NCBI RefSeq assembly: GCF_032062105.1
Contig: NW_026935415.1
Location: 1 to 64,000 of the forward strand
Origin: Saccostrea cucullata
Lineage: Eukaryota
Reading direction: 5' to 3'
DNA: 64,000 nt
Below, in pieces: positions 1 through 64,000 of the stretch. The translations under genes were made by a program, and so were the position numbers. Every line of letters starts with the position of its first letter. Positions within the stretch are counted from its first letter, which is position 1. The notes under the pieces are model-generated. The model saw only the letters and a program-made list of their open reading frames with translations. It had not been told where the DNA came from and ran no database searches.

Positions 1-543
1 GAATAGGTACTGTTTCAATTACTTATTACATCTGTTTGTCATTTCTGTTCCATGCATAATTTAAAAGGTGAGTGGTTAGGCATAGAGACGTTCTGTTTAT
101 TGTTTCGTATATAAAAGCCTTACCAAAACATGCTCATTTTACACCAATAAAATGCCAAAATATTAATGACCAAACAGTAATTCAACTTGCAGATATTTTA
201 CTTTTAAAGTAAAATTTTCAGTAATTTCTATATCGGGAAACCATTCGTAAAAATACTTTACATGTACATAATTCTTTTAATACATACTGAATTTTGCCGA
301 TGAAAATGTCTTTAATATTCGAACTCTAACTTTAAAATGTAAATTGACATCATTTTTAATCAAAGTGACACATCTTTGGAAACTATCAAGATACCAAAAA
401 TAAACTTTCATTCTTTAAAGATAATTTTGTTCATGTAAGTTTATCATCACAGCACATCATAATTCGATAAAAAAACAGAGTTTATTGACTATAATTAACA
501 GATATTTTGAAATCGAAAAAAAGTTTGTATTGAACATATTTAG

Positions 544-941
544 GTACGTGTGCAGAGGCCATTGCCTTTCATGCCGATTTCAAACGTCATCTCAGGAATG
601 TTCCTGTAAACACCATTATTAAATTTGACAATGTCCAGTTGAACAAAGGCAAAGGATACGATCCAAAAACAGGGGTCTTTACAGCACCGGAGGATGGTCT
701 TTACTCTTTTGATTGGTTATCTATGTCTACGAGGGGTGCAAGTTTATACCTTTGCGTCGTTGTTGATCATGACTGCCGTGTGGGTACCTGCATTGATAAA
801 CAACAAAGTGGATCTACAACCGGACACTTTGTAACTGACCTGAAGAAAGGAAGCAGAGTATGGATCCGGGTTGCCTACCGCAATGCACAGTTAATTAATG
901 GTGCTTTGTACAATTACTTCTCTGGATTCAAAATCAATTAA
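544..941 (+). CDS. C1q-domain-containing protein, terminal exon (upstream exons not identified)
   Basis: Acceptor AG at 542-543. Frame reads TCAEAIAFHADFKRHLRNVPVNTIIKFDNVQLNKGKGYDPKTGVFTAPEDGLYSF...LKKGSRVWI...YNYFSGFKIN*, containing the gC1q motifs AF, F-x5-N-x-G-x2-YD-x2-TG-x-FTAP-x2-G-x-Y-x-F and FSGF. Confidence 0.92.
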
Positions 942-2569
942 CACTGAGGAACTCTGAGCACAAATCTAGAGTTGTAAAGTTTTATTCAATCTTTACATAT
1001 TGATTATAAAAATAAAATGTTGCTTGGGTCTTCTTGGCCCTTTATTTTTTTTTCATCTCAATTCTATTGTTATTTGGAACATGAGTATATACATGTACTA
1101 TCCTAATTATTTTTTTTTAGTAGGTATACTATCTAAGAAAACAAATCTTATTTATAGGTCTGCGTCCTGGATAATTTTGATGGGCATCAGTTTTAGAAAT
1201 GTTTGTAAGATACATCAGTGCTATTTACCCATTTCTATTTTATTTGGATACTGAAGGAAGTAAATTGGTTTATTTTTAGCCTCCAAACTTTGAATTACGT
1301 ATATGATATTTTATTGCAGCATTAGATAAAATAAAAACAATACAAAACAATATATAGTAGCAATGTAAATACACAAAATATCTATAATTCTTCATGTGTT
1401 TTTTTTTTTAAATCATCGGCATTATTACATTGTATAGATATAACCTTCTTAAGTTCGTGATATTTGTCCCCATTGTTCACAAAAAAGTGATATTAATATC
1501 TGTCTGCCTGTCTGTTCGTCCGCCTACATTTCTGTGTGTCTCTTACACATTTGTTTCTTAGAGATACCCGAGAAGTCTTTGAGTTTTTACAATGACATTT
1601 TACACTCCCTATGACTTAAGCAAGACCTCTATTTATTTTTGGATCAAAAGTCAGGGTCGTAAATTCAAACATTCTCTTTGTAGGTAAAATTTTTATTTCC
1701 AATATCACAAGTAGCTTCTAAGGCTTTGCCATGAAAATTTATATCATATCTCCTACGGACCCACCTGCCATTCTTAAAATGTCCCCTTTCTAGATCCACG
1801 CATACTCTACTCTATTTATATCTTAAGCTGGGAACACGACTTTTTAATTAGCTTATTGCTACTATTTATAATGACGAAGTATCGTTATATAAATGCAGAC
1901 CCTTTAGGTTTCATTTATGTATTCTATATGATTCACATCCAAATATATAAGTATAATCTTTCTCTTTGACAAAGATATATTACAACAAAAATGTGTTGTG
2001 AAGACTTCCAAAATAATACCTCATCTTTCGAAAAATTATATATACAAACGTATAATTATTTATTATTATCATTCGTTCAGAAATTTGATTCCTGAAAAAA
2101 AATTGTGTCAATCTCATGGTTTTCCGTATTGTTGTCATTGTAATATCAGAAATTTTCAAAGTCAATGATAGGAATTTAAAAAAAAGTTCCTCTAATAACT
2201 CGTATAACAGAGCGGTCATATTTAGTTGAAGCCATTTAGGAGACTCAAACAAAAACACTCAATAGGTCACTTTGATAGCTTTGATAGAGGATATGGGTTT
2301 GATATGTAGATATGGATGGCAGCATGAAATGATTTTATGAAGCACTCCCCTACGACCAATGCAATTAATTCTAATGATTTATATCACAAGCAGGATATGT
2401 ACATATATATTATAATTACCATACAGGCAAATCGAATATAACACGTTAAACACGACTCCGTGTATAAGACTTTTCAAAAAACGTTGTGAGAAACGATTGG
2501 ATTTTATTTAACCATGTCTTTGGTAATTAATGATATTTTTCAGCAAGAGGAAATGAAGTATGATTGATT

Positions 2570-2903
2570 TAAGGAATAACTGTCTTATTTTTCGAATTCA
2601 TGAAGTGATCAATGGATTGGCTTGTGTGATAATTTGCATAAACGCCGAAGGCGTTTATGCATAAAATTATCACACAAGCCAATCCATTGATCATCTTCAT
2701 GAATTCGAAAAATCTGACAGTTATTCCTTATATTTACATGCTTTGATTCCGCCAATCCACGGGCTCCAAGCCTGCTTCTCTCTAGGTGTTGTCCCGCCCT
2801 GCACGTGGTTTTTTTTGGAACCGCGCCAAAACATTCATGAAGAAATAAATTACATTTACAATTGGTAATTTGATCTCGGACAAAGACATTGGAAATGTAA
2901 ATA
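2570..2903. mobile_element. Non-autonomous Crypton-like element with 161-bp terminal hairpin
   Basis: Palindrome 2570-2730 (TAAGGAAT...ATTCCTTA; apex ATAAACGCC-GAA-GGCGTTTAT), followed by TATTTACAT whose inverse ATGTAAATA lies at 2895-2903. Same plan as the YR-coding element at 57815. Confidence 0.65.
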
Positions 2904-4468
2904 TTTTGCTTATGAACCATTTAAGAACAAAATGATAGAAGTGCATGTAGAGTCCTTTCTAATTAATTCTTTCTACTCACTATGACTACTGTTTCCCCAA
3001 TCTCTCACCAGAGGGCGTATTACGCTTCGTGACAACACCTCTGTCAACGTCTTAATGCCAAGATTCTTGGCAAAACTTACTTTTACCTTTTGCATCATAT
3101 ATTATAAATGTAAATTTTTATATTCTTGCTTAACATCTGAAATGAAAGTTTAATAATGAGAATTAAAATCAGATATCGCTTTTTCACCATATCTTTCGAG
3201 GGATTATTTCTCGGCAGGATATTACGAACGTGGAAAATGTAAAATGATAAATATCAACATATCGCATGGTTAAGTTTTTATAAACAAGCAACTTGCAGCA
3301 TTGACATATATATCAAAATGTAAAGGCGTTAATCTTCTTGTTATCCATTTTAAACAACATTTGAAAAAAATCTCGTTCCTTTGCTTCCGCACTACTTTTA
3401 GAAGTTGACAGAGGTATAAGTGGAACGATGATTCTGGGTAGAGATTGCTGATTCCCAACACAAGGATGCCTGGAACACAAAGCACAAGGACCTTACAAAG
3501 AAGACTTCGAAACTTAAAAGGTGGAAGATAAATGAACAAGCAAATTCAAAGAATTGTTGTTCCCCGTTTTCGGAGTCTTATAGTGGGTGAAACGGCATTA
3601 TTTATACCTTATTGTTTCAAATATGAACTCCCTTTCTAATGTCATTTAAAAGTATTTACCAAAGTTCTCAATAAAAAATATAAGAAAAAAAAACCTTTTT
3701 TCTTCTAAATCAAAAGTTATAAGGAAAGGTAACAGTTTACATATAGACAGAGTGCATTTAGAAAACTAAGTCATATTTCATGTTACATTAATTATGTATT
3801 CAAGGAACTCGTAGATAGGCAACATCTTACAACTGTTTACAAATAACGAAACCAGGATAAGGCTTCAATGGACATCACAGTACATCCTGTTTATTAACTT
3901 TAACTACTTATATATTCAATGTTTCTGTGTGCTCGTCAATTAAATTCAAATGATATTTTGAATAGTCCCTAAGCTAGAAAAAAAACAACAAATAATATAA
4001 AAAGAACCAAAAAAAAAATTTAAAACCCTATTTAGAGACCAAATTTTGTTGTTAATATCATAAACTAAATTTTAAATAGATACATTTTTTGAATGACTTT
4101 CATATAAAACGTGGTCAGCAAAAATTGCCAAGGCTTCAGGCCGGATGTGGTACCCGACAGCTAGGTGAAACAGGAATTGAATCAGAGCATATTAATTTTG
4201 TCCATAGGAATTCTTACGTCTATTCATTATATTTGGATGGCTGCTGTTATAATGCTGCAGAATTCTCTTCCAAAGCTGATTATTTTACTGTTTCTTCTTC
4301 ACGTGCACCATCTCTTGAAGAAATGTACATCTGAAAAATATTACAATGATATCATAAACAATTGACAAAAATAGACTTATAATTGTACTAGATTACAAAA
4401 TGCTTCAAATGCGAGGCGGTATTTGCTGTTTAAAGTAAAATGTGTTTGAAATTTATAATTATCAACTG

Positions 4469-4534
4469 CAATCTGATCATCTTACGCAGAGTGTATACGG
4501 CGCGGATCCAAGAAGTCTGATTATAATTAAATTG
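4469..4534. mobile_element. Internally deleted copy of the 10-bp-TSD foldback MITE (same family as 6936-7033)
   Basis: Contains CGCAGAGTGTATACGGCGCGGATCCAAGAAGTCTGATT; flanked by TTATCAACTG / TTATCAATTG. Confidence 0.65.
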
Positions 4535-5276
4535 TTATCAATTGTATCGTGAAACAATCTCCTTCTGTAAAATTACAATTTGAATATGTATTTCAGCATT
4601 AGTTCATTTTTTGACAAAAGAAAAATGTTAAACGAAAATCACTTACGTTAAAAAATAGTCCAGTTGGCTGTGATTGCGACGTTTTTAATTATGTACGAAT
4701 GAAATAATTGTTTAAAATTTTTGTAAACAAAGATGATTTTAGTATGATTTAAAATACGTCTCTATAAAAGATGAATATATTGGGAAAAAAAAATGAATAA
4801 TGAATGCATAAGAATTTTATCATGCCTTTTGTCAGTCCATGATAGTTTTTTTATCACCTCTCGTACGTACAAATAAATTTTACTCAACAATTCATATTTC
4901 AATTGCCCCAGATATGCAAAAAAAAATCTTTAGAGACACAACTCTAGTATGATAGGACTTCACTTTTTATTTGAATTAGCAACACATCATGAGTAACGAA
5001 TTTTAGCAATCCTGAACTCTTTAATTTATATTTAAAAGATTGAAATTTTTGTTTTCAATATTTGCATTATTGAGGGATAGTTGTCTGTCTATTACCCCAG
5101 AGACACGGTGAAAATCCCAATTAATCAAGCAAAATCCGCAATTACTTCTGTAGCAAATCCGTATTAAGATGCATACACAGGATATAATATATCCGTGACA
5201 AACGTACGAAAGTGTTTGAAATACATTTAGTGCGGCAGAGTTAATTAGTCGTAGGCATAGCACACCAGTTTGAAAG

Positions 5277-5455
5277 ATGAATTGGAAACTGTTTACGTTG
5301 GTTTTCTGTGCTTTGTTATTTGAAACTGTAATTGGAGATTGTGACATGAGGTGTACCTGCAGAAATTCGACCATATGCTCTGGAACATTCGCTGATTGCT
5401 CGAAGCAATCATTAACAATGGTACCTTCTACTCATCCTAGCGACACATGTGTTTT
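5277..5455 (+). CDS. LRR gene exon 1: signal peptide + LRRNT cap
   Basis: MNWKLFTLVFCALLFETVIG (hydrophobic leader), then DCDMRCTC...ADCSKQSLTMVPSTHPSDTCVL (LRRNT C-x3-C-x-C...C-x4-L-x2-VP); phase-2 donor TT|GTAAG at 5456. Confidence 0.9.
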
Positions 5456-8400
5456 GTAAGTATTTAGGTATAAAGCATATCCCTAATTTGATGATTTTCA
5501 TCATGGTATAAATGCCTTTGTCCGCCTACTTTATTAATCATTATATTTTTACATTTAAACGTAATAATCCTTGAAGTTAGATATTGCAGCGATTTCATTA
5601 CTCTAAACTTTAATATCCAATAAATTGATTCTTTTAATGATAATCTAAAATTTCGAGACTGTAAGTTTTTTTTTAAAATATTCTTTGGACATCAATCCTC
5701 CAAAGTAATTATATTTCATTCATTCATTTTTAATGACTCTTTGCAGTTTATAAAGCGTAAACGTCCCGAACCCATTTTATACAGTGTACATTTTATGTAT
5801 TGACATTGTGAAGCTAAGAAAAATTATATACGTGATCATTGCATAATAATAAATTTTATTCTGACATTTGCTCCACGTTTTTTTCTAGACGTCTGAGCGA
5901 GAACATGATAACCAAAATTGAGAACACCACACTTAATGGTTTGACAAACTTAGGAACATTGTAAGTTTTTTTCCTGACAGTTTCTTACTACTAATATGCT
6001 TTGGAGTATTAATTTTAATTACAAACAGTATAATAGAAGTTACTCACTAGATTTATTTAAAATATATAAAGAGGATGTTTAATGAATCTATCAAGGATTG
6101 CATGGATGAGTTAATGTGAAATACGTAATTCATATTGACGGAGAAATAAGTTGAGCCTTAATATAATGAAATCCTTATTTTATCCATTATTCATTGACGC
6201 TTCGTAGATTATAAAGCGTAAAATGCCCAAACTAAGTTTATATTCCGCCTATTAAATAATCTTTAGTCTTAAAATATATATTTGATGAGGTTGTTTTTAA
6301 TGATATCCTCTTTGAATCCATTGTTCATCGATGCTTCGCATCTTATAAAGAGTAAACTGTCCAAACCCAGTTTATATTGTAGCTATTAAATTTAGTCTTA
6401 AAATAGACATTGATGGTATTGAGATCGAGGCTAGAAAGAATAATTTATGTAATAATTGTCTTTTTAATTTTTTTACTTTCTCCTTAAAAATGCATTCGAA
6501 AAAAAGATTCATTTTGAAAAAAAAATGATTTTGGCATTCATTTTTTTTACATTTCTTTTTCAGAGAGTTGTACGATAACAAGATAACCGAAATAGAAGAC
6601 AGTGCATTCATTGATTTGGCAAATTTGGGACTTTTGTAGGTTTTTTTCTAATAGTTTTAAACAACAGATATATTTCTTAGAGTATCAACCCACCAAAGTA
6701 TAATACACTTTGATTTGATAAAACAATTTCAAGAGCAATAGTATCGTCTCTTGAATTTTTATTCGTGAAGAATAAACAAAGTAACCTAAATTTCGACGTT
6801 AATTTTTCACAATTTATTTCCAGATTTTTGAACGGAAACAAAATAACCACCATAACGAAGAGCACATTTGTGGGTTTGTCAAATCTAACACTTTTGTAAG
6901 TCTTTTTCCTTATAGTTCCTAACTACAGATATGTTCAATCTAATTAAAATCAGACTTCCTAGATCCGCGCCGTATTCACTCTGCGCAGAGTGAATACGGC
7001 GAAAATCTAGGAAGTCTGATTTTAATAAGATTGCAGATATGTTTTGGAATATCAACCCGATAATGTAAAATAAACTCTGTTTTTATTCAACAATTTCAAG
7101 AATTATGGTCTCCTAGATTATTTTACATTCAAATTGAGCCCTTAACCTTAAAAATCTGAATGTTTATAACGAAGTGTATGATAGAAATATATGTAACTCA
7201 CTAGATTAATTTGTAATATGTGACTATTATGTACGACTTATATTGAATTAAAGGAATAAGTTAATGTGTAATTCAGATTCATGTACCGTGTTGATGGAGG
7301 AAGAATTTGAACGTTTATATACAGTTCAACAGGGTTATACCGAAGTCAATCGGACAAACTAAATTACTTCGCTCTATCGTTAATTCATTATATCTGTATA
7401 AGGAATTCGTTTAATTTATGTAGCTGGGTATTCAAAATAACTTCATTCTTTCCTTGAATTCGCAATATCCGTCTTCGTACTAAACGGGTTTTACTGTAAT
7501 AAGATTGATAATTCTTGGGGTTGGCATAGTGAGGCTAGATCTATGCCTTCTTATCAAAATTATTGTTTAAAGAAAAGGGTAAAGTTATCATGATTTTTTG
7601 GGTGATATATACTAGCACTTGTATAAGTGACCATTCTTAATTCACTCTTAACTTTTTTTCCTTTAAGGTATGTGTATGAAAACAGCATCTCCACAATAGA
7701 GGATAACGCGTTCAATGATTTGACAAAATTAGAGAAACTGTAAGTTCTTTATTCAAAATATTTTTGGGATGTAAATCCTCTAAACTCATGACACTTCGCA
7801 GTTTATAAAGCGTAAACAACCCAAACTCAGTTTTAACGTGTAAATTTCAAGTTGTTGCATTGTGAAGCTAGTTGGAATTATTCACTTGTTAATTGACTTT
7901 TAAAGGCATTTATTTTTTAAAATTGAAGAAACTATAATTATGCATGAAAATGCTCTTGCTCTTGGCTTTCACTTTTCTCATTTTTTCCAGATATCTGTAC
8001 GAGAACATGATATCCAAAATTGGGAATAACACACTCACTGGTTTGACGAACTTAACAGAACTGTAAGTTGCTCTTGATTAATTCCTAAGGTTTTGGAGTA
8101 TTAATCAACCAAAGTATTATATACTATGTTTTTATTCTATAATTTCAATAACGATAGCATCGTCTTTTGGATTTTTTTCTCAACTTTTTATATTGCTCTG
8201 AACCTTTAGAACAAAGTATGATAGAAGTAGCTTACTTGATTTATTTGAAATGTATATGTGACGAATATGTATATTGAAATACTAGTATTTAAAGATTAAA
8301 AGGATAAATACGGGACGAGTAATTCAGATTTACGGATAAAAATGAGGTTGTTTATGTTAATATAGATCTAGTAAATGAAAGGTGCCTACAAAAATATCAA

Positions 8401-11400
8401 ATTTAAGAAATAAATTCCTTTATTGATGCTTTATAACTTTAGCTTGGTCAAATATAGTGTTTCGGGGCATAATTTGTAGGTAATCAAGATGAAAAATCAT
8501 ATTTTAATCTGTCGTTTCCAATAAAAAATTAAGAAAAATCGGTCATGAGTATGAGTTTTTTTTCAATATCAGAAAACGAAAATGTTTTCAGATTGTCTAC
8601 GGTCTATCAGAAAATTTGAATTTGTATTTTCCAGGCCTGTCTTTAAAATAGTGTCAAATTTAATATAGGTATCGGGACTATTTTTCATGTGATTCAAATT
8701 AAATTCTTTGAAAATACTTCATTTTCTACATAATTCTTTTAGAGTGATAAAGTACGGAAAAATGAAAGTTAAAAGTGATTACGACGTCATAATGCATCTA
8801 GCACCAAAAACTTAGTTAAAAGATATTTATTAGGTCTTCACCTTAAGGCCAGTAAGAATAAACCATGACCTAAATGTTTTTTTAAACAATTATAATTGTC
8901 TAAAAGGTAAAATGAGTGTGCCGGTAACTTGCACTTGAATGTATCCTCCTCACAATGTCTTTCAGGCTCATGCGCAGCAACAACATTACAACAATAGAGG
9001 ATAACGCTTTTAAAGATTTGACAAAATTGAGGAAACTGTAAGTTTGTAATTTAAAATATTTTTATAATACCAATCCACCAAACTATAATATCCAAATCAT
9101 GACACCCTTACTAATGTTATCGTGGTTTAAATTCAAGACACGTGGTTTAGGTTGACCTATTCAAAGGTTATAGGATAGAACCGGTTTTATAAATAAAACT
9201 GGCAGTAAACAGGAAATTGCTATAGTCTGTTTCTTTTGAAATCATGTCCTGTGAAAAAATTGTTTCAAGACGTTTCTGAAAATGATTTTCAACAGAAAAG
9301 GGTAGCTAGAGGGGGAGGGGATTAAAATAATAATATATCATCATTATTTATTGCGAAAATTAGAGCTCACTAGCGACCGATACGCTGGTAAAAAAAAATG
9401 TGTAATATCATCTGCACTGACAATTCTTTGTTTGCCTTATATGGCTATTGTTATTAATGCGCATGGACGATCTACCAATTGCAGATATGTTTTGGAATAT
9501 CAACCCGATAATGTAAAATAAACTCTATTTTTATTCAACAATTTCAGGAATTATGGTCTCCTAGATTATTTTACATTCAAATTGAGCCCTTAACCACAAG
9601 CAACTGACCAATCGTTGAATGAATAGCAACGTTTACCCCCAAGATATGTTTACATTTTACTTTTAATATATGTATCGAGAACCTCTTTCTCGTGGATTAT
9701 AATTGAACCTGTATTATTTAAACACACACATGTGAATAAGTTATGGTTGTGAAGAACGGAAAACTAAGTTTTAAGCTATCATGTCTTCACAATGAAATTA
9801 ACTATGAAAAAACACTCTAAGCTCATTAACATCTTGGCAATAAATATGTAAGTACAGGCACTTCACGTCCTTTCTTTCAATTTTTCTTTCAGAGATCTGG
9901 GTAAAAACGATATTACCACAATAAGTGATATGACATTTAGTGGTTTGACAAATTTACAAGACTTGTAAGTATCTGAGATTAGAAAGACTTTTAAAAAATA
10001 AGTTATAGTATATGAGGAGTGAAAAAAAATAATACACAAAAATTATATTACTCATGCATTTTTCTTTAATATTTAAAAAAGGAATACATCCCTAATGATT
10101 TAAAGCAATATGAGCTGCATGTTTAACATCGGAAAATTTTATAGCAAATTTGTAATTAACTAATTTAATGAAAGAAAAATAAAACATTTATAAACTTCTG
10201 TTGTTCAGATTTGCAATGGAAATTTTTTTATTAGCTTTGATTGAAGCAAAATTGAATTATTGTCGTCTTGTACAATAATGATTTCTTATTTAATACTGTA
10301 TATTCGGTCGTACAAAAATATTTCTTTTGAAACATTTTAAAACTTTATTTTGGGCTTATTGGTCATAAGGGTTTAAATTACATACAAATTAAGTATAATA
10401 GCACATTTTCCTAGCAAAATAAAATTCTCAAAGATACAGCTCAAATTGCTTTAAGAATTAACCCAATTCATATTGTTCATGTTTATAATGCTTTTATATT
10501 TTGTTTCATCACTTTCATTGATTTCTCGTAATTTTATGCTACATTTTAACTCTACTTCTTACCTGATTTTCTACTAACTATTCTAGCACCATTTTAAAAT
10601 TAATGAAACATAATACAAACAAAATTTGATACATTAATTTATATACATATACATTTCTTGGGTGATTTGGAATGGAAATAACACAAAATAAAAGAACCTC
10701 GAATATAAAGAAATCGTATTTTTTGGAGGGTTAGATATAACACTTTGTGTAGTTAAACATATACACAAGTTTGCAAATGATTTTGACATTGTGGCAAAAT
10801 GTATTAAAATTCTTCTAGTGTATCTGTAAAATATCATTAATGATTTTTATCAATAAGAAAAAGACAAATTATTACTAGATTTGGGTACATACATTTTATT
10901 TCTTATTACGAGGGTTGATCCAAAAGTAATGTCACAACTTTGATAAAATTGCTATTAATTGACGTAAAGCAACAAAATTATACACGATGGAAGCTTTATT
11001 TATTTCAAATCTGTCCTGATAAAAATCAAAGGAATATCAGGTATACTTTCTAAAATATCGGATTTTAAACAATGTGCGTTTATGGTAGTCGCCGCACCTA
11101 AATATAACGTCATATGACTGATACGCACCGTCAAACTTTTAAGCGTTTCCCCATTGTTTCATTAAAAAAATATTTGTGATTCGCAAACACTTTCACCAGT
11201 TCCATTTTTTAAAAGAGTTCTTTGTACCATTATACACTCACTCGTTTCATGATTAAGCCCTCTGTCAAAATTTTTTTACAGTAGCAAAGACAAACTTTGA
11301 AATACACATATGCATGTCACTCTATACATCTGTCTTTATTGACGTCAGACACCTTTGAACGTTTCCGTCCGATCTCCTATCTTTCGGTCTTTTTGTCCTC

Positions 11401-14400
11401 CGCTGATCATTCGGTGGCCAATCACCCGCCCAAAATTGCTGAAGCCATCTATTAAGATGTCTCTTATTGCGATTCTTTATTCTCTAAGTCTGATAAAATA
11501 ATGTTATTTCGCTTGTGATGAATCCCATATTTTGAAGCAACAAATGCATTACCGGTACAACTCGTCGAACCGGTTTTTTTTTTCCATTTCGACAGTCCTT
11601 TTGTTAAATTCAACAGAGTAAAACAACAATGTTTATGATCACAAATACCAATGTTGTCATTTAATTTTCAATTAAATACTAGAAAATGACGAGAACTGTG
11701 TCTTTACAAAAAATTGGAAGATTAAGTGCTTTTTTAGAATCTTTTTAGAGTGTTTGTCTTTTTCATTCTGAAAAATATTACACTTTAAAACGTGACGTTC
11801 CGTTGTGACGCGGCGACACCCCCTATACTCTATGTTTTAAACATCTATAAATTAAATAAAATAAACATTATTAAATTAAAATTTCAAGGTTGATTTGATT
11901 TATATCTGTGCATCTTTTGGTATGTTCTTTTTGATAATATGACGCCAAATATAACAGATATGGACACTGTGACATTACTTTTGGATCAACCCTCATATTT
12001 AGGATAATGTAAATAAATTTTTGCTTCACTTTGGGACAGTCTAACTTGCCCACTCACCCTCTTCTTCAATATTTTTTTCTGTATAATCATGCATACAACA
12101 AATATTTGAAATATTTTACACTTTACTTATGGCGCATTGTCCATCTGCCATCAAAAAATCTTTTAAAGATATGTCTTGCATTTATACATATGCTATTTTT
12201 TTTAATTGAAAAAGTTTGAAAATATTACACTCCAACTATTTTTGCAGTCGCATTGAAATACTATGCATATAATTTTTTGTTGTCCTGTATCATCAAGCTA
12301 TTTACGTTGATATGGAAGTTTCCTGCTTACATCAATTCCCCATTTTCAAAAGTGAGTTATCTCCCCTCAAAATCGGAACTCTTCTACACTAGCATAACTT
12401 CCGCGGACTACGCATTACAATAATCCAACAAAATAGTGATCAACTTACACGCTGCATTTAAAAATTTTAAAAGAAAGAAACGGTTTGCAATTTTTTTTAG
12501 ATAATAAGCGATTGTATAAAGGGTCTGTTACCCACCCACCCCCTTTCTAGACAGCTATACGAATTAGCCAGGCACGTAGCATCGTCTTTAAAAGGGGGGG
12601 GTGGCAGCCAAAGAAATATTTTTTTCTTACCTAGAAAAGTAGACAAGCAAAGAAAAACCTTGCCCAAAGTCGAAAAAGCTACTTATTTCAGTACCAGTTC
12701 CTTGGCATACAATACTTATTTCCCCTTATATAACTTTACCGTAGTATAAACTGTGTGTGTGGCAAGGGGGGGTGGCAACATGTCTTTTAACGAACATTTT
12801 CAATAGAAAAAGTAATATTGGGGAAAAAGTGGGGGTGGGGCTAGGCCCCTTGACCCCCCCCCACCCCCCACCCCCACCCCCCCGTTGCTACTTGCCTGTT
12901 AGCTGGCAAACAACTTCATCAGAAATTTGCAATTTTAATGTACGTTATTGTAATTTTTTCTTAAAATCTTACATGTATAATCTACAGGATACATCTTATT
13001 TATGTTTTTAAAAAGATAATTTACAAAGTACACGTAAGTTTTTAATAAGCGGTGTGGTGAAACCGGGAAGATGAATTTCGCTGGATGTCAGTTGAGTGTG
13101 TTACACACTTGAACTCAGAACTGACCATTAGAATGTTTCAAATCAACTTTCATGCGAATTTGATTGACACTGAGGTGACGCACGAGGGTTTTGAGCGTAC
13201 AGGTACAGAGAACGAATTTGTAAATGGATTGGACAGTTGAATATGAACCAAAGTTGTGGAAATTAAAAATTATTAGAATAAAACTAAAAATTCTTATATT
13301 TGATCTGCACATTTTGTAAATAATGATGATCCGTATGCAGAACATCCACTACCGAAAATTAGCTTTTGTTTTGTATTTTTTTTTAAAATAGGCCTATTCG
13401 AATATGTATCAGCATTTTATCAGTAATTTGTTTCGTTTTTTTTTGTAAGGGGGGGGGGGGGGGCTTACACAGTGCCTTATTATAATTCTATACAGATTAA
13501 TACAAATCCAGAAAGAGACAATGAGTGGGCAATTTAAAAAAATACGAATCAGTTAAGATTTCTTTTTATTCACAAACACAATAACATTTTTCCATATGAC
13601 AGAGGCATTACACCATGAACATGTTTACATCAAGAACGTCCGCGGAAGTGACTTTATTTATAGCGCATGCGTATTAAACACAGTAAAAGAGTTCCTTTCA
13701 GGGGAAATAACTCACCTTTTGAAAATGGGGAATATTTTTCAATTCAGTATTTTTCTTAATTCGATTTATTTTTATCAACTGAATCCATCATACATAAAAG
13801 ATGCTTTTAATTACATTTATGGGAGAATACCATGATACAATACAAAACAAAATGAAAATAAGCAGTCAAACCAGATTGATATATGTTAATCAGACAATAA
13901 GTATGGACTTAGAAATAAGGTGAGGCTGTATATATTGAGATTAAATATACTGAGTACCTCTGGTAGCATTGTGAGGGTAGTAAAATTATTCACCTGATTT
14001 ACATGCACTTTACATTTACTCTTATTTTATAGGTATCTATACGACAACAGCATTCAGACAATAGAGGTCAATGCTTTCAGGGATTTGACAAATTTGTGGA
14101 ATTTGTGAGTTTATTATATTATATATATTTTGGATTACATGTATGTCAATTGTACAAAATTCAATATCACATCTATGGATTCATTCACGAAGTAAAAAAA
14201 ATTATAGAGACTATAAGTTCGTTAATTGAAATATATTTTGGAAAAATCAAACCTACTAAATGTAATTGATTCAATCACGAATTAAGGTAGGTCGCGGGTT
14301 TACTGAATAAAAATTCCTACGAGAAAACATATTTTGAAAATTCGATATACTAGTAGTGTTCCTAAGATTTAGTCCTATTTTTACGCTTTACTATTGAATT

Positions 14401-17400
14401 ATATAGAAAAATGACTTTTCAAGCTAATTTTGCGAAAAGAGTTTCTATAAAAAAAGCTTGGATAACTTTAAAAAGACCTAGACAAATTAGTCGATGATTT
14501 AAAAAAGTCAAGATGTGGTAAGACTTAAACTATTGAGATAAAAAAAAAACAATTTGTCTTATCGCTAGTTTCTTTTTCAAAAAAATTTCAGTTTGTTTTA
14601 CCATTGCCAAAATTGTGCATTTATGAATGACTAGAACGTCATAAATTGAACGTAATCTCGTTAACATTATACAGCGACAACGCCGCGAATGATAAATATT
14701 AAATTTTATGATGTTAATGTTTAATAAGATTTCAAGCATAACACATGAGTTTGACCACTTCATATATCTGAAAAAAGGGGGGGGGTCTATATAAGTGGCG
14801 CCAACTCTCGAACATTTGTTACTTTCTTTAGTAAAAATTCCATAAGCAAAATGTAAAACACTTGTACTTAGCTCTATACACAGATTGCTTTTGTTATATA
14901 AGGGAAAATGAACTTGTTACTCGTAAATTACATGTATCTGTTTACAGTGCCATAAGGTCTGGTAGTCCGGGTGTCTGTACATGTATACATTTTTAAAAAT
15001 GATTTCACAATATGATAGCCTGCTTATACATATAGCACCACATGAGATTCAAATACAAAATAAACAAAAAAAAAATAATAATTATGAGAAAAAGAAAAAA
15101 GAAAAAATAATAATAGAAAAAAAAACGTACTTAAATTTCACCCGTTTTAAGTAATGAGGATTGATCCAATCCTGTAAGTATTTTATATAAAATAATATTT
15201 TCGTCGCGGATTTGATTGGCCAATAAAGTTTAATATGCACGTTTCCTTTGGGTTGCAAATTATATGCGCACATAAGAACCTTCAAAATTTTGGCTTAGCA
15301 ATCAACGAAAACTTTCTTCTTGCATACTGTAACTTTTTCTTTTTGCATACCATAACTTTTACGTCAATTCATTTGAATTGACTTTAAACAGTTAAGTAAC
15401 ACTTACTATATAAATTATTCCTTTTATTTGGTACGTTTTTTTTTGTTCTAAGACATTGCACAAAAAAATCACAACGGAAGCATAAAGGCTTTCAGTTTGT
15501 ATCAATCTTTTAAAGAAAAAAAAATACCAGTAACTCTGCAATGTCTTTCGACAAAATTGCACTAGGTCTATAGTTTCAACTAGATGCTCGGTTCCGTAAG
15601 CCCTGACGAGCTCTCATGTGACGTCACAGTCTAGATGTCTCGTGCGACTTGGCGTTTGAAGTGGCGGATCAACGTTCCAGGTGTATATAGGAAGGTTCAA
15701 CTGCGCTCGCCCCAACGGTCACATCGTAAAACATAATTACCCTAGTTTAGTTCAAACATGCGCACGATGTTTACGTTAAATAGCATTTACTATGAATTAA
15801 TCCACTTGTTTCGTACAGACTATGTATAAAATTATATTCAGAGAATTAAATCAAAATTTAATTAAAATTAAAAGTGCACAAAACAACCGCTCGAATCATT
15901 GTAATTGTGTACTTTAAAAGTATTGCTTTCTTCATAAGGAATGAAGAAACTTTCATTCTGCGTAAAAAAAATTCAATAATTTTTCGCATTTTTTTTTTTT
16001 TTGCAGATTATTGTACCGAAACAACATAACTGCAATCAAAAACAACACATTCATTGGTTTGATGAACTTAAAGAAGTTGTAAGTTTTTTTCCCTAAGAAT
16101 TTCTGACAACAATATTAATTTTGAAAGTTTTAATCCACCAAAAAAAATGGTATGCTGTTCTCTGATTCAACAATTTTAAGTACAATAGCACCATGTCTCT
16201 TATAAGACATTTTAAGATTTTTTTTTACATACTCTAAAATCACATATTTTCGAAAAGTCAAGTTTTCGTGGTTTGAATAAAAACTCTTGGTTTGTGTGGA
16301 TTTGAATTTGTGGATGAAACAATTGTTGAGTAGTTATATAGGCAACATTTTACATTTCATGGTGGACATGAATTCGTGGGTTTCTTCATTACTCAAAAAC
16401 AACGAAAATTTAACCCCATGAAAATTTGTGATTTCACAGTACATATTAGCATTATTCTTTAACAACAAACAGTAGGTTCAAAATTACTCACTTAATGTGT
16501 AAAGCGTAATTCAGGTTGACGGAAAAATAAGTCGAGTTTGTATATTATAAGATTTGTGATGACATTGTGAGACTGGAAACAATTATTCACGTGATCCATT
16601 TTTTTTCTTTAAATAATTATGATTTTCTAGGACTGTGAGGTAAAACTATTAAGAATCATGACATACAGTAGCACTTGAATTTCACTCTGAACAATTTTCC
16701 CCAGGTATCTAGCCCGCAGCAGCATAACCACAATCGAGGCTGGCGCGTTCACTGATCTGTCAAAATTAGAGGAACTGTAAGTTTTTGGATAGAAGTTGAG
16801 GTTGCATAAAATCAGATTAAATCTAGCGAGGGTGGCCCTTGAGTTAAGGATAAGTTATAGTCTTTTTATTTGAATGTAGCTTTTCAAGATCGCACATACG
16901 TTAGTTATGTTTCCATGTCCTCGATGCTTTTCATTATTATAATTTTCTTAAAGAATTAGGTAAATTTATTATGATTTTTCTAGGATGACCTAAGTAAGAA
17001 CTTGAAATTCCTTCTTCATAATGTCTTTCAGGGATCTTTCCAGCAACACCATAACCACAATAGAGGATAAAGCGTTCAATGATCTTACAAAATTAAAGAA
17101 ATTGTAAGTTCTTTACTTAAAAATATGTTTGAAATGTCAATCCTCATAAACATACTTCCTTCAATAACAATACCTTGATTCATTCAACACTCAATAAGGG
17201 AGATTGTAATTTCAATTTTTAAATTGTTTTGGATAATATCAATTCTTTAAATTAAATTATCCCATGAATTGATATTTTCAATGATTTAAAAAATGCAACC
17301 ATTTTTTATATGCAAGTTTGTTTTTTTTTCAAAAATATCTTTGGAATATCAATCCTCTAAAAGGTTATATCCCATGTATTGATTTGACAAATTAATAGAG

Positions 17401-20400
17401 ACTGTTATTTTTAAAATAATGGGATATTAATCCTCGGAACTGTAGTATCCAATGCATTCATTCTGCATTGACGTTTTGCAATTTATAAAGAGTAGACTGT
17501 CACAAGCCAGTTTATACTCGTGTAAATTACATCTATTGGCATTGTAAAGCTTGTAGGAATTGTTCATTTGAAAACTTTTCACTGTATTTTTTATTAGGTA
17601 ATGAAAACTTTCAATTGCTTAAAAAAGAGGATTCTTTCAGTCATATTCTTAAGAACAGCACATTTGTTGGTTTGTCAAACTTAACGACATTGTAAGTTTT
17701 TTTTAAATAGTTCTTAACTACAGATATTTTTAGAGTATCATTATATCAAAGTATCAATACTGTATACGTATTAATTCAACAATTTCATCAACAATTGCAT
17801 TGTCTTGGGGATTTTTTTTTTACATGAATGTGGGTCCGAACCTTCCTAACCTTAATAGTTAGTGGAGCGAGAATAACAACAAACGTTCAACAAATTATAA
17901 AATTGCCTTGATTTAAGAGATATATTGCAGACAAATATTCAATAAACAATTCTTAATTGAATGAACAAACTCTGTCCTGGCATCGGGTTGATAATGCAAC
18001 ATATATCATGTGACGTCAGAGTCTAAACGCACCAAATGTCACCTGCAGTTCGACGAGTCCGATCTAAATCTAAAAAAAAAACAAAAAAACTGAATATGTA
18101 TCTGCGCTCACCCTAACAGTCGCACTATCAACATAATATAAAACAGTATGGTAGAAGTAACTTACCTGATTTTATTTGATGTTTTGTATAGCATAATGAA
18201 TTATTTAAGGATTCAAATAATACATTAATGTGGGATTCATACTGACAGAGAAATAAGTTGAGGTTGTAAAATTCAAATTTAATAAAGCAGGGATGACCCT
18301 TGAGAGCCTAGTCATGTTATTCACATCCTCGATGCTTTTTATAACTATAATTTTCTTAAAGAATGAGGTAAAGTTATTAAGATTTTTTAGATTGACATAA
18401 GCAATAACTTGTCATTCCCTCTTCACTATGTATTTCAGGGATCTTTCCAGCAACACCATAAGCACAATAGCGGACAATGCGTTCAATGACCTAACAAAAT
18501 TAGAGACATTGTGAGTTCTTAACTTAAACATATGTTTGAAATGTCTTCCTTATAACCTTTATTTATCCAATGCATTTATTCATCCAATGAATTGACAAAA
18601 TTAGAGAGATTTTAAGATCTTTAAATTTTTTTGATATATTGATCCACCAAACTGTGTAATCCGAAGTATTCAAATTTTGATTCTTTCCATGATTTGTAAA
18701 AAAAAAAAGAAGATGTAAGTTTGTTATTTATAAATATTTTAGGATATCAAATGAATAGTCTAAACTGTAATGCCTTATGCATTAATTCTTCATCGGAGTT
18801 CCGCAGTATAAAAAGCCTAAACGGCCCCTCCCCCCGGTGAACTCAGTTTATACCGTGTTAATTCTATGTACTGGTATGGTTTTACTTGTAGCAATTATTC
18901 AATTTATAATTGACTCTTTTAATGCATTTTTCATTAGAAATGAAAAATAATTTTGCGTGAAATAAATCTATGTGTGTCTTTTTTTCTACAATTTTTCCCA
19001 GATTGTTGGACAACAACAAAATAACCAGTATTACGAAAGGCGCATTTGTTGGTTTAACAAACCTAAAGGACTTGTAAGTTTTTTCTGATATTTTATTGCT
19101 ACAGACATTTTCTGGGGAATATAAGTTCAACAAATTATAAAATATTGTGTTTTGATTCAAAAATTTCAAGAAATATAGAATCGTCATTTTGTTGATTAAT
19201 GTTGACTCGAACCTTACTAACGGACAGCGTGATAGGAGTAACGTACTTGATTTATGAACAAAATATGGGACAAATATGTATATTGAATTATTTAAGGATT
19301 CAAATGATAAGTTAGTGTTGGATGCATAATTACGAATGAGGCAAAAATAAGATGAGATAGTATATTATAAGTTTAACATAACTGTGGTGGTTTTGTGAGG
19401 CTATTAAGAATTATCACGTAATATATGCTTTTTTTGCCCCTAGATCGAAAGATCCCGAAGGTATATTATTTTTGTCCTGTCTGTCTTTTTTTATTCTGTC
19501 TGTTTTCAACTTTAACCCAATCCATAACTATTGAGTAGGCGGGGCTATGACGTTCATATTTCACAGTTATATTTCTTGTGAAATGAACTTTCTTTAGGTA
19601 CCACCAAATTTGACTTCTTGACCTTTGAGTATAACCTACTTTTAACAAATATATACCACACTTTAAATTTGGCCATAACATTTTGAGCAGTAAGAGCCAA
19701 ATCCTTCAGCTGGAATACTTTTGACCATTTCACCTTGACCCACCTTTTATAAACTTTAACCTTGGTCATAACATTTGAACATTGTCAATAAGAACTAGGG
19801 CTTTAATATATCATAGGTGTATTCAAAAACTTATCTTTGGATATCAACATTTTTTGCTTTTCACATTGAACTTTGACGTTTGACATGCTTTCTGGAGAAT
19901 TAAAACCTTGCAGGAAGCTGCCAAAAGGGTATCATTAATGTTCACAAACAAATATGTTTATAATGGTAATTTTCTAAAGAGATAGTGTAAAATTAAAATA
20001 CCCACACTTTCTAAAGAAAGTTCGGGTATATTGTTGTTACTCGTGTCCGTCCGTCCGTCTGTCGCACTTTTTCCCTGAACTCCTCCTACACTTTACTCAG
20101 TAGGCTAATCATCTTTTGGGAGATGGTTGGTGGTGCTATTAAGATGTGCAGTAAGGTTTCGGAATGTTTGATTTTGCCCCGGGGTCAAATGGGAGTGTGA
20201 ATTTAAAGGCCTTAGTGTGGGTATTACAGTCTCATGACAGCATCCATTTATGATTGTTTGAGGGCGTGGTATATTTCTACCTAATTGATATTTACTCTTT
20301 ACATTTTTTCAGGATGGTTCTCAACAACAGCATTACGACAATAGAGGCTGGCGCATTCAATGATTTGAATAAATTAGAGATACTGTAAGTTAATTATTCA

Positions 20401-23400
20401 AAGAATTTGAATGTCTATCCTCATAACAATAATCTGAACAATGCATTAATTCATTTAATGAGAGAGACTGAAAGCTCGTTATTTTAAATATATATTGGCA
20501 TTGGGAAGCTTGTAGGAATCATTCACGTGATAATTGACATAGAACCGAATCTTCTTTTTAAAGAATGATGAAATATTTATTTTGCAATGACGCAAACTCA
20601 CTCTCTACATCTACTCTTTACATATTTTTTCCCAGAGATTTGAATGAGAACAAGTCTTTTTTTCTACATTTTTCCCCAGATTTTTGGACAACAACAAAAT
20701 AACCAGTATTAGGAAAGGCGCATTTGTTGGTTTGACAAACGCTAAGGACTTGTAAGTTTTTTCTGATGTTTTATAGCTACCATTGACGTTTGACATGCAT
20801 TTGGGGGAAATCAGCCCTCGTAGTAAGCGAGTTTTTGAGGGTGTGATATATATGTACTTAATTGATATTAACTCTTTACAATTTTTTTCAGGATAGTTAA
20901 CAAAAACAGCATTACGACAATAGAGGCTGGCGCATTCAATAATATGACTAAATTAGAGCAACTGTACGTTGTTTATTTAAAAAAAATTGGCATTTCTATC
21001 CTCATAACAATAATTTGAACAATGCATATCTTCATTTAACGATTAAAAAAAAGTCTTGTCCTTGACTCTCACTCTTTACAATTTTTTCCCAGATATTTGA
21101 ATGAGAACGAGATTACAACGATACAGGACAACGCATTTGTTGGTTTGACAGGCTTAAAAGAACTGTACGTTTTTTTCTAATAGTTCCTTACTACAGATAT
21201 TTCTGGAATATCAGTCTAATTTTGATGTACTGTGCTTCGATTCAATAATTTCAAGAACGATAACATCTTCTTTTTGATTTTTGTACATCAATGTTAGCCG
21301 GTAATTAAATCGCAAACAGCTTGATAGAAGTAACCCATTTGATAAATTTGATGTACATTGTAATATCTAAGATAGGTTGCGGATTTACTGCGTAAAAAAT
21401 ATAAAGCATGTTCTTAAAATTTGACTTCATGTTCCTGAGTATTTACAGCAAAGCAAGATAAACATAAAAAGATTGGGATGAAAAAAAAATCAAAATATCC
21501 TTTTTGAGTTTTCTTGCTACATGTGTATAATTTCAAAGTTTGCTTTTATATTGTCAAACGTTCAAGGCGTTTTTAATGAGTACATCGTCATGTACAATGT
21601 CATCGGGTTTACATGTATATATTCATGTTTGAAATATGCAGGATGAAAAGCTGACATAGGCTCACTCTGTAATATTATTAATCACTTATATATTGCAGAA
21701 TTGTGCTTGTATGTTTGCTGTATGTTGTTAAACGTCCCTTTCGATATTTTTGCTCTCATTTGGAGTCGATGTCACTTGCCATCGACGCTTATAATGTCCT
21801 ATACTCGGCACTTACAGCGATTGAGCATTGAGGGATCTTTTTACTGTTCGTATTTACTGTGTTACCGGACCTCGGTTTATACGGTATCATTCTAAGAATC
21901 AGTCTCCACGTCACACAGTGAGATTCGAACCTGCAACGTAACGATTACCACCTTGCGAATATTTGATACCAATTATTTTACATGTAGTCTCTAGGAAAAC
22001 GATAAAATAAAGTGTGCTTAAGAGGGCTGGGGGCTCGCGGCCATTTTTAGACTTTATTGATCTCTTTTAGAAGAAGAGCTCTATACAAATATGGTCAGAT
22101 TTTAAAACTAAAATTTGAATTTTTTTTCCTTTGCCAAATGATTGTTGAAAACTTAACTTCAAAAAAATGATTTACATGAATATAGGTATTAGGATCCTTT
22201 TCACAATACATGTAATTCAAAACTGAATGATGATCATACTTTATCTCTAGAGTCATGTGATTTAGTTATAGTTGTGAAGAACGTGGAAATCAGTTTAAAG
22301 ACAGATCATACAAACAAATACATTGATTCCTCTAATGATTTGGCAGAATGAGAGAGACTGTTAGCTCATTATTAAAAATATTTTTTGATATCAATCATCT
22401 AAAGTAAAATATTCTATTTTTGAATCATTCTATGACGCTCCGCAGTTTTAACTTTCCCATCCTTGTTTATACAGAATAATCCCATATATTGGCATTGGAA
22501 AGCTAGTAGCTAGGAATTATTCACGTGATAATTGACAAAGAACCGTATTCTCTTTTTAAAGAATGAAAAAAAAATAATTTTTGAGGGACAAAAAATCTAT
22601 TTAGACATTTACTCTGTACACATTTTTTTTTCAGACATTTGAATGAGAACAAGATTACAGCAATACAGGACAACACATTTGCTGGTTTGACAGGCTTAAT
22701 GGGGTTGTAAGTTTTTTTCTAATAGTTCCTTACTACAGATATTTACCAATCCAATGTTGATGTACTGTATTTCTATTCAATAATTTTAATAACGATAGCA
22801 TCTTCTTTTGGATTTTTGTATATCACTGTTGCCCTGAAATCAAATTGCAAACAGCTTAATACAAGTAACCCATTTGATAAATTTGAAATACCGTATATAC
22901 TCGCCTATAAGTCGGTTTTTTGGGAGTTAATCTCTGGTCTAAAACTCTTTGTCCGACTTAAAGGCGAGCAAATAAAAGTATGGTTTAATATGAGGTCAGC
23001 CCATCTCATATACAAGCTTATTAAATACGACCGACTTATATGCAGACCGACTTATAGGCGAGTATATAAGGTAGGTAACGAGGATGAACATTAAAATATT
23101 TAAGATGGAGTGCGTATTTTCTGCTTTAATACAGTATAATCTCAAATATTGGCATTGTGGAGCTTCTAAGAATTATTCACATGATAATTATCAAAGAAAC
23201 GTATTTTCTTTTTAAAGAATTAAAAAATATTTATTTTGCTGAAACAAAAACTCGCTCTCTACATTTACTCTTTACACATTTTTTTTTCAGATATTTGAAT
23301 GGTAACAAGATTACAGCAATACAGAACAATACACTTGCTGGTTTGACAGGCTTGAGGACATTGTAAGTTCTTTCTAAAAGTTTCTAACTACAGTTGTATT

Positions 23401-26400
23401 TGAAGCACCAAAGTATGATATAGATATACTGTGTTTCGATTCAATAATTTCAATAACGATAACATCTTCTTGTGGATTTTTACTCCTCATTGTTGGCCCG
23501 AACTTTAATGACAAACAGCTTGATAGAAGTTTGATTTATTTGAAATAGGTGACGAGTATGCACATTTAAATATTGAAGATAGGTTGTGGTTTAAGAACCC
23601 TCTCTACACTGCACACTAAAGAGTTCTGATTCTTATGTATTTTTCTGCAGTTAGAGTGATCTGCCCTTAGATCTAAATTTAAAAAAAAAATTTACAGTAC
23701 AATACTCAATTTGTAATTAATTCAGCAAATCTTAACATTTTAAAAGGCCAAGAGAAATTAACTGAACATGTTATTTACATGTACTTTCTTAATTGAAGTA
23801 ATTAACATTGATTTCTAGTCACTGATACTGGGTTGTCTTTGAGCTTTTTTCCCGGAGGCAAATGCCACGCATCATATAGTGAAAATTAGATAAATACGCA
23901 AAATATTAACTCCTTTATACAATATATTTTTCTCAATGTCCAAAAAGAATATTTACACTTGTGTAGAGAGGGTCCTTAACTGCATAGAAAATCTGAAGCA
24001 TATTATGAAAATTTGACTTCATGTTCCTTAGTATTTACAGCATATCATAATTTTTGTCAAGTTTGCATACGTTGTATTAATGTTATGTTACCGTAAACGC
24101 AGCATAGCTTTGGGTATAACTTTCAACCGGTGTTTGCTTGCCACATTTTGGTTTTTGTATATACTAGCTTGAAATATATCAAGTCTTAATAAACAACAAT
24201 TTCAACATATACATGTGTTTTAAGTTATAGTATTCTAGGTTACTGTTCATTTAATTTTTGCTGGAAAGAGGAAGCATAAATATCATTTATGACAGTAAAT
24301 AATTTTATTGACGAATGATTTAATATAGCAAGTTGTGTTCATTTTGTGTTATGTTCAACATATATATTGTTTATGTAGTAAATTAGCTGTAACTGTAAAC
24401 CTTATAAGAGCCTATGCAATTTTTCCCCACTGGGAGCCTCAGGTTCAATGCTGCAATCTGATTGGTCGAGAGTTAGCGTCGCTTTATACAGTTTGTAAGA
24501 CAGTAGACATTTTTGTGAGGAGGCTGAGAAAAATTTTTAAACCCTCCCACCTCTCCCATTTTTATACAAAAGAAATTGAGCCATGAGCCTTTGGACCTCA
24601 CCTTCTGCCACTTACAATGATTTTTCTAGTCATGTATGTTTGCATACAAGTATTTTGGAATATTGTAATTTTGATGTATTATACCACTTATTGTGTTTGC
24701 AATGGTTATAGTTACAAAACTTCTAATATACAGGTTTTAAGTCTAGACTTGTACATTTTGCTAATGCCTGTAAATTGTAATTGCTCAACCGGTGTTTGCT
24801 TGCCACATTTTGGTTTTTGTATATACTAGCTTGAAATATATCAAGTCTTAATAAACAACAATTTCAACATATACATGTGTTTTAAGTTATAGTATTCTAG
24901 GTTACTGTTCATTTAATTTTTGCTGGAAAGAGGAAGCATAAAACTCCTTTATACAATATATTTTTCTCAATGTCCAAAAAGAATATTTACACTTGTGTAG
25001 AGAGGGTTTAACGGCATAAAAATTCTAAGGCATATTCTGAAAATTTGACTTCATGTTCGTTAGTATTTACAGCATATCATATGTACTGTAATTTTGTCAA
25101 GTTTGCATACGTTGTATTAATGTTATGTTACTGTGTAAACGCAGCATAGTTTTGGGTATAACTTTTACGCTTTACTTTTGAAATAAATGGGTAAATAGCG
25201 CTTTAAAACCAATTTCACCGAAAGAGTCTCTTTAAAAAAAAGTTTTCACAATACATGTTATTCAAATTGGACGTTTATCATACTTTATTTCTACATTCAT
25301 GTAAATAAATTATAGCGGTGAAGAACGGGGAAATAAGTTTAAGGACAATTTTTTCTTCGGAGGAGACCTTAATATCAGTTCACAGGTTTAGAAAGTGGAT
25401 GTTTCTTGGAATTTTCTCTCCTTGGAAAATGAAATAGACTTGGCAAATATTAGTTAATACTTCGATAAAATAACTATTATACACTCAACCAATCATCAAC
25501 AAAATAACAAATATGGATAAACTACACTCAGTAAAGGTTTACAGATGAAAACAGATTTCAGGGATTATTATGTTAGCTTGGTGCTAAAAATTAAATATAA
25601 AATTAAGAAAAATATACCAAGCCAGGTAAATTTTATGAAGAAAAACAAAATGAAAAGTTTTCTAAAGTTTATATTACACATTAAACACCAAGCTAACATA
25701 TTCTAAAATTTGTTTTTCATCTGTAAACGTCTACTGAGTGCGATTTGTCCATATTTGTAATTTATTTAAGGAATGTTTTTTTACGTTGTGTGTGAATTAT
25801 TGGTGTCTGAACCACACAGACTTATCACGTAGGCATATTGGCGCGCTTCATGAGAAATATGCTTTCTTGCATGTCTCTGTGATTCACACACAAATAATTC
25901 ACACAAAACTTTAGAAAAAAATCTTATATATACATTTTACACCTAAATATACTCAATATTTGAGTTTTTCTCTGGCCTATATCGTTGCATTTTTACTAAC
26001 ATTGTTGTTGCCTCATTGTGACGTCACGTTAGCGCTAGTTTCTCTGTGTATATTTCTTTGTGCGAGTATACACAAAAATGAAATTCAAATCAATTTCACT
26101 GTTGGCTTAGTTGAAAAGCACAGCGAATATAAATATTAATGTATAGGCTAATATTTTCCAAGTCTATTTCATTTTCCAAGTTCCAAGAAGAAATTATAAG
26201 AATTATAAAAAAAATGTTTGTATCATCATAATCATCTGTCTTTAAACGTCCATTCTTTAATTTTTATTTCAGGTATCTGAACAACAACAATATAGTACAA
26301 TTGGAAGCAACACTGTAAATAGTTGGACATCTTTATATAAATTGTAAGTAATTGAGAATAGAATAACGCATAAAAATATTTTAAAGAATACGAGGAAACA

Positions 26401-29400
26401 CTTTATAATGTAGGGAAAAAATCTCATCATTTACTTGATCATTTTTTAGAATATATCCTTGATAATTTAAGAATAAATGCATTTCCTACTGTTAACGTTA
26501 ATACGTGCTTTCTTATTTCATTACTTTTCTTTAATCTTGTATGATATTATTTACATAAAAATTTTAAGTAACAAGTTTGTTGAACTATGATCCTTTAGAA
26601 AATTAAAAGAGCATTTAAATAGCTTTTGATAGCTATGTGTTTATCATGATCAGTGTTAATAAATTGATTTGATGAAAAACAACAAAATAAAGAAACAATC
26701 ATTATACTTTTATCTTAAAGCTCATTTGAGAATTGAGAGACATGAAATGTCATGTTTTTAATTTTTAAAGAAAAAAAATTATGAAAAAAATATATACCTG
26801 TACGAGGGCTGTTCAATAGATAAAGTACCCGGTGCTCGAAAAGAAGCAAAAGACGCTTTAAACTGATTTAGTCTTCATGGTTTAACTTCTTAATCTCTTT
26901 TAATTAAAACAAATGTCTGTAACATTTTTATCCAATTTCTGATTGTCTTAGAACTCATTTTTGGGCATGCCCCTTAGTATACTGGGAAATGCCAGATCCA
27001 ATTATTTCCTGGACTTGTTTCTTACCTCTGAAAAGTGTTGTTTTTTAATTTTGGAAATAGAAACAAGTCAAAAGGTCAAAGATATGGCGAATATTGTTAA
27101 CGTGAAAAAATATTAACTTTCTGTTTCTGATTTTCCCGAAAACCTCTTTACTCTTCAGGGCGTGTGGGTTGTGGCTGTCATGAGGAAATTAAATGTAGTG
27201 GATTCCTGATTCTGGATCCTTCCTCTAAAATTTTTTTCTTTTTTTTTGCCAAAAATTTGCTTTCTAGACTCCTCCAAAAAATGTCTCCCTGAATTCGAGT
27301 TTGAACATCCATACCACTAATTGAATATCAATCTGTCTTTGTGCTCTTGCAATTCTTTGTTCTTGTCAGACCTTCGCTTTTTTAGGTCACCTGAGTTACT
27401 CAGGTGACCTATTGCTATCCGTTTTAGTCCGTTGTCGTGCGTCGTGTGTTGTGTGTCGTGCGGCGTGTGTTAACATTTGAACATTTTCAGCTTCTTTTCT
27501 GAAACCGCTGTACCAATTTCAACCAATTTTGGAACAAAGCATTTATGGGTAATGGGGAACACAAATCATGAATTTCATGGTCCCCGCCCCCCTGGGGCCT
27601 GAGGGGTGGGGCCAAACCACAAAAATTAGTGCAATCTTTAAAAATTTTCTTCTATACTACTGGACATCAAGCAGGCAAACTGTTGGCATGAATATAATGA
27701 GCATTGAGTCCTCTACAAAAATTGTGAAATTCATGGCCCGAAGGTCAGGGGTTCTAGTGCTAGGGTAGGGCTCTATTGATCATATAGTGAAAATGTATGA
27801 TTTCTTTGAAAATCTTTTTTCTCTGCTCCTAGGTATTAAATAAACTAACCAAGCACATAGTTATGAGTGCCTCTTCCAAAAGTTTGAATTTTATGACCCC
27901 AGGGTCAGAGGTTCTGGTGTTAGGGTGGGGCTCGACTGGTTATATAGTGAAAATGCATTTATTCTTTGAAAATATTCTTCTCTACTTCTATATTAAATAA
28001 ACTAACTAAGTACATAGTTATAATGAGCACCTCTTTCAAAATTGTGAATTTTTTGGCCCCAGGTTTAGGTGTTCTGGTGTTAGGTTGGGGCCCTATTGAA
28101 TATATGGTGAAAATGCATTAATTCTTTGAAAATCTTTTCTGCTCCTGGGTATAAAATAAACTAGTCAAGCACATAGTTATGTTGATGAAGAGTGCCTCTT
28201 CCAAAGTTTTGAATTTTATGGCCCCAGGGTCAGGGTTCTGGTGTTAGGGTGGGGCTGTATTGATCATATAGTGAAAATGCGCTAATTCTTTAAAAATCTC
28301 TGCTCCTGAGTATTAAATAAACTTAGTACATACTTATTATGAGTAAGAGTGCCTCTTCCCAAATTGTGAATTTTATGGCCCAAGGGTCATGGGTTCTGGT
28401 GTTAGGACGGGGCTCTTCTGATTATGTAGTGAAAATACATTAATTCTTTGAAAATCTTTCCTTTGCTCCTGGGTATTTTGCCCATGATCCAAGTATATAT
28501 ATTTATAATGAAGAAAGGTGCATCTAGCAAAACGGTTATTTTTTATGCCCCCTCCCTGGGTTGAGGTGAATGGGGGGGGGCTACAAAGTCTGAAAATAAA
28601 TTAATGCTTTGAAATCTGCTCTTTGGTATTAATCAACAATTTTATGATAAAATTTGCAAAATTTTGAAATATATGGCCCCAGGATAAATGGTTCCTTTGG
28701 GATGAGGTACACAACTGGTTATAAAGTGGAAGTGCATTTTCTATTAATGTTACTCTGATCTACTTATGGGTATTAAGTAAACAGAGTAAGCATGCTAAAT
28801 CTATAATTATGATAAACAATGGTGCCTCTTTCAAAATTGTGAATTGCGAATTTCATGGCCTCTGGTTTAAACAAATTTAATTGTTTGAAAGTTGTTGCGC
28901 TTTTGGAGTTTAAAAAGAGAAATAACAAATTTTCCATCTGTACTCAGGTGACCTATAAGGCCCGTGGGCCTCTTGTTATCAAATACATCCTATGATAAAT
29001 TTTATTTTGAGGATTTTAAGCAATAGATTCAAGTTCCATTATCTGTTTTGAATATCAAGCAAACATGGATACATGTAACTATAATTACTGATATTTTAAA
29101 ATAATTGTTAAGATCAATCAATCTTATATGCTGTCGTTTTCACTCATTTTTCAAAATATAGGGTGACCTTTGAGTATTGAGTTTTTACTGTCAAACTTTT
29201 CATAAAAACAGTGTAAACTACTCCCAAAATGATGTCTATCAAATTTGCTATGTGTCTTAAAGTCAATTATACATCAAATATTATTTGTTGAAATTTGGCA
29301 AACAGTACATAAGTTGTCATAATATTTGTTGGCAAGGACGGTACATGTAACCATTTTTGATGCCCATTATATATTTTTTTGTCATTGAAATCCACCTGGT

Positions 29401-29932
29401 CAATTGTCAATAAAACAGGCATTGGTTGCTGTAAATGTTACATATTCCAGTGAATATTTCTTTGGGATTTTTTTTACAAGTTTTACAGCAGCTTTAATGA
29501 AGCTTTTATTTTCACTTTAGTTTACTGATTCTTTACCATACATTATAATGCAGTGTCTTGAATAACCCTTGTTTTTCATCTTCTCATTTTGAAACTATGT
29601 GATGAACAGTGGTCACATAAACTGTTTTAAATTCATTAAAGATTCAATAATGAGAGAAAGTCAAATCTTAATGCCATATGATATCTGTTTTTTATGTCAT
29701 ACAGTTCAGGACATTATCTATTGAACAGCCCTCGTATATCGCACTTTTGGGTCTTACATTTATGACAATTTCAATTAATTTGTTTGTGGAAAGTTTTATA
29801 TAAAAAAAAGAAATTGTATTTTTGAATTCCGATACATATTTTCATTATTTTTATCAAGGCGAATACATGATAACCCTTTACATTGCGATTGCGAGTTGCT
29901 GAGCCTAGTCGATTTCATCAAATCTGGACGTA

Positions 29933-29973
<41 letters not shown>

Positions 29974-30193
29974 AAAACTTTCAACCAAACACATTTGTTC
30001 ATTTCTCGAAGAACAGAAAACACAATGCTCTACTCCTGCAAAATTAACTGGAACTCAACTGGCCAGTCTGTCAGCTTCAGCCCTGGGATGTCCCGAAAAG
30101 GAAACCAATAGTTCACCTTTAGGAGGAGGAAACATATTAGTTGTTACACTCTTGTCTTTATGTTTGCTTGTTAAAACCATCGTTGAGTTTTAG
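5277..30193 (+). CDS. Multi-exon extracellular LRR protein: signal peptide, LRRNT, 19-21 x 24-aa LRR, LRRCT, stalk, probable GPI signal; this allele has two frameshifting lesions near the 3' end
   Basis: Exon 1 is 5277-5455. Intact 72-nt AG..GT phase-2 LRR exons: 5889-5960, 6564-6635, 6824-6895, 7668-7739, 7991-8062, 8966-9037, 9893-9964, 14033-14104, 16007-16078, 16705-16776, 17032-17103, 18439-18510, 19002-19073, 20313-20384, 20680-20751, 20892-20963, 21093-21164, 22635-22706, 23291-23362. Each translates to xLxxNxIxxIxxxxFxxLxxLxxL (e.g. YLYDNSIQTIEVNAFRDLTNLWNL). Also a 51-nt exon (17641-17691), a 71-nt frameshifted exon (26273-26343) and the LRRCT exon from 29859. Confidence 0.9.
6936..7033. 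mobile_element. 98-bp foldback MITE with 10-bp TSD (Mutator-like)
   Basis: Near-perfect palindrome centred on CACTCTGC|GCAGAGTG; exact TSD CAGATATGTT at 6926-6935 and 7034-7043. Confidence 0.8.
7322..7497. mobile_element. Degraded TA-flanked MITE (Tc1/mariner-like)
   Basis: TACAGT...ACTGTA ends with imperfect inverted repeats. Confidence 0.4.
10909..11995. mobile_element. Non-autonomous mariner-like element
   Basis: 28-bp TIR CGAGGGTTGATCCAAAAGTAATGTCACA / TGTGACATTACTTTTGGATCAACCCTCA with TA on both sides. Confidence 0.85.
16230..16441. mobile_element. Degraded TA-flanked MITE
   Basis: Imperfect TIRs TACTCTAAAATCACA / TGTGATTTCACAGTA; internal TTTCGTGG subrepeats. Confidence 0.45.
17641..17691 (+). 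CDS. Shortened 51-nt, frame-preserving LRR exon
   Basis: TTCTTTCAG acceptor; encodes HILKNSTFVGLSNLTTL; TT|GTAAG donor. Only the 3' part matches the other LRR exons. Confidence 0.5.
19430..20247 (+). mobile_element. Two adjacent Helentron/HINE-like non-autonomous elements
   Basis: 5' subterminal palindromes followed by (GTCY)n microsatellites and TGACCTT motifs. The 3' end GTGTGGGTATTACAGTCTCATGACAGCATC has an inverse copy at ~63888-63920. Confidence 0.55.
21715..21950 (-). mobile_element. tRNA-derived SINE (degraded)
   Basis: Reverse B-box GATTCGAACC at ~21922; body similar to 33740-33920 and 53380-53670. Confidence 0.6.
23595..23975. mobile_element. TTAA-flanked MITE (Kolobok-like)
   Basis: TTAA-GAACCCTCTCTACAC ... 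GTGTAGAGAGGGTCC-TTAA. Confidence 0.7.
23908..25165. repeat. Nested local direct duplication X-Y-Z-Y'-X'
   Basis: Y 24123-24280 matches Y' 24785-24942 (identical by eye); X 23908-24123 resembles X' 24942-25165 (diverged). Confidence 0.8.
25421..26180. mobile_element. TIR element containing a foldback (~25508-25758) and a decayed 160-bp Crypton-type hairpin element (25767-26145)
   Basis: TIR CTTGGAAAATGAAATAGACTTGG(C)AAATATTAG with its inverse at 26148-26180; imperfect palindrome TAAGGAAT...TCTTA at 25767-25926. Confidence 0.6.
26273..26343 (+). pseudogene. Frameshifted (71-nt) last LRR exon
   Basis: Good acceptor and donor but 1 nt short. Reads YLNNNNIVQLEATL* (TAA 26316-26318); restoring one A gives YLNNNNISTIGSNTVNSWTSLYKL. 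Confidence 0.75.
26803..29734. mobile_element. Decayed mariner-like element carrying a nested HINE
   Basis: TA-CGAGGGCTGTTCAATAGATAA ... TTATCTATTGAACAGCCCTCG-TA. Confidence 0.85.
27382..28977 (+). mobile_element. Helentron-associated non-autonomous element (HINE) with ~160-bp satellite-like tandem array
   Basis: 5' palindrome AGGTCACCTGAG-TTA-CTCAGGTGACCT, (GTCGT/GTGT)n microsatellite, roughly 8 units starting AAATTGTGAATTT(C/T)ATGGCCCC, and 3' CAGGTGACC plus hairpin AGGCCC-GT-GGGCCT-CTTGTT. Confidence 0.85.
29859..30193 (+). CDS. LRR gene terminal exon: LRRCT + stalk + hydrophobic C-terminus, interrupted by a ~64-nt repeat-derived insertion
   Basis: Phase-2 acceptor AG at 29857-29858. Reads RIHDNPLHCDCELLSLVDFIKSGRI [29935-29998] SFLEEQKTQCSTPAKLTGTQLASLSASALGCPEKETNSSPLGGGNILVVTLLSLCLLVKTIVEF* (TAG 30191-30193), matching the LRRCT pattern NP-x2-CDC...C-x2-P-x2-L-x-G-x2-L...C. 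Confidence 0.85.
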
Positions 30194-32689
30194 AAATACA
30201 ATAACTCTTTTTTTGTATTGTCACATTAGGTAAGATGTAAAAATGTCTTGAAATTGACTCTACACTTAATTGTAAAAAGTTTTTTTTGTTTTACCTTTAG
30301 AAATTGCATCCTATACATAATTCTATACTAAAAAGGTCTAACATTCCAATGTTTTACTGAGCGGTTATAACAAAATTCTATGTTTGATCGCAGACTGAGA
30401 TGTTAGATCTATCGATGAGATGTTGGACCTCTTACGTCACAGACAGGGCGGAGTCAGAGCTCTATATTTTGTTGAAGTTCGACAGAACTGAAGTGCGGGT
30501 TCACTATATTTACATTATAATCTGTCAAAAGTAAAAGGTAAAACGAAACATTTATTGACTGTGTTATCGAGCAAGATGCGTTTTGTCGACTTTTTAATCA
30601 AACTGTTTGGTCCGACAAAACGCAGGTTGCTCTTGACCACAGTCAATAAATGTATAATATTAAGTATATCGATAATTTTTGGAAACAACATACTAAGTGA
30701 TATAGCAAATGTAGCTTTTAGATTTTTACATTCCCTTGATTACTTAATATCTAAAACATATATTAACCAATATAGTCCTTCATACAGCAAATTCATTTAT
30801 TTATCCTTCTTTGTAAAAATAATCCATAATTCGAGATGATTTAGGGCTTGAGTAACTTATAGATTAATTCAAAGCTTGTGTCCATATATAAATATCTGAG
30901 CTAAAAAGATAGATGTATTGAAGGAAAATCTGTTTTTTTTCTTTTCACCAATGCAATTTTAAATACTTGGTTCTAGTATCATAACTGTTAATTTGGTATG
31001 AATACGGTTTGATATAAGGTTCATGGACATATAAGTATTATTGATACAAGTAAAACAATGTAAATTAGTTATGTGTGAAGAACAAGATGCATTAATAGCT
31101 TGTTAAGAATATCTAAAATATATCGACAATCGTCTATTTGAAATTTAGGGACATTGTAATAAATTGAACATAAAAATATCTTCATGTAAATGTATCATAC
31201 ATGTACAATGTAATTGTTATAATTATGTTGTCAGCAATATAAATGACATATGAAATGTCCATCAATTAGAATCACCAGCTTCTTTGAAGGAAACATCTTT
31301 TCATTTGTTACACAGTAATGTAGGATATCATTGCCGTGACAGAACCTTGCAAAATGATGGGAGAAGTATTTTAAACTGGCCTGGTCTCGAACATGATTTC
31401 ACGGAAAAAAGGAAAAAAAAAACTTTCCAGAATTTTTTCGTCCTATGACGCACACAATCAATGTGTTTTGTGCCGAATAAAGTGTTCGATTAATTCTAAC
31501 AACAACAACAACAACAAAACAAAAATAAGACACTGTGACATTTTTTTTATATCTAATAAACTATCAATATATTAAAATAATATTGATATCATATTATTGT
31601 GTATTTTCTGTAATCTTCGGTCATTATATTATCTATTAAACATACACTGACACTTGGCGAGTTGTTTCCTTCCTTTAAATCTAGGATACCCGAGGCTCCC
31701 CCATTTTCTTTTTTAAATTGAATGTAATTTTTAAAATTGAGTGTAATTTTCCTCAAATATTTGAATTGATAAAGAAGAAGGACATTGATTTTAAAAAAAT
31801 AATTGTCATTTATTTTTTCATCCTTAAATATTACCAACTAAATATGTCCTTTATTTTTTAAAGCAGTTATAAAATTGGGTTTTTAATTTTTTTAGTGACA
31901 ATACCATGCCATAGAGTGACTAAGCGGAGCTTTTATTCTTCGTGTTTAAGACCCCTTTTTTCTTTCCAGAATGGAAATGTTTAAGCAAAGATTAAAAAAT
32001 TATGTATGAAAACATGTATATTTTAAAATATTTTAAAATTTGAATAGAGTTTACAAAAAGTACAAGATAAGGGAAGACCCCTGGTTTTGGGTGTCGTTTC
32101 GAATGATGCAATTATTTATCTATTGAAAAACAACTTCGGTACCCAGAGGTCACAGGAAGATCAGAAAATATGTCAATTTCCGAATTTTCTCATTTTCTGC
32201 AAATTTCCTTCGATTTCATGGCACATTTTGTTTCAGAAAAAAAAATACAGCAAAGGCTTGTTTATCTACCAAATTAATATATTACATACACTACAACTAG
32301 ATGCATCTTGTGTGTAAAAATTTCAGATAGGCAAGTTTGTTATCTATGTTTCCCCAAGTGAAAAGAATCTCAAATTGACAAAATTTTAGAATTGAGGAAA
32401 TTCGAGAAAATGCCCCACTTCTGCGTCCTCTCGTGACCTTTCTGTAAGCGTTGATTCAAGATTAGTGCTGTTTTCAAAACAAGCATTATTTTCAGTTCTT
32501 AACTACAAATTATCACAGTTTTAACTGTGTTCTGAATCTTACATCAAATAAAGGGCCATATTTGGTCGCTACGGAATCATATCCTTTAAAATGCAACTTT
32601 CATTTTTCACACAGGACCTAGAAAAAAAATTGCGTACTTTTCAAGACTTTACTTAATCATAAAAAAATTCATTGGAAAAATTGTTATCA

Positions 32690-32935
32690 CTCAACAGTGG
32701 TAAAAATTTACATTGAAAGGTCGTGAGTTCGAATCCTGGGCCCTGACTGACTTAGGTCGATAGAATAAAAGGCAGCAACTGTTCCTTTTCCATGCGCTCG
32801 GCACTTTGAAGTGAAGGTTGATGGTCCTTTCGATGAGACGTAAAAATTTGAAACCCTTGTCTCGACAGGCTTTGGCACCATAAAGAACCCTCACTGCTTA
32901 AAGGCTCTGAGTGCCGAATAAAAGCCAAAACTTGA
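32690..32935 (+). mobile_element. tRNA-derived SINE (degraded)
   Basis: A-box-like CAGTGGTAA and B-box GAGTTCGAATCC followed by a SINE-like body. Confidence 0.5.
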
Positions 32936-33739
32936 AACTGAATAATATACTGCTTTTCCTTTCTAACACACCCTATCCCGGGGGAGGGGGGTCATTATTT
33001 GAATAAGCTTTATCAAATATGTACTTTAAGGATTCTTCTTAACAACCTGAAAAAAAAATTCTAGAGAGTTTTCTGTGCATCCCTATAAAAAACCTTGATC
33101 TGCTGGTGTGGCAAAACCTACCCTTTATTTTAATGAATTGACCCAACTTGGTATAAATAATATAAGGATGTGATTGATAATGACTTTGCTGTTTGTGAGA
33201 AGAAGATATTTACATAGTTCTTTTATGCCCCCATAATCAAAGATTCGGAGGTTTAATGCTTTTACCATGTCCGTCCGTCTTACAGTGTCTTTTTGTTCGA
33301 TACACTTTAACGCTGCCCATAACTTTTGACTGAGTGGGGCTATGACTTTCAGGTTTCACAAGTGTATTTCTTCTGACAAAACCTTTCTTTGGGTTTCACC
33401 AAATTTGATCTTTTGGCTCAAACGTGGAGTTTGACACACTTTTAAACAAAATACCAAACTTTTACTCGGGCGATAATTTTTGACCGCTTAATGCTTGGAC
33501 TTTCATACTTCACAAACGTATTTTTTTATATAAGACCTTCAATTTGATACCAACTACTTGACCTTTTAACCTTGACTGTAGATATTGACCATCTTTTATA
33601 TAAAAGGACTCTAACATTGTAGATAACTAAAAGTTAGGGAACTTTTTACTTCATATACGTACTCCTCGTTAATACATTTCTTAGGATAGCAACACTTTTG
33701 GTCCATTGACCCTGACTTAAGAGTTTCACCTACTTGATC

Positions 33740-33920
33740 GGATGAGACCGTACAAACCGAGGTCCCGTGTCGCAGTGGGTGCTGGCACGAAAAAGATCCC
33801 TCCGTGCTCAATGGCCCAGAGTGCTGAGTAAAGGACAAACTTTGAAGCCCCGGAAAGTGGTGGCGTCTCCATTTAATTAAAAAATTCTCAAGAAGGACGT
33901 TAAAACAACACACGAACAAA
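33740..33920 (+). mobile_element. SINE 3' part
   Basis: Same-family copy in opposite orientation to 21715-21950 and 53380-53670; ends GGACGTTAAAACAACA...AAAC. Confidence 0.6.
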
Positions 33921-33996
33921 CGGTACCGCCTTAAGGTATTCCTGGATAATTTCAGAAAGCATGATTGTGTCGGGGAGACATGTCAGTTAAGTTTTT

Positions 33997-36774
33997 CACC
34001 CATTCTCAATATAAGGGCTCAAATAATGTCGCCTCGTTTTCATTTAGAAGAAATACCACTGATGTAATTTTTAAATCAACATCATAAATAGTCATATAAC
34101 AATGAATAAGAATTCATATAATTATCGATCTGAAAGGGTATTTAAGGAGTTCCAAATTCAAATATAGTAGCCTATTTGAAATGTACGTTACTGTCGCCGA
34201 GGCAAATATTATGCTGAATCCCCTCTGTGTAATATATAGTTTTGTTTCTCAAGTAAAAATTTTCTGATAAGTTAAACCCTGTATCATATATATTTCTTTT
34301 CATAACAATAAATACATTTTCTTTGTGATAATAAATAATTTTTATTGTGCAATGTCCCTGTCGCTTAATTCTATTTCAACCACATTACAAGCAAACACAA
34401 AGATTATACACCTGATAGTTTTGTTCTCCTTTATTTAATGATGGGCTAAGTTTGAAATTTCAAAGGATTAATTACTCCTACTCAGATAATGTAACATGAA
34501 ATTGAACAATTTGAGCAACTTTTATAATATATGTTTACGGAATGAAAGACATTTTCAATCGTAGAGATAAGAAAAAAATGTACGTTACCTATATTCTTCG
34601 ATTAAGAATATATATTAAGTAGAAAATATGAGACGACTCTGAATAAGCAACCCCTTGTATCCTATAAACTGGCAAAGACGTTTTGCTTAACACAATTAAA
34701 AATTATTTTTTACATGAAAAGTGATCATTTGAAATGTACGTTACCATGAAATTCAAATTAAGTTAATCTTGCACGAATTTTCATGTATTCTCATACTTTC
34801 ACACATTCGAATGTGTACACAAAGGAAAGTTTCAAAGGTTGGAGGTCGGCTAAATCCCAAAATTAATGAAAAGAAACGTTTCTGCTGAGGAAAAAAAATA
34901 TATTAAGGTCAATTATATGTAATATAATTTTGATACCTGGTATATATTTCTGAATACGAAACCTGTATGATGCATTTCTTATGATATGCAAGTTCAAATA
35001 GTATCAATATATTGCGTGTCTAAAGTACGCTTGTGCAAGAGAATTGATTTTTATATTTGAAATGTACGTTACGTATGGTAACATACATTTTGCAGATTTC
35101 TAACTGACATTTTTTTTATTTAGTCAATGAATTGCGTTTACAAAATTAAAAAAAAAAAACAAAATTATCGTTACAATCCATTTGACAACTGACCACATAA
35201 ATCCATCTAAATGCACCCCCTATCCTCGTAAATGTGGTAGACTGTTACCCCATGCTAGGAAATTTATTTCTAAGTGTCTTAAATTCATCTTTGACAACCT
35301 TTTTGCAGTTTGCTAACTTTTAATATGCGACTTTTCGTCAATATTAATTTAATTGATGTTGATAATTTAAAACAAGGTATGCATAGGCTTATAATTGGTA
35401 GAAAAAAAAAACAAAACAAAAGAAAAAGAAACAAAACAAATAAACCCAGAACACAAGACGGTCACGTACATTTCAAATACTGAAAGGCACACAATACTCA
35501 GTTTTGTTTGAATCTTTGCATTTTGGGATATATTTTTCCAGATCTGCTGAAAAGCACGTATGTTTGTGTTTTGACAAACGATGTTGCAACAAACTAAATG
35601 AAATTGTTAACAAGACTATCAATGGATATATTCGGAATAGATTTATGTTAAGTTTCAATGGCCAAATACGAGCATTTGTTAGATCATAGCAAAATACGTC
35701 TGACACTTATTTTTTTTTTGTCTGTACCCTTGCACACAGGTAGAAGTAACTAGGCTACGACTGGTGTCAATTTCAGCGAAACAGCATAAAAGAATGATTG
35801 AACTGAGGTGAAAGGGACTCCCCAATAATATGTGAAATGAACGTTACCGATGTGACGTGACATTCATGTAGTTGATGACAAATAACCTCGTTTGTTACAT
35901 TATGATATCTTATATTACTGCGTTAAAACGCTTCATTGAAATGATTTTTATGTCAAAAATTGCTTTTTTTTCAATATTGTCTTATTACTAATTTACATAT
36001 TATTACAGGCTTGAAATGTACGTTACCTACTCATATTCTGAAGCAATCGTGTCTTTATAGTGGTGATTGTGACATTTAACACAATGTGATTACATAGAGA
36101 ATCTTTTTTGGAATAAACTGAAACAAAACGATGAATTTTATATGAATTTTAAGCTTTTTATGAAACGGAAATATATCTTGAAATGTACGTTACATTTACG
36201 TAGTTTTCTAAATCGGCATGGATATATGTTAAAAAAGACAGTAACTACAAAATAGAATTTTACTACATGTACATGTTAAGTTCCAGTATCTACAGAAAAT
36301 ATAAAGATTCCAAACTGATCGTTCTAAACAAAACAGAGAGAAGAATTTAAAGCATATATTTAAAAAAATGTTTTTATATATCTGGATCAAAAAGTAACCT
36401 TTGTTTTTTGAAAGGAAAAATCAAACGCACGTTCGTATGCCGAGAAAATATGTTGCTGACAGAGTTGGTAGGATGTGCTGGTGTTAAGATGAGATATTCC
36501 AATTGTGATTTTAATAACTACATTTTTTTGACATTTTTTTTTTGGACATTGAAGAAAGAGTAACGTACATTTCAAGCTACATTTCTGAATAAAAACACCC
36601 TCTACTTTACCGTCTTGTCATTATTCCATGTATAAATATTTGATGAAAAAAAATTTGGAAACAAAATCTTCAGATACTTTCTTTTAAAGGTAATTGATAG
36701 AAAAATTGTTATCTTGAACTTCATTTTTTAAAAAAATCAGAGAGGCATTTGTGCCCTTATATTGAGAATGGGTG
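33997..36774. mobile_element. Non-autonomous TIR transposon (CAC termini, EnSpm/CACTA-like) with dispersed 17-bp internal motif
   Basis: 22-bp TIR CACCCATTCTCAATATAAGGGC / GCCCTTATATTGAGAATGGGTG within T-runs; motif TTTGAAATGTACGTTAC repeated about 9 times. Confidence 0.75.
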
Positions 36775-39030
36775 TTTTATCATATGAAAATACATATGAT
36801 CTGAAAATTCGTGTTTTATTGTATGACTGCACGTCAATGAATACAAACAGTTACTCTATTCTTATTAAAACTAAGACTGTATTTCTAAACCTGAAATGAA
36901 TACTTAGCTTTTCTTATGTATCTTCATGAATCTTTCCGGCAAACTCGGAAAACCACGACAACCTCGGATATGGTTTATATCGGATGAGCTTGCCGGAAGA
37001 AGGCCTGAGAAGAACTGCTGAAAAACAGTGCCACAATAGAATATTTTAAACAAGGTGCTCATTGGTTCTACTGACTTTTTATTTTTCACCTCGAAATTGA
37101 ATTTACAGTAAAGTACAGAATGTTTAAAGCATAGTTAGGAGTTATATACCATTGCCGACATGAAGCCTACTACTGAGTATTAGATTCACCATTCTGAATA
37201 TTGTGACACACTCTCATCCCCTTAACTCGACGCCCACTGCACTTTCTGCCTTCCTATTTACAATTGATCGATTCATCTTTAACAATCTTCCTCTATGTTT
37301 TATTATGCAACAGTGCTAGCTTACTGATCTTTTTAAGAGAAAAGCTTGTTAATATTTCAACTGACTCCCAAATCATCTTTTACTTCCTTCCTATTTCCTT
37401 TTTGTATTTTATAGTGACATTGAGTAAGAAGATAAGAAAATCTTAAATCAAGGTAGGATTTACATCAACTTTTCAAACTTTTGAATTCTATCCCTTAACA
37501 GGTGAATTTAGGGTACTTAATACAAACAAAAAATTGATGCATGGATTGATATATATTTTCAAACTGATTTTGATTTGAAATGACATCAATAATAAAAATC
37601 TGTAATATAAAGAAACCTTAACTAGGTTTACCTGGGTGCTTAAATATGACACTTACAAAAATAAGTGCCGGAAAAGCAAATTAAAGTTTAAGGCAGCTTA
37701 TAGCACACATTGTTATAGTCTATGTCAACTTTACGTGACTTTTATTAATAGCGTAAAACTCAAAAACTCATCTTGAAAATATGGCTTCGTGTTTTTTGTC
37801 AACGCGTGCAGAAGGGAGGAATGAACGAAGCAATACCGGTATCTTTCTATGGACCAGACTATAATTTTTTTACTCCATAAAGGTGTCTTTAGAGGGTCTG
37901 AAATTAGTACCTTATAAAAATTATTACTTTCAAAAATTTCAAAAAGAATCACATGGTCTACATCATTTTTTTAAAACTGATTTTGCGTCTCGCTTCATTT
38001 CAAAAATACATATAAAATACCGGTGATAAAAGCTGACTTGTCTCCGGAATTCGCTCGCAACGGCAAGTACATTGTAAATTATGTAATAGAGGTATGTAAA
38101 ATTCAATTTTGGCTACATTTCATTTCTGGAATTTTTCTTAATTATCAACTTTTCATTTCCGACATTTTTTATTTTTTCATTTCGGACATTTTTTTGTTTT
38201 CATTTCCGACATTTTTTAAATACATATGTAGTACTTTTAGGAAGAGATCTGAAGACTTTTCTTATGAAAAAATTAAAGTAAAAAATAATAAATAAATCAT
38301 TGAAATCCAATACACATGTATATGAGTTTTGTAAATCTATCAATGACTTAGACATAAGAGTGGTGCTGTCACTGACATTAAATTTAGTGCACATCAGATG
38401 TGGTGAAAAGGTTAATGCTCATTGAACTCTTAGCTTAGACTAAGTGCAACATGTATGCTACAATTTGCATATATGTGTAAATGTTTGTTTTTTTTAATCA
38501 ATATTTTGTAATAAATACCTTTAAAATTCCATTCCAAATAACATTGAATTGCCGCACAAGTAAATTCCGGAAATGAAAACAAAATTATGTCGGAATTGAA
38601 AACAAAAAATGTCGAAAATATTTAATTTACATCCTTAAATTAATTTATGGAAAACATCTGACACGGCAGACCCATGCTAGCAATTAAGTTTCTTAATCGC
38701 AAAATTTCTTATCCGTTAGATTAAAGCAATTCTCGAAGATCTTTCTGTAAATTGGTATGATTTATATTCTCGGCCGTCGGATGCTAAGATATGCGCGCGG
38801 GTTCTCACGCCTTTCACCATTCCCTCACAGAACCTTGTCAGTGAACGCGCAAACAAAAATTCTGCTGTAATTTTAATTGTTGATCTCTTCATATCTATTC
38901 AATTGGGATAGAAAGGTATGGATTTTAATTTTGATGTTTATTTTCCTCGGCATGTTGGATCCCTATGTTCTTGAATTTTTTAATGTGGAACAGAACTAGC
39001 TTTTTTGGTGAAAGCATATATTTCAAAACA

Positions 39031-39621
39031 ATGGTATCTATTCTGATTGCGGGATCTTCTCATGTAAATAGATTACAATCGTATATCCGAGAACATTGTG
39101 AATATGCTAACTTCAATTTATCCGCAACGGCGATTAATTATTTTGGAATAAGTGGTGGGAAATTATCATGTTCCGCTCATATAAATATGTTAGAAAGGAA
39201 AATCGCTGATCTACGTCCAGGTGTACTCATTTTACATATAGGAGGAAATGATGTTGACAATGTAACAGCAGATGAATCGTTTGTGAGGGAATTAAGCCTG
39301 CGCCTTTTATGCATCGCAGAAACTTTCGCATCACGCTACAATATTGCACATGTGAAAATTTGTCAGCTAATGCCTCGTTTTAGGACTCGGCTTTTAGACA
39401 CAACATCGTATAATGAACTTGTGATCAAATTCAACAGAAAATTGAAATGTCTGCTGGTACAGAAAACGAGTGTGCAATATTGGAAGCTTAAAAATATTAA
39501 ACACTCTAAATTTCCGATATTTTGTGATGGCGTTCACTTTAACGAAGAACATGGGATGATGATATACTATAGGAATCTACGTGGGGCAATATTGCACTCC
39601 TTGAAGGCTATCCAAAAGTGA
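39031..39621 (+). CDS. SGNH/GDSL hydrolase (Ngaro accessory ORF)
   Basis: Blocks ILIAGSSH, GISGG, HIGGND and DGVH; ORF also open from ATG 38965. Confidence 0.85.
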   Translation: MVSILIAGSSHVNRLQSYIREHCEYANFNLSATAINYFGISGGKLSCSAHINMLERKIADLRPGVLILHIGGNDVDNVTADESFVRELSLRLLCIAETFASRYNIAHVKICQLMPRFRTRLLDTTSYNELVIKFNRKLKCLLVQKTSVQYWKLKNIKHSKFPIFCDGVHFNEEHGMMIYYRNLRGAILHSLKAIQK

Positions 39622-40352
39622 TGGCATGTTACCTTCACCATATTCATGTTATGAGATAAGTTTTATTTCAATTTTAATTTTTGTAGTAATTATGCATTCA
39701 AGATACATGTACTTGAATTTTGAATATCGATGTCATACCAAAAAATATTATGGTGTATAGAGTGTAGAACATTTTACGATAGCTGCTAGTCATTTGATGC
39801 ACATGGCATCGTTTTAGTGATCTGTCACTATATATGCACTGTGATATGTCACAGTAGAAACGGCTTCTGCTCATTTTGATGCACATGGCATCTTGATGTT
39901 TGCGATATGTCGCTATGAGCTGTAATATGTACAGCTGAGCAGTTGCTTTTATGTTATGGCTAGCAGCTTATATGTGTGAAGTGTCGCTACACGCTGATGT
40001 ATGGTACACCTGAGAATTATGCTCAAGTGTAAATGATCTGGCGCTTTGGCTATTTCTTGATTATTTTCCTTGTGATCTGTCATTATAGCTTATGGTTGGC
40101 CTCAGTGAATTGACTGCTATCGAAACTTTTGCACTCTTAAGTATTTAGGTGTCCTTGGTTGTCTATGGCACCATAAGGCTTGGAAAAATTATTTCCATTA
40201 GAAGCTTAATTTGGCGATCAAGGGCATTTTTATACTTAAAATTTTTTCATGTTAATATGCAAAGTCAATTCAACATGTATATAGGCAGATAAGGTATTGA
40301 ACTATGAGTGTCTTCATTCTTAAGACAGGTGTCTCGTTTTGTAGGCCAAAAT

Positions 40353-41384
40353 ATGCCACCCAAAAAGAAAAGACCAAAGAGCACTACAACCGGGAACACA
40401 CCATCCTCTGAGACTTCAGGCCCGGCAAAACGTCGAAAGCAGACAACATCAGCCTCTGTTGACATTGCCGAGCAGGTGAACAACGCTATACAATTAGCCC
40501 TGCCAAAAATCACTCAAGCGGTCCTTTCGGCAATGAATGATAAGAGCGAGGAGCACACAGATAAAGCTCCAGAGGTGCCTCAGGAATTACCAAGCACGTC
40601 CACGGAGCCGCTTTCCCAGGCTAGCGATGGTAACAGTTTTTCGCTAATACATACATCAGACAGTATTTCTAAACCCTTATCACTCGGGATTGACGCAAAA
40701 ACAAAAGCAAAAATTTGGGCAAATGAATTTGTAAAGTTTGGGTCATTACTCAAGCCAAGTAAAAAAAACGTAAAATTCTCTGTAGAAGAAAAAGATGAAG
40801 GTTTGACTTTTGTTAAGGAAAACAATCCATGCAAAATTGAATCCGTCCAACAGTGGTTGGCAGCCTTTCATATTTTCGTCAGCATTTTTTGTGAAAAACA
40901 TGTAAACGAGGTATCAAAATTAATGAAATATGCCAATATTGTCCAAAAGCTGGCTGATCAGTCAACTGCTTCGGCAGCAATCAATTACGATAAAACTTTT
41001 AGACAATGGAGAGAAATTTCTCCTGGGGAGCTTCAATGGGATCGCGTTAACATTGAATTGTATCAGGAGGCCTTAGCTGCCGGTTTACAGGCAAAGTTTA
41101 AATCAACATATCAGAAAACTACTTTTCGTCCCTTCACAAATATCAAAGGAAAAGGGGGTTACACAAAGTCATTCTGTTTCAACTTTAACAACTCCGAGCA
41201 GGGAATTTGCAACAGAAAGGAATGTAAATTTTCCCATTCTTGTCAGCTCTGCGAGGGAGAGCACAGTCGAAAGGTCTGTCCCACGTCCCTCAAATCAAGC
41301 GCAAATGCTAAAGGAAGACAAAGAGTTAGCAGTAATCATGGTCCGACAGAATTTACAAAGTCCACATCCAAATCAACAAAATAA
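40353..41384 (+). CDS. Ngaro Gag-like protein
   Basis: MPPKKKRPK basic N-terminus; KIWANEFVKF; YDKTFR...W; C-terminal Cys/His fingers CFNFN...C...CKFSHSCQLC..EH...C. ORF also open from ATG 40308. Confidence 0.85.
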   Translation: MPPKKKRPKSTTTGNTPSSETSGPAKRRKQTTSASVDIAEQVNNAIQLALPKITQAVLSAMNDKSEEHTDKAPEVPQELPSTSTEPLSQASDGNSFSLIHTSDSISKPLSLGIDAKTKAKIWANEFVKFGSLLKPSKKNVKFSVEEKDEGLTFVKENNPCKIESVQQWLAAFHIFVSIFCEKHVNEVSKLMKYANIVQKLADQSTASAAINYDKTFRQWREISPGELQWDRVNIELYQEALAAGLQAKFKSTYQKTTFRPFTNIKGKGGYTKSFCFNFNNSEQGICNRKECKFSHSCQLCEGEHSRKVCPTSLKSSANAKGRQRVSSNHGPTEFTKSTSKSTK

Positions 41385-42957
41385 AAATTTTGAAATTGTT
41401 ACCCCAGTTAACCCTGATAGGTTACATGTATGGCTATTAAATTACGATATACCTGATAGGGAGTTTCTGGTCTTAGGTTTTAGAGAAGGATTTAAAATAC
41501 CTTTTCAGGGTAAAAGACATCGCAGACTTAGCGACAATTTAAAATCCGCTAAGCAACATTTAGACATTCTTCAAGAAAAAATAAACAAAGAATTAGCCTC
41601 TGGTCGAGCTGCTGGTCCGTTTCAAGAACCACCATTTACTAACTTTCAAAGTTCGCCCTTAGGCTTAGTGCCCAAAAAGCAACCTGGCGAATTCCGGGTT
41701 ATCCATCATTTGTCATACCCAGAAGGTCAGTCAATTAATGACGGAATATCTCAAGAATTCTGTTCCATCAAGTATCAGACAATTGACGACGCGGTTAAAA
41801 TTCTTAAAAAGTATGGCAAGGGGGCTTTATTTTCGAAGACTGATATTGAGAATGCATTTAAAATCATTCCTGTTCATCCTTCAGATCACGAATTACTAGG
41901 CTTCACGATAGGAAGTTATTATTTTTTTGATAAAACTTTACCCATGGGTCTTAGTTATTCCTGTAATCTCTTTGAGAAATTTAGCTCATCACTTCACTGG
42001 GTTATGGACTATCATTACAATGCTTCCTGTGTACATGTTTTAGATGATTTTCTTTTCATTGGTCCAGCCAACACAAATCAGTGTTTAAATTCGCTGGAAA
42101 ACTTTTTGAACCTGTGCAAAGATATAGGAGTTCCCATTAAATCTGAGAAAACAGTATATCCCACAACAACAATTACATTTTTAGGTTTAGAATTTGATTC
42201 AGAAAAAATGGAATTAAGATTGCCAGATGACAAGCTTCTCAAATTGCAAGAAACACTAAATAGTTTCAAAAGGAAGAAAAAAGCTTCACTACGCGACTTA
42301 CAGTCTCTTATTGGCTTGTTAAACTTTGCATGTTCTGTTGTATTACCTGGCCGCACATTTCTCAGACGACTGATAGATCTCACCAAAGGCTTAAGATTAC
42401 CGCACTTTAAGAAGTACTTGAATAAGGAAGCTAGGGCTGACCTTGAGGCCTGGTCAATTTTCATCAACCATTTTAATGGCAGATCCTTAATTTTAGAAGA
42501 TAAATGGATTACTTCTGGAATATTATCCCTCTATACAGATGCAAGTGACCTTGGTTTTGGGGGTACTTTTCAAACGAACTGGTTTTGTGGGAAATGGCCT
42601 GAAAAGTGGCGCCAGCTACACATTACAGTCAGGGAACTATTGCCTATTATACTGGCCTTAGATTTGTGGGGCCCCGACCTGCAAAATTCCTGTGTTAATT
42701 TTTATTCTGATAACATAGCTGTAGTGTACATTATTAACAAACAAACTTCTACTGATCCAACTATTATGAAATTAATGCGGCGTTTTGTCGTCAAGACAAT
42801 GCAGTTTAACATTTTATTTAAGGCAAGTCATGTCCCTGGTGTACTTAACGTTGCTGCAGATAAACTTTCTCGCTTACAGGTACAAGAATTCAAGGAGGGG
42901 TTCCCATCTATGAATCCAATGCCGACACCAATATCTCCAACAATGCTCAACCTTTGA
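41305..42957 (+). CDS. Ngaro reverse transcriptase / RNase H
   Basis: RT motifs SPLGLVPKK, FRVIHHLS, KTDIENAF, LPMG, HVLDDF, FLG; RNase H motifs YTDAS, REL, SDN, NVAADKLSR. Confidence 0.95.
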   Translation: MLKEDKELAVIMVRQNLQSPHPNQQNKNFEIVTPVNPDRLHVWLLNYDIPDREFLVLGFREGFKIPFQGKRHRRLSDNLKSAKQHLDILQEKINKELASGRAAGPFQEPPFTNFQSSPLGLVPKKQPGEFRVIHHLSYPEGQSINDGISQEFCSIKYQTIDDAVKILKKYGKGALFSKTDIENAFKIIPVHPSDHELLGFTIGSYYFFDKTLPMGLSYSCNLFEKFSSSLHWVMDYHYNASCVHVLDDFLFIGPANTNQCLNSLENFLNLCKDIGVPIKSEKTVYPTTTITFLGLEFDSEKMELRLPDDKLLKLQETLNSFKRKKKASLRDLQSLIGLLNFACSVVLPGRTFLRRLIDLTKGLRLPHFKKYLNKEARADLEAWSIFINHFNGRSLILEDKWITSGILSLYTDASDLGFGGTFQTNWFCGKWPEKWRQLHITVRELLPIILALDLWGPDLQNSCVNFYSDNIAVVYIINKQTSTDPTIMKLMRRFVVKTMQFNILFKASHVPGVLNVAADKLSRLQVQEFKEGFPSMNPMPTPISPTMLNL

Positions 42958-43886
42958 AAAACCTAGCAGACTTCATTTTGCAGAGTTCACTTTCTAAAGC
43001 TTCTAGGTCATCATACGATAGAGCTTTTACATGTTATAAGTCCTTCATGTTCAACCAATATCCAAACGTCCCCATCTTACCACCATCATCTCAACATGTC
43101 GCACTTTTTGTAGCCTTTTGTTTTCAATCCAACATGGCGACGTCGACCTTGAAAAGTTATCTATCAGCTCTAGGATATATATTTAAATTAAAGGGCTATC
43201 AAGACGTAACACAGCTTTTTGTAATTCGCAAAATGCTACAAGGGTATGAAAAGTTAAAACCAGGTACCGGGGATACGAGGCTGCCTATAACACCGTCTAT
43301 TCTAAGAAATTTAGTTGACTCGCTTGATCATTTAGGTATCTCATTTTACCAGCGCAGCATGCTAAAATCAATGTATTTGTTGGCCTTCCATGCCTTCTTA
43401 AGAGTGGGGGAAATAACTATCACATCTCGACATCACAGAGGTAATGTTTTGCTACTGGAAAATGTTAAGCTTGTTCGAGACGAATCAAACACACTAGAAG
43501 GCCTAGAAATAAGACCTGATTCTTTCAAGCACAGTTCTGGCCGACATATTCCCACCTTGTTTCTACAGGCTAGTAATTCCGATGAAGGGCTCTGTCCAGT
43601 GCAAGCACTATTGTCATTTATTACACTAAGGGGTCAAGTCATGGGTCCCCTTTTTTCTTACCCTGATGGTCATGGAATCCAAAGGCAACAATTTACAAAC
43701 TTTCTACAAATGTCTTTAAAGTGGTTGGGTCTCGATTCTAAACTCTATAAAACTCATAGTTTTCGAATTGGTGCGGCAACGTCAGCGGCCGAAATGGGTA
43801 TTTCAGATGAAAAGATTAAACAGATGGGACGATGGCATTCCGACGCATACAAGAAATACATACGCATACCTGTTTTGAAAATCTAA
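42954..43886 (+). CDS. Ngaro tyrosine recombinase
   Basis: AFLRVGE (R), SFKH (K), HSFRIGAAT (HxxR), GRWHS (W), YIR (Y). Confidence 0.95.
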   Translation: MKNLADFILQSSLSKASRSSYDRAFTCYKSFMFNQYPNVPILPPSSQHVALFVAFCFQSNMATSTLKSYLSALGYIFKLKGYQDVTQLFVIRKMLQGYEKLKPGTGDTRLPITPSILRNLVDSLDHLGISFYQRSMLKSMYLLAFHAFLRVGEITITSRHHRGNVLLLENVKLVRDESNTLEGLEIRPDSFKHSSGRHIPTLFLQASNSDEGLCPVQALLSFITLRGQVMGPLFSYPDGHGIQRQQFTNFLQMSLKWLGLDSKLYKTHSFRIGAATSAAEMGISDEKIKQMGRWHSDAYKKYIRIPVLKI

Positions 43887-43906
43887 ATATTTTCTGCAGT
43901 AAGTAT

Positions 43907-44296
43907 AATCATGGGGACAGGGGCCTCTGATTATGCACTAAATATCAACACATACTACGATCAGCTGGTTTTTGGACATAGCGAATATAAGTTTCCAGAT
44001 TTATATTTAATTTCCCTTTATAGCATGGACTGTTTTGAATTTTAAACCTAGGTCATGGGGACATGGGCCTCTGACTTAACCTTATAAATATAGCATGGAA
44101 TGTTTTGATTTTCAAACTTGAGTCATGGGGACAGGGGCCTCTGACTTAACCTTACAAATAAAGGATGGACTGTTTTGATTTTTCGAACTTACACGTAAGT
44201 CATGGGGACAAGGGCCTCTGACTTAACCTAATGGAGGTACAACTGCGTTTATTTTTCTTCGACATTAAGTCACGGGGACATGGGCCTCTGACTTAT
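43907..44296 (+). repeat. Five spaced copies of a ~28-bp stem-loop motif downstream of the Ngaro YR ORF
   Basis: (AG)TCA(T/C)GGGGACA(G/T/A)GGGCCTCTGA(C)TTA at ~43909, 44052, 44122, 44199 and 44268. Confidence 0.9.
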
Positions 44297-46045
44297 TCGC
44301 CTGGTTGTGTTTATATAATGTATAATTTGTTTTTTTTATTCCGGTTGGCTGTAATAGTGATTTTAGAAACTTTGATGAAATATGACAGAGGATCGTGAAC
44401 TTAATTATAACGTATTATGGACACTGCTGGTTAATGGAGCTTGAACTAGATCCTTCTATCACTTATAAAGGAGTATCTTGACCATCTTTGAAGAAACTGT
44501 GTGGTATTTATGTTTGTGCTTTAATATTAACAATTCATTAGAAGACAATAGTTTAAGGATGGGGTTTATTGCGTTTATGTAAACACAATAATGTGGCGAA
44601 ATTTTATACCCCACCTTTGATATCTATTGAAACAAAATTGATTATATTTTCAATTGTTCAATTTTTCTGATTCTGCATTATATGTTTATATGCATGATAT
44701 TTTGTGTTTTTTCATACAGTCATTTATAATGTAAATAAATGGCATTTTTCAATTCACTTAATCTTAATTTTGTTTCTTCATATCAAACAGAGTTAAACTA
44801 TTGTCAGTGGGTTTACATAAATATTTAATTTACATCCTTAAATTAATTTATGTAAAACATCTGACACGGCAGACCCATGCTAGCAATTAAGTTTCTTAAT
44901 CGCAAAATTTCTTATCCGTTAGATTAAAGCAATTCTCGAAGATCTTTCTGTAAATTGGTATGATTTATATTCTCGGCCGTCGGATGCTAAGATATGCGCG
45001 CGGGTTCTCACGCCTTTCACCATTCCCTCACAGAACCTTGTCAGTGAACGCGCAAACAAAAATTCTGCTGTAATTTTAATTGCCCTCCGTCCCGCCCCAA
45101 CACCGTCTGTAATTATTGCCGTGTCAGCATAGTTATCTTTGATTGGTTTTGTATGATACATATTCTTTTAGAATAGTTTTTTATGTTTATGTTTTAATTT
45201 GCTAAAAATATGTACGATTGTGGTGTTTGCGAAATTTTATACCCCACCTTTGATATCTATTGAAACAAAATTGATTATATTTTCAATTGTTCAATTTTTC
45301 TGATTCTGCATTATATGTTTATATGCATGATATTTTGTGTTTTTTCATACAGTCATTTATAATGTAAATAAATGGCATTTTTCAATTCACTTAATCTTAA
45401 TTTTGTTTCTTCATATCAAACAGAGTTAAACTATTGTCAGTGGGTTTACATAAATGAAATTTAAAAATGTCGGAAATGCAATGCATATTTCCGGAAATGA
45501 AATGCAGCGTCATTTTCTTTATAATGGGCTCACATAAAGGTACTTGTTTAGTACACGGGGCACCTCCTACTTATTCTTACCACAAGGTACTAAACACAGT
45601 CTCAGGCACCATGCACCGCTTTAAGTTATTATTTTGTTAGTATTTCGATCATTAACCTACTTTAAAAAGATATCGCTTTGGAAGACTCTTTCCTCTCAAT
45701 TAAATCGTTTCAGACGTCTCTGGTCGAGCCTCTTTATTGTTAATTTACCACTCATTTATACCTCCAAAAATACCTCTATGCAAAATATGACTATATTAGA
45801 TGGGATACAAAACTTCCGGCTGGGTTTATAAATGAACGATAAGACCACAGATTTCGCGGAATTGAATACATGAGTTTTTTTTAAAGAAACATTTAACCTT
45901 ATGACATTGGCGTTTGAGCTTCTTTTGCAAAGATTATTATGATCTTTGCCAAAACTGTTGGTTTGTTGGTGCTATATAGTCTTCAAATTTCACTTATGCC
46001 ATAGGAGTCGTAGATTTTGAGGCTTTTTGAGTTCACAGTGATATA

Positions 46046-47060
46046 TACTGAAAGGCTAAAAGAAACGCAGGGTAGCATAATTGTCGATAAAAAGTTGACC
46101 ACATGACCGAAAATTACGAAAATTGGTCAGATGGGAAATTTAGTTACTGTGCATCAAAATCAGTATTCAGAATTACTCAACCGTAAAATTAATGACGTCA
46201 CGTAGGGAAAACGCTAAAATGCCCAAAACACGTGCAATTTGATAACGACGTGTTTGTCCACAAATCTTGTTGCCTTATTTGATGCATATGAGGTATGCAC
46301 ATCGTTTTTCAATATTAAGAGACATTATGAATTTATTGCAATCTTGGCACAGTTTACGGAAGTTCAATGGGGTCTTGTTTTCGAATTGCCTAATTAATGA
46401 AAAAGGCAACAACGGTTTACTAAGCAGTCTCTTGTAATTTTTCCCCCATAAAACCTTTTAGCCGTTGTCAGAGAGGGTCTGGAGTGGATTTCAATCAACC
46501 GTGACGCTGACGTTAACGCGAAACAGAGCCATGTTACGAGCGGGTTATTCTACCTGCCATCTCTGAAATCGCCACGTTACTACCACAAAAACTGCCATTT
46601 ATAGTGTACACGATTATAATCATTACATTCATACGAAATTTGAAAGAAAACAATTCCGCAATTTGGTTTTTTGAGCCAGTCAACTTACTGTTGTATTCCT
46701 CTCACTGGCGCATGCGCGCGTCGTTTGACTTTTTTTTTGCGTGGTTACCCATGCTAAATATAGCCAGGGTTTGAAAGATAAACACTCTGATGAAATTCCA
46801 TGCAAAGGAGAAATAAGACTCTGACAGATGCACGAGATAGACATTGAAGATAATGAGAGTTTTCGATTTTCCCTTTTGGGGGGTATCGATATTTGAGCTT
46901 CAATAACTCATGAATAATTACACAAAATCATATGAGAATTTGGTTAAATCTTTTTTAAAGATGATTTTAAAAGTTAGATAGGAAAACTAAAAAGTATTTC
47001 AAGCAAAACAAATTTAATTCACCTCAAAAGTTTACCCTGCGTTTCTTTTTCCCTTCAGTA
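46046..47060. mobile_element. Non-autonomous Tc1/mariner-like element
   Basis: TIR TACTGAAAGGCTAAAAGAAACGCAGGGTA / TACCCTGCGTTTCTTTTTCCCTTCAGTA in TA context. Confidence 0.7.
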
Positions 47061-47396
47061 TATATCAATATATCCTGCAAGACTATATATTGTATATATA
47101 GATGTTTTGTATGGGAGCGTTCATTTAAGATCACATTCAGTCAGTGTACTTGTGTACATAGAATCAGAATGATTTTAATAGAATAATTTTATAGAAGACC
47201 TGCCCAACCAACAGTTATGTTAAATTTACGAGGGACAAACATTTTCTTGAGGAAGCAAGATATCTTTGTTTATCATCTAAATAGAATGTATACAAATGAT
47301 TATACAGACATTTATTTAAATCATAATTATCAGTATCTCAGAACATTTTCCAATTCTAAATGAACGTGTCTTTTTCAGGATATATGTTAAGCATTC

Positions 47397-47400
<4 letters not shown>

Positions 47401-47480
<80 letters not shown>
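47401..47480. repeat. (AG)40 microsatellite ~65 bp upstream of the P450 start codon
   Basis: Direct reading. Confidence 0.98.
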
Positions 47481-47483
<3 letters not shown>

Positions 47484-47546
47484 GTGAGTGTATAATCGGC
47501 CTAAGTAACTTTGTGATAGCTATAGTCTGTCCATTTTTTTTTTAAG

Positions 47547-58300: not shown

Positions 58301-61223
58301 GAGAGGAAATCAGACGACATTCTGGTGCTCACAGAAGAACTAGCATCGAAAGAAGGATGATTTTCATTTGGAACAGGGGAGAAGGGCCTTTCTTGTTCAC
58401 GAGGAGAGACGGAGAAAGAAGCAGATGGAGCTGACAACGTGGAGGCACTGCACGAAAGATTGGTGATGTTGTTGCTACTGCGGTTTTGATCAGGATTTGT
58501 CAGTAGAGAAAGGCAAGAGCTTACAGAGCGTTTTTGTTCATTGGACAAATCACGATTGTAGGTTTTTAAAGATGCTTCGCTGCGGTGCCCACTCATGAAC
58601 ATGATTTGTCGGGACTCGAAGCGATGATGGCTCATAGCAGTAATGGCCGTGGCTCTCAAGCAGTGAGGGGTGTAAGACTTCAGACATTTAGAAGACTTGC
58701 AAATATCAGACATGTATCCACTGAATGATCGCTTTGCCAAAGGTTTACATGTATACCATAAATCAGATCCAGAGTTGATTAGAGCTTCTTTAAAACATGT
58801 GTTAAAAAGACTTTTAGCATTGGGCTCTGTCTTGCTCATCAACAAGCGCAGCATCTGCACAGGGCAGATATCACTGCCAGGAACCTCGTAGATCCGCTTT
58901 CCGGCAGGAGCTTCATCTGATCCGATTCCTCCTTGGAAATTTTTTTGCTGAGTTTCATGCCGAAGTGTAATGTACTCTAATTTGTTCTCATCCTGGTGAA
59001 ATTCAAAGGAATCCATCTGTAATTGATGATGAAACTCTAGGCCACGGGTAACTAAATGGATAGACAAATTGTACCAAACGCATTGGCGAAGTACAATTGG
59101 GGAATGTGGGGCCGAAAGAAAATACGAGGATATGCGTTCAAGGTCTTCATGATGAATTACTGATTTGTGCTTCGTAGCTCTTGATACACCAGTTTTTGTC
59201 ATAGATTTTAGCATTCCATCTAAAGTGTAATTTGCCGTTTTGAATTCCTTGTCTCGGACAATATCTATCGATCTTCCTAAATCTTGAAGGTACCTGTTAA
59301 TTGCAGCACGGAGGTTTTTTTAAGCTGTTCTTGTGATAATTCTCTGCCTGCGCAGCGGTTAACTCTGCAGCCCTTTTTGGAGTTGATTTGGGTTTGGCTT
59401 CGCAATAAAATTTCCGCAATTTCTCAGCAAGGATCTCAGAAGTGACAGTTTTGAAATCGAGAACATCAGAAAAGACCTCCAAGTGCCAATTTATAAATTG
59501 TAAAGGGAATTTATCTCAACAATTGATTTGGATTGCATTAATTTTTATTTTTCAATTTTTCTGTTTTTATTTTTTATTTTCTAAAACTTTTATTTTTTTT
59601 CTATTCTTTAGTTTGCATTTTTGGTTGATTCGTTACATTGATATGTTAGTAAATGGTATTTCCTTTCTGTATTTTGTTTGCTTGTGTGCTTGCTAGGCTG
59701 GTAGCCTAATAGTCCTATACATGTACATATTAATTCTCTACTGTACATTCATTTGTTTATAGACTGCAGAGAAAAAAATCTGGTATGCCTTTGCGCTGGT
59801 GAATGTATCGTTTTACTGTAAATATACTTGTAGAACATGCTTTTGTCTTATTTACAAGGATGTATTCATATCAGCAGTATTCATTTGTTTGATTTGTTCA
59901 CTTTGTTTATAATTTATATTCCTTGTTTTGTTTATTGTTATTTTAAAGCAGTATTTATAAAATTATGTACCTTGAAAGAGTTTCACTCCCCATTGTGTAT
60001 TTCGTTTTGTTGAGAGAGATTGTCTGGAATCTTCAAATTGTTTCAAATTTTCCTCAGACATGGACTTGAATCTCTTAGTAGGGGGGGGGGGGGGCAGGCA
60101 TACCAGGGCTAGGAAGTCCCTCCATATCAGACATTTTTAGCTCCTTCTCGACCTCTTCAGTCTCTTCAACGCTTGCTGGAGCCATAAAAGGGAGATCCAG
60201 AGCGGCCATAATATCATTGTCAAACAGAAGATACAGCAATGGGTCATTATCGCAAAGGTCAAAATTGCCAAACTCGGCCATTGTTTTGGTAGGGGGGATG
60301 AAAGCAGACGTGTATTATGATAAATGAATAAGAACAGTGTTTTGTAATATAAAAGAATTTTGTTTTGAACAGATTTTATTCTATGTATTAAAATTATTTT
60401 GTTTTTAATTCGACGTTGTGTTTCAAAGCCTTTTATTCGAATTCAGCCGGGTTTGTTTACGTTCGTAGTAAAAGTAGTGACCCAGTTCTCAGAGGGTCAA
60501 TGTATTCATGCGCGCTATTCTTCATGTGACCTCTTGACCCCAAACTTGTTTTATTGGGATGTAAAAACGCCCGACTCCAGTAATGTTATGTAGGACAAAA
60601 CAATTGCAAGTGTAAATATTTAGTATTATCTATGTTTTTGTTATGGTATACCCATGTAAAGATCCTCAATATACTTCGTCTGTCTACAGCTATTTTCTAA
60701 AATTCGCAACTTCGTTGGTCTCTCCGATAAAACAAAAACAAAAAAATATAAAATAATAACAATCAACCACTACTTAAAAAAACATTGAAATAATGTAGTG
60801 GAACTTCTATATGTAGAGTTTGAAGATACGTTTAGTGATTCAATTCCACGCTTTTGAATGTTTTGTGGATGCATGCGTCCCGTTTTCTGACACCCAATCT
60901 GAAAAAATACATATTGAATACGTACCGCAACAGTACTTTCTAGCAAATACTTCTATTTCATGAATTGTGTAGTTCCTTCCAAGATCAATCCGAAGCCATG
61001 GTGTCTTTTCTATGTCAGTGTGAGAGTAGTCCGTAAGGAGGCCATTCACAGCCTTAGAGGCTGGAAATTCCCGGGTGTGATATTCCGAACTTTGATATGC
61101 TGGTTTTCCATACGCTACATTTCTAAGATCATTGTGGCCTACGGCAAATTTCATTATACATGTGAAAAATATAAACAAAGAGAGCAATATAGAGCGCGTC
61201 ATTATTGCCTCACTGTCCCACAT
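55308..61223 (-). CDS. Secreted single-domain F-type lectin (fucolectin-like), 2 coding exons
   Basis: Exon 61223 (or 61202)-60926: signal peptide, NVAYGKPAYQSS, ASKAVNG, SHT, PWLRIDLG, ARKYCC. Phase-1 intron 60925-55520. Exon 55519-55308: GQLHDFDVRVG...C...C...GRYVQL...LSPAEVLVWG. Confidence 0.9.
56209..57552. mobile_element. Non-autonomous Crypton-like element with 159-bp terminal hairpin
   Basis: Palindrome 56209-56367 (apex ATAAACCGC-GAA-GCGGTTTAT); TAATTAAATTT follows it, with near-inverse AAATTAAATTA at 57542-57552; TATTTA at both ends. Confidence 0.7.
56440..57422. mobile_element. TTAA-flanked non-autonomous transposon (Kolobok-like), nested in the hairpin element
   Basis: TTAA-GGGGGGACCTATGTC ... 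GACACAGGTCCCCCC-TTAA. Confidence 0.8.
57815..60618 (-). mobile_element. Crypton (tyrosine-recombinase DNA transposon), full-length but defective, in the lectin intron
   Basis: 160-bp hairpin 57815-57974; inverted pair TATTTACACTTG (57975) / CAAGTGTAAATA (60607-60618); intron-containing YR gene and no RT. Confidence 0.88.
58282..60281 (-). pseudogene. Crypton tyrosine recombinase (DUF3504 / KCTD1-like), 2 exons: 60281-59971 and 59490-58282
   Basis: STKRNTQWGVKLFQ|DW, LRKFYCEA, AAINRYL, TRGLE (R), QKN (K), CPV, HCLRAT (HxxR), SGHRS, KTY (Y). Frameshifts at homopolymers 60081-60094 and 59335-59341; acceptor reads AA instead of AG. Confidence 0.88.
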
Positions 61224-64000
61224 TCTCAATCTGATATGTTCATGTGAATCTCAATTTTCAGCTTAGTACAGAGTGTATTTGGATATCAAACTTAATAAAA
61301 CATTGTGACAGATGTACATGTATCTAAAGATCACTTGTGTATAGGCTACGGATGAAAAAAAAAATAAATACAATGTGCTGACTGTTACCTTTTTTTAAAG
61401 CAAAGTCTTCTTGATCTTCCCCGTTTAATTAAGGATCATGACTAAAATTTTGTAGTTCGCAAAAATGTTAGAAACAATCAATGATCTTCTGTTTAATATT
61501 TACATGAAATAACCTTCATGATATGTTAAAATAAGCTCTTATTAACATAATATGTCGACACTTTACAAATTTTGCAAACATTATAAAACTACTTATGAAT
61601 TTAAAATCATTGAACATGATGATACTTTTCGTTCGATACTTATTTATTCAAGATATATCCCCATGTATTTCATCTATATAGTAAGAGACTATAACATAAT
61701 GAATTCGTGGTACGTGTCCTACGAAGGAGAGGGAAAAATAATTATAACTCATTCCTATTTCAAAATTTATAATATTTATCATTCAGGCAGACGAATATTT
61801 CAGCATATATAATTAACGTCATTCTTTGTCATTTTATGTTCAAAATCAAATAACTCTCTCTCTCTCTTTCTCTCTCTCTCCTACAGTGCTTACGGATGTA
61901 TGTTTTTCTCCGTACCTATTTTCTATGATGTATCCTCAATATTTAAAACTGGATACCACCAATACATGTAACAGGTGGGTGTAATAAAAAATATAATCGC
62001 AACTCAAAATAACCTTTAAGGTCTTTCCACCCTCACAATTTTAATGGTTCAAAGTACAAAAACAGCATTTATTTTTACTTAACATAGTTTAAATTAACCT
62101 ATTATTGCAAAAAATGTATAGGTTGCCATATTATTTAAGACGGGAGACATATATAAACAGAGGTACTAGCATACCGGAATATCAACATAAAAAATCGTTC
62201 ATTTTTTTGTGAACAGTGGTATAAAGTAAAAACTGGTTCAAATGCATAATTCTGATGCTGAAAGTATACCTGCTACCTACGAGACACTTTTGAATTTTGA
62301 ATATCAGGGAAACTATTTTACATTATAACTACAATATAGATACCTAAGAAGGAGTTATTGACTTTGTCAAAATTCTTAAAGATTGAATAATTGAATAAAT
62401 AAAGAAAATAATTATTCATCTTTTAAATTCTTTTACTTAGCAATATTTATCATAACACTTACTGAAAACACACAACACGCCATCAAACACCGGGTGATCT
62501 AATTGTGGTTGTGTTAGAAAGTGTACATGGGGAAACGAGACGTTTTTTTTAAAATTAGTTCAGTAAAATAATGATACATGTAACATGTATAAAATCACTT
62601 CTAGGCTACTGAAATGAGCAGATAATGCTTATCTACCATTTCCGGGCTCTCGTGTTGGTTGCCTCGGGTGTGCCGTTGGTCCTGTTGAACATGCAGGGGG
62701 TCTGGCGGGTGTACAAGGTAATTTTGTCTTGGATCTCCTTGAGGAACCTACTCTCAACTATCCCATGCTCATATTTTTAATCAAACCGTCAGAGATTTGT
62801 TTAGTTACTAATTATTGATGTTTAAACATGCATTCTCTTTAATCATGTTTTGAAACTCTCTTGCTTTATGATACCATTTTCTGAAGAATAAGTTAATAAA
62901 TTTTTAACAAATTTATAAAACATGAATAATATGTTTGCTATTTTCTTACTTAAATGTCTTCTGTTGAAACAATACTTAGCCGATGAACCTTGATTTTTTT
63001 TATGCATCGAAGACCTAGCACATGCTCATCAATGCTCATGTATTTATTACCGTAGAATCGTAATAATAAAACCTCACAATTTCGGGAAACGGGTTGCATT
63101 TTGTAGACACTTATAATTTCACACTAGAAAGCAATAAACTTCCTCCTCAATGATAACTGTGTTTATCTTTAAGGGATAAATCTGATTATTACTGGCGCAA
63201 AATGACAATCTACTTTCTAATGACCCTAGGTCCTATAGTTGAAAGTACATTTTATCCTCCTGCAGGACAAAATTCTTCTCAGTGAAGTATTTTACATTCT
63301 TTGTTGACTTAAACAATATTTGAAGAGTTTTATAAGTTCATATTATTGAATATTTTGACAATCTCGGCTGAACTTTGTCGATGTTCATCTTACGTTTCAT
63401 TTCCACACTGTGCACAGAATATTGTATTCATACGATGTATAGAAATAATTGATTATATGAAGGCTTCAAAGAGAAATACTTTTAAGAAATCGTTATTTGA
63501 ATTATGAGAATTAAACGTTCTTTTTTCCAAAAATTGTAATGTGTAAACTCATTCCTTTGTAGGCATAAATTTAACATAAAAGTGCGGACGTTTAATCCTA
63601 TAATAGCTTGATACACATTTCTTTCAGTAGTGGTATGTAAAGGAAAACACATGCAAATGTGTAAATATTGTTGTATTAATGGAATATAATAGGATACAAA
63701 TGAAAAAAAAATGGAAATTATATGGAAAATTATAGAACAAAAATTAAAAATATATATAACTATATAAATGACAAATCGAAAATCATAAAATACAAAATTC
63801 TACAAGATAAATTGATTATCATAGAATACAAGTAGAAAATTATATAATAGAAATAAAAAATATTTTATAAAATAAAAGACTAAACTAGATGCTGTCATGA
63901 GACAGTAATACCCGCACTAAGGTGTTTGCCTCTAAATACACGCTCCTACATACTGGGCGGCTTTCCAAGGAAAAAGTCAAAATTATTCTATATAATTTAC

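What the first reader, a model, noticed from the sequence alone, without database searches (positions are those of the whole stretch)
5277..30193. VLR-like LRR receptor built from ~20 interchangeable one-repeat exon cassettes
Seen: 19 intact exons of exactly 72 nt, all phase 2 at both ends and each one 24-aa LRR, between an SP-LRRNT exon and an LRRCT-stalk-hydrophobic-tail exon with no cytoplasmic domain. Established: SP-LRRNT-(24-aa LRR)n-LRRCT-stalk-GPI is the plan of lamprey/hagfish VLRs; one-LRR-per-exon phase-2 structure also occurs in ordinary genes such as glycoprotein-hormone/LGR receptors, so exon size alone is not new. Inference: any subset of these exons can be skipped, duplicated or lost in frame, and the splice junction falls inside the concave beta-strand (LxxL|xLxxN), so each new junction makes a new binding strand. 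The locus could be a combinatorial (splicing and/or copy-number) recognition receptor of an invertebrate. It lies in a window with two other innate-recognition genes (C1q-domain, F-type lectin).
Basis: partly seen in the sequence, partly recalled or inferred. Interest (0 to 1): 0.85.

Follow-up and report, generated by a model that had tools for sequence, protein, structure and literature searches.

The report
Oyster modular LRR surface receptor family
This rock-oyster gene encodes a probably lipid-anchored cell-surface protein with 20 binding repeats, each in its own exon; it belongs to a family of about 100 copies whose members gain and lose repeats in the germ line, which may widen what oysters can recognise, but this copy is damaged and no shuffling at RNA or cell level was seen.

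Summary
Observation essentially right: signal-peptide/LRRNT exon, 19 intact 72-nt phase-2 LRR exons, and a last exon with LRRCT, stalk and GPI-like tail. Every junction makes the Leu in the middle of a concave strand. The genome is Saccostrea cucullata. It holds about 100 related first exons (haplotigs included); copies examined have about 4 to 20 LRR exons, and Ostrea edulis homologues share the exon plan. Arrays grow by germline duplication of one- and two-exon blocks and lose single exons. Buried residues are conserved; concave ones change about as fast as silent sites (omega not significantly above 1). It is not a VLR: repeats are spliceable exons inside the gene, with no donor pool. No exon reads or splice joints in three RNA runs of a related species; exon skipping rests on RefSeq isoforms of one O. 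edulis homologue. The one-LRR-per-exon principle is known (brown-algal ROCOs, Slit, NLRs); this oyster family was not found described. The scan had not noted it on other DNA.

The parts
5277..5455 (+). Exon 1: ATG, signal peptide, LRRNT (four Cys), ends in phase 2
   Evidence: 92-99 paralogous exons in the genome
5889..9964 (+). LRR exons 1-7 (starts 5889, 6564, 6824, 7668, 7991, 8966, 9893; 72 nt each)
   Evidence: one-to-one with paralogue C6432; covered by contigs of a related species
14033..17103 (+). LRR exons 8-11 (starts 14033, 16007, 16705, 17032; 72 nt each)
17641..17691 (+). Broken LRR exon, 5' part lost (51 nt between AG and GT); the matching exon of paralogue C6432 has lost its 3' part instead
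18439..23362 (+). LRR exons 12-19 (starts 18439, 19002, 20313, 20680, 20892, 21093, 22635, 23291); 13/15 and 14/16 from a two-exon duplication, 17-19 from single-exon duplications
20636..20654 (+). 5' stub of an exon-17-type exon joined to an exon-13-type acceptor region: duplication breakpoint inside an exon
23321..23323 (+). Point in exon 19 where the allelic contig C4170 carries about 7.06 kb of extra DNA (3-nt overlap)
26273..26343 (+). LRR exon 20, 71 nt in the window (frameshift if included), 72-nt type on C4170
29859..30193 (+). Last exon: last LRR strand, LRRCT, short stalk, GPI-like signal, stop; 271 nt and open on C4170
   Evidence: Pfam LRRCT E 0.006, below cut-off
29939..30002 (+). 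64-nt insertion of a high-copy repeat fragment; frameshift unless spliced out by weak cryptic sites (29944-30016 or 29930-30011 would be in frame)
30101..30190 (+). GPI-like signal: small residues 26-28 aa from the end, short spacer, hydrophobic tail, no cytoplasmic domain
   Evidence: rule-based; no GPI predictor available

Best explanation
A germline-encoded, LRR-only cell-surface recognition protein of oysters (signal peptide, LRRNT, n 24-aa LRRs, LRRCT, stalk, probable GPI anchor), one of a family of about 100 copies in the Saccostrea cucullata assembly. Because each repeat is a 72-nt phase-2 exon that starts and ends in the same Leu codon, DNA-level duplication or loss of exon blocks keeps the frame and the fold and creates new concave strands. 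Diversity arises mainly by birth and death of genes and of single exons in the germ line (shown), helped by fast change of concave residues (shown as omega about 1). Occasional exon skipping probably adds isoforms and lets damaged exons be bypassed (inferred). The protein most likely binds microbial or other variable ligands on its concave face and, having no cytoplasmic part, acts as a capture or co-receptor like CD14 or the amphioxus VLR-like protein (inferred from analogy, not tested). The window's allele is probably defective or loses its anchor.
For: Family size: 92 and 99 first-exon matches, 31 tail matches, 215 exon-end matches against 6 controls, tandem copies on several contigs. Exon number differs: 20 here, about 15-16 in C6432/C2852, 9 in C15633, 5 in two C18125 genes, 4-5 in O. 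edulis. Duplicated exon blocks share flanking introns at 78-92%; the tree pairs 13/15, 14/16, 18/19 and groups all five exons of one O. edulis gene together. Dead exons in most paralogues examined. Purifying selection on buried positions (pN 0.024 vs pS 0.172, p 1e-10) and faster concave than convex change (pN 0.185 vs 0.104, p 0.0015) in 20 sister pairs. Tail motif fixed while the last-exon frame varies from 91 to 381 aa. Best structural match of a paralogue model: amphioxus VLR-like Bf66946, which binds bacteria on its concave face (PMC4731796). Scallop LRR-only proteins bind PAMPs (PMC5877582).
Against: No immune evidence for this family itself: no expression in three RNA runs, no ligand, no induction data. 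Concave omega is not significantly above 1 (best 1-1.5; 2 x delta lnL about 2), so relaxation explains it as well as positive selection. Copy counts include haplotigs. GPI anchoring was judged by rule, not by a predictor or experiment. C1q and lectin neighbours are weak support because such genes are numerous in oysters (own knowledge).
Confidence: 0.55

Rival explanations
1. Combinatorial splicing is the main diversifier: each gene gives many isoforms by skipping subsets of LRR exons (Dscam-like or ROCO-like repertoire).
For: All exons are frame- and junction-compatible. RefSeq isoforms X3 and X4 of an O. edulis homologue skip LRR exon 4 and exon 3. Both alleles carry single-exon lesions that skipping would bypass. 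LRR exon skipping is documented in brown-algal ROCOs (PMC11378527) and NLRP3 (PMC6642158).
Against: No splice joint at all in the RNA laid. All 21 donors are strong consensus sites with no sign of mutually exclusive arrangement. The two skipped O. edulis exons are 69/72 identical, so short-read mis-mapping could create those isoforms. Three other O. edulis genes showed no LRR-skipping isoform among the proteins seen.
Confidence: 0.15
2. Non-immune recognition or adhesion protein (gamete recognition, allorecognition, neural or mantle adhesion), like Nogo receptor or Drosophila connectin/chaoptin.
For: Same plan as GPI-anchored neural LRR proteins; Slitrk1, Nogo receptor, LGI1 and Slit rank beside VLRs. 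Absent from three RNA runs of unknown tissue, which fits restricted expression. Oyster sperm bindin diversifies by exon-level repeat variation (own knowledge, not checked).
Against: Neural LRR adhesion genes are usually few and conserved (own knowledge); here about 100 copies, lineage-specific, with many dead exons.
Confidence: 0.2
3. This particular locus is a recently decaying copy (pseudogene) of the family; its long array is partly neutral accumulation.
For: Window allele: frameshifting insertion in the last exon and a 71-nt exon 20; other allele: 7-kb insert in exon 19; two exon fragments; no RNA seen.
Against: 19 exons stay open with canonical sites; buried codons under strong purifying selection also in recent duplicates (pN 0.048 vs pS 0.15); the C4170 allele could make an anchored protein by skipping exon 19; the 71-nt exon may be a consensus error. 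Compatible with the best explanation at family level.
Confidence: 0.3
4. True VLR analogue with somatic assembly or gene conversion among LRR cassettes.
For: Domain plan and 24-aa repeat resemble VLRs; a large pool of related exons exists in the genome.
Against: The germline gene is complete; repeats are spliceable exons in the gene; no cassette outside the gene in the 64-kb window; exon order conserved between paralogues and in a related species.
Confidence: 0.02

Closest known systems
Lamprey/hagfish variable lymphocyte receptors (VLRA-F)
   Same: SP-LRRNT-24-aa LRRs-LRRCT-Thr-rich stalk-GPI-like tail; variable residues on the concave face; similar fold.
   Different: VLR germline genes are incomplete and filled somatically from flanking donor cassettes (PMC11160967); here the gene is complete, repeats are exons, and diversity sits in about 100 germline paralogues.
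Amphioxus VLR-like protein Bf66946 and invertebrate LRR-only PRRs (scallop CfLRRop, shrimp LvCD14L, sea cucumber Aj-VLRA)
   Same: Germline LRR-only extracellular proteins; Bf66946 is the top structural match of a paralogue model; PAMP binding reported (PMC4731796, PMC5877582, PMC10178686).
   Different: Those reports describe single proteins with few repeats; none read here describes a large GPI-type family with 4-20 one-repeat exons. Orthology not tested.
Brown-algal LRR-ROCO genes
   Same: Each LRR a single 72-nt phase-2 exon, exon duplication/shuffling, gene birth and death, alternative splicing (PMC3341825, PMC11378527).
   Different: Intracellular LRR-ROC-COR GTPases of stramenopiles; significant positive selection reported there; the oyster proteins are extracellular with no signalling domain.
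Slit, LGR/glycoprotein-hormone receptors, NLRs (exon-modular LRR genes)
   Same: One or two LRRs per exon, border at a fixed place in the beta-sheet, some exon skipping (PMC6642158; PMC11378527).
   Different: Few-copy genes with further domains and stable repeat number; RefSeq's 'slit homolog-like' names for this family reflect only LRR similarity.
Nogo receptor (RTN4R)
   Same: SP-LRRNT-LRRs-LRRCT-stalk-GPI plan; high-ranking structural match.
   Different: Conserved vertebrate neural receptor, not an expanded variable family (own knowledge).

Membership tests
Agnathan VLR | SP-LRRNT-24-aa LRRs-LRRCT-stalk-hydrophobic tail | tested here: met
Agnathan VLR | Incomplete germline gene with a non-coding intervening sequence in place of the LRRs | tested here: not met
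   exon 1 plus 19 LRR exons form an open frame
Agnathan VLR | Donor LRR cassettes flanking the gene | tested here: not met
   no LRR exon outside 5889-26343 on either strand of the window; only 5 kb upstream available
Agnathan VLR | Somatic assembly by gene-conversion-like process, clonal expression | not testable with these tools
   needs somatic versus gamete long reads and single-cell data
Invertebrate LRR-only / VLR-like pattern-recognition proteins | Only LRR modules with caps, no signalling domain | tested here: met
   stop follows the hydrophobic tail
Invertebrate LRR-only / VLR-like pattern-recognition proteins | Expression in immune tissue, induction, PAMP binding | tested here: inconclusive
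   no exon reads in three RNA runs of a related species, tissue unknown; binding not testable
GPI-anchored proteins | Signal peptide plus small omega-site residues, spacer and C-terminal hydrophobic tail without cytoplasmic segment | tested here: met
   rule-based on 11 tail loci; in the window allele the tail is out of frame unless the insertion is spliced out
Exon-modular LRR genes (ROCO type) | Each LRR a 72-nt symmetric phase-2 exon | tested here: met
Exon-modular LRR genes (ROCO type) | Alternative splicing of LRR exons | tested here: inconclusive
   no joints; RefSeq isoforms of an O. edulis homologue differ by one LRR exon but exons are near-identical
Exon-modular LRR genes (ROCO type) | Positive selection on concave residues | tested here: inconclusive
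   concave faster than convex (p 0.0015) but not above synonymous rate
Exon-modular LRR genes (ROCO type) | ROC-COR domain | tested here: not met
   gene ends after LRRCT-stalk-tail
Toll-like receptors / LGRs | Transmembrane helix followed by TIR, or 7TM domain | tested here: not met
   stop codon directly after the tail in all tails examined; no such ORF downstream

The most novel reading that the evidence does not exclude
Oysters have a VLR-shaped, GPI-anchored receptor repertoire that is diversified combinatorially by regulated skipping of one-repeat exons across about 100 germline genes, each new junction building a new concave binding strand, with different haemocytes expressing different isoforms.
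Probability: 0.13. Interest if true: 0.85.

Novelty: new variant of a known kind. Interest (0 to 1): 0.5.

Why it matters
Molluscan immune diversity is usually credited to FREPs, C1q, lectins and TLRs. A family of about 100 VLR-shaped surface proteins whose repeat number changes exon by exon would be a further, overlooked receptor repertoire in farmed oysters; RefSeq hides it under names such as 'slit homolog-like', 'biglycan-like' and 'opticin-like', often as partial models. It gives a direct test of whether an invertebrate reaches VLR-like diversity by germline exon turnover or by splicing, a question raised for brown-algal ROCOs and still open in animals. The exon principle itself is known, and function is untested.

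Tried and rejected
A small intron in the last exon as the native structure: rejected, because the allelic contig and all paralogues have one open exon. Additional 3' exons duplicated into C4170 as the 7-kb insert: no match to the array was listed for that stretch, so a transposon is more likely, but its letters were not read. Positive selection: not shown (a first IQ-TREE run failed on thread number). Single-sequence folding of the paralogue was poor (pLDDT 47); the alignment-based model (80) was used. Searches for homologues beyond Saccostrea and Ostrea by the first exon found none; these searches are limited by length windows and shared words, so absence in Crassostrea or mussels is not shown. 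Paper searches found no description of this family; subscription journals, where most oyster LRR papers appear, are not covered.
Full report
Observation. A profile scan of the window finds 19 intact 72-nt exons on the + strand, starting at 5889, 6564, 6824, 7668, 7991, 8966, 9893, 14033, 16007, 16705, 17032, 18439, 19002, 20313, 20680, 20892, 21093, 22635 and 23291, all AG..GT and phase 2. With exon 1 (5277-5455; signal peptide and LRRNT) they form an open frame of 515 codons, each exon adding one 24-aa typical LRR. No such exon occurs on the - strand or in 50 shuffles. Every exon ends in YT and begins with A or G, so any junction encodes Leu. In an AlphaFold model of a RefSeq paralogue (mean pLDDT 80) this Leu (58, 82, 106, 130) lies within each concave strand.

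What was missed. A 20th LRR exon lies at 26273-26343; it is 71 nt here, while contig C4170 has the missing base, so it is a consensus slip or an allele. The last exon starts at 29859 and is not open: relative to C4170, which is 94-99% identical over the 3' part of the gene and is taken as the other haplotype, the window has 64 extra bases at about 29939-30002, part of a repeat with 3,216 exact copies. Unspliced, the frame ends after half of LRRCT and loses the tail; two weak cryptic introns could restore the frame. C4170 has an intact last exon but about 7.06 kb inserted in exon 19. Exon fragments lie at 17641-17691 and 20636-20654. So both alleles seen are damaged, the C4170 one in a way that skipping one exon would bypass.

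Organism and family. Proteins matching exon 1 are RefSeq Saccostrea cucullata models on contigs with the lengths of C22750 and C18125, and Ostrea edulis proteins. Exon 1 finds 92 places in the genome and a second subfamily query 99; the tail finds 31; an exon-end pattern finds 215 against 6 controls and detects 11 of the 19 window exons. These counts include haplotigs. Paralogues read have 9 (C15633), 5 and 5 (C18125, tandem) and about 15-16 LRR exons (C6432/C2852). Last exons keep LRRCT and the same tail, with small residues 26-28 aa from the end and a hydrophobic end, while a Thr-rich stalk varies (91 to 381 aa frames). Four O. edulis genes have the same 72-nt phase-2 exons, 4-5 each.

How the array evolves. 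Exons 1-9 pair one to one with paralogue C6432 (56-70 of 72 bases), in order, and contigs of a related species cover exons 1-7, so order is stable rather than freely shuffled. The 3' part grew by tandem duplication with flanking intron: 13/15 and 14/16 (a two-exon block), 11/12, and 17-19. Two repeat types largely alternate, which suggests a two-exon unit. A breakpoint inside an exon (20636) shows DNA-level rearrangement. Single exons die often: the exon after 11 is broken at different ends in the window and in C6432, and stops, deletions or lost splice sites occur in C11769, C15633, C17250, C18125 and C23665. Exons of one O. edulis gene cluster together, so arrays are rebuilt gene by gene.

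Selection. Over 20 sister-exon pairs, pN is 0.024 at buried positions, 0.104 at convex and 0.185 at concave positions, against pS 0.172 (concave vs convex p 0.0015; concave vs pS p 0.75). A codon model gives concave omega 1-1.5, not significantly above 1. The scaffold is conserved and the binding face is free or mildly diversifying. The scan's note s1-725385 on the same stretch is thus confirmed only in its weaker form.

Expression and splicing. About 1.6-1.9 billion letters from each of three oligo-dT runs of a related species (tissue not given) were laid on 4600-10100: depth 0 on exon 1, near 0 on LRR exons, no splice joints; reads fell on intronic repeats. This does not show silence in other tissues or in this species. 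RefSeq isoforms X3 and X4 of an O. edulis homologue each skip one LRR exon, but those two exons are 69/72 identical, so mis-mapping is possible.

Mechanism. Shown: a complete germline gene, frame-neutral exon modules, gain and loss of genes and exons, a conserved GPI-like tail and a fast-changing concave face. Inferred: GPI anchoring, ligand capture on the concave face, signalling through a partner, an immune role. The last rests on family dynamics and on analogues: amphioxus Bf66946, the top structural match, binds peptidoglycan through concave residues (PMC4731796), and scallop LRR-only proteins bind PAMPs (PMC5877582). A gamete- or adhesion-recognition role remains possible.

Comparison. 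It looks like a mature VLR but fails membership: VLR germline genes are incomplete and are filled from flanking cassettes (PMC11160967). Sequence and fold matches do not single out VLRs over LRIG1, LRRC15, Slit, Slitrk or Nogo receptor. The one-LRR-per-72-nt phase-2 exon design with shuffling and splicing is described for brown-algal ROCOs and noted for gonadotropin receptors (PMC3341825, PMC11378527); a fixed exon border in the beta-sheet and LRR exon skipping are described for NLRs and Slit (PMC6642158). No paper in the searchable library described this oyster family. Verdict: a new variant of a known kind, interest 0.5; the more exciting splicing-repertoire reading is open but unsupported so far (0.13).

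Limits. One read-laying run was available, so the lesions at the 3' end were not checked against reads.

Noticed in passing
window 38616-45082: Tyrosine-recombinase retrotransposon (Ngaro/DIRS-like): identical 264-nt direct repeats at 38616-38879 and 44819-45082, ORFs for SGNH hydrolase, gag-like protein, RT-RNase H and recombinase, apparently intact and young.
   Followed up: partly
window 43909-44291: Five copies of a 22-nt motif at 70-77 nt spacing (first gap 144) just downstream of the recombinase ORF, inside the element; function unexplained.
   Followed up: no
window 543-941 (+): Last exon of a C1q-domain gene, Pfam C1q E 4e-21.
   Followed up: partly
window 55308-61229 (-): F-type lectin (F5/8 type C) exons with a signal-peptide-like start, with a DUF3504/recombinase (Crypton-like) ORF at 58282-59214 between them.
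   Followed up: partly
window 47990-49845 (+) and 51280-52026 (-): Cytochrome P450 exons, followed by a LINE reverse-transcriptase fragment.
   Followed up: no
G000 C20263 (match table): A third copy about 89% identical to the window's 3' array, with its own arrangement of exon-17-type repeats; not read.
   Followed up: no
G000 C18125:117001-177000: Three tandem family genes with identical exons shared within and between genes and long mucin-like stalks (open frames of 136, 388 and 662 aa); RefSeq model XP_062582676 uses only three of five LRR exons.
   Followed up: partly
L044 (O. edulis, XP_056007377): A family member in which LRRCT is followed by further exons with an Ig-like-looking segment, so the family includes other C-terminal plans than GPI; Pfam did not call the Ig domain.
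   Followed up: no
window 27380-28900: High-copy oyster repeat with internal ~160-nt tandem units in the last intron; the 64-nt exon insertion resembles the same class of element.
   Followed up: no

Follow-up and report, generated by a model that had tools for sequence, protein, structure and literature searches.

In a large oyster multigene family of LRR-only proteins five x-codons of the LRR beta-strand evolve with a dN/dS near 3, and the family members probably act at the surface as GPI-anchored receptors whose predicted concave face binds fast-changing foreign molecules. The gene analysed here belongs to this family and lies in a 64,000-nucleotide stretch of Saccostrea cucullata DNA (NW_026935415.1, positions 1-64,000, + strand; in the following the window). 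Oysters exhibit specific priming as well as strong heritable differences in disease resistance and, to our knowledge, have no antibodies. A concrete candidate for specific recognition in oysters is this large, mis-annotated family, which has a VLR-like shape and is clearly positively selected; it offers five defined positions per repeat for testing. Since broken alleles are present, an association with resistance is directly testable.

Layout of the window gene and its family

The window gene comprises a signal peptide with an LRRNT, 19 intact 72-nt LRR exons, a last LRR exon, and an LRRCT with a hydrophobic tail (Table 1). Each 72-nt exon encodes one 24-aa repeat, with the central Leu of the LRR beta-strand split by the intron at every junction. 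The signal peptide was called from hydrophobicity judged by eye; exon 1 contains five invariant Cys and gave no match in Pfam. The gene extends past 23362 and is damaged there, both of which the initial annotation had missed.

Table 1. Exons and exon remnants of the LRR gene in the window
Feature	Position	Strand	Remarks
Coding exon 1	5277..5455	+	signal peptide-like N-terminus and Cys-rich LRRNT cap; ends in phase 2
LRR exon 1	5889..5960	+	72 nt
LRR exon 2	6564..6635	+
LRR exon 3	6824..6895	+
LRR exon 4	7668..7739	+
LRR exon 5	7991..8062	+
LRR exon 6	8966..9037	+
LRR exon 7	9893..9964	+
LRR exon 8	14033..14104	+
LRR exon 9	16007..16078	+
LRR exon 10	16705..16776	+
LRR exon 11	17032..17103	+
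Truncated LRR exon remnant	17641..17691	+	51 nt between AG and GT; 3' two-thirds of repeat, strand start missing; blastn match 17657-17679
LRR exon 12	18439..18510	+
LRR exon 13	19002..19073	+
LRR exon 14	20313..20384	+
LRR exon 15	20680..20751	+	exon 13-type duplicate; not in sister haplotype B
LRR exon 16	20892..20963	+	exon 14-type duplicate; not in sister haplotype B
LRR exon 17	21093..21164	+	1 of 3 copies; single copy in haplotype B
LRR exon 18	22635..22706	+
LRR exon 19	23291..23362	+
Last LRR exon	26273..26343	+	71 nt (C4170 copy: 72 nt); the resulting frameshift is either real or due to the assembly
Terminal exon	29859..30193	+	connecting strand, LRRCT, short stalk and 19-residue hydrophobic C-terminus, no tail (GPI-signal-like)
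Insert within terminal exon	29939..30002	+	64 nt; high-copy repeat fragment; frame shifted

The product of the window copy ends at a stop after 530 aa with the 71-nt exon and after 599 aa without it, such that the tail is lost either way. Because the last LRR exon is 1 nt short and the terminal exon carries the 64-nt insertion, the window copy probably represents a broken allele, either null or unanchored, and is unlikely to yield a working full-length anchored protein. The terminal exon is a mosaic in which recombination is visible: its first 72 nt are 100% identical to haplotype B and its 3' part is 100% identical to the C4170 copy. In the C4170 copy one LRR exon is interrupted by a 7-kb insertion. 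Together with the missing tail of the window copy this shows that parts of the family are decaying. RNA support at the window locus was thin. Over 5100-24000 intronic repeats swamped the signal, the depth was below 1 in most exon-rich bins, and none of the reads listed for this range contained an exon-exon joint. The terminal exon reached a depth of 2-6x in one of two RNA runs.

A search with the first exon gave 82 matches, 27 of them at >=60% identity, in an assembly that is redundant. Using the terminal exon as query no homologue was matched, while P0016 as query retrieved one other cluster. Family members consist of a signal peptide, an LRRNT, about 3-20 single-exon 24-aa LRRs, an LRRCT, a stalk (Thr-rich in several members) and a hydrophobic tail; a distant subfamily has an additional Cys-rich domain. 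The exon number differs between haplotypes through tandem exon duplication. RefSeq models connect precisely the exons called here, under names that are mis-annotations (asporin-, opticin-, peroxidasin- and slit-like among them). Among more distant relatives, isoform models differ by exactly 24 or 48 aa; these skipping isoforms are RefSeq annotation models of other subfamilies.

The proteins have the LxxLxLxxNxL 24-aa repeat with parallel beta-sheet of typical-class extracellular LRRs, with a weak LRR_8 match on one exon. Both caps are present, the LRRCT as a Pfam match at cut-off on the intact C2852 copy and the LRRNT as the Cys-rich exon 1; TIR, Ig, kinase and 7TM domains are absent. In six of six sequences the best 19-aa stretch, by hydropathy only, scored 1.4-2.3 and ended 0-4 residues from the C-terminus, and in C4170, C2852 and the RefSeq models P0154 and P0005 the stop directly follows the hydrophobic stretch. 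A Toll-like receptor or a fragment of one was rejected, as no tail follows this stretch and mussel TLRs are single-exon genes. In the AF2 model of the RefSeq family member P0154, strands at residues 81-83, 105-107 and 129-131 correspond to codon 23, the split Leu and codon 1. The predicted strands are thus centred on the exon junction, and the five codons considered below would be located in the parallel beta-sheet or next to it, and the intron would fall in mid-strand.

Selection at the five strand codons

The initial annotation had proposed that substitutions between sister LRR exons concentrate on concave-face codons. The codons and peptides it quoted were all found where it had placed them. 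For the exons at 5889 and 7991 the differences per codon read 20200001001110110010022, i.e. two nucleotides at codons 1, 3, 22 and 23 and at most one elsewhere. The exons at 21093, 22635 and 23291 indeed start with YLNE, HLNE and YLNG and end with KE, MG and RT, but their middles, described as near-identical, contain a 2-nt change at codon 9 that separates 21093 from the other two. SITTIEAGAFN is common to 20313 and 20892. In five disjoint within-window sister pairs, which were picked by eye, 15 of 26 amino-acid differences fell on the five strand codons (8.1 expected over 16 non-core codons, permutation p=5e-4). In 16 pairs set by collinearity between the window and the sister haplotype, one of them with the last exon taken from the C4170 copy, 39 of 84 differences did so (26.2 expected, p=3e-4). 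The even spread of nonsynonymous changes that would have spoken against the proposal was not seen.

Selection was quantified by pairwise maximum likelihood in place of trees, since 72-nt exons subject to conversion give unreliable trees. Exons were paired by their intron flanks only, which replaced hand-picked pairs in order to avoid choosing on the outcome. Redundant copies (11 of 114 exons) were left out, as were exons lacking an intron partner with a score of at least 200 (25 of 103, 20 of 46 and 8 of 22). Near-identical pairs, with a score of at least 760, were excluded from the later sets.

For 59 exon pairs from the window gene and its relatives, dN/dS was 2.91 at the strand x-codons (exon codons 1, 3, 4, 22 and 23), 0.24 at core codons and 0.60 elsewhere (LRT 77). 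The pooled value exceeded 1 with p=2e-18, a significance that is, like the other p-values, optimistic because pairs may share branches. This tree-free form of the check suggested initially supports the reading as diversifying selection; to call the affected face a recognition surface draws, in addition, on structural knowledge of LRRs. The individual values at codons 1, 3, 4, 22 and 23 were 2.4, 3.7, 2.6, 2.5 and 3.5 (each p<2e-5), while no codon outside the five was significantly above 1 in the 59 pairs. The L and N codons interleaved with the fast codons remain conserved, and 16-18 different residues occur at each of the five positions among 171 exons. Codon 4 had not been noticed initially as part of the fast set, nor had the family-wide extent of the signal.

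A first set of 39 intron-matched pairs gave omega values of 2.3-2.4, 0.12-0.15 and 0.6 for strand, core and elsewhere; the 22 of these pairs that came from other genes only gave a strand omega of 2.6-2.8. Between the window and the sister haplotype (16 pairs) omega was 2.4-2.5 (p=4e-4), and loci added later replicated the result with values of 4.5 (13 pairs) and 3.7 (7 pairs). The window-vs-C20263 subset alone (7 pairs) yielded a concave dN/dS of about 1 (0.96).

Several sources of an inflated ratio were considered. Allowing double and triple hits left omega at 2.2 (p=5e-6), by which multi-base mutation was rejected, and removal of CpG codons left it at 2.94 (59 pairs), by which CpG decay was rejected. 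Calibration on intron divergence gave 2.08. Across 100 null simulations the maximum was an omega of 1.54 and an LRT of 14, compared to the observed LRT of 77. Synonymous differences were not raised at the five codons (11/108 vs 30/260 and 31/344), such that a junction mutation hotspot was rejected. The synonymous divergence of the exons (0.161) was similar to the intron divergence (0.173); exon middles are therefore not homogenised. A crude count of one event per codon gave z of 4.4, 2.7 and 1.2 at 1x, 1.25x and 1.5x the intron estimate, with significance lost at 1.5x. The substitution spectrum of the germline sequence contained no C/T excess at the strand codons. The alternation of fast and slow codons tracks the in/out pattern of the strand rather than the distance to the splice site.

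Likely function and alternative readings

The best match of the model in Foldseek was the amphioxus VLR-like protein Bf66946 (4xsq, E 1.6e-11, rmsd 2.2), lamprey VLRs ranked 5, 7 and 25, and the non-immune proteins Slit2, the Nogo receptor and LGI1 were matched as well. Given the fast amino-acid change at the five positions predicted to line the inner binding face, the proteins are likely membrane-anchored recognition receptors shaped like lamprey antibodies. They would sit on the cell surface via a putative GPI anchor, the type of anchor that lamprey VLRB has. The predicted concave face would bind foreign molecules, with a microbial or parasite ligand as presumed selective agent. Variants may additionally arise by in-frame exon skipping; with every skip or duplication the end of one exon would be joined to the start of another, thereby creating a new strand.

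A bolder proposal, which we regard as rather unlikely, is that oysters independently built a VLR-like repertoire without DNA rearrangement, with dozens of surface LRR genes whose positively selected single-repeat exons are skipped combinatorially and possibly differently between haemocytes. With the intron placed in the middle of the binding strand, a hybrid strand would result from every skip. If the proposal were true, a gene with 20 exons could give up to 190 exon-to-exon joins, amounting to junctional diversity at the level of splicing.

The same selection could also be imposed by another partner, in gamete recognition or in self/non-self recognition between oysters. Surface display is equally compatible with such roles, and oyster bindin, as described in PMC5712786, employs the same toolkit: its binding sites are positively selected, its introns recombine and its splicing alters the repeat number. 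According to the same description bindins arise from few single-copy genes, whereas the LRR family is large and includes broken copies, as in immune families. Moreover, its nearest structural and functional analogues (amphioxus Bf66946, crab VLR2 isoforms and scallop LRRops) bind bacteria in the published descriptions considered. We consider a gamete or self/non-self role quite improbable. We give still less credence to a housekeeping adhesion or signalling protein on whose concave face a pathogen docks, such that selection would reflect escape rather than recognition. Escape generally yields the same dN/dS signature, and Slit2, the Nogo receptor and LGI1 among the fold matches would suit it. 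A conserved host ligand would, however, fix part of the face, yet all five positions carry the wide range of residues given above; in addition, members differ widely in LRR number and copies have been lost. That there is no positive selection, but only unconstrained exposed strand residues and a ratio inflated by gene conversion, junction-near mutation or multi-base changes, is highly improbable and largely refuted here: the recombination in the terminal exon, the few synonymous sites of short exons and the one 7-pair set with omega about 1 would fit it, but omega stayed at 2-4.5 whether calibrated on synonymous sites or on introns, also when multi-hit terms were added or CpG codons removed, and neither the synonymous changes, the exon middles nor the placement of the fast codons follow its expectations.

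Comparison with known systems

Our preferred reading, surface receptors for foreign molecules, can be placed beside several LRR systems. The pattern itself is already known from Ectocarpus and VLRs, and no description of the oyster family was found in the main texts searched, few of them from subscription journals; such genes may be listed in the gene tables of PMC4346834. Vertebrate NLRP3 and Slit, as presented in PMC6642158, likewise have exon borders at a fixed place of the beta-sheet and allow in-frame skipping; the junction position is thus a general LRR trait, not special to the oyster family. Ectocarpus ROCO LRR-GTPases share one LRR per 72-nt exon, exon duplication and positively selected concave-face sites, and pseudogenes as well as inactivated exons occur in both (described in PMC3341825). 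These are brown-alga ROCO GTPases with intronic and reversed LRR exons according to that source, whereas the oyster proteins are extracellular and lack a signalling domain, and the stretches scanned contained no intact reversed 72-nt LRR exon.

Crab VLR2 and scallop CfLRRop1-6 are described as invertebrate LRR-only pattern receptors like the oyster family (PMC10045472; review PMC5877582). Crab VLR2 is reported as a single gene with a transmembrane form and ten splice isoforms that differ in bacterial binding (PMC10045472), and CfLRRop1-6 bind bacteria (PMC5877582). The sections of both articles on which this comparison by description rests mention neither family-wide selection nor a one-exon-per-repeat layout. 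Amphioxus Bf66946, a germline LRR-only invertebrate protein, has the order SP-LRRNT-LRRs-CP-LRRCT-hydrophobic region and, by its description, binds Gram-positive bacteria via concave residues (PMC4731796). The word 'exon' is absent from the main text of that article and its sections drawn on here contain no selection analysis; as far as this description goes, what sets the oyster genes apart is that every LRR has its own exon, that there are up to 20 repeats and that positive selection was measured.

Lamprey and hagfish VLRs resemble the oyster family in domain order, 24-aa repeats, the Thr-rich stalk of several oyster members and variability on the concave beta-sheet, and are described as products of somatic assembly, in which cassettes are joined by a conversion-like process that depends on a deaminase (accounts in PMC3900441, PMC13428168). 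The oyster proteins exhibit the agnathan VLR architecture and fold (SP-LRRNT-LRRVn-CP-LRRCT-stalk-hydrophobic tail) including a hypervariable concave face, and no long variable LRRCT insert as in VLRs was found in the family. Unlike VLRs the oyster genes are intron-containing, multi-copy and complete in the germline: every LRR is encoded by a spliceable exon located between exon 1 and the terminal one, and RefSeq models join these exons. Assignment as a true VLR was rejected for this reason. The family represents a germline, exon-based counterpart of lamprey VLRs in a protostome.

One exon per repeat and the strand codons

The LRR gene is built of one exon per repeat. A scan for 72-nt exons bounded by AG...GT yielded 19 LRR exons of 72 nt each, all of phase 2/2, in which the intron-split codon is Leu in every case. 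Since the repeat reads L21 x22 x23, then L(split) x1 L2 x3 x4 N5 x6 I7, the variable codons flanking the junction are the x positions of LxxLxLxxN. The codons and peptides quoted in the initial annotation were exact on re-reading of the window. Its claim that changes concentrate at junction-flanking codons held for 15 of 26 amino-acid differences in five window sister pairs (p=5e-4) and for 39 of 84 in 16 collinear pairs of the window with its sister haplotype (p=3e-4), relative to a null with differences spread evenly across the 16 non-core codons.

An AF2 model of the RefSeq family member P0154, with a mean pLDDT of 69 for the whole chain and values of mostly 85-96 in the LRRs, has strands at residues 81-83, 105-107 and 129-131, which are codon 23, the split Leu and codon 1. 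Codons 22, 3 and 4 flank the strand and, from established LRR geometry, are predicted to lie on the concave side. A Foldseek search with this model returned the amphioxus VLR-like protein Bf66946 first, followed by Slit domains, lamprey VLRs, LGI1 and the Nogo receptor.

Positive selection on strand codons and its possible function

To measure selection, exons were paired by intron-flank similarity only (maximum-weight matching). Maximum-likelihood codon models were fitted with a single distance per pair and a single omega per site class, the classes (strand x, i.e. codons 1, 3, 4, 22 and 23; core; other) being fixed beforehand. The strand x-codons are under positive selection. A first set of 39 pairs out of 103 exons gave omega values of 2.3-2.4 for strand x, 0.12-0.15 for core and 0.6 for other codons (p ~1e-7). 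Strand x omega was 2.6-2.8 with the 22 pairs from other genes only, 2.2 when double and triple hits were allowed and 2.08 with distances fixed to intron divergence. In further loci, fetched only after the classes had been set, it was 4.5 in one set of 13 pairs and 3.7 in another of 7. For the pooled 59 pairs we obtained 2.91/0.24/0.60 (strand x/core/other; LRT 77), and 2.94 for strand x after dropping CpG-touching codons, while 100 null simulations reached at most an omega of 1.54 and an LRT of 14. Per-site omega exceeded 1 only at codons 1, 3, 4, 22 and 23 (codon 6: 1.4, not significant).

The synonymous distance in exons was 0.161 versus an intron distance of 0.173, with synonymous differences of 11/108 in strand x and 30/260 and 31/344 in the two other classes. 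Counting one event per codon gave 87/195 versus 60 expected, an excess that was significant at 1.25x the intron distance and lost at 1.5x. Against selection stand an omega of ~1 in the seven pairs of the window with contig C20263 taken alone, a codon 1 omega of 0.9 in seven distant pairs, and the possibility that exon pairs share branches. The observation is real and statistically robust, and the initial annotation had correctly interpreted it as diversifying selection.

We consider it fairly likely that the proteins would be secreted and GPI-anchored and bind a microbial or parasitic ligand on the concave face. A hydrophobic stretch closes each of the six tails examined, none of which has a cytoplasmic part, and several members carry Thr-rich stalks. 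A role in gamete or allorecognition is improbable, escape from a pathogen exploiting the protein slightly more so, and an artefact the least probable.

Copies, haplotypes and splicing

Features of the window and of related contigs (positions refer to the window unless a contig is named)
Feature	Position	Remarks
C1q-domain ORF	534-941	shortly upstream of the LRR gene, in block common to haplotype B
Exon 1	5277-5455	codes hydrophobic leader and Cys cap
19 LRR exons	5889 to 23362	
Last LRR exon	26273-26343	3' of the 19 LRR exons; 71 nt
Satellite-like 160-nt unit	27706-28476	last intron; ~5 copies
Terminal exon	29859-30193	LRRCT and hydrophobic end
Mosaic in terminal exon	29859-30180	first 72 nt as haplotype B, 3' part as C4170 (both identical)
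Element, presumably DIRS/Ngaro-type	40308-43886	apparently intact; gag-like, RT/RNase H and tyrosine-recombinase ORFs
Its split direct repeats	38616-38879/44819-45082; 44596-44822/45229-45455	100% identity
Cytochrome P450 exons	47879-49845	
Tyrosine-recombinase/DUF3504 ORF, presumably Crypton-like	58282-59319 (-)	
F5/8 type C (F-type lectin-like) exon	60840-61250 (-)	with leader
Insertion, presumably CACTA/EnSpm	G000:C4170:1180-8242 (L001)	7,063 nt, in copy of LRR exon 19; CACTA-type terminal inverted repeats, 3-bp target duplication
Gene of P0154	G000:C18125:142370-153176	

A first-exon protein gave 82 matches in the own genome, 27 at >=60% identity (103 candidates scored), and a terminal exon 100 rows among the matches listed. 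The overlap of contigs C6432 and C2852 is 99.1% identical, i.e. the assembly is redundant, so that genes are fewer than matches. RefSeq proteins named Saccostrea cuccullata hold precisely the exons called here under unrelated names (asporin-, biglycan-, opticin-, peroxidasin- and slit-like). More distant relatives are present in S. echinata and Ostrea edulis. In a related subfamily (G000:C7660 and C13520, P0157-P0163), annotated with five LRR-skipping isoforms, a Cys-rich domain after the LRRCT replaces the hydrophobic tail.

Repeat number changes by tandem duplication: haplotype B (C6432 + C2852), which like C20263 may be an allele or a paralogue of the window copy and is collinear with the window across ~34 kb including flanks, has 16 LRR exons versus 20 in the window, which one duplicated exon pair and one triplicated exon explain. 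Other members have ~3-8 detected LRR exons (lower bounds). Divergence between the two haplotypes (window 5-33735 vs C6432/C2852) was 7-11% upstream and in the first five LRR exons, reached 11-20% in the middle of the LRR array and was 9-12% downstream of it; the central peak could stem from balancing selection or conversion.

The family includes broken copies. The LRR part of the window gene spans 515 aa without a stop, but the last LRR exon measures 71 nt and 64 nt derived from a high-copy repeat interrupt the terminal exon; the frame ends before the tail, at 530 aa with the 71-nt exon and at 599 aa without it. Because the C4170 and C2852 copies have neither the 71-nt exon nor the insertion, which is also missing from contigs of two further DNA runs, the window copy is probably a broken allele. 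An assembly error could account for the single-base lesion. In C4170, the frame would survive skipping of the interrupted exon.

Symmetric exons allow in-frame skipping. For a distant relative from this species, RefSeq has isoform models of 409, 385, 385, 361 and 361 aa, which differ in the whole repeats that they lack. Likewise among annotation models, S. echinata has an isoform pair one repeat apart. The P0154 model takes three of the five LRR exons of its gene, through either skipping or incomplete annotation. RNA run X8 covered the window terminal exon at 2-6x, with 3 reads without the insertion; locus reads were too few for splicing to show.

Comparison with known systems

VLR identity was rejected because the genes are complete in the germline rather than assembled somatically; TLR identity was likewise rejected. 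The family fits LRR-only proteins, a loose class. An intron within the strand is a general trait of exon-modular LRR genes (PMC6642158), which the oyster genes share. The literature searched yielded no published description of the oyster family, which appears undescribed; the comparison drew on portions of PMC3341825, PMC6642158, PMC10045472, PMC4731796, PMC5877582, PMC3900441, PMC4346834, PMC10279657, PMC13428168, PMC5712786 and PMC10199209. The evolutionary pattern itself, concave-face selection in LRR exons, is already familiar: the oyster exons evolve like those of the Ectocarpus ROCO LRR-GTPases, as portrayed in the sections of PMC3341825 consulted, and the family would work like a germline analogue of the VLRs.
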